Shown: positions 1 through 64,000 of the stretch, piece after piece
How the letters are laid out: each line of letters begins with the position of its first letter
Numbering within the stretch: the stretch's first letter is position 1
From: Lytechinus pictus
Taxonomy: Eukaryota
Length of the DNA stretch: 64,000 nucleotides
Direction: 5' to 3'
Assembly (NCBI RefSeq): GCF_037042905.1
Contig: NC_087245.1
Coordinates: 20,834,001-20,898,000, forward strand
Translations under genes and position numbers: made by a program
The notes under the pieces: model-generated
What the model was told of the DNA's origin: nothing
What the model saw: the letters and a program-made list of their open reading frames with translations, nothing else
The model's database searches: none

Positions 1-58
1 ATTAATGATAATAATAATAATAATAAGAAGAAGAAGTAGTAGTAGTAGTAGTAGTAGA
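1..58. repeat. Compound trinucleotide microsatellite (AAT/AAG/AGT)n
   Basis: Runs of aat, aag and agt are directly visible. Confidence 0.9.
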
Positions 59-278
59 AGAGAGAAAGAGAGTCGTTTTCTTAAAGTTCTCTATTTCTCT
101 ATTCATATGGTTCATATTGATACACCCCATTTGCGTGGCTGTTAGTCACAAGCTCCAACGCCCCAGGGACCTAAACTATGACGCCGCAGGGATGATGAAG
201 ACATCTTCTTTCAACGAAACACTGTAATTGTGTTTGGTGAATCAACAAATGAAGTGATAACAGTCACGTCCAGCTTAC

Positions 279-403
279 CTTTCAGTCTACCCCTTCTCAT
301 GTCGAAAGGGGTCAGCAATGCGCATGGAATATGGGTTAAAGAAGACTGAGATCATATCCAAACATAAGCTCTATCTCTTTGGTCTTCTTGTTTAAGGTAC
401 GCT
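279..403 (-). other. Candidate minus-strand exon (125 nt), possibly 5'UTR plus a start (M-R-R-G-R-L-K) or non-coding
   Basis: On the minus strand: acceptor gtttcatcttttag and donor AAAG|gtaagc. All three frames contain a stop, but ATG AGA AGG GGT AGA CTG AAA G runs open into the donor. Confidence 0.3.
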
Positions 404-1458
404 CTAAAAGATGAAACAGGTGGAAAGGGGTAATTGATCCCCTTAAAAGGGCCAATGGTGGACTTTTTTTTAATGGCTGGAAATGCTGTTACTCCTTGGC
501 GATTTTTCCATTCTTTCTCCCCTTTGTCTTTTCTGTTGTAATTTTTATTTAGAGTGTACCAGTGGATATATCGATGGCATTTGATATAGTGAAGTAAAAT
601 TCATCCGCTATACATGTAGAGTGGAGTTTAAGTGGATACAGTCCGCCAACCCTTTAGAAAATAACCATGCTCCCCATCCCACACAATAAAAATGACCACA
701 CCGCTTACTATGAAGGAAACCAGTAAGAAATAAAGTTGGAATTTGTGAAATTCACCCCATCACTCGTCCAATCAGGTTACGCCACTCTGATGGAGACTGA
801 TGACAAGCTTAAGTAGTCAAAATAATGCGAGAACACCCTTTCGGCGCCAAGTGAAAAGGATGTAGATACGATAACAATCTTTCCCATCTGTTCCATCCCA
901 CTACCGTGCTGAAGGTTATACCCTGTCATCAACGGGGGCCTGGCCGATGATAAACTGGGATTGATTAGAATAATATAATAACATTTCATTCAACATGAAC
1001 ACATTGATTCAGACCCTTTGACCCTCTCTTAATCTCTCTTCCCATGAGTCTGCCTATAGCATTCCAGTTTCATGGTGTGAGTCTTGTCATGAAGGTTTGC
1101 TATGTTAGGATGAGAGGGGAGGGGTAGCATTCGACGAGGTGAAACACATTCAATCAAAAGTTTAGTATTGAAAATAATATATTATAATGATAATATTGTT
1201 AAGCAACATATATACAATGCAACTGCTCCAATGCAAATTCAAGTTATTATCTATAAAACGTTATGGAATGTTATTGAAACAAAAATGTGATTTAATTAGT
1301 TTTCCTTCATCTTGGATGCGTGCTCCCATCCCATTTCTATACGCCCTTGTAGTGATATGCCATGTGACAGGAAGTAGTGTGTACCATCATGATCGTGTGT
1401 AGATATGAACAAAGTGTTCCATACTCTGCGCTTACATGGAAGAAATACGCATAATGTG

Positions 1459-1750
1459 GGAGTGCCGTGGTCTAGTGGTTACGACTCTCGTCTTTCAATC
1501 AGAGGGACGTGGGTTCGAATCCCAGCCATGGCGTGTTTTCCTCAGTTCAGCAAGAAATTTACCCACATTGTGCTGCACTCAACCCAGATGAGGTGAATGG
1601 GTACCCGGCAGGATTGATTCCTTGCATGCACTGAGCGCTGAAAGGCAGCTCGAGCTAAATCCGGGGTAATAATAATGACAATGCGCCTCGGAATAGTATT
1701 ATTTCTAAATAGATGGTGCTATATAAATGCCTATTGCTATCATTATTATT
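1459..1750 (+). mobile_element. Full-length tRNA-derived SINE
   Basis: Pol III A box (gtggtctagtgg) and B box (ggttcgaatccc); central block cactcaacccagatgaggtgaatgggtacc shared with the copies at 16022-16507 and 28384-28640; 3' tail gctatataaatgc...(tat)n. Confidence 0.9.
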
Positions 1751-4700
1751 AATTGAGTGTGTAAAGCTTTCTCTGCGATTGATCGGTAGCGATTATGTTT
1801 TGAGTTTAAAAAGATTTTTATACTCTAAAATCACATGATATAGAGAACCCTATGCACAGATGTTGATAGTATACCAGCAGCATGCATACGTTTCCTCCCT
1901 TGTTGACAGACCCTTCGTAAAAATTCATTTAACTATAAAGGGCGCCATAAAGTCTCAGCTACCCACGAAGACTTCTTATCCTTTCATCCATATAGGCCCA
2001 CATCAGTTCTACATCTCTTTCCCCCTTCTCAATTTCTCGATACTCATTTTCCTTCAGTACCCGTTTTATCCGGGCTTCTAATCGTCCTGGCTACGCCTCT
2101 TATCAAAAAGGTCGCTGACAAGTGAAAGTATTACGAATCGGCCTTTCCTCGTTATTACATCCTGATTGGGATTAGATTGGGCACGGTGAAATACTCCAGT
2201 CATACCAGTGCCACCAAACACCAAGATGCCCGACCTATTAAAAAACCCGACTAGCCGAGCATTGGTTTGTTGCAAATCAATTCGGTTGTCATGGTTGTCC
2301 ATTGGAAGTCACAATTATTTACACTGATGTGGACGATTAGGGAGAATGTGTATTATGATATTTTTCAAGGTTATATCTGTTTGTCTGTTGTCCCCTGTAG
2401 AGCTTATAACATAAAGGTGAATTGAAATTGGGACATGATGACATCACCCCAAACACATATTTTAATTTTATAATGTAGTGGAATTATTTTGTCTGCTCTG
2501 TTATGTGATAATATAGTTGGCTGTGTTTAGGATTGGTTTCGGGGAAGTAGCTCTTGTATGGATCTTTTTTTACTGGTAGTATAAGCTGCAAAGCTGAAAA
2601 AATGAAGCATTCGGCCCCAGCACAGCAGTAATCCTCTTTTGCAAGGAATTCCGCTTTTGATGCTATTTCGTCAACATTGAATACATGAAAATGCAATATC
2701 GGTACCAACCTGCGTATTTGTATACCACATATTTATGAAATGCCTCTGATTGGATCTGATCCAGTCTATCGTTCAAGGATCGACCTTTCTGATATGACTG
2801 GGCCTTGAGGCTTGATATCAACCCCATTTAGAGCTAGAGAAAGGATTTATTACGGTGATGTGAAACGTGACGGTTGGTCATCCATTTCATAAAACACTGG
2901 TTTCGGAGTTGCATTTATTTAATATTAATATGTAATTGAACGAGGGTATAAAGTCAAGAGTCTGCATCCCCGAAGAATGGCACAATTGCAACATAGGTAA
3001 ACGGAACACAATGGAAATATGACTTACGCATCACAAGAACATGGGCGCAACATGCGCCAAAAAAATACAATGAAAATGCACTGTGGAATGAGATGTATTT
3101 TGCGCCTTTGTATTGATTTTAATGTGAGAATTCCCGTGCTTTGAGTTAGAGGTATATACAGTATAATCATGATAGAGTGCTTAAAGTTATCATATTTTGT
3201 TGTTTAATGTGCAAGTTGAAACCCTCCATTTTCAATCTGGAGCACTAACAACTTTCTTACTGAGAGGCAAATGAGTCTGATGATGAGAAAAATAATGGAG
3301 TTAATGTTTCACCATTATTTTCGCCCTCTTTTCTTGCTTTTGAGCCTTTTATATAACAATGTTCAAACCAATGTTACGTCAAAAAATGGATGCAATACTT
3401 AATGCTCAGCGTGTCTTTTGTTTTCCTTTCACTTATCATCTCATTCTTCTCTTTCGTTTGCTTTTCTTATTTTCCTCTACTTTTTCCTTTTCCCAACGAT
3501 GGCCATTATTTTTAAATCGTTTATACTTTGACTCTCATCATCTGTACGCATTCAAGACTTTATTTTTTTATCATTATTAGTTTGAATTATGAAAGAGAAC
3601 GTAGGAGATGAGTGTGAAATCGGGGTTCAAGAAAAGAACCTATATTAACTAAAATTGTGAAATATGTAAAGGAAAGGGGGAATATCCTCAGTTAAAGAAA
3701 GATCCCGCCCCTCTCAAGTGAAAATACAAAAGACAAGAAATGCTCACGGCGGTATCGTGCTACGAACTGACAGACGGAGTTGCTTGAAGGAAAAGAAAAG
3801 GGAATATTAATTCTTACATATCAACATGGCATGCAGAAACTGCACAATCTCTCATATAAACACACTGATAAAGATAAAAAAACAGCATCGAATCAATGAA
3901 TCCCTCAAAAGATGAAAAAACTGGCAGAAATCTTGTGCTATAACAGTGTACACCTTTTACATACTTTATGCTTTCTGAAAATGACGTGCATCATGCGAGC
4001 TTCAATAAGCAATAACGATATCCAAAGGTTTTCTTGTCAGTTGTTGCTATCAGCAGCAAAGTTCGATAACAATGTTCTCCAGACTATAGCAGAATTTGTC
4101 CTCCGGGGCGTTGCCCTCCCAGGCACATATTCAAGCGAGAAGAAAAAACTCATCTGACATTATACGATTTCCGCTGCTCGATCTATTGCTTGGCCATCCG
4201 GAATAATTTACCAGACAACATTAGAAGAAGAAAATAAAATTGACTTCTGCAATTCTACATAAGTATACGCTTGAAATCAGCACTGACGAGCTTCGTTTCC
4301 GCTTCTTAAACTATGAGTATTTTTTTTCTGATTTATCTATTTTTGGTGATTTTGTCCTACTCTTACAATGTAAAAATAGGAATTTCCTTAGTTAGAGATA
4401 TGCATTTCTTCTAATTATACTACATATGTTTTGTCATTATTGATTTTTTATAAAATTATTCCAGTGTTTTCCCATCCTTTTTTGATCTGGTATGTGTCTT
4501 TAAAAAATTATGCTTTAGAAAATTAGATACTGTATATACATGAGTATTAGAAATTAGATCTACCACGGGCAAAACAAGTCAGACCCCGAAAATAAATGCA
4601 CTTTATTAGGGAAGGTTATATGATTTTTAAAAAGTTAAAGGTTTTAGATCTACACTGACATGTCTGAGGGACATCAAAATGGAGATTGAATGTTTTACCA

Positions 4701-4978
4701 CTTTAAAGAAAGTGCACCTGTGTTTAAAAGTTTGGTCCTTGATTCCATTACTCTACCAAATGAGCCGATAGCAACCTCTAGAGCAAGGTAGTCCAAATCA
4801 TTATTGTACGTATGCACTGCGTTCTCTTTTCACTCGTTTTCTTTCTGTGAATCAATTAAATTTCAAGCTCTTGATGTGGAAACTTTTATAAATGCAATTT
4901 GTTTTCTGATTGTTGATTATTGATAATTTTTTATATTATAGATTGTAAAATGATCATGAATATTGTTGCGTGATAATA

Positions 4979-5199
4979 CACAGTAAAACATTAACATATT
5001 ATACAACTCTGTTTGCAATATGTACCATACATTGGTTAAGTTTGAATATCCATTGTTTAATTTATTGAGAATTAGGCATTAAAACTAAACTTTGTTTGTT
5101 TTAGATTTGATACACCTGTTTATACTGTTTAAACAACTATAATTGTAAGGTTCAAATAATAAACAGCGTTGCCAAATTATAAACAACGTTATTACTGTG
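4979..5199. mobile_element. Degenerate MITE with CACAGTAA...TTACTGTG termini and TA flanks
   Basis: ta|cacagtaa at 4977-4986 and ttactgtg|ta at 5192-5201; internal aaacaac/gttgttt-like subrepeats. Confidence 0.5.
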
Positions 5200-5425
5200 T
5201 ATATGAAATATAGAAACAACACTTAAACAAGCATCTCCAGACATATTTAGGGACCATCACATCATATTGTTCTTCATTGAATCGTATAATTCTAAATATG
5301 ACTTTTCATATCTTTGATAATTATCATGATTCAATGCACATACAGAGTTTTTATTCTTTGCTGAAAATGAACACATTTTATTAACACTGTATTTTGTATT
5401 TTGTAGCGATCATTTAGGCCTGTAC

Positions 5426-5612
5426 CAGGGGCCGCGGAAGCGGGGGGGGGGGGGGGGCTGGGGGGGTGCTTCAGCCCCCCCCACTTTTTTCCAAAACCGT
5501 GTACAAAAACGTAAAAATTACCATATGATTGTGATTTTTAGCATGGTCAGCCCCCCCACTTTTGGCTCAGCCCCCCCCCCCCCCCACTTTGAAAACCGTT
5601 CCGCGGCCCCTG
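5426..5612. mobile_element. Non-autonomous DNA transposon (MITE) with 5-bp TSD TGTAC
   Basis: TIRs caggggccgcggaa / ttccgcggcccctg; TGTAC at 5421-5425 and 5613-5617; G/C homopolymer tracts inside. Confidence 0.9.
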
Positions 5613-6705
5613 TGTACTATGTCAGAAAACTATAAGAGAAAAATGAATCTGTAATTTTCATGCTATTACGGACTTTTGAATTAATTTTATACCAAGTCAA
5701 AAATCAATCACTCGCATCCTAACAGTGAGTAGTTATAAGCGTTTCGGTGAGGGTCAGTGTTTATTAGAACACGATCTCTGCATGATGTTGACAGAATCAC
5801 GTGATATTGACACGTGACCTGAACGGAACGTGACTCATCACCCAGTTGGAGTCCTACTTCATATCACATTATTGGTCAAGAGAATGATAGTGATTGGACC
5901 ACCGGGCATCAAGTCTTGTCATATTGATAAGGTGACTGTCATGGGCATCGTCAATAAAAAAAAACGATTGGGAAGTGAGCGTTGGCCTGACCCCTTTTTA
6001 TCTTACGCTTTCTCTATACATTCTTTCTCCCTTTATTCATTTTTTTTTGTATGGTTGTTTGTTACTTTTATTTCTTTCTTTTCTTCTTTTTCATTTTTTT
6101 GGTAATTAATTTGTTTAATTATTGATTTAATTTATTTATATCTTTCATTTTTAATTAACTACTTAATTCATTTATTTTATTTCTTAATTTATTGTTAAAC
6201 TTTATTTATGATAATTTATTCACTCACTCATTCATTCATTCATTTTTCTATCTGATTCTTGTTTTCTCTATGCTTCTCTTTCTCAACTTGAGTCTACTTC
6301 TTTGTTTATGCTTGTTGTATATTACAGACCGTATCACTTTTTAATAAGTCATCTGCATACCCCTTTCCTTCTGTATAGCTCTCTTTTTTATATGAAAAGA
6401 CGTTAGCTAACCCAGATTTAAGACATGCACTGAGGGAAGACTTGTTCTAAAATCTAGATGTCCCCTGTATGTACATGTATATATATATATAATTATATAT
6501 TCGAGCTCCGAGACACGTCTTTCAAATAGTGACGTTCAATTTAGTCTCCAGACTGAATAATCTGACAGAATAGACCCTCACTATAATAGGAATATGGGAC
6601 GGGTGCATAAAATTTCCAACAAATATGTTTTCTTAAGAAATAAAAATAATAATTTTCACCCGTTATCTATGATACGAGAGAGGTTGTATTGACATTTTAA
6701 TGAAT

Positions 6706-6945
6706 CATGGTGGTAGTGGTTCTGACTTTAACCTTCTATAATCAGAGGGTCGATGGTCGAATCCCACTGCGGCACAAACATCCTTTGAAAAGAAGACGTC
6801 ATTTTATACTATAGCATGTTTTAAACTGTGCCCAAAAGTGAACGTCAGTTGTCAGTGTCTTGAACGCTCATTTTGCTGGATTACTCCTCAGGGAGTGAAG
6901 TATGTACATGATTATATGGGCAAGATAAATACCGATCAGCGAAAG
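6706..6945 (+). mobile_element. Degenerate tRNA-derived SINE 5' part, apparently interrupted by the foldback element
   Basis: ggtagtggtt...aatcagaggg...ggtcgaatcccac resembles the head of the SINE at 1459. A (tat)n tail follows the foldback at about 8758-8770. Confidence 0.55.
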
Positions 6946-6955
6946 CGACAAAACG

Positions 6956-8689
6956 CGGGCCCGGCCGCGAAATTATTTTTCCCACCGAGTTCTGGACCAA
7001 CATATGAATATTCATGACTTGCGTCTTCGGATTGAGAGTACGCATGCGCGTGGACTTTGCCTCGACCAGTGCCGATCGTAAGCATTCACGTTGCTCAGAA
7101 TGAATTAGCATCGTCAAATTACCGGTACCCTTACATAGTTACATAGGTCTTATAGGCTTAGATCTATATATATATATATATATCCAATTCTTAAACACTT
7201 AATAAACTAGCTGCCATTAATGGCAAGACATGTGCTAGGGTAGGGCTAGCTTAGGCTAGCGCATTAACTTTACCTCAAATCTGGACCTGTCTAATGCCTA
7301 ATACTAATAGGAATAGCCGACTAATGCCATGGTTAACTTCGAACTGGTTAATTCCGAACTTCACGTTTAATTAGGTTTAGACAAATGTTAGCTTATTTGC
7401 CATGGTTTAATATGTCTAGTCCGTATACAAAACCAGTCCTAGATCTAAAAAAAAATTATCTTATATAGTTCTAGTCTAGTCTCTATATCTAGACTCTGAT
7501 CTACGCTGTATCAGCATGGAACCAGTAGTGTACCAAGGGTGGGGGGAAGACTGTCCCTCTGACGAGTCACAACTGATTCAGGGGACGTGCCCCCTTTGAG
7601 AAGCCATATTAATAATTTGTAATGTAAAAATGCAATGAAAAAGACGTATGTCCCCTTTTTTTAACGTGAAGATCTTTTTTTTTTTTTTTTGCTTGTCAAT
7701 TTTTTTTTCAGCTAAGAAATCCATAATTTGGGGTGAATACCCTTTTTTTTTTTTTTGGGGGGGGGGCTTGTCACATTTTTTCGCGGACGAAATATCCTCT
7801 AAAAAAATTGCCCCCCTTTTGGAAAATCCTACGTACACCAGTGCGTGCATAGAACGTATTCTAACGTCAGGCACAAATTAACGTCAGTGATCTTGATCCC
7901 CGTCTTCACCCAAAATTAAGGATTTCGTAGCTGAAAAAAATTTGACAAGAAAAAAAAAAAGATTTTCACGTTCAAAAGAGGGGACATACGTCTTTTTTCG
8001 TTGCATTTTGACATTACAAATTATTAATTTGGCTTCTCAATGGGGGGGGGGGGCACGTCCCCTGGATCAGTTGTGACTCGTCAGGGGGGCAGTCTGCCCC
8101 CCCCCCCCCTTTGGTACACTAGTGGTTCCATGCTGATAGCGCGTAGATCAGAGTCTAGATCTAGAGACTAGACTAGAACTAAGATATTTATTTTAGATCT
8201 AGGACTGGTTCTGTATACGGACTAGACATATTAAACCATGGCAAATAAGCTAATATTGATCCAAACCTAATCAAACGTAAAGTTCGGAATTAACAAGTTC
8301 GAAGTTAACCATGGCATTAGTCGGCTATTCCTATTAGTATTAGGCATTAGACAGGTCCAGATTTGAGGTAAAGTTAATGCGCTAGCCTAAGCTAGCCCTA
8401 CCCTAGCACATGTCTTGCCATTAATGGCAGCTAGTTTGATAAGTGTTTAAGAATTGGATGTACTGTATATATAGATCTAAGCCTATAAGGCCTATGTAAC
8501 TATGTAAGGGTACCGGTAATTTGACGATGCTAATTCATTCTGAGCAACGTGAATGCTTACGATCGGCACTGGTCGAGGCCAAGTCCACGCGCATGCGTAC
8601 TCTCAATCCGAAGACGCAAGTCATGAATATTCATATGTCGGTCCAGAACTCGGTGGGAAAAATAATTTCGCGGCCCGGCCTCGCCCCTA
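6956..8689. mobile_element. Foldback non-autonomous DNA transposon, ~780-bp inverted arms, 10-bp flanking direct repeat CGACAAAACG (AcademH- or Mutator-like)
   Basis: 6956-~7737 is the near-identical reverse complement of ~7906-8680, with a ~170-bp spacer. CGACAAAACG occurs at 6946-6955 and 8690-8699. The right end is ...CGCCCCTA. Confidence 0.88.
7523..7843 (-). mobile_element. Nested hAT-like MITE inside the foldback (same family as 21592-21830)
   Basis: Ends cagtagtgtacc / gtacaccagtg. The reverse complement of ttgccccccttttggaaaatccta matches taggattttccaaagg..gggcaa at ~21604. catggaac / catagaac may be a degenerate 8-bp TSD. Confidence 0.7.
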
Positions 8690-8776
8690 CGACAAAACGT
8701 CCTCGACTCTTCTGGCACAAGACCGACCTGCTTTGTGTGAGTGGAATACTATTGCCATTATTATTATTATCTAGTC

Positions 8777-8895
8777 GAGGCGCCGTCACTTAATATGGGT
8801 AAAACACTTGACTGAAAGTGCTAGGTCTATAAATACGATTCCTGCTAACTCACTCGTGGCCTTGAACAAGGCATTTTAGCTTCATTACTCTTTAT
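8777..8895 (+). mobile_element. Highly degenerate SINE head
   Basis: gaggcgccgt...gtggccttgaacaaggcatttt resembles gcccgtgagcaaagcattt in the SINE at 10083. Confidence 0.4.
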
Positions 8896-8983
8896 AATAA
8901 TACATTGAATAAATTGTGATTCGAATATTGATCCGTTCCTTCGTGGCTTTTCAACAAAGAATCCCATCTATCCTGGAACTAGC

Positions 8984-9127
8984 TAGGGGCCGAGGAACGA
9001 TTTTGGAAGTGTGTGTGTGGGAAGGGGGGGGGGGGGCTGAATACGGATAAATTTTGATGTTCATTTTCACGTTTCTGTACATGGTTACTGCAAAAAAAAA
9101 AGAGGGGTGGGGCTTCCTCTCCCCCTG
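8984..9127. mobile_element. Degenerate copy of the caggggccgcggaa MITE family
   Basis: aggggccgaggaacgattttggaagtg...ggggggctga matches the reverse complement of the 3' end of 5426-5612; no clear TSD. Confidence 0.55.
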
Positions 9128-10082
9128 CTATAATGCCTTCCACATCCAGTCTCGCTTGTATGGCAATGTCTTCCACAAGTTCTTTATGTAGATGCACTTG
9201 ACTCTCCTTATCCTTTCCCCATCCTTTCATAATTCTAAATTGGTAAAATTTACATGAATATCGGGTATGCTTTTAAGGTTTGGAATTTCATCTCAGAAAG
9301 TTCTTAGTATCTGGGTCGCAGTTTCACTACCGCGTGAGACTATGGTGGATAAATGGGAGTGATTACTCTCTCTCCTATAATCCCAGGTCTTCATTATCAA
9401 AGATGCCGAAAATGGGTCCATTGGGGATTCCATATTAGACGCCCCTTCAAGACGAAATGGTTCTCGTCTACTAGTTAGAGGAGGAGAATGATGAATAGAT
9501 AAGATAAAAGGCGGACAGGCCATGCAGACAATGTCTAATAGATTATTAGGAGCATTGCAGTTTGGTCTTGGGTTATTTTCGGAGCATTATTATCTACTCT
9601 ATTGTTTTCTCTCTTCCTCTCTCAACACCCTTGAAACAAAAAACATAAAATTTTCATTTAAAAGAGCTGATGTGTGATTAATTGACAAGTTAAGGGTTGA
9701 AAATAAAATGATTGATTTCCCCCATGGTAAAAGCATTACATAACATTTCGAAAACATTGTCATTTTTGGTTCTTTCGAATGGTAATTATTGTTTTCTTTC
9801 TCTAGATTGAACGTTTTCACTCTGTCTTTTTCTACATACATTTACCTCCAAGTCCCCCACCTCTTTTATCTCAATCTTTCATATATAGCACTCTGTATCA
9901 AAATGCATCACGTATTCATCCACTTTGAATGGGGACATACCAAGGTGATCGCCATGAAGTATAATGCACAGTTTTAATGCAATTATTATTTTTTATTTTT
10001 TATCGACCTTTATAAAATCTGACAGAATACTATATGTGTATTGACTATGATGATAAATACCTGCGTCGGTATACAGCATTGT

Positions 10083-10250
10083 GGAGGTGCAGTGGCCGAG
10101 TGGTCTAGGGCGCCTGGTGAGAAACGGGGTTCGATCCCCGGCCTCGGCACTTATGCCCGTGAGCAAAGCATTTAATGGACAGTGCTCTCTTATTCTACAT
10201 TCAAATAAATGGAAATGTTATACGCTTTCAGGTGTGCACTTGTTTTAAAG
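10083..10250 (+). mobile_element. tRNA-derived SINE (second family, shortened tRNA head)
   Basis: A box gtggccgagtggt and B box ggttcgatcccc, followed by a non-tRNA body; no complete cloverleaf. Confidence 0.8.
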
Positions 10251-11603
10251 AAAGTAATTTCGTGTCTTGAATATGATGCTCAACATACGTTGTAAAAAGC
10301 ATTAGAGACTTGTAAATAGATGTAGATCAAGTAATCAATTATGAATAGTTAAAATACAATAACATGTCATTTCATCAACATACAAAACATGAATTCATAC
10401 AAATTGAGCAATATTTATTCAATGATTGTAAATTAAGACTATTTTACAATGAACGCTATCGGCAACCACCCCCCCCCAAAAAAAAAAAAAAAAAGATAAA
10501 TAAAATATGGGGAAATATGACTTGAAGACGACTGGCTTTCGACACATTGGCAAAGTCTTTTATAAGAGACGAGAGCTAGCTCGAGACTCGAGACAGGATT
10601 ATTTATCATTCTGCCGTCACCATTCCTATTAATTTCGTTTGTGTATCACATTGATTACTTAGAATTCTCTTCCCTTCAAAACATTTTTATTTTGGCTCAT
10701 TTAACTTAATTTTTTTGTATCATTATTGGAAGAAGTAATGTGTATTACCAGAACATCTCTACGGTGCTGCATATAGGAACTGGTTTTCAATGAAATTCTC
10801 AGAGAGAGCGTCAGCTGATATATATATATATTTTTATTTGCAAAACTGAGATCGTGAAGATATTATAGGGAAATGCCCCAAATGCAATGATTTTAATTGT
10901 AGTCTTCAAACTTTTTCAGGCGAAGTTGAAACACAATGGCAGACTATACCATCTATTTTACCCATCTAACTGTACACCGCATATTATCGTTTCGCAACAA
11001 ATCAATACCCCAATACATCCCCTGTATCGATTAGGTCTTAGACTACAATACTCAAACGACCCAGTCCAATTGTAAAGGCTGTTCCAGAGACTCGGTCTTG
11101 ATGTAGGATTAAACTAAGGGGTTAGGCCCCTGTCCTTAGTGGTTATACACATAACGTGTGCCCCTTCTCGACTCAATAATACACAGAAAGCGCTTTGGCG
11201 CGTAAGGTAAACAAAAACGTTACAAACGTCACCTGTTGTGAGGGGGACTACGAGTTTCGTCTCATAATTTTGGGACGTTTTTGTGGAATTTTGTTTCCTG
11301 TCTTGGAGCTTTCTCCATCCAGACGGCACAGTTTTCCACTAGATTCGAGGATTTAATAGGAATACCTGGCCGTTCTTGACATATCGAGTCTTGGATCTGT
11401 TGGACCAAACATTTTGAAGGAATTGAAGATATCCCCAAGGACATTCTTTTTCGGACTGATTACCTATTGAATATCGTTCAGACTGATTTTAGAAGTGGAA
11501 GATTCAGAATATTCAGAAGAAGCTAATTACTTTGTTCACTCCTAAGGAGTCAAGAAAAACTTTTTTTCGACGTAAGATTGTGACAACCTGAAGAGTTATC
11601 ATC

Positions 11604-11699
11604 ATGTCGGCTATGTATGGAGGTGGAGGTGGGGATGAGGTGGTAGTAGCTGGTAGCTCAGCTCTCTACAACAAGCTAGGATTAACCAAATCTGAAGAG
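11604..11699 (+). CDS. Candidate first coding exon of an unidentified gene (32 aa: MSAMYGGGGGDEVVVAGSSALYNKLGLTKSEE)
   Basis: ATC-ATG start with A at -3; stop-free, protein-like 96 nt ending at the donor GAG|gtaatg (phase 0); preceded by ~350-500 bp of unique, GC-richer UTR/promoter-like sequence. Confidence 0.65.
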
Positions 11700-13632
11700 G
11701 TAATGTCTTTGCTTTTACCATACTGAAAGGAAACACAATGAGCCATGTCTTGGGAAAATATTTCTATTCATTTTCTGCTAAAAATTATGGTCCTCTGCTT
11801 TTGACGAGTACACGTACTCTGTTAACTACATATGTGTATGTTTCTATACTAACTTTACGTGCTCTGAGGGGTCAAGTGTGATCTTTAAAAAACATTTTGG
11901 TAATTTAGAATAGTGGTTTGTTGCAAAGCCTACGTGAGATTAGTTTGTTTGATAATGAAATATTTTATCTACAATAATTATATCCATGATAGCCACTTAC
12001 GTAGCTGATATTCCAGTGGGTAGTGCATATAGCTAATGTCATTAAAATCTTATCCATATTCTCATACACCAAGAGCCGGGGAAGAAGGTAGGCATTTAGA
12101 AACTTCTACTTTAAAACGATGTCGTTTATCTCTCAAGACCAAGTCATATTAAGTTTGAATAAATTTAAAGTCGAATGGGCGATGAGTACCCTGGAATCTT
12201 TTCGGAATTAAAAATTTATTCTAATAAGTATTAATAATTACCATGAATTTACATAATCGTTCCAATATTTGTACAAACTATTTTTACGCGTTTGTCATTT
12301 CACCGTGCAAAATGTAAAATGAATATCAGATGTTAATATAATTATGTTTTTATTGCGAGCTGTAAGAAATGTATCACTCCGCAATTGCCGGATTGAAAAG
12401 TAGGTGATAGAATCTTGTTTGCTGATAAACCAAAGAAATCTGCAAATATAAATGTCAATCACCATAATTTGCCGAATAGTATTGTTTGTCACATGACCGT
12501 CACAACTACATTTTTATTTCTACTACAAGAGAGAGCGAGCTATCGACAAAAATGAATATTTTTTCTGCATCTTTCATTGCTAGAAAAAGATTGATTACGG
12601 CCTCAAACCGATTTTGAAATTACAGACGAAAACTCAGAAATTTAGATAAATATAGATTATTGTGAAGCTACCTAGTATAGTTGAGCGCATTCTATGAAAA
12701 GGAAACTTTCTTTAAAAAAAAAGGGGGGGGCTTTGGACATGATCTTTTCCGCCCCCATTCGCCAGAACAAGATATTTCAATGTATATTCATGATGACCTA
12801 TGTTACCTTTGATACTTGATCTTGATACCTCTAAAATTAGTTTGATCATCGTCATTTTTCAGTTACGAATATACTTGTAAGAGATACCTGCAAAGATCAT
12901 ATAATAAAAAAAGAGAATACTGAATTAGATGATTGTTTTAGAAAGAAAATACAAGCGTATATCAGAGTAGTTAAGATTAAATAGATAAAAATGTCATTAA
13001 TTCTAAAATTGAAGAGAATAAACACATGAGAACACGAGGTATGATCTATGTTTTTACTTTTAAAAGGCGTACACTCTCAAAATATTGAATAAAATGTTTT
13101 ATTATCTAGCTGGCAAAGAGGGAATACCTATGTTTGTTTTGTCAGTGAAAAGCAATGTTCCATTGGTACGAACTTGCGTGAAATTGGCAAAGAATCTGCC
13201 AATATTCTACCTTCAAAACATGAACCTTTAAAAGAGTATACGGAGATGCTGTTCACGATGGGCTTTTAGTGCACTCCTTCCTTTTATTATATGGCTTACA
13301 TGACAGTCTGCATTGGGAGTTTATTTTATTTAGTGATATTTTGTTCAGAGTGTTTTTCCATTATGACTTCAATCGTATAATGTCTAACATTCATGCATTT
13401 TGAAGGAAACAAAAAATCACTCGTCACCTCACAGTGCGAATTATAAGATGCAATGATAAGGAACTAATATGCGTAAATACATTACCACAGCAGATGTCAT
13501 TGTATATAGATTGGCCCATAGATGGACAATTTCATACATTTTTATCAAATGGATCGGGAGGGAAGCCTCAAGGTATCTTTCATGTAAAATCTCAAATCTG
13601 TAAAGTTTATGCACTCCACACCGTCTAGACAC

Positions 13633-13725
13633 CACGTGATCGTGCATACCAAATAGGTCCTTTACCCGAACAAGGACCACGACACACGTGGATAACAAGT
13701 CACGTGCATTTGCGTCTCAACCAAT
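13633..13725. promoter_or_regulatory. Cluster of three CACGTG E-boxes plus CCAAT
   Basis: CACGTG at 13633, 13685 and 13701; CCAAT at 13721; in unique sequence ~2 kb into the candidate intron. Confidence 0.35.
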
Positions 13726-15649
13726 CAAAGTGCATGAAAGCTGAAGAGGCGCCATGGTATTTTGATACGGACAAGACAGCCTAAATTTGACTTCCCCCAA
13801 AAAAATAAATAAATAAACAAATAAATAAATATCTTCCATCATCTATGGCGGCGCTCATTAAGAGTTCTTGAATGAAAAAAAAGAAAGAAATAATATTCCA
13901 TAATTTGGATCCAGCATTTTGAAGGTCTTACCAAAAACAACATATGCGTTAGAGTGCTGAGATTTATATCAAATCCATGTCATAATATTCTCTTTAGACT
14001 TCAATGAAAACAAAAGAAGTACTAGATTTCATGTTTACCTAGTGAGTGCAGAATTTTTGTTGACCCTGTATGATAAAGTAAGTGAATGCAGACATGGGAT
14101 TTTTGATATTTATTTAGACATCAATCCCAACTTCTACCCACGCTTTTCCTCCTTCACATCGATCTCTTCGCTATATTATCACTTTATTCTCTCTTTCCAT
14201 CTTTTATTTAGTGTTACTGTTTATCTCCACTTCATCAGAGAAGTTCTTGTTTATATTTGATGTCGAAGCATGTTTTGTTCGGTCAAGTTTTTTTTTTCTT
14301 TGTTTCTTTGATTCCTTTTTTTTATTATTCCCACCATTATCAGACAGGTTCTTTCCAACAAAACTGACCAACTAATTCTGTAAAGTTTACTCTATTTCAT
14401 TTTCGCTTCCTATCTCTCGGCGTTCATTCAATCATTTTGTATTTCTCATTCTATTTCTTCTTTCTCATGAGGCTCCATCTACTTTAAATGACGTTAGATA
14501 ATACGATGATGTCTCGTAATTTTTTCTCTTTTTTTTTGTCTTTCTCTCCCCTTTTTTATATTTATTTTCTCCTGAGTTTCTTCCTGATCATATTAATCTT
14601 TTCCTCATCATCACCAGAGTCAAACGAGTATTGTATATTATAGATGTCATTTCTAAGTACCCGTGATGTCTTACTCTCTGTTATTAGGTATTTTCTTTTC
14701 TGTCTATATCTCACCCCATTCTGTTTTATTCCCTCTTTCTTTCTTTTTTCTTTCTTGATGTTCAGCATAATCACAACGTTTGTGTCTTCATTTGTGTTAT
14801 AGTTAAAAGGAATCAACACAACATGTATACTTTATATTTGGTTGATTGTACTTGAAAAGAAGTGCATTGCAAAGCTGACAAAAAAAAAATCTTATTTGGT
14901 GTGATATTGAGAAGGTGAAGGATCTTTTCTAGTTTATTACGCGAGTTCATTCTCCTCTTGACTAGTCTCCAGTTTGTAACCACTTTGAATAATGGTGAGA
15001 TGTGTAGCTCGGTAAAGGCATTTTTTAAATATTTAAATTGATATATTATATCAAATATACAAGCACCTGACAGATGCGTTTCTGTCTATTTCTTAGTATA
15101 TAGTTACTTAGTGATGTATTCATTGCATTGTTTTTATATCACTATATTCATCACCGTAAGCTGAAGGTATAATGTGGATATCATTTTACTTTTGCTTGTC
15201 ACGTTTCAAACTATCACGCATTTGTAGGCCTACCCTTTTTACTGACATATCTGTTTATGCTTTGTTACACATATTTTTGGGTCTTTGTGCAATGCGTTTA
15301 GTATACATCTAGAAAAGGTACAATTATTGTAGTTGTAATACAGTTTATTGTAATTTATAATGATAAATTTCAAAATGGGTGCCTATGAAGTTAAGTCTGC
15401 ATTTGAACAATTTGCATGTTAAGTGACTTTATTCAATTTTGAAATTTAGTTTTATTTATAACTCAATGTCGTTTACAGAGCCTTATGGAATGCTACCACA
15501 TTTGGTGATAAGCTACCTTTATAATTATCCTAAGATAATTAGATGGATATAATTTGAACATATGTATAAATACCTAGCTAAAATAGTGATAAAAGAGTAA
15601 TAAAATGATACAAACATATATTATCCTGTCAGTAAAAGCTTCCGTTACA

Positions 15650-15900
15650 CATTGAATAGCGTCTGTCTTGTAAGGACGAGTCTGTCTTGTTAGGATATAC
15701 AGGGATGTATAAAGCGTCTGGAGGTATACATATAGTTCGCAACAAATCTTGTTACAGAAGTGAAAATGTCATTATGAATATTTGATAGTTCTCAAGGGGA
15801 GTTCTTGCAGAGGATATTGATGGGGAAACGACTTGATTGTGGATATATAAAGGGTTATCATCGTTTGAATTGCCTTGGGAATGAAAATATAGACGTTAGT
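15650..15900 (-). mobile_element. Possible fossil of a Penelope-like retroelement (C-terminal to the RT)
   Basis: Minus strand gatgataaccctttatatatccacaatcaa reads DDNPLYIHNQ, like the KPNxxPLYIHxxSNHPP motif of Penelope-like elements; frameshifted. Confidence 0.4.
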
Positions 15901-16021
15901 TTCTCAATAGTTTTTAAGAGGTCAAGTTTTATAGAGAGCGCTGTGGTGAATACAAGAGGAAGGAATGATTTTACTGCGGAGGAATAAGGGAGCTTAAAAC
16001 AGTTGGTTGGGTTCGACCACA

Positions 16022-16507
16022 AATAATAATAACAAAAATATATAGCATTTATGAGGCGCCGATTTATCTAGTTGCCTATTCAACGGCGCACTATTCCTAG
16101 TCTGCAGGCACAGACCCTGATTGGAAATTTGATCAATAAGTGTGCCTCCACGCAAAGACTAGCACATACAAAACTTGCTGTTTAGAGCCTTCAGTACACA
16201 GGGCATGAGTAGGCTGCACATTCAGACCCTTAACTCGAGTGAAGGGTTTGCCCAGCAGACTACACTATTCCCCGGCTGTAGCTGCAGCTGCTTAAGGTGC
16301 TTGGTTCATTCAAAGACTTAAACCTACCAGGGCCATTCACCTCACCTGGGTTAAGTGCAGCACAATACGGATAAATATCTTGCTGAAGGAAACACGCCGT
16401 GGCTGAGATTCGAACCCACGTCCCTCTCATTGAAAGTGGCTGAGATTCGTACCCACGTCCCTCTCATTGAAAGACGAGATACGTAACCACTAGACCACGA
16501 CGTCTCC
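16022..16507 (-). mobile_element. tRNA-derived SINE (family of 1459) with a duplicated B-box segment and extra ~165 bp in the 3' body
   Basis: Reverse complement of the 1459 head and centre at 16265-16507 and of its tail at 16022-16095. gtggctgagattcgWacccacgtccctctcattgaaa occurs twice (16399-16472). Confidence 0.9.
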
Positions 16508-19500
16508 TGAAATAAATAAACAAGACATACTTTTCTACTGATGAGGAAATATTCCTGAATTCTCGTATTAAAAACGAAACATACTCAATACTCAATGTTA
16601 GCGTAAAAATAGTATTTTTTTTTTTTTTTTTTTTTGGGGGGGGGGTAGTGATGAGTTTTTGAGCATCGCACTGTTTGCCAATAATTAAAGAAAATGGAGG
16701 GGGTGGGGTAACAGAGGAAATAGTCTTGATCTTATGTTTGAAGGGATGAAAAGGAAAGGTAAGATAAAACATACACAGTAAAGCCTACAAGAGGCATGTC
16801 GACCCACACATAAAATGAGTTTGATATATGGTCGTGTTGAAATCGTCATTATTTCAATCTGCTCTTCAGTTTCATTATCGCGCTACACAGGATCAAATAA
16901 CCTGTTAGGCATCTAAACGATTCCAGATTTTTTAATTAAACATCGACAGTGATTGAGTGAGACCAATCTGTGTTTTAATCAAAAGGTATTTGATTGGTAA
17001 TCAGTAAAACGGAATTGAGACATGTTAAAACACAATGAAAGTTTGGCTTTCATGATTATATCCTATTAGGCTTTTAATGACCTTGCATCTAAATCACTGG
17101 TATACAAAATAATGGGGGCTTATGGGGCGACGGACCTCAAAACAAATTGAGAAAAAGAAAAGGAAAGACATAGGGTGAACTATGATATTATTTTGTGACT
17201 ATTATGTCAACATTTTTCCAGGATTGATTTGTGTGTTAAAAAGGTCAAAATTTTGCTCTGTTCTTGCGCTTTCTCGCAGCTCAAAAAAGATAAGTGTCTG
17301 TCCCCCTTACGAAAACGACTCGTAACGCCACTAACTGCTGTACTGTGAATGGTTATAAGTTCTTACAATGGTATAGTTCCCTTCGTTTTTGCCTCTAGAG
17401 GGGAGGGAGGGGGTGTTCGGATACTCCTCACGACGAATTCGACTTACATGTATGTAGACAAATCAAAACATCAACTGATAGAATGTACGGTTACCAAATT
17501 AAGAAATATTATTTGAATAATATTGTTCGAAATACTCTGTATGTTTGATGCAATAATGAAATCAAAGCGATGATATCTGACCAGTTAAAACATACTTTAA
17601 GTGAGCAGTATCTACAAAATGTCAGTGGAAGGACATTGATCCTGTAAGTAAAAACAGGAAAAGACGCAGTTATCCATCATTGTCAACGTTTAATTAGAGT
17701 GTCTTGACATCAGTAATGTGTGTGAAACCCTCCGGGGATATTTCCCCTTCATACTTTTAACACACCTCCGATTATGAGAGATATTCTTAATCAATTATCA
17801 TGAATAATTTACCAGTTTTCTTCTTTTTTTTTTAGAGAAAGTAGCACACACTTGTACCCCAAAAAATCATATTACCCAAAAAAAAACCGCCAAAGAATAA
17901 CATTATTTATAGAGGGAAGCATTTGCCCCTCGTATCAAGGGTCAAATAAATACTAAAACGAAGGATGACAATCCGAAGAAGAAAAAAAAAGATAATGGTG
18001 ATAATGAATAATAGGATAATAAGCAAGAGGGGGAGGAATGAGAGGGGGGATATCAGAACCCCCAGTGTCTGTGATCTTCCCTAAACCCAACAATAGTTGA
18101 TACCAGTGAAGAACAATATGAATGAATCTCGAGTAGAGATTAAAACATCTGTATCTGGTTAATGATTAATGAGCTAAAAGTTCATATCTATATCATACTA
18201 ATTAATCTAGGGTAATTTTTGTCAGTCGACTGCAATAATTGGAACATCAATTAACTCTACTTCTCTTACGACAAACCATTATGCTTCATTTCGATTTTTT
18301 ACCCTTCTCTTTGCCAATTAATCATCTACATTCATAGTCGGCCTTTTTTTTTCAAATTTGTCTTTAAAGAGAAGAAAAAAAAAAAAAGATTATCACTAAA
18401 CCCCTCTCAAATTTCACATCCTAACAATCTGACAAACGCTTGATCCGCGCCTGAATAATTTATGTTGACATTGTTGCTTATTTTTGGAGATCATCAGAAT
18501 ATTCACTATAAATTCAACATTGTTCTTTTACCATTAGTTGTGGAAGACATGTTAAGTTATTAAATGTTAGAGATTTTCTTTCAGATGACCCTCTTATCGT
18601 TGGAATTACTTCCTTTTAAATATTTCCTTTTTTTTTAGAGAATCCAATTTAACTTTCCCATTTTATCAAATTCCTCTCTATAATCTAAATATTTTGCTCA
18701 TCACTGGAATTCACCGTAATTCAACTTCCTTTTCTCTGTTGTAAACATGAATTTGACATTGATTAAAGGAGAGAAAAAAAATTAAAGAATCTACTCGAAA
18801 CTGATAATTCTAAACTTCCTTTTTTTATGCTTCTTCTGGTATTTTTCTCCCCCTGCCCTTTCCAAAGAAATATTTTTGTTCAAGTCCAAAATAATGTTGT
18901 GATTACATGCTATTGATACGCGTGAGAGCTACTCCTGACTTGCCCCGTTTCTCAATTTTCCTCATTAAAGTGAAATTAAACACCGGACGTTGATAAATTG
19001 TCTCGAATCGCAGGTTTTAATCTCTCCTCGGACTCTCATCATTATATCATTGATGTTGGTAGATGATGTCCATTGCGTGTAAGTTTGATGAAGATGTCAA
19101 TTATGATTTTGAATTAGCAGTATGGATGAGTCTTGGTGTGGTGTCTCTGTTTCTCGTTTTCATAGGTGGGTCCGAAACCTATTCCTACAATAGATGTCAT
19201 TCATATTATGGAGAAAAAAACGTTGTACATATTATACTCCATCCGGTAGTGAAGTAAATATTGACTTGACAGAGGTTTGTTCCTTGAAATGCTGCACGCA
19301 TAACAACATTTAAAGTCATGCTGTTGTAGAATGCTTATAGGGACTTCAGCTTTGGAAGGCTAGGTGTAATTATTGTATTTCAGTATCTTTTTATATATAT
19401 TTCAGTCTTAAAAGATATGAACATAATCCAAACTTTATATAAAACAAAATATAATAATATACTGTGAAAATATTGAAAATAGGAACATCAAGTTCATATA

Positions 19501-21591
19501 TTTTTAGGCGTTTGCATGATCGTCGTTACTGTTTATGTTTTTATATCGCACTTATTATTATCGTGAATATGATGATGATGCTTGTTTTTACAATTTTCTT
19601 CAAAATCACCTTCATCGTAACTTTGTCTACAGAGTTTACATTTTCAACATCACTTATGAGATTAGCAGAAAGGATCTGCAAATCTATAAAGCCACGCGCA
19701 ACGGATGATTTTTATACTGTACCAAGCTTGTTGATTAAAATCTAGTACTTTATATAGAGATAAATAATTTCCATCAATCCATTTCACTAGTAGTTTTGAT
19801 ATTGCAAAGCGGCATCTAACAACAAAAAAATCTCGATGAATGAGCGATACGAATCTGTTAAACCAAAATACATGAAATCACTTCCAAGAGCAGAGTTGAT
19901 GGAAAAATAGGTCATCCATTTTTGTGGGTAAAAAAATGTAATCACATTAACCATATATCTAGATCAATGCGTCAATGTTCTAAGGCACCGATGTAGAAAT
20001 TTCGAGAAGCAGACGCGATGTGAAAATTAAAGTAAAAGAGAGAAGGGGGAGAAGGGAGAGGTAAAAAGAGAGAGTGAGAAAATTAGAAAAAGGGGATCGA
20101 GAAATAAAGAAGGGGGTGAGGTGGGTTGAGGTATAGAGAGTGATATATAGTAATTGAATGTGGTGATGTAGTCCAATATGATACACTATCTAATCAAGAT
20201 ATAAACACACTACTCTGGTGGTTATTCGGGGAGTGTAATTAGGGGTGAGTGCTGATTGTATCCGGATGTACACAAGTATTATTGAACACGTTTAAGAGAG
20301 GGGTTCTTTCTTGCAGAATTTAACCAAATCATTGATAGCTTTCCAATAGCTACTTTTATCAGTAGTCTTTGCTACTTTTATCATTAGACTTTTCGTTTAC
20401 CCATGCACGCGTGCGAATATCCTCACATTCTTCTTCTTCACACTGTGTATATGCATGAAACCAAATACGAATATTGTTATTCAATAATGATTATATATCG
20501 TCTTTTGATGTGATTTGAAACTACCATCGAAATTTATTCACCTCTCATTGATTAACATTGGTGGGTGCATAACTGCAGTTACTTTTTGCCAAAAAAAAAA
20601 TCGATTATTATTCAAAAGAAGGTGGATTTTTAAAATCTGACAAGAAAAAAGGGAAGGTTCTCACTTTTATCATAACAAGAAATTGGCAGAGAAGCTATTT
20701 ATATTTATTTGAAAGTATCCTGGGGTAGACACATTTCATAAATTGGAAATTGGCGATATTGGACAAAATGGAGAAGGGCACTATATCCATTTTGCCCCCC
20801 CCCCCTATTCATGTTGGTGTCTGTGTCAAGACATTGGCGATGATCAAGAGAGCTAGTTTATATTTAAAGATGAGTTGGCTTCGTATAATCGAAAGCATAT
20901 TGGAACAGTTCATTCCCTATATTTTCGCGTCATTAGTTTTGCTAAAAACACACATAAAGCAATTACAATTTTGATGCACTTTATTACCATGATAAGTGCC
21001 CAATAAAGACCACCAAATTAAACGTTCACCCCATTTTACTTTGTCATCTACCTAGCGAGTGTTTCTTTCGAAATCGAAATTGCTGCTGATCAGTCTGTTT
21101 GTTCAATAAATGGACGGCGCTAGGTATTCGAACTTGATCTGTAATTAGATTGGGAAAGCAATTGACGCAATTATACCGTTAATGAGAGGTTAAGGGGAGA
21201 ACATCGGGATGATAAACAAATGCAGCTAACAAAATGAGGTGGAAAAATAGAGATGAATGTATTGCTGGCAATGTGTTTTTTTTTCTCCATAATGCTGAAA
21301 ATGTGAAATTGAATTTCGAGGAAAGTAAATTAAAAAAGTTTCAAGTTCATCGCCTCCCTACTTTCTGTAAATTGTAGAAGAAACATTGTACGAGGTATAA
21401 TTTTAAACGTTTATGTATCACAGCATAGGAGTTAACAAAGATAGGAGTTTAACAAAAGATTTAGAAAAAAAAGAGAAAAAAAAATACTTTGAGAATCAGA
21501 ATGAAGCGAGTCTTTTATAAGTCGTTGTAGCCAACTTGGGTTGTATTGATTTTAGAGTTTAGTATAATTAGATTTATTATTTATGCATAAT

Positions 21592-21830
21592 CAGGGGCGG
21601 ATCTAGGATTTTCCAAAGGAGGGGGCAATTTTTCCGATGAAAATTTGACAAGCAAAAAAAAAAAGGTTTTCACCTAAAATTGAAGGGTATTTCGTCCGCG
21701 ACAAGCAAAAAAAAAAAGGGGGGGGACACACTAGGGTAAAAGTGGCATATTTACATTAATTTTTGTTTTCGATATGGCTCTAAAAAGGGGAAGCACGGCC
21801 GGATGTGCCCCCCCCCCGAATCCGCCACTG
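21592..21830. mobile_element. hAT-type MITE with 8-bp TSD TGCATAAT
   Basis: TIRs caggggcggat / atccgccactg; TGCATAAT at 21584-21591 and 21831-21838. Confidence 0.92.
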
Positions 21831-22059
21831 TGCATAATGCCTCTCAAGCTAGTAATACACAATTTTCAACAGTAGGTTTTTTGAAATATTTTTGTGCGTT
21901 AGTAGAAGGGGGCCACCAGCATGAATATCGTCGGCGAGAGCGAAAGATTGTCAAAAACTCATAAGTCTTAGGGCCTCCCCCAATCAGAATGTATTAGCTA
22001 TGCCAACGTTTATAACGTATTATTAAGATACAAATATCCCCCATTAATACATTTCTTAC

Positions 22060-22073
22060 CTTTTCACCAATGC
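22060..22073 (-). other. Candidate 14-nt minus-strand microexon GCATTGGTGAAAAG
   Basis: Minus strand reads gttttcccttttgcttctttgcag|GCATTGGTGAAAAG|gtaaga, with near-consensus acceptor and donor. Confidence 0.4.
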
Positions 22074-23075
22074 CTGCAAAGAAGCAAAAGGGAAAACAAT
22101 ACGAAATGATAAGTATAAGCTCATGACTTTTTAGGCGCGAAATGAAGGGGTCGAAAATCATCATCCCGATGCTAATCCCTAGTTGTATATTTATGGAGCC
22201 AGTTCGAGATCGTCTCTCCCTAGACTTTTGCTTTTAAGGTATATAGATTCATATAGTATAGCATTTTTCGAATTCGTTTGCTTTCATCTTTTCTAATTGT
22301 TTTCCCATTCTCTTTATTATCTCAATTGTCATTTCATTCATGTTTATTTAAGATGTGAAAAAAAATGATGCGGAGGCATATCGAAAATAATGAAAAAAAA
22401 AATAAAAAAGAGGAAAGATGTGAAACTCATAGTAACATCCACGTAATAACGGCTTAATAGTTCATTACACCCGCACTTTGAATAAAATGACTCATTATCT
22501 TTCACCGGGATGCATAATGAATAAGGGATAGCAAGAGATAACAGATAACATGCATTTTACAACGGTTTAAAATAGTTGTTGGCATGACATGGTATCATCA
22601 TCTTTTGTACTCCACATTCTTTATTCATAGAAATACTGTCTTGGGAAAGATGGCTAGGGAGAAAGAGAGTGTGTGGTGCGTGCGGGCGTGTGTGTGTGTG
22701 TGAGAGAGAGAGAGAGATAGAGAGATGACGATGGGCAATGCTTGAAAAACTAAACACTACAACTTAAAAAAATACTTTAAACGTACGACATCGATTTTTG
22801 TGGGGTTATTTTCATTAAACTGTGTCAAGATATTATAATCTGTAACTGGATCACTATAAAAAAAATAGTCTTAAACTTGTAGAGGTAGCTTGTCAGAAAG
22901 GGATTTAATATAATTAGGCCTGTATCTATAAATTACGGTATAAAGAATGACAAGAATCTTGTCATTCTTCATTAGAAATTGTCATAAAGTGTCCCTATGA
23001 ATGGAGCCCCCACCCCCCAAAATAGAGAGAAACAGATATTTTAAAAAGGGAGACGGGTAGGGGAGGGGGGAGGGG

Positions 23076-24116
23076 CAATGGCGTATCTGGGGAGATCAGC
23101 GGTTTGGGGGCACTCACTTTTGCATCCCTTGCACCATCTGATGCCAGGGCGAGCAATGAAATCACACCCCTCCCAACTTATGACACCAATGACTTCGTTG
23201 GTTGTGCATCCCGAATATAAGCTTTATAATCCATTTTCTACCATTCTTTCCCCTTCATTTGACCCCCAATCAATGAAAGTGTTCCCAGGGTACGTGCCCC
23301 CCCCCCCCCCAGGGGCGGAGGAACGTATTTTCATTGGGGGCAAAGCCTAGAAAGGGCACTTATATGTCAAGATTGGCATTTTGGCAAACGGATATTGTCA
23401 CCATGAAATAATCATCTGCGTGAAGTAGTTGTGAGTTTTGTAGTCATTAAGTTGAGTAAAGCCTGTTTGAATTGATTTCTGATTGATAAAATATATATTC
23501 AGGCTTTTTTCAAATCTGAAGTAGTGAAACTCGCTTGTTGGTCAATCATGGCGCTAATTTTACTGTTAAAAGGGCATCGTCGCGAGTGCGAATAGCAAGC
23601 TCAGACTTTGGACATTTCATTTTAATAATATGACATGGAAAGTAATCATTCCGAGCAGTTTTTGTCATGAAAATGATGTAGGTCTATATCTATCTAAAGA
23701 ATTGACGCGAGCGCAAAGCGCGAGCTGAAATTTTCAATATACTGACAAGAAAAGGAACCTGATAAGGACTGCATTTAGTGACTGATGAATAGGATACACA
23801 TTTCATCAATCGAATAATGCGAGCGGTGAGCGCGATTGTAACCAAGAACAGAAGAGTACCTTATTAAACAATAATTGATGCAAGCGCATAACGCGAGCCC
23901 AAAAATTGTGATATTCCAACTTGAAAACATTCTAAGCTTTTTTTTTTACCAAGGACAGAATAAATACCTTACTAAACAAAAATTGATGCGAGCGCGAGCA
24001 AATTTTTTATTTTTTAACCTAAAATGTTTTGTGTTTTACTTCAAAAAGGGTATTTCATTTAAAAAAGGGCACTTTCCATTTTGAAAAACGGCAGTTTTTC
24101 CTTAGATACGCCACCG
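23076..24116. mobile_element. Composite/nested MITE (caatggcgtatct...agatacgccaccg) containing a caggggcgga-initiated element with gcgagcgc..gcgcgagc subrepeats
   Basis: Outer TIR pair is visible; an inner start lies at 23310; repeated gcgagcgc/gcgcgagc motifs at 23580-24000; TSD unclear. Confidence 0.65.
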
Positions 24117-26063
24117 AGTGGGGGCAATTTCTACATATCCCTGAAGTACAATGCCTGTAATGCCTTGAACGGTTATTGCCCTCGTGATTATTCATACTTT
24201 TATCTTCATGATTGATTTGGGTATAATGGTGCATGACTACCACGTATGGGAAAGCGATTCATCTCCAATGATTAATAATGTATAAAGATAGGACACGTCA
24301 AGCGAAATGATATGTTATATATTGATGGGGAGGAGTGAGGGAAAGAAGATAGCTATAGAACATGTAGAAGGAGGTGAACGGGTGTGGAGATAGAACTGAG
24401 AAACGGAGGGTGGATATGGGGAGGGGGTAGGGGGAGTGGGAGAGGGCAAGAGGGGGAAGGAGAGGGGAGAATGTGAGAGGGAGGGGTAATACTCCAACAC
24501 ACTAAACCTCGAACATAATGTGACCCTCTTACTATTTCATATTCATCTCCTGTCTATTCCCTCGATCTGCCGCGATCAAAGCGGGGCAGGTGTCAAGTGG
24601 TGGCGGTGGTAGTGGTTGGAAGGTTTCTTGGGATGACTGTACCGATGATTTTTTTTTCTTCTTCTGGTGATAAAGACAAGAAAAAAGGGGAAAGAGAAAG
24701 TACGAAAAGAAGTCCAAAACAAGTCTGCTTGGTTATATTTTAAAATAATACCCATATATTTCGAGTCAGTTCGAGATCGTCTCACCCCCTCCATTTAAGT
24801 AACGTGTAGTCGTCCTTAACCCCAAGACTATACCTTCAAACCATAATTTTTATCTTCTACTATCTGTACTTCTTATTGTCTTGATGAAAAGTGAGAATCA
24901 GTTTTCGTGATATTAGTTTGTTGTCAAAATGTTTATTAAATGATCACAAGTCTGTTTTGTTTGAAAAAATATGATTTTGCGTAGTATCAGTCTTTCGATC
25001 GACATGATATATTTAGATAAATGTGGTGGCAACAAATGGGACACATGAGTGGGTATGAGGGAACAAGAGAAGAGGAGAAATTATTATGTAAAGGAAGAGG
25101 GTTGACGCGAAAACAACTAGCGCAAAATGGTGTGGAACGTAATTTTACTAACAACAAATATTTCACTCTGATAGAATTCAATAACATAAGGTCTGAATCA
25201 ATAAATTTATTATTTTCTTGTAGGGCGTGAAGGTTTAAACACATTATTTTCTGGTGATCTAAAAACGAAGACAAAATTAATCTTCATCGACGCACATAAG
25301 GTTCCCGGCTGATTCAGTAAGACTTTAGGACCTGATGGTGGTGGTGGTGGTGGTGGTAGGGGGAGGGGGTCCACAACAATAACAACTACATCAACTTCAA
25401 CACAAATTGAGATAAATTTGAGCTTCCAAGTGAAAATGTAATCACACCGCTCACTGTCTGTGACTGAACTTGAAGATGTTTAACATGATCATCAGCTAAT
25501 CTTGCTTTTAGATATGAAATTCACAGCTCGTGTTTGAGGTATCAATACACATATACCCTTGAATATTTTCAACATTGCAATGTTATAATAATAATTACTA
25601 TAATGCTTAACATCTACTTTAACAGAAGTTTTTAATCGCTCTACAGTAAATACGGCATAATTACACTGGCTATAGAAGAGCAGCTGTTGTATTTACCCAA
25701 TTATAAACAGGATGTTTAAACATTCTTAGAGTATAAAATCGATTTCAATTTGATTATTCTGTACAGGCGTCATTTTTTATTTGATGTTGTCTGCTAAACT
25801 ACTGAACTTCATCTGGATGTATGTATTGACCGCAGTTAGGGTATCATAAACATGATAAAGCAGTTGTTGAATATTGTTGATTAAAAAAATCGCGGTCGTT
25901 CAGACCCTGTAAAATTATGCAATCTGCGGGTGTCCCCCTCTAGAATTGTGGTATTATTAACTTTGTGTGAGGAAGCTCCTTTCCCCAACCTGGTGCATAA
26001 TGTACTGCACATATCAGGATGCAATTAAGTTTAAAAAGGGTGTACGAAATGTAAGAAAGTATT

Positions 26064-26420
<357 letters not shown>

Positions 26421-26670
26421 GTTTGTGATAACTGTGTTAATGACGACACATTTTACTTTGTTTTTGCACTTCTATAGTCGCCATTAACGATGTGCTGGAC
26501 GTCTCTGTGAATGAGCTAGGTAGACTTTCTCCGACTTTCCCGCTTCGGAGCTGACAAATTTCATGGTTAAGTTCGCAGTATGGTGATTCCTCATTATCAT
26601 GTCTAATCAGTGTCTGTAAATTGAAGATAATCATTTCTTTGTTCAAAATACAAAATAACGCCGTTTTTAG

Positions 26671-26783
26671 TTATTTAACTTGTAATTTCATTCTTTTTCT
26701 TCTTTTCTTTCCGATCACTATGGTTGTGCCTGCCTTGCCCTCGCGTTGCCTTCGCCTTGATACCAATCAACCAATAGGTAAGT
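26671..26783 (+). promoter_or_regulatory. Candidate recursive splice site 1 (zero-length exon TAG|GTAAGT at 26777/26778)
   Basis: No AG in 26671-26775; pyrimidine tract at ~26686-26712; UGC-rich block; then caatcaaccaatag|gtaagt. Confidence 0.6.
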
Positions 26784-28383
26784 CATGCGTAATGTTATAA
26801 TAGAAAAAAATATCATAAGGCCATATTTTGTTATTATCGAAGGTGAAGAGGTATTTATGTATTGATTTCCAAATAATTATGTTAACGATAACAGGAATGT
26901 TGATTATGCGTAAATGTGCATATATTATGTGTGCCTATATTATTCTTAAGGCGAGGAAAAGACTGTACACTGCACTCGGAAGAGTTGCAACAAATTCTTA
27001 GATTATAAATATGGGTCGGAAATGGTCTGATAAAACCATCTTATTAAAATTTACGATGATGGTAATGGGTGTTGTTTTTAGCGACATGTATTTCCAATCA
27101 TCATGAACCCTGCATTTTGTACTGCATTGCTATTAATTACACATGTGGCACTATAGGAGCAAACATCTCTGGACATTCATTTTTTCCTCTGTAAAATCTA
27201 AGTTTAATTTGGCCGACTATAGAAATCATTCACCTATTGTCTGATAGCGCGTGGAGGGGGGGGGGCAATTATTTTCTACCTAAACATATAGGTCATTTAT
27301 AGTAATGAAAGACTTTGCTCCCACCCCTTAACTGCACTCATACCCACCCCCCCCCCCCCCGAGAAGCCCTTGATCGACCGCTAATTAGGGATTCGGTTCG
27401 TCATTTGTTTTGCACTTCAATCACCCATTTTAACATTGTTTGGACTGCGCACACTAATTTCGAAAAGGTCTTGTTCGCTTCGCCGCGGAGGCGGTTGAAA
27501 TTGTCGGCTAGCTTCATTACGAGTTTACCTTGTTAATCCGTCAATCTTTCGAGCTGAACTTAGGAGCTGATGAAAGACGTCGAAGGGCGACCATGTTCGT
27601 ACGGTGCGCACACGTTTCTCTGCATTGCAGAAATCACTTATAGGCTAAAACTGTTAAATGAGGCGGGATATGTAAGGATACATTCATCAGTTTATTCGCG
27701 GTTAGATCTGTGCATTATGTAAGAATACCAATCCGTAAGTGTGATAATATCATACTAGTAGGCATATTCATAATCCCTTTTTTCTTCTGTCACAAATAAC
27801 GCCAACTGTCGATCATGTCAATATATCTGCATGAAGACAAAAATGCCTAAACCCTAGGACAGCCGACACAATGCGTGTATCATTTTACGCCAAGTATATT
27901 CTAACGCAGCGGCTTTTTGAGAGCACCTAGATATACATATTTTAATGTTTGATTCATCATTTAGTTTGCTAGAAGTATGTAATTTAATTCATAGTGACCG
28001 GCTGATCTTAATATTCGGTGATATAAGAAATGATGGGGGCAGCCTCAATTTCCCATCAAAACGGTTTCGGAACTCTTCTTATTTTTGTTGTTGTTAGATC
28101 AAACCTTTTCTAACCTTTTTTGTTAAGAATGATCTGATATTTTATCAGGGCTGTGAACAAAAATAAGAATAGAAATTGATTTGATGCTGGAGTCATTCTT
28201 ATTCTCCCATCAAAAAAATATGCCCTCCATCTCCAATATTTTTTGTTTTATTTATTTATTATTATTTTTTTTTGTGGGGGGGGGGGCTATCACCCTATAC
28301 TAGTATAAGATCAAGTCGTTACTAACAGCGATCTAGGGTAGATATGGAAGTAGCCTACACGATGAGTGAGTTATTGAGTTGTA

Positions 28384-28640
28384 GAGGTGTTGTGGTTCAG
28401 TCAATATGTCTCTAGACTTTGAACCACAAGATCTGGGGTTCAAATCCCACAGCAGCACTCGCGTCCTTCGGCAATGCGTCCTTCTACATTTGCCACTCTT
28501 CACCCAGGTGAAGTAAGTGGGTATCCGGTAGGAAGGAATTCATTGAATGCATGAGCGTCCGATCAGGATAGCCGTGTTTAAGCCGGGGTATAATAGTATG
28601 CAGCGCTTAGGAAAATTTGTTTGCATATTATTATTATTAT
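28384..28640 (+). mobile_element. Diverged tRNA-derived SINE
   Basis: B box ggttcaaatccc; central cactcttcacccaggtgaagtaagtgggtatccgg; agccggggtataata; (tat)n tail. Confidence 0.82.
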
Positions 28641-28739
28641 TGAAGCAATGAATGAATGTATAAAATTACCATATTGTTAATGCAAATTGATAACACCACA
28701 ATAGATACTACTAATACTCGTTGTAATATACTACTATCG

Positions 28740-28905
28740 ATGCTAATAATGATGATGATAATGATAATACTAATAATAATGATAGTAATAATAATGATAT
28801 TCATTATGATAAAAATAATAATGTTCATAATAGTAACAATGATAATGATAATAATAATAATAATAACGATAATGATAGTAATAATAATGATACATTATAA
28901 TAATG
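28740..28905. repeat. Degenerate (AAT/GAT)n microsatellite
   Basis: Directly visible. Confidence 0.85.
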
Positions 28906-29278
28906 GTAACAATCTATTTCAAGTATGAAACTTTCAATTTTTGTTTACATAGTTACAAATGAGTTGATTCGAGGAATAAATACCAATTTGCCTCTCCTGT
29001 GTGGGATGTGGCTACGAACAGCAATGTCTTACCAAATGAAATTGTGCTGCAGCAGGAGTTGAGCACCGTATCATGTGCTTTACAATTCGTACACAATAAT
29101 TCCTACTAGAACTTGAAACTTCGAATCGGTTCATTTAGAGATAAGTGACTAAAAAATATAGGTTAAAACAAAAATAAATAAATAGGTGACTGAAGAGATA
29201 ACTAAGTAAAGATTCAGTATACATGTACTTAAATAAACTTACAACTTAGTAATTGAAACGAACTGTTAATTGCAATAA

Positions 29279-29368
29279 TTCATTCATTCATTCATTCATT
29301 CATTCATTCATTCATTCATTCATTCATTCATTCATTCATTCTTTCATTCATTCATTCATTCATTCATT
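29279..29368. repeat. (TCAT)n tetranucleotide microsatellite
   Basis: About 22 near-perfect units. Confidence 0.97.
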
Positions 29369-30814
29369 AATAAAACAGCTAATTAAACAGTAAATAGTCA
29401 ACTATATTTCCTCTGATTATAAAGTTTTAAAACTGCAATCGTACCTTTAAAATTCATGTATTCTCATCATTTCCATTGATGTAGAGATATTCAGATCAAA
29501 TCTCTTCTCGTCCTTCTTCTTGCATGGGTGGTTGAACGATTGAGGAGGGCTAAATTGATTCAGCAAATATTGTATGGATCAGAATGATGTTTGAAGATAT
29601 ATCTAACTGGGCCATGATATTCATGATCAGGATGTGAAGTGGAAATATACAAAGAGGGATAAAGAGAGAGAGGGGGGATAGGTGACATGGAGACAAAGAA
29701 AAGAGAGTGGTAGAGAAAGAGCAAGAGGGGAGAGAAGAGAGAGGATGGGGATAAAATGGGAGCGGGGAGAAGGAAATGGGTAGAAATTAATAAAGAGATA
29801 TATAGAAAAGAGAGAAAAGAAGATAGGAGAGAGAAATAAATAGAAAGAGAGAGAGAGGGGGAGAGGGAAGGGAGGGAGGGGGAGAGAAAGAGAAGGGGGA
29901 GAGACAGAGGAATAGGCGAGATACATGTAAGGAAAGGAGATCATGACCCAGTTTTACTAAGAGTTCTGATTTATTCAAATCAAACTTAGATTGAGATTGA
30001 TCGTAATACACTTTTCTTAACTACATGATATTATCTCAATCGTGGTTTGAATTTTATCTAAATTTATCACAGCTCTTTGTAAAGTAGGGACCAGGGGATA
30101 ATGGGGGAGGGCGATAGGATTTGCTGTTGACAGAAGATGACAGAAAGAAAATGATGGGAGATAAAATATAGTTTAGGCACGATCGTCCTAAGTGTATTTA
30201 CAAGACTGCTAACAAATATCGTGTTGAAATGAATATTTATGTTTCATGTAAACAAAAAGCGAAGCTAAATGCAGCATATGACGTAATACTGTCACTAAGG
30301 CCCTGTATATTGATACCTCTACACCTGATTATGATTACAGAGTAACTATATATTTCGTGTTTTTTTTAAGCGGCGTGTTGTTTGCTTTGCCGCTTTCCCC
30401 AACAGTAATATTTTAGATAACAGAAATAAATATTACACACAACTGAATAAAAATTGAAGAAGATAAGAATTATAAAAAAAGCGCATGAGCAAAAAACGAT
30501 TTGAAAAAAAAAGGAAAAACATACAGTAGATAGATTGAACAATATTATTGAACAATGAATATCAATGGGGATATCAAACGCGAGAAAAACAAATTTCTTT
30601 CTGGATATTAATATCAATGGACGACTTACGTCACATCAAAATCATTCGCGGATGATTTCATTTTTTCGAGTTGCGTTTAACGAATAACTTTTTGTTGAGT
30701 GAAGATGACAACTTTTTTTTGTATCATCTTCAAGAAAATGGACAGAGGGAAATTCTGGATTGATCTGTTGAGGCAAACATTTATCCGAATTATCTTCATA
30801 TCAGCAGAGACCTG

Positions 30815-31087
30815 GGCCCCGTTTTACAAAGAGTTGCAATTGATCCGATCAATCTCAACTATATGGAAATCAATCAATGTCATCATTTTTTTTCTACTGG
30901 AAATAAGGAAATATGTCCAAGTAAACACAAAGAAGCACAATGAATTTTCAAGAAAACGATGCCTGCATAAATATACATCATACGTAGAAAATATTTTGAA
31001 CAAACATGCATGTTTGATATTGCCGTTGCTGGCTTTCCATAGTTGTGGACGATTGGATCAATCGCAACACTTTGTAAGACGGGGCCC
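30815..31087. mobile_element. MITE with CTG flanks (PIF/Harbinger-like)
   Basis: Long TIRs ggccccgttttacaaagagttgcaattgatccgatc / gattggatcaatcgcaacactttgtaagacggggccc; CTG at 30812-30814 and 31088-31090 (one-base offset at one end). Confidence 0.85.
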
Positions 31088-31090
31088 CTG

Positions 31091-31262
31091 ATGGGTGTTT
31101 CATAAAGTTGTTCGTAAGTTAAAAAGCATCTTTAAGGACGACTGGTGATCCTTTCTTGTTGTAAATGGTATATTCATTGGCGATGGTTTAGCGCATTAAG
31201 GTTTACCAGTCGTTCTTAAAGTCGCTCTTAACTTATGAACAGCTTCTTTATGAAACAGCCCC
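31091..31262. mobile_element. Second MITE abutting the previous one, CTG flanks
   Basis: TIRs tgtttcataaagttgttcgtaagttaa...gacgactgg / ccagtcgttc...ttaacttatgaacagc..ctttatgaaaca; CTG at 31088-31090 and 31263-31265. Confidence 0.85.
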
Positions 31263-31429
31263 CTGGTATGATCATGGTTTCTGACTTACTGTATGTGTAA
31301 ACTAGAGCAGATTTTCTGTGAATACAGTGGGATATGATCAGTAACGAGATTTATATTGTTTGCACGACTGGGTGGATTAAATTCGATACACGACTGTGGT
31401 GTCACTCACGTATACATAAATTTCTTGAG

Positions 31430-31900
31430 GAGTGGAAAGGGAAATAAAGGAGAAAAGGCTTATGAATGAGGAGGAAGGGGAAAATGTATAAAATGGGGAT
31501 ACAAAGAAGAGATAACAATAAGAAGAGAAAGTGAAAAGATGAGAAGGAGGGAAGGAGGAGGAGGATAATGAAAAAGAGATGCATCGATGAGAGAAAAATG
31601 ATGAAAGCGATGAGCGAAGAAAACTAAAATGAAGGAGAGAAAAAAGAAGATGAAGAAGAAAGAGAGGGGAAGAGGAGGAGGGAGAAAGAATACGAAGAAT
31701 GAGAAAAAGGAGGAGGAGGAAAATAAGAAGAAGAAGAAAAGGAGGAGGGGAGGGCCTAGGGATGAAGCGTAATAACAGGAAAAAGGAGGGGGAAGAAAAG
31801 ATGACGAAGAAGAAAAAAGGGAGGAAAAATAAATAATAAAATGTAGTAGTAGAAGAGGAGTAAGAAGAAGAAAATGAAAAAGAAAATGAGAATAAATCGT
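31430..31900. repeat. Purine-rich (GA) low-complexity tract; similar tracts at ~20030-20140, 24320-24490, 29650-29940, 43780-43940 and 59430-59700
   Basis: Directly visible; source of the Phe/Ser/Leu-rich minus-strand ORFs. Confidence 0.85.
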
Positions 31901-34023
31901 AAACTGGTGATAAAAACCATCGAATATATAAGCGAAATAACAAGTAGATGTCTACCAACTATAGAGGAAAGTTTAAGTGAGGAGAAGAGTGTATAACAGA
32001 ACATCACAATACAAAAAGGGAAAATTAGAATTAAAAAAAACCCAAAGAAATAGATAGGGAGACAAAAGTAAATTTAAAAAATGAAACGATAGAACGGGGA
32101 CGTAAAACTTTCATTTTACCGTAATTTGATTTACAAAAGCAGCAAAGAAACCTGGTAAAACGTGCGAGAGAAAACAAAATGTTATGGAAAGCGATCTCTT
32201 GCGTTCATTGACGATACCGTCGATCATTCACGCGGTAAACATGAAATATAACCCATTTTTTCATCAAAGGCGTCATACCGTCCCATCAATACTAAAACAC
32301 ATAATCAAATAGTGATGTAGGTATCAATCTTCATATTGACGCACTAACCACATTAAGAGTGGTTATTTCACAAATTCGTTAACGTTTCCTCTTCTTCCGA
32401 TGTGTCACGATTTCCAAAATAGAATATATATGTATTCTTTTCGAAATTTCTCAGCGAGTTCTGCCTTCCCATATTCTGTATGTCTGACTCGTTTTTGTTG
32501 GAAAAGAAATCCTCAGCAATCACTGAAATGTCGCTCAGCGTGTATGAGCTTACTAAAATATCCCGGCCATTTTTTTAACAAGATCTAATCACGTCCATGG
32601 CCCGTATGCTGAATTTAAAAGTGTATTCAATCTCCACTTTTCTCCCATTTTGTCATCATTATGACAGACTAGAGTGTTGTTGTTATTTTTTACTTCGCCG
32701 GATTACCTTCCACTCGTTTTTTATTAAATAAAATGCGAATAAATAATTACTAGGAGGCCAAAAACCTTGAGAGTAGCAAGCACCCTATGCAACTTAGTTC
32801 TTATCCACTCTAAGAAAAAGCTGTTATTATAACAACTTTCAAACACCGCATTTGGAGCTCCGTTTGGGTACAAACATTCAGAAGGTATACATCCCTACAT
32901 TCATCAGAAGCTATTAAACCTTCGAAGGTGCACATAGTTAGCTCTATTTTGCTTTCCAAGGATGCAGAGTTGTATCTTCTATCAACTCACAAACCAAATA
33001 TAGTGCAAAATTTTTAAACATGCAAATTGGACATTTCGGGTGCAATAAAAAAACAAATTAATTGTATCACCAAAGGCGCAGTCGGGGCTACATTATAGGG
33101 TGCATATATATTTTCATTTTCTTTAACGGATTGTTTAAAACTAATACTAAAAACTAAATCTGTTAAAACTTTAAAGAAGTAGATTTCAAGGTGAAATGTA
33201 CAATCAGTTGTATATCTTATCATAGTAAGCAGTTGCATGCATTTTTAAATTTTCTTTTGTTCTTGAGCCTTCATATCATCCTTTAAGCAGTTCTTTAATA
33301 GTGTACATATTAAAGGATTCAAAATATTTAATGAAGGCGCTGATATGCTAAGCAACTGTTATTTCTCTGAGATGGGAAACAAAATGGATTATCACCCCAT
33401 TTCAGCTCCCGTATATCCGATTTCCTTAGGAAGTCATCCGCAAAATGATGGATCAAAATTATAATCGCCATGTTTGCAATTCCCGTTTCCATGGCAACCC
33501 CTCCATAAACACATCGGCCAACCGTAAAACAGACCGCCATTATTATTTCAGAATCATGTACTTAGTGCCTTCAAGCGTTTCTATGTGGAATGTTTATATT
33601 CATAATCTCCAAAGTAATTGCGTCATTAGCTTTAATTCGGGCAGGATTTATACATGCAGCAGTATGATCGTGCATTTATCTGCAGTGTATCTTAACTAAA
33701 AAGCTTTACTCTCATTCATATCAAAGTAAAGAAAATCCAAGATCAAAGATATTTAAAGGAACATATATATTTTTTTTTCGATAAACGTTTATCAATGGGA
33801 ATAATATATTTTGTACTTTATTCCAGTTACAAATCATTCGGAAAAGGGAGTAAGGTCGATCTCAGTATAGAAAGGGTGGTAAGAGCGGCGATCTTGTGTA
33901 GATATGAAAATAGCCTGTTAAATATTCCGATCTGAAAACAATCAGATAATTATTAATTTAAAGAATGAATTAATTTAAGCAGGTTGGGGTTTTCAAGTTG
34001 ATATTATCGTAGTTAATACTAGG

Positions 34024-34056
<33 letters not shown>

Positions 34057-34081
34057 GCTACTACTACTACTACTACTACTT

Positions 34082-34149
<68 letters not shown>

Positions 34150-34266
34150 GCTACTACTACTACTACTAATACTAATACTACTACTACTAGGCTACTACTA
34201 CTACTACTACTGTACTGCTGCTACAACTACTACTACTACTACTGCTACTACTACTACTACTGCTAT

Positions 34267-34338
<72 letters not shown>

Positions 34339-34468
34339 TGCTACTACTACTACTACTGCTACTACTACTAATACTACTACTACTAGGCTACTACTACTAC
34401 TACTACTATCACTACTATTACTACTACTTCTACTACTACTACTACTACTACTAATATACTACTACTAT

Positions 34469-34529
<61 letters not shown>

Positions 34530-34612
34530 GTTACTTCTATTTCCACTACTACTACTACTTCTACCACGACTATTACTACTATTACTAAATTTACTTCTAA
34601 TTTTACTACTAC
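34024..34612. repeat. Long (TAC)n microsatellite
   Basis: About 590 bp of tac units with tgc/ttc/aggc interruptions. Confidence 0.97.
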
Positions 34613-37251
34613 TTGCGGCTTTATTATGTAACTTGATTTAAGCTGTTCGTAATTATGAAAATAATTATTCTCTCTACTGACTTCACATAATGCTATCTTT
34701 AATTTCTAACTTGTGATTGTATACTCCTTCTCATCACTCATCATGTACTTTATCTTCGTCGATCTTACCAACTCTCTTCTATCCTCCAACCACTGAGGTA
34801 CCGAATCCTCCATAAAATCCCTTTTCTTAAAGAATCCATTGCAATGTCCTCTTTATTGACTATCTGTCTGTGTTTTCTTCGAAATTCGACCGCCTTGAAA
34901 GCACTTGTCCTCTTCAATTTGGCCTGTACACTCGACAGTGATAGATGTTTTGATTGCAGAGCAACACTTCACAACTCTTCATCTTTCCTTTAAGCAACCC
35001 CTCTTCACTATTTTCCAATATGTTCACCCCTGAAAGACAGCATCTTTGAGTACACCCCTAATACGAATGCTTCATCATGTTCATAGTGCATGCGTAAGCA
35101 TGCATCTGTATTTATATAGAGATATTCTGAATTAAGTGATCATTCTTTATTTTTTAGTAGAGATATCTTTTCAAGTACCCATTAGAAGAGCATTTATGTA
35201 GATGAGCATTGTTAGATTATAAGATTAAAAAAGAGACCGTAATTGGAACTTAAGGGATGCTTGTGATATTACAAAACTCATAATAACCAGCTCTCTTAAG
35301 AACACACACACAGAAAAAACACCATTGAACTGAAAAATGTGCAGTAATAATGGGCCCTAATCCCCCTCCCAAAAAAGGGGGAAAAAATCAGGATTGTAGA
35401 CAATATAAAGATTATAATGTAAGTATGCTTTTAAGGTTTATCAGAATCATGGTAACCATGGTAACTTTTACCCCAAATGGCATTTTTTTCAATCATAGAA
35501 AAGAGATTATTCTGTTGGACTCTAGAGCACATTAGTTTTACGTAAACTTTACCTTATACAGTATTATGGCTCGATGTACATTTAACTTTAAAGAGGTTTC
35601 TTTTGTATTACAGGTATTCTCTATAAATTTCGATCATAATGTTTGCCATGGTGAAAAGTTAATCTGGCTAACTTGTCTAAGAATAATAATTGTGTATCCA
35701 TTTATCATCTTATTATTACGTATCTCCCTGTTTTCACTTCGTATTGCTTAATGTGAGGCTCTTGCTTTTCGAGAAGATCATGCAGGTTCTTATCCAACCC
35801 ACAACCCCCCCTTATCTAGAATCCATATACCACCCCCTCCCTCTTCTCGCTCTTCTGTCTCCTCTTTCTTTTTTATCTCCTCGTCTTGTCAGTGTACTGT
35901 TGAAATGCAATTGCCTCACTTTCATGTGACACATAATCGAAATGGCCAAAGAAGTGCTTAGAATCTTTCCACTTTAAGCCAAATCTATAAAATACACTGA
36001 ATTCTGTGTTTAAATTCAGTTTTATGGATATAAACCACATGGCTTCCTATCTTCCGCACCATTTTGGGTATATTTTTGAAGTTTTTGTTGATCAGGGCGC
36101 AGCCTCGATGTACTTGCGAAAGTGATGCACCTTAAATAACATAATATACACACTTTCGCGTCGCCCATTGTTCATTATAAGCAATTTTTGACGTAGTGCT
36201 ACGTCGATGAATATGTGAATATTTTAGGGAAACTATATAAAGTCCAAAGATACAATGATCAGTATCATTGCGTCAAAAGACTGATGCATCGATGAATTTA
36301 AATTGATGTATGAGAATCATTTGGAAATAAAAGAGACGCACATTGTGCGGTATGTTGCTGCGTTTTAAATGGTGCATGTTACGCAGAAAGTTTAGCTAAG
36401 ATCGGAATTTTGATACCCATCATCTTAAACCCTTATTCATCCGCAGTCATCACTATTTTGCATTCCATTTCCGCCAAGAAAAAAAATCACCCTTTTTTGC
36501 ACACCTGAACGAATTCAATCCGTTTTGAGCCTGCGTTCGCAGCGCCAAGGGAGGAATATTATCTGATTTTCACTTCTGACCTACAAAAATGGGGGTCTTA
36601 ACCCAATGGTGCTACTTTCTGCAGCTCAACGATGGTGAAATGCATGATTTAGAGGCCGGTGAAGGATTGAGAGGGTTAATGAATATAACCGAAGGCAAAT
36701 AGTCTATCCCCATGCGGTCCTACCTGTCAAACAGGATGACAGGAACTGGTAAAAATAGCGGTTGAAAAAGAACAACCGACGCTCGTGAGAGACAGGGACA
36801 AATCGATGTCGAAAGCCATTATTCGTAATGAATGTGGGATAGGTGTGAGTGTTGATTCGTTCTTTTAGTTATTTAACGTGATCATTGTTTATTGTCCAGA
36901 CTTTTGGAATGTATGTCCAACTAAAAGAATATATTACACCCCACGCCCCTCCCGAAAATAGTTAAAAAGAAGTATAGTGTAAGAGAGCGAACTAATTTTT
37001 GGAATATGTTTTTGGATATAAGATTCTGATTGAAATGCAAAGGTCGAAGTTTTATTTTTCTTTCAAAATAAAATTTGTTATAATTGCACTTTGCTAAGAA
37101 AGGGTGTATATAATATTGACACTATGTAACGCTTAGCGTGATTCTCTTGCTAACATTATTCCTTTCTTTGCAGTGTGTCTGCCCTTGTCAATCATTATTT
37201 TGGAGGAAGCTTTTAGAAAGTGGCTGATGCTTAACCAATCCTATTCATTGC

Positions 37252-37408
37252 CTCCGTTACACAAAACCTTGCGATTAAACGCAAATTTGAAAGAACGTTT
37301 CTGATAGGTTTCTGGTCAGTCTATCAAACAAACTGAACGTCCATAAGTAATCTTGATTGGCCGGAGCCTTTTTACGATTGATTGCTAATATTTGTGTTAC
37401 GAAGCCCT
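37252..37408. mobile_element. Degenerate MITE
   Basis: cctccgttacacaaa...tgcgattaaacgcaaa versus tttacgattgattgc...tttgtgttacgaagc, imperfect TIRs. Confidence 0.55.
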
Positions 37409-37704
37409 GGTATATTTTCCCCTTCTTATTCAACAACCATCCTCTCTTTCCTTCCTCCGAGGAAATTTGAATCGATCTGTGTCCAATGCACGTCTTGATG
37501 TAGACAAACTCCCACTTTCACGCTGCTGTCAGTCACATAATATGGGCTAACTTGTCCCTAGTGGGATACCAGCTGCTGGGGGTGAGGGGGATGGGCAAGG
37601 GGCATGCCTCCGCCAAGCTATAATAGAATACAATGGAATGGAAGCAACAAAATATGTGAACGATAAAAATGGAGCTGAAGTCGAAATGAAAAATGAAAAC
37701 AAGA

Positions 37705-37941
37705 ATAATGTGTCTGATGACCTGGTGCATTTATATCTATCAACCGAGCAAGCTGCACATACACTGGTGCTCCTTATCAATCCTAAAACCTTGCCCCTTG
37801 AATATTTGACTTTTTCTCCTCATTCTTTTTAGGAATGATATAAAAAGAAGGACCAACAGCGAAAACGTCGAAAATAAAGTGAATATTCCCCATGGCATTC
37901 TTGTAAGACCACAAGGTTGCGTCCTGGGTCCTTTCTTGTAC
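37705..37941 (+). mobile_element. Possible fossil of a CR1/L2-type LINE reverse transcriptase
   Basis: 37909-37941 reads PQGCVLGPFLY (compare GVPQGSVLGPLLF). Upstream LYLSTEQAAHTLVLLI loosely resembles the segment before LDLSKAFD. Confidence 0.4.
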
Positions 37942-40058
37942 GAATCCCTTTCCTGAAATCCCTTCGTTGGAAGATTGCCATAAACTTTGCTTCTATAAAT
38001 ATATATTTTTTTCTTTTAAAGTTTCACCGATTACATATGAATTTATTATTATGTTTTATTAATTTGTTTTAAACCCGAACCCGTCAAGGTGCGTTCTCGT
38101 TTAGAAAATTTGTTGAAGTAAGATTTAGGAATTGAATTGCGAATCTGGATTTCGTTCATGGCTGTTTTAATCCTGCTTTTTAAAACATGCTACGGACATT
38201 ACAGAAAGGGAAAATGAAGTGTGTCGTACATGTTTCTGTGAAAATTGACAATTATTGACTCATTTTAAGAGTTAAATTACAGCAATTACTAAAGAAAATA
38301 CTTCAACCACTTGAGGTAATATGAGTACAAGAAGGGGATTCGCAAATCAGAAAGAATCTCTCCCCGCATTCAGAAGAGAGAAGAGTTGAATCGATATTCA
38401 AGATAGAATTTGGATATATAACGTTTACTATTCGCTGCGTCCAGACACTATTTACCTAAAATCCAAAAGAAACTGGCTAGAAGAACTTTATAACTCTCTT
38501 CTTGGCATCAAACCCTTGGCATCAAACCTTGGCATATTGTTTTGAGAAAGTAGGCAAAACTTTAATCTAAGTATATCCAGTTTAAAAGAAATTTCCATTG
38601 CTATGGTTGCTTGATTTTTCTTTCTTAATTCAAATCAACTTGACTGGGGTTGGGGACTTCATCTTTAAAAAACTCGGAGATAGTAATTGATTCGTTAGTG
38701 ATTTATATTAAGTTAGCTGATTACAAGAACAGAAGTGATACCAAACTGGTTACATTTCAGTGACGCATAAAGTCAATGAACTTCTGGTCTCACCTCGTTT
38801 CTATCCCATCTCCCCAGATACACAATACTGTGAGTTAATGTAGCTTATAGACAACGTTCATTCCATGCGCCATTAAATTTTCTCTATCACAGCATAAAAT
38901 CAAAAGACACTGTATTAGCAATCTTTGCTCCTTTCGCCATCAAAACGGCTACAGACATGGCCATATTTGATTGACTTGAATTTTTGATAGTTCAAGATCA
39001 AATTCAGACTTTTACGTCATTTGGGCCTGTCACTGTCTTGTCAAAGCGATGTAAAAAGATCAACCAAGAATTTAGGGTTAGGATTAGAATTCAAAATAAC
39101 AACAATATTATTTTCATTCCTTACTTGTTTGTGCTTGGGGTTTGTGGGGAGAAGCCGTATGTTCTTCGGTAGTCTATCCTAACTGGTTTTATCCTCGTCA
39201 AGATTCAAGATATATTTATTGAATTAAGCAGCTCGAAGGCTGAATTTCCATTGAATTCACAGTGGAGAAAAACTTTTAATACAGGTCGTTCGATTTACAT
39301 CATGATCATGATGATACCACAACATTCATTATTGGGGGAGGGAAGGGGGATATATATCGGTTCTAATGTCCCCTTTCCAATCTCATCGCGCCCTCAGATC
39401 TCTCCCATGGCGAGGTCATTACGGATTGACACCAATCAAGAAGAGATTCACCACATCTATCACTTTCTTGATTGCAAGATGCACTTTTGACCGAGAAGGA
39501 TCTTCAAGATTATATTCCACCCGTGGGGGAAAAGTGATTTTGAACGAAACCTAACCAAATGACCAACCACTTGTGTGTACATGACATAGACAAAAATATG
39601 CGACATATTTATCAAGTGGAAGATGAATAATTGCAGAAGATCTGTCTTTTTTTTTTCAGCATTAAATCATTGGACATGCCCTGTGGACCTTTCCGGTGGA
39701 ATTTTTAAGCGTATTCTGTTTTATAGATAGTGTTTCGTTGTTGCATATATTTCTCAGAAATGACACAATATAATTTTTAAATAAAAAAATCATCCTTGAT
39801 TAAAAATACGTTTTTTTATAAATTATTTCCTACTACGACTACTCGAGTTCTGACGTAAATCCGTGTGCCCAAACAAATTTGCATACAAAGCGTGACGAAT
39901 CGTGATCCCTCTCGTGACTACTAGATCATCCACTCTTTGACAAGTGAAGATGAGATACGTGACTTCACATACAGGTGATAAGACAATTGAGAAAGAGATG
40001 ATAAACAAGAACTCCGATGTATGACACAACATTTGGAGGGTATATTCGGAACCTTTAA

Positions 40059-40639
40059 AGGAGAATGAAACTCTTGGAGCAAGTTAGCTTTTGTGAAAGC
40101 AGAAAAATCAAAGAATAAGATCAACAAAAGTTTGAGTAAAATAGGACTAGCAATAGAAGAGTTATGAGCATTTGAATGTCGAGATCACTAATGCTATGGA
40201 GATCCTCCCATTGGCAATGCGACCAAGATCTATGATGTCACAGATGAACAACTCTCCCCTTTTGGACACTGAAAATATACCCCAAAACATCTCTTTTTGC
40301 TCATTCTAATAATATGACAAACGATTCATCAATGATATAATGTTGTGAAACCTCTGTACTTGTCCTCTCATAAAGAGAACACCTCACCTTGTGATAGACT
40401 CTATAAAAGTGAGAATATAAGTGAAATAAGTACTAAAGTAATGAGGGAGTTGTACGTGTGTGACATCACAGATCTTGGTCGCATTGCCAATGGGAGGATC
40501 TACATGGCATTAGTGATCTCAATATTCAAATGCTCATAACTTTCTTATTATTCATTCAATCTTCCTCAAACTTTCAACAATATATTTCTTTGATTTTTCT
40601 CTTTATGGATTCAGTTGGTTTCAAGGGTTTCATTCTCCT
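40059..40639. mobile_element. Kolobok-like non-autonomous element with TTAA TSD and long internal inverted repeats
   Basis: ttaa|aggagaatgaaac ... gtttcattctcct|ttaa; an ~80-bp inverted pair at ~40161-40242 and ~40459-40540. Confidence 0.9.
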
Positions 40640-42398
40640 TTAAAGTGCCATCGACCAGATGGCATGTCGACATAATAACGTTATTATGTCAACATGAGAT
40701 ATATATCTTGTCAAGTCGACTTACAAAGAGTTGTGTGTCAACATTGCGAGATATGTTGTAGATATACATCTTGCCATGTCAACATATTAGTTATGAATCG
40801 ACTTGGCAAGGTAAAATACCTCACCATCTCGTCAACCCGATGAATTGTTACTGTGACTAATTTATTTCTATATTTACTTTAACTGTTCTCCCATAGATTA
40901 TCAATGCTATACAAAATGCGTATTTCCCAACCCTTACACTTACCATATTGCTATATGGGATTATGCATCCATCTCTTATCGGCTCACATCAAAAATAAGA
41001 AAATGACGTAGCTGTTACATGACCTTAATATAAACCCTGGATTTCCTAAATTGGACTATCATGGATGACTATAAAATTCATCTATTTTTATAATGGCAAA
41101 ACTATATATTTTTTTTAATTCTCATTTGTTCAATTCATTTGTCCTTAAATCATGACATTTTTAATACGTTAAAAATGTACAAGAAAGCTAAATGCAATTG
41201 CATATATTATTATGTTAGATACTTCTTTCCATTCAAAATAGCTAAAGCCTTTAGAAAAATGGATTTATATTTTTTTCATTGTTATTTACAAGTTGGATGA
41301 AATATTGCATTTATTATTTATTTAATTTTGGAATTCACCTGTTCTTACATGAGTGCTATGATAAAGATATTATTGGGTGTGTGTAAATACATTATTAAAG
41401 ACAAGAGAAGTAATTAAGATGAATTTAAGATTAAAAAAACACAGTTATTTAGAAAGGCAAATTAACGGGTATCTCCAAACTTGAGATGGGTGAGTCCATC
41501 GATCTCAATTAGGCTTTAGAAGAAAAAAAGGAGTAAACATCGAAGCAAAAGAACAGATGACTTCCCCATGCAGTAAACAGAGAAATATCACTGAGCTGAG
41601 CATTAAATCGTGTAAGAGCCATACATAAGGATTGTTATGAACAGAGACATTTGTGAGAAGAGAAATACGATGCCTCAGGCCATGCACGTTCTTTAGCGAG
41701 TCGATATGCAAACTGCGTAACTCAATGGTGTGCTTGAATTGTTTTGAAGTATGCCCTCTGGCGACCAAACTAGGAAGTTCGTGTCATTTTGGTTGGCTCG
41801 TTGATCGTTTTCGTGCCTACGCCATGATGAATGTTCAATACAATATGACTTTATCGTTATATATTTCTCAATAAAATTGCAATCTTACCCTGTTAAGTTA
41901 TTTGAATAATTTGATTTGCATCATTAAATATTTATGATACTGTTGATTAATGAAAAGTGAGGTAATGAAGTATTGGACGTTGACATTTAGTAGAGATCAA
42001 ACTTAGATATGAACTCATAGATTTAGATGACGTGGGCCAAAGTTTGGGAAATGTGAAATTTGTTGCATTGTGGAATTCTGGAAGAAGATAACATATACCC
42101 CCCCCCAAAAAAAAAAAAAAAAAAAAAAAAAAATAGGCGTTATGAAAACGAATTAAAGATGAAATTGACTTCGTTTGGTAGTACTGGTAATTTGATGAAA
42201 TAATATGATTTTTTTAAACATATATTTTTTGTATGTCAGTATTTTCTAAACCATTTTCAATAAACCTTTGCATTTTGAATATTGAATATATACAGTACTT
42301 CCAAATAGAAAGTGTATCAAAATTAGTTATATATAACTTCAAAATTATGTTATCCTTTTTGCAATATATCAGTCAAGTTTTAATCGATGCTGGTTAAG

Positions 42399-42503
42399 TG
42401 TAACCTTATATTTCATTTTATTGTATTTTCTTTCTCTTCCTTTTATGTCTTCTTGAAATCGATGTCTCCTTTCACCACTGTACAACTAACCAAATAGGTA
42501 AGT
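42399..42503 (+). promoter_or_regulatory. Candidate recursive splice site 2 (zero-length exon TAG|GTAAGT at 42497/42498)
   Basis: No AG in 42399-42495; pyrimidine tract at ~42425-42474; caactaaccaaatag|gtaagt. Confidence 0.6.
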
Positions 42504-43176
42504 CCATTATGTTTATTCGAAAGATGGTGCAAACTGGGAATGTCTTGCAGTTGTTATTGAGTGTTGATAGTATCAGAGTGATACAGTGAAGATCATGACC
42601 AGATATAAGTCAAACAAGTCATATGGATTCTGAGAAGAGATTGAAAATATTGGTTTGCTGTTGTTAATGTTGAGAAAACCATTATTGATGAATGATGATG
42701 ATGGTGGCGGCTGTGATGAGAATGGTGGTGATGATTGTGATTATGATTGTGACGATGACAATGATGTGTAAACTTATAAACTACGGAAATATTAAAGTTG
42801 AAATACAAGTAGTGAAGTCGTTATGCATAGAGATGTATATCTCTATAGTGTTGTGTCTGATACAGTTTACGGTATAGTGACGATTTAATATGTTGATGCT
42901 GATAATGATGATGAAGGTGGCGATAGCGTTGGTATTGAGAATGATGATGATGATGGTGGTTGTGGGAATAATTATACAGTATGGGTAGCTTTAGAATTGG
43001 TATTGAGGAATTAATGGGGCGATAACTTGGGCAATTCCGCTCAATAATATTTCAAGTGATGGTAAGCACTCAATAATTCTTGCGCGAGCTAGTCAATCTG
43101 TGCAAAAACTGTCTTTGTGTTTGCGCCCTCTAGTGTTGAAATATTTCGGTGTGTTATAGATTATACTAATAATGCT

Positions 43177-43680
<504 letters not shown>

Positions 43681-46154
43681 ATGACGACAATGACGAACGA
43701 CGATGAAGATTTCTATACTATACTGCTATTTTATTTAATGATTGCATTACTTTATGACATATAAAATTGTAAATACAAAGTGAGAGAAATAGATAAATAG
43801 ACAAAAAAGACAGTGAAAGGATAAAATTAGCAATTAGTGAATGGTGAGATAAAGGGAAAAAGAGGAAAGAAAGTAGGCAGAGATAGATAGAGATAGGGAG
43901 AGAGGGAGATTGAGAAGAGGGGGGAGATAGAGAGAAATAGGTGTTGTAATTTTCTACCAATTAAGTGAAGGAGAGAATCATTGTATTCAATGACACCAAT
44001 GACGGTTTTTGTCAGGCAGCGTCAAATAAACGTCACAGGTGGAATCCAGTTAATTGTTTAATATGTCTACCAGGTATATCGATTGATTGATTGAGTTCCA
44101 ATACTGGATGACACCCAGGATAGTAACATTGTTATTCGTATAAGCCTTCATTATGTTATTCACAAACGACATTTTAATTTCATCTCCAAAATTCTTTGTG
44201 CTTGGTCATGGTATGTTTAAGGTGAACAAGTTTATTATTTTTTCAAACAAATGCCAATGGCAATAATTATGCTTGTTTTGAATACATAATCTTATTCCAT
44301 TTTGTAATAAACGTTGTTTGCATGATTGCGAAGTTCGTCTAAAATCGATGCACTTTCAAGGTTTCTAATGGTGGAAATGCAGTATACTTCAATTTTATTC
44401 AATAATATTTTTGCTACAGCCAGTTATGATTTAATGAAAAAGCTATCTGCATGATTGTGCTTTTCGGAGAAACAATTGTACTTTCTGATTCCAAACTCTA
44501 TTTCAATTTACAAAAATGTCTACAATTCTGAAGAATATATGATCAGAGTATATAATGAAATTAATGAACTCTGTCAATGAAAAGTAAATGCACATCCATC
44601 AACCGATTTATACTATTTGAATCATTAGACTCCTGTTTTATACTCATCACATGATTCGTATAATTTACCTCCATATCGGCATCAATCATTCTAATTTAGA
44701 ATAGGCCTATATCGAAAGAACTGCTTTGTCGTCACATTTCTGACGATGTGGATATACTCCATCCTAGTCTGCTCAACGTGTGTGTCCTACAGAATGTATA
44801 CAAATGCTGTTATTTTTATCATTATTCATATGAAATTATTGGAAATAAGTTAATTATTAATCGGTCATTCTGAAGTGCTTAAGTTATACGGTACCTGAAG
44901 GTTTAATGGATGTAAAAATCAATATTATATTCATAAACATGTTGCAATTTATAATAAATAAGTGTCTGTTTCCAATCGAAGCTTGCTTTTGTTTTTCTCT
45001 TTTTCATAATTTCACACCCGTATTCGTAATACAATTGAGTGCAAGGTCACCCGCCGAGTTGATAGTCTGTAGTGGCAGACCCGCCTGTGGAGTAGAACGT
45101 AATTTTGATTGGATATCACTCCAATAATTTTTTATAAGAGCTCCTATAGGATGCCGTTTGTCACGTGATCACGACTATTGCAGCCAGATCAAGACATTTT
45201 CAGTCGGAGGGGCAGAGTGTGGGAAAAAAACTTGATAATGACTACATTAAAAAATAAGATAAAAAGGAGGAAAACACAAAAATACAGGGAGGGATGACGC
45301 GTGAAGTTTGGACCCTTGCCCCTGCACCACTGACACTCGGTGCAGAACAAACTATGCATTAATCCATGCGAAAATGTATTTGTTTTTACAGAAAAGCTAT
45401 TCAATGAATTGCAAATCTTTGTAGAAGGCTAAACCATGGGTGCCTTGTGAGAAAACGGCATGTGTTTTCTGTCAACGACTTTGTGGCGCCTCCATAATTT
45501 ATGTTTCGGCCAGTGTTCGTTTGTGAAAAACCGATGCGTAATGAGAGATAATATTCTATCCGATCATGATTGTAGTAAACAATGCATGGTTTCTTTTACC
45601 AGTTCTTGTTCTGAATGCGAAAAAAATGTTTCATCCATATAAGTTTGCCTGGATGTTAGGCTTTGCCACTTAATATTACACTCATTATTATTATTTTCAT
45701 GCAGCGGACCTATCGAACATTATGTCAAAAAGGGATCGCAGACCCTAACTTTCATTTTTCTCTGATAAGTCCACATAGCCAAAATCTTGCTTGTGTATAA
45801 TTTCTCCACTGCCATAAAACTGCAAGACTTTCTTTACACAGAAATCGCTCAATCTCATTAAATTACTTACTCCTAACATTTTGTAAAAAATATCACAACG
45901 CAACAAGGAAACTAAAAGAGAATGTCATTTGTTTGTTTATAGCGTCCTACCAAACAAGAAAGCTGTTCCTCTCCACCCCCTCTCGTCATATCACGGAATA
46001 CTTCTGGTTAACAATTATTTCGAGGGTATTTATAGTCATACCTGGGGGGGGGGTCGATGAATCTGTGTACACAGGGCTGTTTAGCAAAACACTTTTCTTG
46101 TAACAATACTACAATCAAGAAAGGAAGAGAAAAAACGAGCTTAACGATACTAAT

Positions 46155-46228
46155 CATAACGAGTACCGAAGTGATGACGTCACAAAAAAATTGGAAAATT
46201 GATGACGTCACACTCCGGTACTCTTATG
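46155..46228. repeat. Short inverted repeat carrying two TGACGTCA palindromes
   Basis: cataacgagtaccgaagtgatgacgtca (46155-46182) pairs with tgacgtcacactccggtactcttatg (46203-46228). Confidence 0.7.
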
Positions 46229-46787
46229 AGATAGGAGTTACGAGTAATGACGTTCTTTTTGACCGTTTTATGATTTATACCACTTGTTTTAAGTTGCTAA
46301 CCTTTTCATACGTTAAAAGAATATATGTTTCACTTGTAATTTCAAAGCAGAGTGTTTGATAAGAGCAATGTTGACTTTGGTAATGGAAGAAAATGTTACT
46401 GGTTCAGCGGCAAGAGTTATGTAGCCCGAAAACCCATCCCTAAATTATTGGTTGCGCCCTTCTCTAGCTCTCAATCAGTGAGTCATGTTAGAAAGCATCT
46501 TGTATCTCGATGAACAAGATTAATATTGAGTAGTGATTCTGCCCCGGGAGAGAGGAAAATAAGCCTATTTCTCACTAAGAGAAACATGGATTTGAATTGT
46601 TCAGCCTTTATTGCATTTGTTTATGATCTGGATTAAATAATTGAAGTTTCGTTTTATGTTTGCCGCATTTTTGTCACGTAGTATGCTTTAGGTTGTTAAA
46701 CGGGGTTTTGTCTTGAAATTGGATTCACGTTTTAAAATGATTCCTTGAGAAATTTGCTGATCATGTTACCATATTCGTTATATTTCG

Positions 46788-46967
<180 letters not shown>

Positions 46968-46984
46968 AAAAATATCAATTATCT

Positions 46985-47252
46985 CATCGTCATCACCAGC
47001 TCCATCAATCATCATTATCTTTTTCAACATCACCACCCTTGCTTCCACTACCACCATCATCATCACAACCGCTACCACCATCACCATCAGCAGCATCACA
47101 GACACCATGCACCACCACTACCATAATAATTCACCACCACTACCACTACAATCAGCAGCAGCACCACAACCACCAGCACCATCACCACCACCATCACCAC
47201 CACCATCACCCCCACCATCACCTCCATCATCACCTGCATCATCCGTATCATC
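46985..47252. repeat. Degenerate (CAC/CAT)n tract
   Basis: Directly visible; source of the His/Pro-rich ORFs. Confidence 0.85.
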
Positions 47253-48379
47253 AAATCTTTACTTCTCATTTTCCCTTCCCCTTTCTTCATTATATTTTAT
47301 TAGTAGATTTCTACCATTCTCTTCCTAGTCACCCACCTCTGGCTCCCCCTTCACCCCTCCTCCCTTGACTTCTGGTCTGCTCTCCCCTTTACCATCTCCC
47401 ACTCTCCCTCATTCTCTACCTCTTGACACCTCCCTTCTCCGTCTTCATTTAATATCACATAAAATGTACCTTCTATGGCGTGCTCCCAAATCATATTCAC
47501 TTGATTTCTTACTTATTTATTTTATTGACATTCATTTATTCATTAAGAAATCAATACCGGTTCTAGATAGTGGAAATATGAGTACTTGAGCATGCTCACC
47601 AATTACGTTATCAGTGTTTCATTTGGACAATATTTGTCAAGCTCATTGACGACGTGGTAGACCCACTTCACGCCAAAAGAATAAAAATGCTTATTTTGCT
47701 GCACTTCGCTTTCCATACCTCAGACGACTATTTCGCAATACCACACACACTGTTTTGATAGTCTGCTAGGTCCGTTATGTTTTTTGAAGACACATTTTTT
47801 TCCCCTACCTTCTTTTCATATCTCGAACTTTTGTGGATGAATGGAGCGGAAAGTCGGTATAGTATTTCTCGGCTCATCGGCTGAGTGAACTCAGGTACAA
47901 TCTTAATTTTCCGACAGGGTATTTATAAACGACAAAAGCAGGCTTGCGATTTGCAAAGGATGAATGAGGTTTCAATCATAATTTCGATGCATGGTTGGGG
48001 CGATATCGATATTAGTCTGGTCTGTTAGCGGAATTATGTGGACACGGTGGACAAAAGCATGATTTTTTCTCCAGACCTTTGTTTATGTATGAGAATTAAA
48101 AATGGGGTATGCTCCAAAAAATCTGGCTGCAGGAACAGTGAAAAAATGGGTGAAAATGTCAGAATTTATGAGTTTAGATTGGTCTGATATATAGACTAGC
48201 GCTAGTGCAAAACTCAATAGCAGTGCATTATTTTGCATTGGTTTAGTTCTTGAATTCAGACCCTTTTTGAACAGATATTCTGTTTGTCCTCACATCTCAA
48301 TGCACTAAATATCTGAATGCAGATGCTAAACAAGCCGAAGGGTGGTGATGGAGGGGGTTGAATGTTGGTGTGTATGTAC

Positions 48380-49000
48380 ATATTTTGGTCTTGGGGTAAA
48401 GATGTGCAAGGCATATTTTTTTGCATGTGTTGGAAATTGTGTTGCCATGGTAACAGTGTATTATGGCAAAAATAAGGTACAAATCTTGCAGTTAGAACTA
48501 CTTCCTCTGTTGTCACCCGATTCTCATGAAATTTGGCACACACATTGGTCTTGAGGTGAAGATGTCTAAGACACATTTTGTGTGTCTTTCAAAAATCTTG
48601 TTACCATGGTAACAACATATTATTTGGTGAAAATTGGGGAAAAAATTACAATTCAAACTGCTTCATCAGTTTTAAATCAATTCTCATGAAATTTGACACA
48701 CACATTGGTATTAGGGTAAAGATGTACAAGGCACTATTTGTATGTGTTTCATAAATTGTGTTGCCATGGTAACAACATATTATATGGCAAAATTTAGGTA
48801 AAAACCTTGCAATTTGAACAACTTCATCAGTTTTGAACCATTTCTCATGAAACTTGGCTCATACATTTGCTTTGAGGTAAAGATGTGCAAGAACCATTTT
48901 ATGTGTGCATTTGTCAGAGTATATTGCCATGGTAACCACATATGATAGCCAGAAATGCAGGAAAATTCATTGTGGATCAAACAACTTCCCCTTTTTTTAG
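48380..49000 (+). repeat. Tandem ~160-bp subrepeats in the left foldback arm (mirrored at ~51800-52400), each with GTTRCCATGGYAAC
   Basis: Motif at 48441, 48600, 48760 and 48923 (variant); tctcatgaaa(t/c)ttg and ggt(a/g)aagatgt recur with the same period. Confidence 0.88.
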
Positions 49001-51138
49001 TCAGTGCTCATAAAAGTTGGAAGAAATATTCATCTTTGGGTAAAGATTCATATTAAATTCTAAACTGCATTAAAAATATATGAGTGTGGGGGTATTAATC
49101 ACCTTCAGTAATATTTCTAGGTTTTGGGGGAGGAGCGGGATTGGTCCTTAAAATCTGACCTCAAAATAAAGGTTAAAGGCGGTGTCCATTAACACTCTTG
49201 AAATAAGCATCCCCTCAAGAGCATAGGCTGGGGGTACACTGGGTGAATGTGAAACCTTCCGCTCTGGCAAAGGAGTTCCAACACTGGTAAGCAAAACAAA
49301 ATGTGTACCCCTTCTACTTTCAACGGCTGATTTTTCAAACCCTAGTTCCACCTTCCCAAGATGTGCACCCCTCCCCATACCACTTCTATCTCCCTATGCT
49401 CAACCAGTCTACGCCTTTGCCCCTCAGGGGTCTTTGTATTTTAAAGCGAGACATTACTCCCTTTTTTTTTGGGGGGGGGGTCTTTAGAAAATGACCTCAT
49501 AAAAGTAAAAGTTAAAGGATTATGACTAAGAACTTAACCCCCCCCCAAACAAATGGGGCTGATATATTTTTTGAGCAGAAAAATGCCCCCCCCCCCCATT
49601 AAAAGGTAAGAAGATTCATTTGCACTTCAGAGTTCAGACCATTCATTTGATGTTTAATGCATTCTGCTTTGGTAAAAAATTGTTTACAGTTGCCAATTAA
49701 TCATTGTTTATTTATATTCTCATACTCAGTCTTTTATTCATATTCCATTCCTACTCTTTCTTTTTAACTATATCACATCACTCTTGATTTTGAGCTTCAC
49801 CATACCATCTTTTGTTTCCTCTCTCCTTTTTTTACCCTCTCTTCTCTCCAAGTATATTTTTTCTGACATATTATAAAGTGAACCTTTAATCATGCAACTA
49901 ATTATAGAAATATATATATATATATATACAAAAATCTCTGCACTTGTTTTAGAAATTCACTTGCAAATCCATGACTCAATAGCATACCATATCAAAAATA
50001 TGCATATGTGCACAATAATTTTTTGCCTTCAATTTTATTTCATTTAATTTTTTCAGTATAATTGTCAAAAAATGAATATTATGTTTCAGTAGCAAAAATG
50101 CAAGATCTGACTGTCACAAAAAATGCAAATAATTTTGCATTGGAGTAAGGACGAACGTATTCACTGTTCATTGAGCAAATGATGACTTTTATTTCTCTAC
50201 ATATATTCTAGTCATATCCCTTTCAGATGGTGGTAACTGCAGGAATGGGAAAACTCAGTGATATAACTAAAATTTTCACAGAGGGTTTTCGGAAAACAAC
50301 TAAATCCATTTTTTTTCAAGCAACAGTTATTCCATTCTGAATGCTGCAACTATGAATTTGATGCACCTTTACCGAAATATAATATCATGACAGCCATTTC
50401 TTCAATTCTTTAAACTAGACATTAAATATAGCTAATAGTATTATTTAGGACAGAGTGTAGCCAAAATAGAGTTTAGAAGATTATGAAGAAAAGAATAAAT
50501 GTCATGGTATTATATTTCAGTGTAGGTGTAAGCATTCAAAATGGAATAATTGTTGCTAGATAATAATGAATTAAAATAGCAAAAAAAAATGTACTTAGAG
50601 AGGGAGAAAAAGAGGGGGGAGGGAGGAAACAAAACAAGAAGGTATGGTAAAGCTCTAAAGTGCAAAAAGTGCAAAAAGTGATGTAAGAAAGTCAGAGTAA
50701 ACACTGAAATGAACAAAGACTGAGTAGAAGGAGATAAATAAAATGTTGATTAATTGGGCACCGGAAATGATCTTTTATCAAACCAGAATGTTTAAGGCTT
50801 TAAATTAATACGCTGAAGTGTAAAGGATTTTTCTTCCCCCTTTTTTTTTTTTTTTTTTTTTGGGGGGGGGGTCAGTTCCTAGTTGTAATTATTTCCTTTT
50901 ACTCTTTATGTGGCAATTTTCTAAAGGCCCCCCCCCCCCCACAAAAAAAAAAAAAAATGGAAGGGGTGCTTTCTTTAAGAGTGTTTAAGTTCCTAATGGC
51001 CATGTCCTTTAACCTTCTATATTTTTATGTTGTCAGTTTTTAAGGACCTCCTCCGCCCCCCCTAAAAAAAAAAGAACCTATAAATATTATTGAAGGTGAT
51101 TAATACCATGAATACCCTGCGCTATTTTATGATGTTAA

Positions 51139-51710
51139 AGGGGAATCCAAACCAAATAAACACTTGTTTTTATGAGGAAAAGAAAAAATCAGACAAAAGG
51201 TCAAAGTTTGAACAATATTGGACAAACCATAAGAAAGTTGTGAATATATAAAAGTTGTAAACATTGGTAATCACTATATACCCATGAAGACTTCAAATTG
51301 GCCGCACATGTGATGTCATAATGATGTAAGGGAAGGACCACTCTTCCATGTACAGAAATAATTAATTGACTAAAATGTCTTTTTCAAAAGTTTTTCTTCA
51401 AATTGTATCTTTCTTTCATGAGGACATAAAGCATTATACTAACAGGTTTATATTACGGCCCCAATGAAATTTAGGAGAAAAACAAAAATCAAAGTACAAG
51501 GCCAATGGGAAAGTTGTCCTTGCGGCCTCACCCCTTGTCATAATTTACTTACCCATTATCAATTTGAAATCTACATACTAGTAGCCTTAGGGATCTTAAT
51601 TTTAAAGCAGCCATAACTTTATTTTGCTTGTCCGATTGCTTTCAAACTTTCACCATTCTTATTTTTCTCCTTTTCCACACAACATTTTATGACCAAGGCT
51701 GGATTCCCCT
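51139..51710. mobile_element. Kolobok-like element with TTAA TSD inserted in the right foldback arm only
   Basis: ttaa|aggggaatcca ... tggattcccct|ttaa. The flanks join to match the uninterrupted left arm at ~49050-49080. Confidence 0.9.
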
Positions 51711-52799
51711 TTAACACTGAATGTGAATCTTTACCCAAAATTAATATTTGTGTAAACTTTTCTGAGCACAGGCTGAAAACTGAGAAGTAGATTGATCCAC
51801 AATTGATGAGTTTTCCCTGCATTTCTGGCTATATGTGGTTATCAAGGCAATGCACTCTCTGACAAATGAAAAAAAAAGGTTCTTGCACATCTTTATCTCA
51901 AGGCCAATGTGTGAGCCATATCATGCATGATAATTGGTTTGAAACTGATGAAGTAGTTCAAATTGCAAGGTTTTTACCTAAATTTTGCCATAAAATATGT
52001 TGTTACCATGGCAACACAATTTATGAAACAATCACAAAAAGTGCCTTGTACATCTTTACTTTAATACCAATGTGTGTGCCAAATTTCATGAGAATTGATT
52101 TAAAACTGATGAAGCAGTTTGAATTGTAAGGTTTTTTCCCCAATTTTCACCAAATGTTATGTTGTTACCATGGCAACAAAATTTCCGAAAGACACACAAA
52201 ATGTGTCTTAGACATCTTCACCTCAAGACCAATGTGTGTGCCAAATTTCATGAGAATCAGATGAAAACAGAGGAAGTAGTTCTAACTGCAAGATTTGTAA
52301 CCTTATTTTGCCATAATACACTGTTACCATGGCAACACATGCAAAAAATGTGTCTTGCACATCTTTACACCAAGACCAAAATATGTACATACACACCAAC
52401 ATTCAACCCCCTCCACCGCCACCCTTCGGCTTGTTTAGCATCTGCATTCAGATATTTAGTGCATTGAGATGTGAGGACAAACAAAATATCTGTTCAAAAA
52501 GGGTCTGAATTCAAGAACTAAACCAATGCAAAATAATGCACTGCTATTGAGTTTTGCACTAGCGCTAGTCTATATATCAGACCAATCTAAACTCATAAAT
52601 TCTGACATTTTCACCCATTTTTTCACTGTTCCTGCAGCCAGATTTTTTGGAGCATACCCCATTTTTAATTCTTATACATAAACAAAGGTCTGGAGAAAAA
52701 ATCATGCTTTTGTCCACTGTGTCCACAAGTAGGGTGTTTTTGACGCTAACAGACCGGACTATATCAGCAGTGCGGTGTGTAAACAGTACTAGTAAAGCG

Positions 52800-53131
52800 A
52801 AACTTTCTTTCACATGCGCCTGAGCGAGTGAGCTGTGACTGCGATGGATTTCAGAGTGATTAGATAAAGTCCTTGATGAAGTTAAAGATTGTAACCAGGA
52901 TCCCTTTTCTAGTCACGGATTTCTATCGGATTAAAGTCATCGCAAGACGTTATTTTTCTTGGAGGTATAGACAGCTAAGTAAAAATGTTCCCAGCAGCGA
53001 CCGTGATAGGACGGTCGGACTACTCGTCCCACGAGCGCCTGGACCGCCCGCTATCCAAGTCGGGAAATTCGCAGTGTCATACACCTTCGCATCAAAGTGA
53101 TCGAAATCTTCATGTTCTTTCAGATGGGCAG
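52800..53131 (+). other. Candidate alternative first exon (or 8-nt microexon 53124-53131) with donor CAG|gtaagt
   Basis: CpG-richer unique segment ending in ttctttcag ATGGGCAG|gtaagt; the start coordinate is approximate. Confidence 0.5.
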
Positions 53132-54076
53132 GTAAGTTTCAGTTCAGTATTTTAATTAAAGTTTTGCATACAGTTTACAGAATGATTTAAAGAGAAGAGT
53201 TCTATCAAGTAAATCAAGTTCAATTGACAAAATCCGGGGGGGGGGGGGGGGGTCACAAGGGTTGCACACCCCCTCTAACTCGCCATATTGAGAATTGCTC
53301 GTTGAACATACATATCGATGTAACTACATCTAAGAAAATTGTTATCTGTGCTTCATTTTATTTCCAAATGTGCTATTTGTGCCTCTATTATTTCCAAATC
53401 TTTGATTCACCACTGCAAATACTAATATATCCTGCATATAATTTGCCAAATAAACTGCCATGGCTGTTGCCTTCACCTCACAAGATCCTAGATGTGTGTT
53501 TGAGAAGATGGGTGGAGGGTATGTATGTGCAAAAAAACAACAACTGGGCAACATAGATTATGTAGAGTTTAAGGATTAATGTAGGAACTAACTACTAGGC
53601 ACGGAATTAACAATAATAATAATACAAAAATGCATTTAAGGTCTACCATTTTCTAACAAAATGATGAATTAGGAATCAAACAAGATTGATTTCTGTTAAG
53701 CCATTCTAGTGTAAATCAGTTACATTGCAGTCATCATGTGATATATAATTTCAGTCCTTTTGAGTTACATGTACTTTTGAATGAAATCCTGGTGGATGCA
53801 TTTTGAGCCTAAAATGGTTTTGGGACATATGAACCAGTATCAAACAATGAGAAGTCAATGAAATGTATATAAGCAGATTTGACAGTCTCTCTATTGGGAA
53901 GGACAAGTAATCAAGATCCCCTTTTTTTAAAGTTTCATTGGACCATTATTGGTTACATAAGTTTCCCACCCCACTACTCTCTGTTTCCAAATGAAATTTG
54001 ATCTAGTTGGACAAGAATAGAAGAAGAAAAATGTGTCAACTGGTATTTTGGGGAAAGATAATGTCAAGAATGTGAA

Positions 54077-54513
54077 ATATTTGCAAGAAATATGTTTGAA
54101 TGATGAAATATAAAATGCAATCGAAAAAATTGGGATTTGACAATGCTCCAGATTAAAATGAAACATCACCCTAACAAAATCCAAAGGCTCTACATTAAAT
54201 ACAAAAGTCAGTTGTGATTAGAGACTGTTTTAGAGTACCCCACTGGATGACAGTACAATGATAATGACAATAATATCAATTAACAATTGACATTTGACAT
54301 ATTTGCAAGAAATATGTTTGAATGATGAAATATAAAATGCAATCGAAAAATTGGGATTTGACAATGCTCCAGATTGAAATGAAACATCACCCTAACAAAA
54401 TCCAAAGGCTCTACATTAAATACAAAAGTCAGTTGTGATTGGAGACTGTTTTAGAGTACTCCACTGGATGACAGTACAATGATAATGACAATAATATAAA
54501 TTAACAATTGACA
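54077..54513. repeat. Tandem direct duplication of ~215 bp
   Basis: 54077-54292 and 54299-54513 differ at only a few positions; 6-bp linker tttgac. Confidence 0.95.
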
Positions 54514-55229
54514 ATTACTAAAATCAATATGTAAAACAAAAACTATTGCCATAAAGTCTGTACATAAATCATTTACCTCAATGAGAATAGGGGGGGGGGG
54601 GTGGGTGCACAAGAGGAGAGCCAGTTTGAGTCAGTGAATGTGGGCTCTAAAGTTGTTATAGGATCTCAGGGATAACAGAACCATTAAATCCAAAACCTAC
54701 ATGTAACCGGCTTTTTGATAACCATCCATTATGGTTAAAGTTGTTTAATTACTTTGGTATCTTGCTTACAGTATTATACAAAGATATCAGTTAGTTTATA
54801 TTAATTACAGCTGTTTTTCTGACTGATAAACTCACCACGTATTGGAATCAGAGTTGTGCAGTTAGAAGATAAAGTGAAGTATTAATCACACGGGTAGCCT
54901 GATCTGAATGAGTTATGAAGAGCTGATATCCATCAATTAGAGAATGCCTTTGCTTGATAATCAATAAATATTATTAATGAATTAAGAGTTCAAACAATCT
55001 AAGGGAGAAACAGATAGATGGGGGGGGGGGGGGTGGTCTTCTGTCTTATTCAGTGATTATACGTAATTATATATTATTAGGTACCAAGGAATTGGACGGA
55101 TTATGTATTGAAATGAAAGGGAATAGGACAGATAGGAAAGAATGAATAGGAGTTTCTTAAGACCAATATGGAAAGATAAATTCTGATTAGAAGTTTGTTA
55201 AAAGAGAACTAGACTTTTTTTGACAATTA

Positions 55230-55396
55230 TACCTTGGTCACATTTGCTCTACGGCAGCCGTACGGCGAGTCGAAAACAGCCGTTCTAACAGTTTTTTTAA
55301 ATGTCCAACTACATATAGGTGGGTTGAATTAAAATTGATAAAACGGCTGTTTTCGACTCGCCGTACGGCAGCCGTAGAGCAAATGTGACCAAGGTA
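55230..55396. mobile_element. PIF/Harbinger-type MITE with TTA TSD
   Basis: tta|taccttggtcacatttgctctacggc... ...gccgtagagcaaatgtgaccaaggta|tta; ~57-bp near-perfect TIRs. Confidence 0.93.
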
Positions 55397-56253
55397 TTAA
55401 TAAGAAATGGAAAAAAAAGAGATAGAAGAATTGAAATTGTTTATTACTAATTTATTGGTGATGTAATTGAGCAAGGTTTCAATGGATGGTTGTTTGAATT
55501 GACCAAAACTGCAAGAAAGTGTTAACTACCAACAAATTATATGTGAATCTGATGAGTTAAAAAAGTAAATTGATTTGAGATTGGTACCTAGCGCCAATTT
55601 GTAATAAATCAGATTCTTTTGACCAACATGAAAGGGTTAAATTAGAGTAAATTAATTAAATTAACATTAGATTCTATTTTACAAAAGGGAAAATATGTTG
55701 ATTAGACTAGGCTACATTGACTGAATTTCGAATGTTTGTTTTGATTTAGTTAAACTATTTAATGAAAGGTTTGAAATGGTTACCAAAACCATTAAATTGC
55801 TAAATGGCTCTTAATTGAATTTTCATTGAGTAAATGAAAATATGAGACTGGAAGGGACAAATTTAAAATCTGAAGTGGACGAATTTTAGATTGGGAAGGG
55901 TAAAATTTGGAATTGAAATTGACAAGAAGTGACTGAATGAATGTAGACACTCTGCTTGATCTTTTTGTAATTCTGGGAATCTCCAGGTTCCGAGCACTCA
56001 AGAGATAATGAAAGAAAACATTCCTCCATTATATATATCATCTACATCCATAGTAAAGTTCAACATCAGGCACGATCAGTGAGAGTAATGGTGAGTGGAA
56101 ATCATGATGGGCCATTCTGAAATTGAAAGCATCCAATCCAACTATGGCAGGGATCCATGCAAACAGGGAATGAAGATTGAAGATAGGACATGGAATGGGG
56201 GAGAAAAGAAAATGTGTGAGGGAAAGCAGCTCCCAGCTCAGAGCCTGCTTTAA

Positions 56254-56650
56254 AGATAAATACCAGTTGTGGTAATGATCTCAAAATGAGTTCGAACAGA
56301 ATCCAATGAAAATTACCCTCAAAGTGTTTGTATGTATAAATACAAAATATGTGCCAAAGAGCTCTGGAAGAAAATGCGCAATTGCTGAGAAATTAGCAAA
56401 ATAAGCATAGAATTCCATCAAATGTCAGGTATTTTTCGAAGCAATATTAATAATACACTGTCCCACATATGCTTTTCTGTGTTATTGATCATCAGAATTA
56501 TCAATTTTGACCTAAGATTTCATGATTTTACAAAGATGACTTTAAATTAGTGTACCAGATCTAGATGTATGATATTATTTTGACAATCAACCTTGATTTA
56601 AAAGACTTTCTCAAGAAATAATTGTTTGCTGCAACCACTGCATTTTACCT
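56254..56650. mobile_element. Kolobok-like element with TTAA flanks, imperfect TIRs
   Basis: ttaa|agataaataccagttg ... ccactgcattttacct|ttaa. Confidence 0.65.
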
Positions 56651-58010
56651 TTAAGCATTGGAAAATCTAAAACTTCATTTTCAAAGGAAATTATAGTGTA
56701 TCTTAAAATACAGGTTGCTGGAATGAAATGAGTAAAATTTTAAATCAAACATCAATTTTGCCTCCCTGACTTTTAAAGTAACTCTTGCCTTCTGGTATAA
56801 AACAATTTTTATCCAGGATTTTGAAATAGAGGAGGAACAAATGATAATTTTCTTAGATATAGCTATATCAATATATATGTCCCTTGGGCAATTCTTAAAA
56901 TAAGGAGGGGGTGTGCGCTACTTGTGCTCTTGCCTGGATCTGCCACTGTAATAATAATAATGCAATTATTTCTATAAATAACTTTTTAAAAGTGATAATA
57001 TGAGTTTACAATCAGAAGAGTGTTTGAAGGATGTTTAACTGTCAAATTAAAATTTTCATTTTAAAAATCAGTCAATGAAAAAATATATGCTCAGGGCTAC
57101 AATTTTGTACGATAAAATATAGAAGCTTTAGTCATGCTTTGATGACTGAAGGATTTGATACAGGACACCGGAAAATGCATCCCCGATTAAGGATTTGGGA
57201 AACAAGAGTATTGTGAAAAAGTTGAAGCCATGTTTACTGCACAGTGCCCTTGAACTTTAATGTTACCCCTTTCCCATTTGAAATAAATGACCAAATCAAA
57301 TCAGTAATATAGAATCTTCTTTATCACATTACTGCTCTTAGGTTGGAGTAATGAAAATCGCATACATTAAACGTTAAGGGTCTCTCTCTCTCTTTCCTCA
57401 AATCCCGGTATTGCTCCACCCAAACGTATTCCACCACGTAATGCTGCATTAATATCAGGTAATTCTGATACAGGGGAACTACGTGGACGGTTACCTTTTA
57501 ATTCAATCAAAATTGTCCCAGTTGATTAAAAACCTGGTATTGAGATGCACAGAGCAGTCTATCTGTATAGAGCTATATGCATACCTTTCATTTGTTATGT
57601 ATGCAGGCCTATAGCCTCAGAGAAAGTGACAAGCTGTGCTCTGCCCATACAGTAATAAAATATGTTTTAGTCCTTACCATTCAATTTAAGTATGAAATTT
57701 CAATTGGAAGATTGACAAGGATTTGTATTATAGGTCAAGTTTCAAAGTCAACTTACTGGGTATGTACTTGCTAAATTTGGGTGATAAAAAAATTCAGTAT
57801 ATATTGTACATGCTTCTCATTTTAGAGGTTGCAATATGCTATTGAGTCTAAAGACGAATTAGATAAGAGATGTATTCTGTCAGATGTTTCTCAAAAGAGA
57901 TAGAAGAAACCTTCTTGGGGCAGAAATTCAGGAGCTTGTGTCTTGATAGATTGTCATAGCCATATTTTTGCTTCAAAGTTAAAATTATTGTTTTCTAATT
58001 TACTTGATAA

Positions 58011-58419
58011 AGCCCCCATCACACTTATTCGGAATCAGCAGGAATCAAGCAGAAGCTGGAAAGACAAAAATATTTAAAAAATCTAGAATTTTTGGAGGAA
58101 CTTATGAATTCACCAAACTGGAGTTGAAATTCAGTAAATTGACCAGGTGTATCATCATACACTAGTCAAAATGAACCGCAATGGAGTCAGATTGATAATT
58201 CGTGCTACGTTCTTGGACATTCTAGGGGCATTCTGAGTGCATTCGAAATATTTTTGTCATTTCTTTTGGCCGTCCCGAAGGTTTTGGTCATGTTCAAAAC
58301 ATTCAAGGGATATTTTCGAACGGTGTTCGAAGTAGATTTAAATGACCAACTGGTGGTCAAACAATAGTCCTTTCATTCAGGCCAATTCTGCTTGATTCGG
58401 AATAAGTGTGATGGGGGCT
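58011..58419. mobile_element. PIF/Harbinger-type MITE with TAA TSD
   Basis: taa|agcccccatcacacttattc ... gaataagtgtgatgggggct|taa; subterminal gaatcaagcagaa / ttctgcttgattc. Confidence 0.92.
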
Positions 58420-59104
58420 TAAGATTTCATTCTGGGACTTTGAGGGATTATTTTGTCACCCTATATAGACTCCAACATGGAGTTGATGTATTTTAGCAAC
58501 TTTGTTTTAGGATCCATTATGTCCAAAACTTTTTATCTCTTATTATTTTCTTATCACACGCAAATTCACCTCAGATGTATCATAGTCCCAATGATTTATT
58601 TTGTGGAATTCAGTTCCATGTACAATTCTTTATCTCCCCAGGGTACCGTTTCCCAGAATTTCAGGCAGGTTTCTATTCCCCGATAAAGTACCGTAGCATT
58701 CGTTTATCATTGATTTTGAGATAATTGTTCTCATATAGAGCATACCGCTATCTTCTGAGGATTCCATTAGATGGTTGAACAGGAATTGAGAAGCTGATCC
58801 TAGTTTTAGGCACCTTGTCAAGGGTCAGAGCTGTGGTTTTCCCTACAGGAACCTGCAAGCAACTTTCCATGTAACTCCTTGATTTAACTTTTCTCTATAA
58901 AGTAAAAATAATGGAGAAAGCAGGTAGAGCTATAAGAAAGATGCATAGAACTTGTGTTGTGGGACTCCCACTAAAAAATGTGCCAAAGATATTTGTAAAG
59001 GTATCTCATTTCTCTATGAAGTGCCTTTTGTAACAAATAGAATCTATGTAATTTTCTAAGAACTCATTTTGATGTGTAATTCTTGATATACTATACTCTT
59101 CCAG

Positions 59105-59182
59105 GGAACCTCTGGAGCTGCCGGGACCTATGCTCGCATGAGAGCAGGATCCGTTCCGCATTCAGCATTGGGCGACTCCACG
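59105..59182 (+). CDS. Candidate internal coding exon (78 nt; phase 0 reads GTSGAAGTYARMRAGSVPHSALGDST)
   Basis: Acceptor tactcttccag and donor ACG|gtaagg; sharp GC-rich island in AT-rich flanks; length is a multiple of 3; in frame with the 11604-11699 exon. A second frame (NLWSCRDLCSH...) is also open. Confidence 0.65.
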
Positions 59183-62100
59183 GTAAGGCTACAAGTTAAA
59201 GTCTTATACCAATGTATCATCTTATATACGGTGCCTGGAGGGTATGAGAAGGGTAATTTTTGCCGTCTTTGGAACAGTATCTTTGTGGATCCGTCATATC
59301 TTGTGCTGTAGTATAATTATTGAGTGACAACGTATGCACCAAATACCTTTATTGTATCATGGCTTATTTAGAAAGGTGTCATTTACTGTTTTACATTTTT
59401 CTTATGTTATGCAAGAGTAATGTAAAGGGTTGAAAAAGGGAAAGAGCAGAGAAGAAGATAAAAGAAAGGAATGAAAGGATGATAGAAGATAGATAGATAT
59501 ATCCTAAAGATACATGTAGATGGATAAAATAGGAAGAAAAATTGAAAAGGATAGCAAGAGTGATGACAGAGTAAAGGAGAGAGAAAAAATAAAAAGGATT
59601 GGGGGAGAAAGATGAATAGATACCGTAGAGCTCTATAAAGAGAGAGAGATACATGTATAGAGAGAACCGATATAAAGATAGAGAGTGGTGAAGAGGAGGA
59701 TGTAGACTGATGATGACACAAATGAGATAATATAATCAATCCCACAATATACGAGATGTTGATAGATCCTTGAACCTCCTGCCATCCCACTTGTAACCGC
59801 ATGCTCTAATGGTAAATTGGCACCTTTTGTGTTTTCTAAATTAAGCATGATATGATGCTGTACCTAAATAACATCATGCCTTGGTTATAAAAATGATGAT
59901 CAGTTTGAGAGAATGTTACATCCATGTTCTATCCTGTCACGTTTGGAAACCCTGATATTAACACTGAGTAATGTTATAGGGACGGGATGGGGGGCGAATC
60001 TCATTCAAGGGAAACATGCTATAATGTGTTTTGACTGAGATGTTAAGAGAGAATTATTTATTTTTTTTACCTTCACTTAAGAGCAGGAAGAGAAATAATA
60101 CATATATTTGTAGAATCACAAATATGAAGGACCAGAGTGTCGGTTGGTAATCTTGTATTAATACCCCGACAGAGAACCAATAAAACGTGTGTCACGATGC
60201 CTCTCTGCGGATGAGACCAAGAAAACCCCCAGGAAATTGATATTGATTTTTCTTGAGCTTCATTGCCCTGTCAAGGATAGCCAATGTCAACGGTTACTCC
60301 TATCTATTGCCAATTTGAGAAACGTTAGTGATGACATGAAGGCATCTGTTTATATGCCGGCGTGACGAAACAACATCGGAGAGCATGATATTGGAAGTAG
60401 GTGTCATGAAAGCCGTTTAGGTCCATTTGAGGGATTTGGTTATTTTACTATAATTTTGTTATAGTGTGGTTGTTTTAGAGGATTAAAAGAACCCAAAAAT
60501 TGCTAGTGAAAATAAGACTATCAAAGAGTGATTTAACAGAAGAGAGTACATTTACTTGCAATATTGATACAAACTTTCAACAGTCAATTAAAGTGCTAAA
60601 AAGTTATGCCTGAAGAGCTACTGTAGATATTACTTTAATGGAGTTTTGTATCTATTTACATCAATTTTAGTTAAAATTGTTCCAATATTCCATTTCACAT
60701 ATTTCATATTTTTCCACTTATTGTTCTTTGGAACCAGTTATTAATTTTATTACTATGCATATGGGAATAAGAAAAAAAACATAATTAAGTGTAATATCCA
60801 AAATTTAAATTTAAACTTTAATACAGATTATAATATATAAGAATTGAAGAAAGGTCACAAATTAGCAAATTATGTTTCTTTTCGTTCCCAAACCTGTATG
60901 AATGAAAATAATACAATAAAGTTTCAATATGAAAATTCCCTAATTGCGAATCGCATTCAAAAGTAAATTTTTCTCAATAATTAACCCACATTTATCATTG
61001 AATTATTTTTAGAATTTGTATGAAGCCTTACACTTCCTTATCCACTTCATTGTAAATGAATAGCTGTATGGAAGTTGCTATCGTGGAATCATATTGTGAT
61101 ACACATTTGTGAAGACATTTTTTTTTACTGGAAAAACCTTCCATATCAATTATCATCCTGTTTTCTCATACTTACACAGATAACATGATTATGAATTTCA
61201 ACGAATGAATCTTAAGTGGAAACCTACCTAGATAGATTATCTATTCGGTTTTGAGTTTGCAGCCTATGTGGATATCTTCCAGAAGATTATGTGCTTATTT
61301 TTCCCCCCATGTATTTACATTGAAATGGGAACTCTATCTCCATTCATATTAAGTAGAAATTTATACCTTTGCCTGCTCTCTCAGAGTTCATTTTGGGCCC
61401 CAAAACAGGGTTTACCCCTTTTGTTCGTCTCATTTCATCCAATCAGTTTTAGATATTTGTGTTTTTAATATGTTATTGCTATGATCTTGCTGCTGTATCT
61501 CTGCTGGTATTAAATATTGTTTTGATATTACCATGAAAATCATGTACTTAATAAGATTATTGGAAGTTTGAGTGTTTTCTGCCATTAGAAGGAGCTTTCT
61601 GAAATCTCAAATCTTCCTTTCGACATTCAAATCATTGGCCCTGTTAAATAAACAATTCTATCATAACAATTATCTAATTAGAACTCTGGAATTCATAAAT
61701 AAATTTGCTAGGCTTTCTTCAAACAAATTGGCTTGTAGAAAGCAGAAGGTTGACAATGTAGGTCAGACGAGATGCATTGATTCAGCCGTCTGTTACGCTC
61801 TCACTTAACAAAGGAGCGTTTCTATGGATGATCTTGTTATCAACCCTGCAAATTTTAATCTCGGGCATAAAGCATCCCATTGCTGATTATTTATAGATTC
61901 GGCAGCTAATTTCACGCCCCGGCGATCAGCTACTTACGTTAAAGTGCGCATTAGTTCATTACACACGGTCAAGTGAACGGGAACCCTCACAGGGGGTCAT
62001 TAAGAAATCTCAGTGCCGCGCAACGTGTGAAATTTAAGGGGAAAAAATGTAGTGATGTGGAGAAGAGATGCCCGACCCTGTCTGTTCCTTGAGCTGGTGA

Positions 62101-63223
62101 AGAAGTTAAGATAGGAAGAAAATTGGCTTGAAATTGAACACATTACCATGTAGTGATTGGCATATAAAGTGAAGAATCATGGTAGTCCATGTTTAAGTGC
62201 AGAAACCAATTGGTTCACATCAAGGAGTAGAGGAAAGAGTCACATATTCATGCAGTCTCAAATGATGATGTCGAGTAGTATTTGTTCTAAAAGTGTTCTT
62301 CACTCTTTTCTTGAGATTGTGTAATTTTTGGATTGATGCATATCTTGTGATCCTATAGTGTAAACATATTGGGGTTTTAACAAACTGAAAGTCTCCAAAC
62401 CAAACAAGAATTTTAGTTCAAACTTTTCTGGGATTCATCTATAACCTCTTTCATATTCATTACTAAGATGTTTACCATATAATTCAGTCCATCTCTACTT
62501 ATATTATGCTATTCTCATTTCACAACACAATTATCTTTATGGACAACTTTTTGCCGCAGGATTAAAATATTTTTTTTTACACGGTGAATGAAATAGTAAT
62601 GTGGCACTCCATTTAAAGTGTGGTCTTGGTTTAGAGTTTAACCAAACCATTTCCACAGACAATTATTTTTCCTGTGTTCGGAGGCTACTCTTCACAACTT
62701 ACTGCCTAAATCTGCAACATTAGATATGCGTTAACATTGCAATGAATGGGGATTTCCAAGGCTCTTTTTTTCAGGGCTCTTGTGAGAGGGGGGGGGGGCT
62801 AAATTTAATCACCCAAGCCCCTCTGTAATTGTTTTCCCCCTGCATTGCTATGAAGATACCACTCATTGTTTGTACTGATTCACATGCAAGGAAGTGTAGC
62901 AGTCATCACAATGTGTTCATATCTTGATGAGATGTATACCTTATCACTTGACTTACAATCGTTCTTTCTTTTGTGTAAAAATAGCAGTACTGTGATGTTA
63001 CATGTACACGTTGGGTTTCTTTTCTAGGCCCAAATTGACATACATGTATCAAAATCCTTAGACTTGATTTCTAATAGCTGTAAACTGATTATATGCAGTC
63101 CTGCTCGGTCACTCATGTGTGTGTATAATGTATCCCAGGCTATTCATCCATAGTTGAAGTAGGCCATTTGCCTCCAAAGTACACCGTATTCTTGAAAGCA
63201 TGCATATCCAAGTCTAGCACATG

Positions 63224-63442
63224 CACTCTAAAACAAATCAGTAAAAATGACTGGTTAATAGGGTCAGCTGGTGCAACTGTTATTTTTTTTCTAGTCATAT
63301 TTGACTATTTTCTAGTTGTGTTTTACTAAAACAGAGTTATTTCTGACTAGAATATATGTCAGAAATGTAATTTTCAGTGATTGCCATATCAGTTGCACCT
63401 AGCTGACTGTCTAGTCAATTTGACTGATTTGTTTTAAGAGTG
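63224..63442. mobile_element. CACT...AGTG (EnSpm/CACTA-like) MITE with 2-bp TSD TG
   Basis: tg|cactctaaaacaaatcagt...gtcagctggtgcaactg versus cagttgcacctagctgac...actgatttgttttaagagtg|tg. Confidence 0.85.
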
Positions 63443-64000
63443 TGGTTTGTAAACTGACCTTTGATAAAATCATTTAAAATGCAATTACCCTCATCATTAA
63501 ATTTGTGATATAATTTTGGTATACTTTTTAAATAGATTTTCAATTGACCCCCCCTCCCAGAATACTAACATAATACAAACATGTATGTAAAATGAACATA
63601 TGACATGTACATGTAGATGTAAATGTTACAAAATGCTTCTGTATACAATGGAATAAGAAGATTGTTTTTCAAATCATTTTTTTTCAGAAAAAAAAATGTT
63701 TAGAGCACTTAAATGATAAAATTACCTGTATTATTGGTAGAATTAAAGCAAGATTAGCAATAAATACATCAAAAGAAAAGTGCTAATATCATCCCTTCAG
63801 AACTATTCAAACACACAATAATAAAGGCTATGTGATTAATTCATAGGCATTCCTATGTTACATTTTGATTATACAGCGCCTCACACCTTTCTCTCTGGTG
63901 TATACTACTTGAATGGAAGACAGAATAATGTTACAGCCTGAATGGTTTTCAAATTAGCCAGATAACAGTGCACCGATGCTATACTGATGTTGTACCCAGT

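What the first reader, a model, noticed from the sequence alone, without database searches (positions are those of the whole stretch)
11700..59104. Evenly spaced zero-length-exon junctions suggest recursive splicing of a 47-kb intron
Seen: between the candidate exons 11604-11699 and 59105-59182 are two + strand TAG|GTAAGT junctions (26777/8 and 42497/8). Each is preceded by a pyrimidine tract and a long AG-free zone (105 and 97 nt). They divide the 47,405-nt intron into 15,078, 15,720 and 16,607 nt. Established: juxtaposed 3'/5' splice sites (ratchet points) mediate stepwise removal of long introns in Drosophila, while vertebrate recursive sites usually head a cryptic RS-exon. Inference: this is a recursively spliced intron in a probable echinoderm; I know of no characterisation of the mechanism in that group. 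The flanking exons are themselves predictions.
Basis: partly seen in the sequence, partly recalled or inferred. Interest (0 to 1): 0.9.

Follow-up and report, generated by a model that had tools for sequence, protein, structure and literature searches.

The report
Candidate recursive splice sites, sea-urchin DPP6-like gene
Two rare back-to-back splice signals lie on the coding strand in the giant front introns of a sea-urchin potassium-channel helper gene, with three more further downstream; they look like stepping stones for removing very long introns piece by piece, but no RNA data could be read to show that they are used.

Summary
TAG|GTAAGT sits at 26777/8 and 42497/8 on the + strand, behind AG-free zones of 105 and 97 nt with pyrimidine tracts, and the segment lengths are as stated.

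The window is the far 5' part of a Lytechinus pictus DPP6/DPP10-like gene on the + strand. Exon 59105-59182 is real by homology to Diadema DPP6-like. Exon 11604-11699 is unverified.

The next intron is 190,180 nt and holds three more + strand YAG|GTAAGT sites with AG-free zones of 281, 118 and 90 nt. So 5 of 6 such sites at the locus have zones of at least 90 nt, against 2 of 100 sampled genome-wide (Fisher p = 1.2e-6). Chance is excluded.

Recursive splice sites are the best reading (about 0.6).

Enrichment of such sites in sea-urchin long introns was published in 2009 (PMC2773006). I rate this a new member of a known kind, with an unusual distal pyrimidine tract. The scan has noted similar unproven candidates in two other genomes (e1-7595210, e1-7497223).

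The parts
11604..11699 (+). E1a: candidate distal first coding exon. It runs from ATG to GAG|GTAATG, is 96 nt and is in phase 0. It is unverified.
   Evidence: Sequence read. Single copy in the genome. Its frame matches exon E2. No protein match for a 40-aa query made of this exon plus 8 intron-encoded residues. CpG and GC content gave no promoter signal.
26671..26775 (+). AG-free zone of RS1 (105 nt), containing a 20/20 pyrimidine tract at 26693-26712.
   Evidence: After shuffling the zone's own composition, the chance of no AG is 0.087.
26775..26783 (+). RS1 core TAG|GTAAGT, with the junction at 26777/26778.
   Evidence: The 300-nt flank is single copy. One donor-like site, aag|GTGAAG, lies 65 nt downstream.
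42399..42495 (+). AG-free zone of RS2 (97 nt), containing a 19/20 pyrimidine tract at 42427-42446.
42495..42503 (+). RS2 core TAG|GTAAGT, with the junction at 42497/42498.
   Evidence: The 300-nt flank is single copy. No donor-like site (at least 7 of 9 matches) within 250 nt downstream.
52985..53131 (+). E1b: a real alternative first coding exon (MFPAATVIGRSDY...), 147 nt, phase 0, donor CAG|GTAAGT. Its AG-free zone is only 6 nt.
   Evidence: 74% identical to the N-terminus of Diadema DPP6-like proteins P0022 and P0024. An in-frame TAA lies upstream of the ATG (read).
59105..59182 (+). E2: coding exon, 78 nt, phase 0-0. Acceptor is cttccag|GG with a 42-nt AG-free zone; donor is ACG|GTAAGG.
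   Evidence: 69% identical to residues 49-77 of Diadema P0024, where it lies between the E1b-type exon and the common ELVGG exon.
59183..64000 (+). Start of the 190,180-nt intron from E2 to the common exon, which begins at window-relative 249363. That intron holds three more YAG|GTAAGT sites, at window-relative 112820 (L006:8820), 135161 (L009:1161) and 184158 (L014:158).

Best explanation
The window covers the distal 5' region of the Lytechinus pictus DPP6/DPP10-like gene, which encodes an auxiliary subunit of A-type K+ channels and is transcribed on the + strand. Like its vertebrate relatives, the gene has several alternative first exons spread over more than 200 kb.

The two TAG|GTAAGT sites (26777/8 and 42497/8), and three more YAG|GTAAGT sites in the following 190-kb intron, are most likely recursive splice sites (ratchet points).

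Inferred mechanism. The 5' exon is spliced to the first AG downstream of a distal branch point and pyrimidine tract. The AG-free zone guarantees that this AG is the one abutting GTAAGT. Ligation then regenerates a strong donor: GAG|GTAAGT after E1a, or ACG|GTAAGT after E2. That donor is used for the next step, so the giant introns leave in pieces of about 15-65 kb.

Shown: the motifs, their strand, their rarity, the AG avoidance, the gene identity, and exons E1b and E2.

Inferred: that the sites are used at all, that use is sequential, and that the transcript crossing RS1 and RS2 starts at E1a (11604-11699) or at another unannotated exon upstream of 26.7 kb.
For: (1) Gene and strand. Exons E1b and E2 match Diadema DPP6-like proteins in the order E1b, E2, ELVGG exon. 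Downstream exons are 100% identical to L. pictus DPP6/DPP10-like isoforms.

(2) In the 304 kb examined there are 6 + strand AG|GTAAGT sites. Five have AG-free zones of 90-281 nt; the sixth is the real E1b donor, with a zone of 6 nt. The only - strand site is AAG|GTAAGT with a zone of 10 nt.

(3) Controls. Only 1.1% of all AGs have zones of at least 90 nt. Of the first 100 of 8,208 genome-wide YAGGTAAGT sites, 2 have zones of at least 90 nt, with a median of 11.5. Fisher's test of 5/6 against 2/100 gives p = 1.2e-6. About 0.024 such sites are expected in 237.7 kb, so P(5 or more) = 6.5e-11.

About 0.019 are expected in 190 kb, giving P(3 or more) of about 1e-6 (my Poisson arithmetic).

(5) AG avoidance goes beyond composition: 0 AG against 18 GA in 691 nt of zones.

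(6) All five sites have Y at position -3, and four have an 18-20/20 pyrimidine 20-mer inside the zone.

(7) The zones cannot be coding cassette exons. Three of the five end in TAG in phase 0, and the RS1 and RS2 zones carry stops or are not a multiple of 3 (read).

(8) The sizes fit fly recursive introns, which average 45,164 bp with a median segment of 16,368 bp (10.1101/006163, passages). Here the intron is 47,405 nt in segments of 15.1, 15.7 and 16.6 kb. Spacing this even has P = 0.002 if E1a is the boundary.

(9) Ratchet-point motifs are 8.2-fold enriched on the sense strand of sea-urchin introns over 50 kb (PMC2773006).
Against: No RNA evidence of any kind was obtained: no junction reads, saw-tooth profile or lariats.

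No test of conservation in other urchins was possible.

E1a matched no known protein. No L. pictus protein retrieved here contains E1b or E2 either, so the distal isoforms are inferred from Diadema.

The sites depart from fly ratchet points. The pyrimidine tract is 27-63 nt away from the AG in four of the five. TT at -5/-6 is present in only 1 of 5. A downstream donor-like site that could close a cryptic recursive exon is seen for only 1 of 5 within about 100 nt.

The segments of the 190-kb intron are uneven: 53.6, 22.3, 49.0 and 65.2 kb.

The threshold of 90 nt was chosen after seeing the data. With a threshold of 60 nt the contrast is 5/6 against 3/100.

The 100 control sites all come from the first 9.5 Mb of one contig.
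Confidence: 0.6

Rival explanations
1. The GTAAGT sites are ordinary donors of unannotated exons that end at 26777 and 42497. These would be non-coding alternative first exons of this many-promoter gene, or poison or cassette exons. Nothing is spliced to the abutting AG.
For: The gene has at least five alternative first exons. The third CAG|GTAAGT at 53131/2 is exactly such a donor. A short ATG-initiated frame precedes RS1 (26720-26777, read).
Against: Real donors here do not have AG-free zones: E1b has 6 nt, and other AG-ending donors have 0-35 nt. Nothing in a first exon selects for 90-281 nt without AG, or for an internal pyrimidine tract. The frames do not fit E2: phase 1 for RS1, and an in-frame TAG for RS2. 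Five of five sites would have to share the same odd feature by coincidence.
Confidence: 0.15
2. The sites are recursive, but of the RS-exon type known from flies and vertebrates. A cryptic exon starting at GTAAGT is first defined with a downstream donor. It is then skipped, or occasionally included as a poison exon.
For: This is the current model for fly ratchet points and vertebrate sites (PMC8605326, Introduction read). RS1 has aag|GTGAAG 65 nt downstream.
Against: Only 1 of 5 sites has a donor-like site (at least 7 of 9 consensus matches) within about 100 nt. One more has one at +220, and three have none within 250 nt. My consensus count is crude, though, and cryptic donors are expected to be weak.
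Confidence: 0.12
3. The sites are strong sense-strand U1 snRNP binding sites kept for another reason, such as suppressing premature cleavage and polyadenylation in very long introns. The upstream AG depletion serves only to stop pseudo-exon formation. No recursive step occurs.
For: The sites are sense-strand specific, lie in very long introns, and have a perfect U1 match. The role of U1 in protecting long introns is recalled from the literature and was not checked here.
Against: This does not explain the Y at -3 in 5 of 5 sites, since the donor consensus prefers A or C there. It does not explain the pyrimidine tracts inside the zones. Genome-wide, YAGGTAAGT is about three-fold rarer than its reversed control, so such sites are not generally favoured.
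Confidence: 0.08
4. Chance co-occurrence of a donor-like octamer with AG-poor, pyrimidine-rich low-complexity DNA.
For: The window is AT-rich and full of microsatellites. By composition alone, each zone has a 4-15% chance of lacking AG.
Against: The joint probabilities are between 1e-6 and 1e-10. The pattern was confirmed out of sample in the next intron. The one - strand AG|GTAAGT in the same 304 kb is AAG|GTAAGT with a 10-nt AG-free zone, so that strand has no comparable site. The genome-wide sample gave 2 of 100.
Confidence: 0.02

Closest known systems
Drosophila zero-nucleotide recursive splice sites, or ratchet points (Ubx, kuz, osp, fz, luna). Sources: Duff et al. preprint 10.1101/006163, passages read; Joseph et al. 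2021, PMC8605326, Introduction read. Hatton 1998 and Burnette 2005 are known only as cited there.
   Same: An acceptor and a GTAAGT donor abut on the sense strand of introns of tens of kb. There are several sites per intron. Intron and segment sizes fall in the same range: fly introns average 45 kb with a median segment of 16.4 kb, against 47.4 kb in three parts of 15-17 kb here. The host is a long gene with several promoters.
   Different: Fly sites have a prominent pyrimidine tract right next to the AG, TT at -5/-6, and branch points at -21 to -36. Here the tract lies 27-63 nt from the AG in 4 of 5 sites, the AG-free zones are 90-281 nt, and TT at -5/-6 is present in 1 of 5. A downstream cryptic-exon donor is not evident for most sites. 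Use is not shown by RNA.
Predicted enrichment of ratchet-point motifs in long introns of the sea urchin Strongylocentrotus purpuratus (Shepard et al. 2009, PMC2773006, passages read).
   Same: Same animal group and same motif class. That study found 0.54 sites per 100 kb on the sense strand against 0.066 on the antisense strand in introns over 50 kb.
   Different: That was a genome-wide count using a human-derived matrix that scores an adjacent pyrimidine tract. In the passages I read it named no locus, described no AG-free zone and used no RNA. The present sites are concrete loci in another urchin, and their distal tracts might score poorly with such a matrix.
Vertebrate recursive splicing through RS-exons (Sibley et al. 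2015; Blazquez et al. 2018, PMC6224609). The first is known from the Introduction of PMC8605326; the second from its search listing and abstract only.
   Same: A regenerated donor at the start of the element, in long genes expressed in the nervous system.
   Different: The vertebrate sites head a defined exon with its own downstream donor. Such a donor is seen here for only one site.
3' splice sites with distant branch points and long AG exclusion zones (Gooding et al. 2006; recalled, not read here).
   Same: A long AG-free stretch between the branch point and pyrimidine tract and the first AG downstream, which is the one used.
   Different: Those sites are acceptors of ordinary, often alternative, exons. 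They are not abutted by a perfect donor.

Membership tests
Zero-nucleotide recursive splice site (ratchet point), Drosophila type | Core motif of abutting acceptor and donor, YAG|GTAAGT | tested here: met
   The exact motif is present at 26775-26783 and 42495-42503, and at three downstream sites.
Zero-nucleotide recursive splice site (ratchet point), Drosophila type | Prominent pyrimidine tract directly upstream of the AG, with TT at -5/-6 and the branch point at -21 to -36 | tested here: not met
   Positions -20 to -3 are 50% pyrimidine at RS1, RS2 and the 184158 site. The best tracts end 27-63 nt before the AG in 4 of 5 sites. TT at -5/-6 is present in 1 of 5. Branch points are not testable here.
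Zero-nucleotide recursive splice site (ratchet point), Drosophila type | Lies on the sense strand inside a long intron (over about 11 kb) | tested here: inconclusive
   The sense strand of the DPP6-like gene is met for all five sites. The three downstream sites lie in the 190,180-nt intron defined by homology. RS1 and RS2 lie upstream of the first verified exon (E1b), so for them intron status depends on the unverified exon E1a or on another upstream exon.
Zero-nucleotide recursive splice site (ratchet point), Drosophila type | Junction reads from the upstream exon to the site, a saw-tooth read density, and lariats | not testable with these tools
   Three rRNA-depleted RNA runs were listed.
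Zero-nucleotide recursive splice site (ratchet point), Drosophila type | Strong conservation of the core in related species | not testable with these tools
   No other echinoderm genome DNA is reachable. Only proteins of other urchins were available.
Zero-nucleotide recursive splice site (ratchet point), Drosophila type | Cryptic recursive exon of about 50 nt, closed by a weaker downstream donor | tested here: inconclusive
   Donor-like sites with at least 7 of 9 consensus matches: RS1 at +65, the 184158 site at +220, and none within 250 nt for the other three. The scoring is crude.
Vertebrate RS-exon | An exon that starts with a donor motif and is defined by its own downstream 5' splice site, and is included or skipped | tested here: inconclusive
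   Same data as the row above, and no RNA.
DPP6/DPP10 (DPP4-like, S9B) gene with alternative first exons | Alternative N-terminal exons joined to a common exon that encodes the ELVG..RNW(K/R)G segment and the transmembrane helix, followed by the DPPIV_N and Peptidase_S9 domains | tested here: met
   P0001 and P0022 carry PF00930 and PF00326. The isoforms differ only in their N-termini. The exons were mapped by tblastn.

The most novel reading that the evidence does not exclude
Sea urchins may use true zero-length recursive splicing built differently from that of flies and vertebrates. In place of a downstream cryptic exon, the site would be defined from upstream. The branch point and pyrimidine tract lie 30-90 nt or more before the AG, and an AG-free spacer forces the second step onto the AG that abuts GTAAGT. 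U2 at the distal branch point and U1 on the GTAAGT could then bind together, as if across a virtual exon that never enters the RNA. From the 2 of 100 long-zone sites among 8,208 genome-wide, about 160 such sites may exist in the genome. Recursive removal of giant introns would then be ancestral to bilaterians and reduced in vertebrates. At this locus the sites would also carry distal-promoter exons of the DPP6-like gene past its downstream alternative first exons.
Probability: 0.15. Interest if true: 0.75.

Novelty: new member of a known kind. Interest (0 to 1): 0.5.

Why it matters
Recursive splicing at zero-length sites has been shown by experiment mainly in Drosophila. Vertebrates mostly use recursive exons, and for other invertebrates I found only motif counts.

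This locus offers five concrete, statistically secure candidate sites in a deuterostome invertebrate, inside a gene with a 190-kb intron and many promoters. That makes it a direct test of whether the fly-type mechanism is ancient.

The consistent distal-tract, long AG-free layout, if it is used, would show a second way to define a site that has no exon.

The analysis also points to distal DPP6-like isoforms (E1b-E2) that are missing from the L. pictus proteins retrieved here.

The test is cheap, because rRNA-depleted RNA-seq runs of this species already exist.

Tried and rejected
RNA evidence. The look-up of sequencing runs listed no RNA holder. Nothing was laid, so there is no verdict on expression or junctions.

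E1a. A 32-aa query was too short. A 40-aa query reaching 8 codons into the intron found nothing, with 9 candidates and none at E <= 1. This is weak evidence.

E2 search. The open frame around E2, searched against 1.84 billion representatives, gave 2 hits. The better one (P0026) is an immunoglobulin-repeat protein matching by a repeated short motif, so I rejected it as spurious. The other hit, P0027, was not looked at.

Repeat origin. RS1 and RS2 flanks align only at the core and a short T/C run and are single copy. Rejected.

Promoter signal at E1a. CpG observed/expected and GC content are uninformative. The verified first exons show no peak either.

ORF scan. A scan of 264 kb by GC content and entropy was too noisy to find exons. 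It did surface the DPP-like frame that led to the gene.

Upstream DNA.

Literature. 'recursive splic' plus 'AG exclusion zone' gave 2 papers, neither about recursive-site architecture judging by title and abstract. For 'recursive splic' with DPP6 or DPP10, none of the 20 listed papers (of 151 holding at least two terms) held the splicing term.

Earlier notes of this scan hold nothing at this locus.


Full report
OBSERVATION

The + strand reads ...caaccaatag|GTAAGTCATG at 26777/8 and ...aaccaaatag|GTAAGTCCAT at 42497/8. The AG-free zones upstream are 105 and 97 nt, ranking 2nd and 3rd among the 167 + strand AGGT sites in the window. Each zone holds a strong pyrimidine tract: 20/20 at 26693-26712 and 19/20 at 42427-42446. 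The window has three AGGTAAGT on the + strand and none on the - strand.

The two regions are not repeats of each other, and each 300-nt flank is single copy in the 811-Mb assembly. The stated segment lengths are correct.

It closes a GC-richer open frame that starts with ATG at 52985.

WHAT GENE THIS IS

The window is G000:C1:20834001-20898000. I fetched 200 kb downstream and found an open frame resembling the DPP4 family. A protein search gave 100% identity to Lytechinus pictus 'inactive dipeptidyl peptidase 10-like / dipeptidyl aminopeptidase-like protein 6' isoforms.

The exon 52985-53131 (E1b) matches the N-terminus of Diadema 'A-type potassium channel modulatory protein DPP6-like' at 74% identity.

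In L. pictus the common exon starts at window-relative 249363. The E2-to-common intron is therefore 190,180 nt. Further alternative first exons lie at 228810, 239422/240040, 244514 and 251527.

The window is thus the distal 5' region of a + strand gene with several promoters. E2 and E1b are real by homology, although no L. pictus protein retrieved here contains them.

It is supported only by its ATG, its GAG|GTAATG donor, a frame that fits E2, and its GC content.

IS IT MORE THAN CHANCE?

I scanned 304 kb, from 40 kb upstream of the window to 200 kb downstream. The + strand has six AG|GTAAGT sites:
- 26777, AG-free zone 105 nt
- 42497, zone 97 nt
- 53131, zone 6 nt (the real E1b donor)
- 112820, zone 281 nt
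- 135161, zone 118 nt
- 184158, zone 90 nt

The - strand has one, AAG|GTAAGT, with a zone of 10 nt. The last three + strand sites lie in the 190-kb intron and cut it into 53.6, 22.3, 49.0 and 65.2 kb.

Background. 1.1% of all AGs in these 304 kb have zones of at least 90 nt. Genome-wide, YAGGTAAGT occurs 4,214 + 3,994 times, about three-fold less often than its reversed control. I fetched the first 100 listed places, on contig C1 between 0.09 and 9.46 Mb, both strands. Two of the 100 have zones of at least 90 nt, three have at least 60 nt, and the median is 11.5.

Tests. Fisher's test of 5/6 against 2/100 gives p = 1.2e-6. The expected number of long-zone sites in the 237.7 kb between E1a and the common exon is 0.024, so P(5 or more) = 6.5e-11. 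About 0.019 are expected in 190 kb, giving P(3 or more) of about 1e-6 by my own Poisson arithmetic.

The zones avoid AG beyond what their composition explains: 0 AG against 18 GA in 691 nt, with about 17 AG expected.

Caveats. The 90-nt cut-off was chosen after seeing the data, and the control sample comes from one end of one contig.

ANATOMY

All five sites have Y at -3 and an exact GTAAGT, which reads GTAAGTC at the two window sites and GTAAGTGA at the three downstream.

The verified acceptors of this gene have AG-free zones of 30-61 nt, and their highest pyrimidine content is at -20 to -3. The candidate sites differ: their pyrimidine tracts sit further back, with the best 20-mers ending 27-63 nt before the AG in four of the five. 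The last 20 nt are A/C-rich at RS1, RS2 and 184158.

The zones are not coding cassette exons. Three of the five end in TAG in phase 0, the RS1 zone has a stop in the E1a-E2 frame, and the RS2 zone is 97 nt long.

A downstream donor-like site that could close a cryptic recursive exon is present at +65 for RS1 and at +220 for 184158. At my crude threshold of 7 of 9 matches there is none for the other three.

INTERPRETATION

A perfect donor abutting the first AG after a distal pyrimidine tract, sense-strand specific and recurring five times in the giant 5' introns of one gene, is what recursive splice sites look like. Intron and segment sizes match those of fly recursive introns, which average 45,164 bp with a median segment of 16,368 bp (10.1101/006163).

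If E1a is the true upstream exon, the three nearly equal segments have P = 0.002 under random placement. That boundary is itself a prediction.

RS1 and RS2 lie upstream of the first verified exon. If they are functional, they imply an unannotated promoter or exon upstream of 26.7 kb, and E1a is the best candidate.

I put recursive use at about 0.6. The rivals are:
- ordinary donors of unannotated exons (0.15);
- recursion of the RS-exon type (0.12), which is a variant rather than a contradiction;
- U1 binding sites with AG depletion but no recursion (0.08);
- chance (0.02).

WHAT COULD NOT BE DONE

Three rRNA-depleted, paired-end RNA runs of the species were listed. They would have been ideal. 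Junction reads, saw-tooth coverage and lariats therefore remain untested.

No DNA of another echinoderm is reachable with these tools, so conservation is also untested.

COMPARISON WITH WHAT IS KNOWN

Fly ratchet points share the core motif and the context. They differ in having a prominent adjacent pyrimidine tract, TT at -5/-6 and branch points at -21 to -36, and they are now thought to work through short cryptic exons (PMC8605326, Introduction).

Shepard et al. 2009 (PMC2773006, passages) reported an 8.2-fold sense-strand enrichment of such motifs in sea-urchin introns over 50 kb. The existence of candidate sites in this group is therefore not new.

I found no experimental work on echinoderms, and no paper linking recursive sites to AG exclusion zones.

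Vertebrate DPP6 is known to have N-terminal variants arising from alternative initiation (PMC3366920, abstract in the listing).

VERDICT

I rate it a new member of a known kind, with a possibly distinctive upstream-defined architecture. Interest is 0.5.

Noticed in passing
window 52985-53131 and 59105-59182: E1b and E2 are conserved coding exons of a distal DPP6-like isoform. Diadema has the order E1b, E2, ELVGG exon. None of the L. pictus, L. variegatus or S. purpuratus isoforms retrieved contains them, so this is probably an unannotated isoform with a 190-kb intron.
   Followed up: partly
L006:8820, L009:1161, L014:158 (window-relative 112820, 135161, 184158): Three more + strand YAG|GTAAGT sites, with AG-free zones of 281, 118 and 90 nt, lie in the 190-kb intron downstream of the window.
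   Followed up: yes
L055 (C1:3354584, +) and L056 (C1:3401054, +): These are the only two long-zone sites (172 and 148 nt) among the 100 genome-wide YAGGTAAGT sites sampled. They lie 46.5 kb apart on the same strand, so they may be recursive sites in another long intron.
   Followed up: no
window-relative 98591, 183426, 190988, 224983 (L005, L013, L014, L018): + strand CAG|GT sites with AG-free zones of 94-207 nt but weaker donors (GTAGGG, GTAATG, GTGAAT, GTGGGA). They may be weaker sites of the same kind.
   Followed up: no
whole genome: YAGGTAAGT occurs 8,208 times, against 24,878 for the same letters read backwards. This is a three-fold genome-wide depletion of the perfect acceptor-donor word.
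   Followed up: no
window 26064-26421, 34024-34587, 43179-43681: Three long, imperfect trinucleotide arrays, (TGA)n, (ACT)n and (CTA)n, of 120-190 copies each, lie in the introns. The first is 356 nt upstream of RS1.
   Followed up: no
window 48385-48906 and 51882-52339: Two arrays of a roughly 160-nt tandem repeat in opposite orientation lie about 3 kb apart, just upstream of E1b. Their open frames on opposite strands give the same peptide. They could pair in the pre-mRNA.
   Followed up: no
window 52964/5: Another AG|GT (cttggag|GTATAG) follows a T-rich tract 20 nt before the ATG of E1b. If used as an acceptor, E1b would become an internal exon, with an in-frame stop for E1a-initiated reading.
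   Followed up: no

What the first reader, a model, noticed from the sequence alone, without database searches (positions are those of the whole stretch)
26671..26790. Ratchet site 1 has microexon-like acceptor architecture with a UGC cluster
Seen: the pyrimidine tract sits ~65-90 nt upstream. It is followed by gtgcctgccttgccctcgcgttgccttcgcc (four UGC, several YGCY), then A/C-rich accaatcaaccaatag|gtaagt. Established: a displaced pyrimidine tract with UGC motifs near the 3' splice site marks SRRM3/4-dependent neural microexons, and YGCY clusters bind Muscleblind. Inference: this zero-length exon may be defined or regulated by the microexon machinery.
Basis: partly seen in the sequence, partly recalled or inferred. 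Interest (0 to 1): 0.7.

Follow-up and report, generated by a model that had tools for sequence, protein, structure and literature searches.

The report
Likely recursive splice site, displaced tract
A fused intron-end/intron-start signal with its helper signals set unusually far upstream lies inside what is likely a 47-kb animal intron and probably lets that intron be cut out in steps; the UGC cluster beside it is real but is probably not what defines the site, because its sister site has none, and no RNA data could be examined.

Summary
TAG|GTAAGT sits at 26777|26778 behind a 105-nt AG-free zone, with a pure pyrimidine run at -87..-66 and UGC at -51, -47, -42 and -31. A sister site at 42497 has the same layout. 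Two of 13 similarly built acceptors in the window carry GTRAGT, against about 0.004 expected. The two sites cut the inferred 47.4-kb intron into 15.1/15.7/16.6 kb (P about 0.002). Recursive splicing through a distant branch point is the best reading.

The microexon-machinery inference is weak. Site 2 has no UGC in its AG-free zone, the nearest UGC is 31 nt from the AG, and the cluster is only modestly unusual for the spacer's composition (P 0.04 to 0.5). The same layout also fits distant-branch-point exons, where UGC clusters repress (Tpm1 exon 3). The site fails the fly ratchet consensus (TT at -5/-6). No RNA run, genome or orthologous intron was available, so use of the site is not shown.

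The scan noted this displaced-tract layout before at other loci of this genome. Verdict: new variant of a known kind, moderate interest.

The parts
11604..11699 (+). Coding part of the upstream exon of the host gene (32 codons, phase-0 donor GTAATG at 11700); gene not identified
   Evidence: Translation; one 46-aa relative, P0001, 84% identical over 31 residues, whose likeness stops at the same codon
26675..26679 (+). Candidate distant branch point TTAAC, A at 26678 (-100), at the 5' end of the AG-free zone
   Evidence: site 2 has TAAC at -95; use not shown
26686..26712 (+). Displaced pyrimidine tract (pure run 26691-26712, -87..-66)
   Evidence: (20 of 20 pyrimidines at -85..-66)
26713..26777 (+). 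65-nt AG-free spacer between tract and acceptor, 52% GC against 39% upstream and 31% downstream
26726..26756 (+). UGC/YGCY cluster: four TGC, five YGCY; no second copy of this segment in the window
26757..26761 (+). Candidate proximal branch point TTGAT, A at 26760 (-18), with no tract after it
26760..26774 (+). A/C-rich stretch before the AG (13 of 15 A or C; 1% of AGs reach this; site 2 has 12 of 15, 3%)
26775..26783 (+). Fused acceptor/donor TAG|GTAAGT, candidate ratchet site 1
26778..26842 (+). Possible downstream cryptic RS-exon of 65 nt (donor AAG|GTGAAG; alternative 73 nt, GAG|GTATTT), with an in-frame stop at its fifth codon in phase 0
   Evidence: simple consensus matching only
42399..42503 (+). 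Sister site 2: 97-nt AG-free zone, TAAC at -95, tract -71..-52, A/C-rich end, TAG|GTAAGT at 42497|42498, no TGC in the zone
59105..59182 (+). Candidate next coding exon, 78 nt, open in phases 0 and 1; its link to the upstream exon is inferred
   Evidence: no homologue found

Best explanation
The TAG|GTAAGT at 26777|26778 is likely a recursive splice site (zero-length exon), the first of two that would cut an inferred 47-kb intron into pieces of about 15-16 kb, and it is predicted to work through a distant branch point and tract rather than through its UGC cluster. Shown in the sequence: the fused signal, the 105-nt AG-free zone, the tract at -87..-66, the sister site, the spacing. Inferred steps: (1) U2AF and U2 bind the tract and the TTAAC at -100 while U1 binds the GTAAGT 65 nt downstream, so the spacer gives the exon-sized distance that a zero-length exon lacks; (2) the upstream exon's donor branches at -100; (3) the second step takes the first AG downstream, the one at 26776-26777, as at distant-branch-point exons; (4) ligation to the upstream exon, which ends in AG, recreates a consensus donor that is spliced on to site 2 and then to the next exon. 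The mRNA is the same as after one-step splicing. The UGC cluster is probably spacer content, at most a local modulator.
For: Composite rarity: 2 of 13 qualifying YAGs are followed by GTRAGT, about 0.004 expected. A strict composite occurs 3 times on the sense strand of the intron and 0 times antisense; 1 of 200 block shuffles had one and none had two. Segments of 15,078/15,720/16,607 nt, P about 0.002 against two random points. Both sites share TAAC at -95/-100, a displaced tract, an A/C-rich end and AATAG|GTAAGTC. The upstream exon and its donor position have a relative. Branch point and tract at the 5' end of a long AG-free zone with use of the first AG is the established distant-branch-point mechanism (PMC1431707 passages). 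Fly kuz has two evenly spaced ratchet points in a 50-kb intron (PMC8605326 passages). [quoted passage not shown]
Against: No junction, lariat or sawtooth data. Thresholds were set after seeing the sites; a looser composite gives 4 sense against 1 antisense, and 14 of 200 shuffles reach two or more. The intron's 3' end is inferred: if it ends at the AG at 53123 the spacing P rises to 0.033. The site breaks the fly consensus: CA, not TT, at -6/-5 (196 of 197 fly sites have TT), and neither candidate branch point lies in the -36..-21 range. The last 15 nt form a poor acceptor. A textbook acceptor at 26477 could use the same donor as an ordinary 300-nt exon. Long AG-free zones alone are common here (43 of 3,482 AGs on the + strand reach 90 nt).
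Confidence: 0.55

Rival explanations
1. One reading: the site is a recursive site that needs the microexon factor (the eMIC isoform of Srrm234) bound at the UGC cluster, so the intron would be ratcheted here only or mainly in neurons.
For: Order tract - UGC - AG, long AG-free zone, weak proximal acceptor and strong donor match eMIC targets. The cluster is one of 2 in 128 kb of both strands. A weaker third site at 57458 has a UCUC-type tract and TGC at -17 and -14. eMIC acts through U2AF and SF1, the factors that a displaced tract would need.
Against: Site 2 has the same layout and no UGC. Nearest UGC at -31; no UCUC in the tract; P 0.04-0.52 given the spacer's composition. Extra UGCs mostly lowered the SRRM4 response, and shortening lowered it too. 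Fly recursive splicing is described as constitutive. A zero-length exon leaves no trace in the mRNA, so what regulation would achieve is unclear (inference).
Confidence: 0.12
2. The site is a recursive or distant-branch-point acceptor that Muscleblind (at the YGCY cluster) and PTB (at the tract) can shut off, as at Tpm1 exon 3.
For: Tpm1 exon 3 has a branch point, an associated tract and then a UGC cluster nearer the exon that binds MBNL and represses; two or more YGCY are needed for high affinity (PMC3643581 passages). Five YGCY lie here in the same order.
Against: None of the five is the preferred UGCU. Five YGCY arise in 13% of dinucleotide shuffles of the spacer. Site 2 has none in its AG-free zone. 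Tpm1 exon 3 is a real exon with elements on both sides.
Confidence: 0.06
3. 26778 is only the donor of an ordinary exon: a 300-nt poison exon from the acceptor at 26477, the 107-nt exon from 26670, or an alternative first exon, possibly coding from the ATG at 26720. The 'UGC cluster' is then exon sequence.
For: The acceptor at 26477 has an adjacent tract and branch-like motifs at -38 and -23. The spacer has exon-like GC (52%). The ATG at 26720 has A at -3 and G at +4 and opens 19 codons to the donor, with a PxxPxR-like stretch (motif name recalled). The candidate exon at 59105 is open in the matching phase 1.
Against: The 300-nt and 107-nt versions carry stops in phase 0, and the 107-nt one has a weak acceptor and shifts the frame. 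A phase-1 coding first exon would conflict with the phase-0 upstream exon if both join the same exon. Site 2 has no ATG in its open phase. An open phase 1 arises in about half of shuffles at each site. This reading leaves the AG-free zones, the tracts and the even spacing unexplained. A search with the 40-aa frame found no candidate among 22-70 aa proteins (low power).
Confidence: 0.17
4. The site is unused sequence that happens to resemble a splice signal, or the remains of a dead exon.
For: No RNA or conservation evidence was obtained; the DNA is rich in pyrimidine runs and long AG-free zones; the acceptor's last 15 nt are atypical.
Against: Two near-identical composites, both on the gene's strand and evenly spaced.
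Confidence: 0.1

Closest known systems
Drosophila intronic ratchet points (Ubx, kuz RP1/RP2, Bx; Duff et al. 10.1101/006163, Joseph et al. PMC8605326, Pai et al. PMC6110457; passages read)
   Same: Fused AG|GT with a consensus donor deep in a long intron; two evenly spaced sites in a 47-50 kb intron as in kuz; a weaker donor 65-73 nt downstream of site 1 that could bound a stop-bearing cryptic exon.
   Different: Fly sites have a prominent tract at the AG, TT at -5/-6 in 196 of 197 and branch points mostly at -36..-21. Here the last 15 nt are A/C-rich, the tract ends at -66 and the best-placed branch point is at -100. Site 2 has no good downstream donor within 238 nt.
Distant-branch-point exons with AG exclusion zones (Gooding et al. 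PMC1431707; passages read)
   Same: Branch-like motif and tract at the 5' end of an AG-free zone of about 100 nt; the acceptor is the first AG downstream; regulatory elements often lie in between.
   Different: Those are real, mostly alternative exons; here the AG is followed at once by a consensus donor.
SRRM3/4- (eMIC-) dependent neural microexons (PMC8797185, 10.1101/2024.09.17.613571, PMC12871342, PMC5247714; passages and named sections read)
   Same: Long AG-free zone, displaced tract, weak proximal acceptor, UGC between tract and AG, strong donor.
   Different: No exon body; displacement about twice the vertebrate median; nearest UGC at -31; no alternating UCUC in the tract; the sister site lacks UGC.
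Rat Tpm1 exon 3, MBNL/PTB repression (PMC3643581; passages read), and the tropomyosin zero-length exon of Grellscheid and Smith 2006 (seen only as cited in PMC2773006)
   Same: Branch point, long tract, then a UGC/YGCY cluster before the acceptor.
   Different: A coding, mutually exclusive exon with silencers on both sides; the YGCY here are UGCC/CGCC only.

Membership tests
Drosophila-type ratchet point | Juxtaposed AG|GT with a strong donor inside a long intron | tested here: met
   TAG|GTAAGT, 6 of 6 intronic donor positions; 47.4-kb intron with an inferred 3' end
Drosophila-type ratchet point | Prominent tract next to the AG, TT at -5/-6 | tested here: not met
   CA at -6/-5, 13 of 15 A/C at -18..-4; fly 196 of 197
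Drosophila-type ratchet point | Branch point at -36..-21 | tested here: not met
   YTNAY candidates at -100, -88 and -18 only; prediction by motif, no lariat data
Drosophila-type ratchet point | Downstream cryptic RS-exon with a weaker donor | tested here: inconclusive
   Donors at +65 (7 of 9) and +73 (6 of 9) for site 1; none reaching 6 of 9 before +239 for site 2 (crude score)
Drosophila-type ratchet point | Junction reads, lariats or sawtooth coverage; conservation of the site | not testable with these tools
   No run was listed, no genome is held, metagenome scans were empty
SRRM3/4 / eMIC neural microexon | A short exon (about 3-30 nt) in the mRNA | tested here: not met
   No AG between 26671 and 26775, so length 0 with a canonical acceptor; no convincing U12 pair was seen among motif hits
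SRRM3/4 / eMIC neural microexon | Long AG-free zone, displaced tract, strong donor | tested here: met
SRRM3/4 / eMIC neural microexon | UGC between tract and AG, close to the AG | tested here: inconclusive
   Four UGC lie between tract and AG, nearest at -31; the published distance distribution is in a figure that is not held
SRRM3/4 / eMIC neural microexon | Tract with alternating UCUC | tested here: not met
   None in 26686-26712 by reading the sequence
SRRM3/4 / eMIC neural microexon | Neural-specific use that depends on eMIC | not testable with these tools
   Needs tissue RNA and perturbation
Distant-branch-point acceptor | AG-free zone of 100 nt or more with branch motif and tract at its 5' end | tested here: met
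   105 nt; TTAAC at -100, tract from -92 (definition)
Distant-branch-point acceptor | The distant branch point is used | not testable with these tools
   Needs lariat mapping
MBNL-repressed acceptor (Tpm1 exon 3 type) | Two or more YGCY between tract and AG | tested here: met
   Five YGCY, none UGCU; 13% of dinucleotide shuffles reach five
MBNL-repressed acceptor (Tpm1 exon 3 type) | Matching UGC and pyrimidine silencers downstream | not tested
   No systematic scan downstream of the site

The most novel reading that the evidence does not exclude
This animal defines zero-length exons in a way not described in flies or vertebrates: a 50-65 nt AG-free 'ghost exon' lies upstream of the fused signal and supplies exon-definition spacing between U2AF/U2 and U1, and factors bound in it (eMIC/Srrm234 at this site's UGC cluster) decide whether a given ratchet step is taken. 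The microexon programme would then control the path and speed of long-intron removal without changing the mRNA, and exons that lose their acceptor AG would be a source of ratchet points. The upstream-spacer part is more likely (about 0.35) than the eMIC-gating part; the probability given is for both.
Probability: 0.12. Interest if true: 0.8.

Novelty: new variant of a known kind. Interest (0 to 1): 0.42.

Why it matters
How a spliceosome recognises an exon with no body is only partly settled: flies use a strong adjacent tract and a hidden downstream exon. If these sites are used, they show a second solution, with the signals moved 65-100 nt upstream, in a lineage where recursive splicing has only been predicted by motif counts in the papers found. 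A pair of sites in one intron, one with and one without a UGC cluster, is a ready-made internal control for whether microexon or Muscleblind factors act on ratchet points.

Tried and rejected
RNA evidence: no RNA holder was listed for 26450-28350, so no reads were laid; this blank is no evidence either way. No whole genome is held. Metagenome scans: a 24-base stretch starting at the donor had 0 matches; the upstream-exon alignment gave 162 pattern matches, none confirmed. Gene identity: no hit for the upstream exon among 71-2000 aa proteins (9 candidates), for the exon at 59105 (27 candidates), in Pfam (4 peptides, 0 families) or in the Atlas (best 0.84, unnamed); only P0001, unnamed. The spacer frame had no candidate. 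RNA structure: no stable fold at either site (z from -0.61 to +1.38 over five stretches), so a hairpin that brings the tract next to the AG was rejected. U12 reading (CCTTGAT at 26755, AC acceptors): such motifs are scattered on both strands (12 on +, 12 on -) and the upstream donor is of the ordinary type; rejected. Common descent of sites 1 and 2: likeness is confined to the signals (by eye, no significance test). Repeat origin of the UGC segment: no second copy in the window at 23 of 39 identities or better. Open phase-1 frames at three sites: about 0.55 x 0.46 x 0.48 by shuffling, not significant. Earlier notes near this place, for relatives, and for the words on a lost acceptor: nothing. 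Literature: searches listed no paper with experimental recursive splicing in sea urchins or linking SRRM/eMIC to ratchet points; most listings were seen only as title and abstract start, and subscription journals are largely missing. No supplement was read; those of the bioRxiv papers are closed and may hold UGC-to-AG distances.

Full report
Setting. The window is AT-rich animal-type DNA with many microsatellites and no long real ORF. A coding exon at 11604-11699 ends in a phase-0 donor. One unnamed 46-aa protein, P0001, is 84% identical over 31 residues and its likeness stops at the same codon, which supports the exon and the start of the intron at 11700. The next clear exon candidate is 59105-59182 (78 nt, open in phases 0 and 1). 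That the two are joined is inferred; the gene was not identified. Earlier AI notes call this genome a sea urchin's; I did not test that.

Observation. With the G at 26777 as -1, the site reads: previous AG ending at 26670; TTAAC with A at -100; pyrimidine tract -92..-66 (pure from -87); a 65-nt spacer with TGC at -51, -47, -42, -31 and five YGCY; TTGAT with A at -18; 13 of 15 A/C at -18..-4; TAG|GTAAGT.

Is the layout more than chance? Of 5 AGGTRAG on the + strand and 5 on the - strand, two stand out by AG-free zones of 105 and 97 nt: 26776 and 42496. Of 3,149 YAGs on both strands, 13 have a zone of 90 nt or more with a 20-mer of 19 or more pyrimidines; 2 of the 13 are followed by GTRAGT, against about 0.004 expected. 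A strict composite occurs 3 times sense and 0 times antisense in the intron, and in 1 of 200 block shuffles once and never twice; a looser one occurs 4 times sense, once antisense, and twice or more in 14 of 200 shuffles. All thresholds were chosen after seeing the sites. The two sites divide 47,405 nt into 15,078, 15,720 and 16,607 nt (P about 0.002; 0.033 if the intron ends at 53123). A third, weaker site at 57458 lies 14,961 nt after site 2.

Is the UGC cluster special? It is one of two such clusters in 128 kb of both strands, and 0.7% of 60-nt windows hold four TGC. But the spacer is GC- and pyrimidine-rich, and four TGC arise in 3.8% of its base shuffles and 52% of its dinucleotide shuffles; five YGCY in 13%. 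The dinucleotide null is conservative because it keeps TG and GC counts. The strongest internal control is site 2: same branch-like TAAC (-95), displaced tract (-71..-52), A/C-rich end and fused signal, and no TGC inside its AG-free zone. The layout therefore does not require UGC. Neither site folds better than shuffles.

Mechanism. A branch motif and tract at the 5' end of a long AG-free zone, with the first downstream AG used in step 2, is the established distant-branch-point mechanism (PMC1431707, passages). Applied here, U2AF/U2 at -100..-66 and U1 at +1..+6 are 65 nt apart, an exon-sized distance, and the first AG after the branch point is the one inside the donor consensus, which gives a zero-length exon. 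Ligation to the upstream exon, which ends in AG, would recreate a full donor for the next step. All of this is inferred. The idea that the spacer stands in for an exon body was prompted by an earlier AI note (e1-7810230) on acceptor-like triplets at tract ends; here the tract is followed by GATCAC at site 1 and ends in AT at site 2, which is compatible but not a test. A fly-type downstream cryptic exon is also possible at site 1 (donors at +65 and +73, stop in phase 0), but none was evident at site 2.

The microexon reading. eMIC targets in flies and mammals have long AG-free zones, long UCUC-rich tracts, strong branch points and UGC close to the acceptor (PMC8797185, passages; 10.1101/2024.09.17.613571, passages and section 10). 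Site 1 meets the general order. Against it: no exon body; branch distance 100 nt against a median of 45-47 nt (PMC12871342, abstract, section 20 and passages); nearest UGC at -31, while the 3'-most of seven is decisive in protrudin (PMC5247714, passages); no UCUC; added UGCs and exon shortening both lowered the SRRM4 response in the reporter study. For it: about a quarter of SRRM3/4 microexons lack UGC, that study notes that it under-samples microexons with long distances, and the site at 57458 has a UCUC tract with TGC at -17 and -14. The same order of elements with a repressive UGC cluster bound by MBNL is known from Tpm1 exon 3 (PMC3643581, passages), so the motif does not point to one factor or one direction. 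PMC11701043 (passages) added no distance figure.

Ordinary-exon rivals. A stronger rival is the textbook acceptor at 26477, which would give a 300-nt exon with stops. An alternative first exon from the ATG at 26720 gives 19 codons in phase 1, which conflicts with the phase-0 upstream exon if both join the same exon; site 2 has no such ATG. None of these explains two AG-free zones and the even spacing, but only RNA can exclude them.

Comparison. It likely works like a Drosophila ratchet point (10.1101/006163, PMC8605326, PMC6110457; passages), and kuz offers the same geometry. It is not a member by the fly sequence rules: TT at -5/-6 (196 of 197) and branch points at -36..-21 are not met. Motif counts had already shown an 8.2-fold sense-strand excess of RP-like sites in large sea-urchin introns, scored with the human consensus (PMC2773006, passages with Table 2). 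Searches listed no experimental study of recursive splicing in sea urchins and no link between eMIC and ratchet points; the library lacks most subscription papers. Earlier AI notes of this scan describe the same displaced-tract sites at other loci of this genome; they are unchecked leads and not counted as evidence.

What could not be done. No RNA run was listed, no genome is held, and two metagenome scans found nothing. Use of the site, the branch point, tissue specificity and conservation all remain open.

Verdict. Observation confirmed; recursive splicing in some form about 0.73 (0.55 UGC-independent, 0.12 eMIC-dependent, 0.06 MBNL/PTB-modulated); ordinary exon donor 0.17; unused 0.10. New variant of a known kind; interest 0.42.

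Noticed in passing
window 57381-57464 (+): Third fused signal CAG|GTAATT at 57458 behind a 78-nt AG-free zone, with a UCUC-type tract ending at 57399, a 59-nt spacer and TGC at -47, -17, -14; 14,961 nt after site 2 and 1,646 nt before the exon at 59105. The spacer is open in phase 1 and proline-rich, and the tract ends in CA followed by A where an acceptor would have G, so it could also be a small exon that lacks its acceptor. It fits the microexon motif layout better than site 1.
   Followed up: partly
window 52750-53137 (+): CpG-rich stretch ending in a strong donor at 53132; either an alternative first exon or an 8-nt exon (53124-53131) after TTTCAG. Its ATG frame would stop inside the exon at 59105 at a TGA that overlaps an in-frame ATG.
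   Followed up: partly
window 26450-26477 (+): Textbook acceptor with adjacent tract and one TGC at -13, right after the (TGA)n array at 26064-26421; 300 nt upstream of the site-1 donor.
   Followed up: partly
window 27250-28000 (+): CpG-rich stretch just downstream of site 1; it holds an acceptor-like TTTCTCTGCATTGCAG ending at 27630 and a GTAAGG at 27672, a possible 41-nt exon with two UGC next to the AG (by eye).
   Followed up: no
window about 6880-7560 and 8000-8690; about 47990-49000 and 51750-52730: Two pairs of long inverted copies (the first gives near-identical translations on opposite strands; the second holds 160-bp tandem units). The second pair lies inside the inferred intron and could form a long stem. 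Limits read by eye.
   Followed up: no
window 54073-54513: 221-bp tandem duplication, 97% matches.
   Followed up: no
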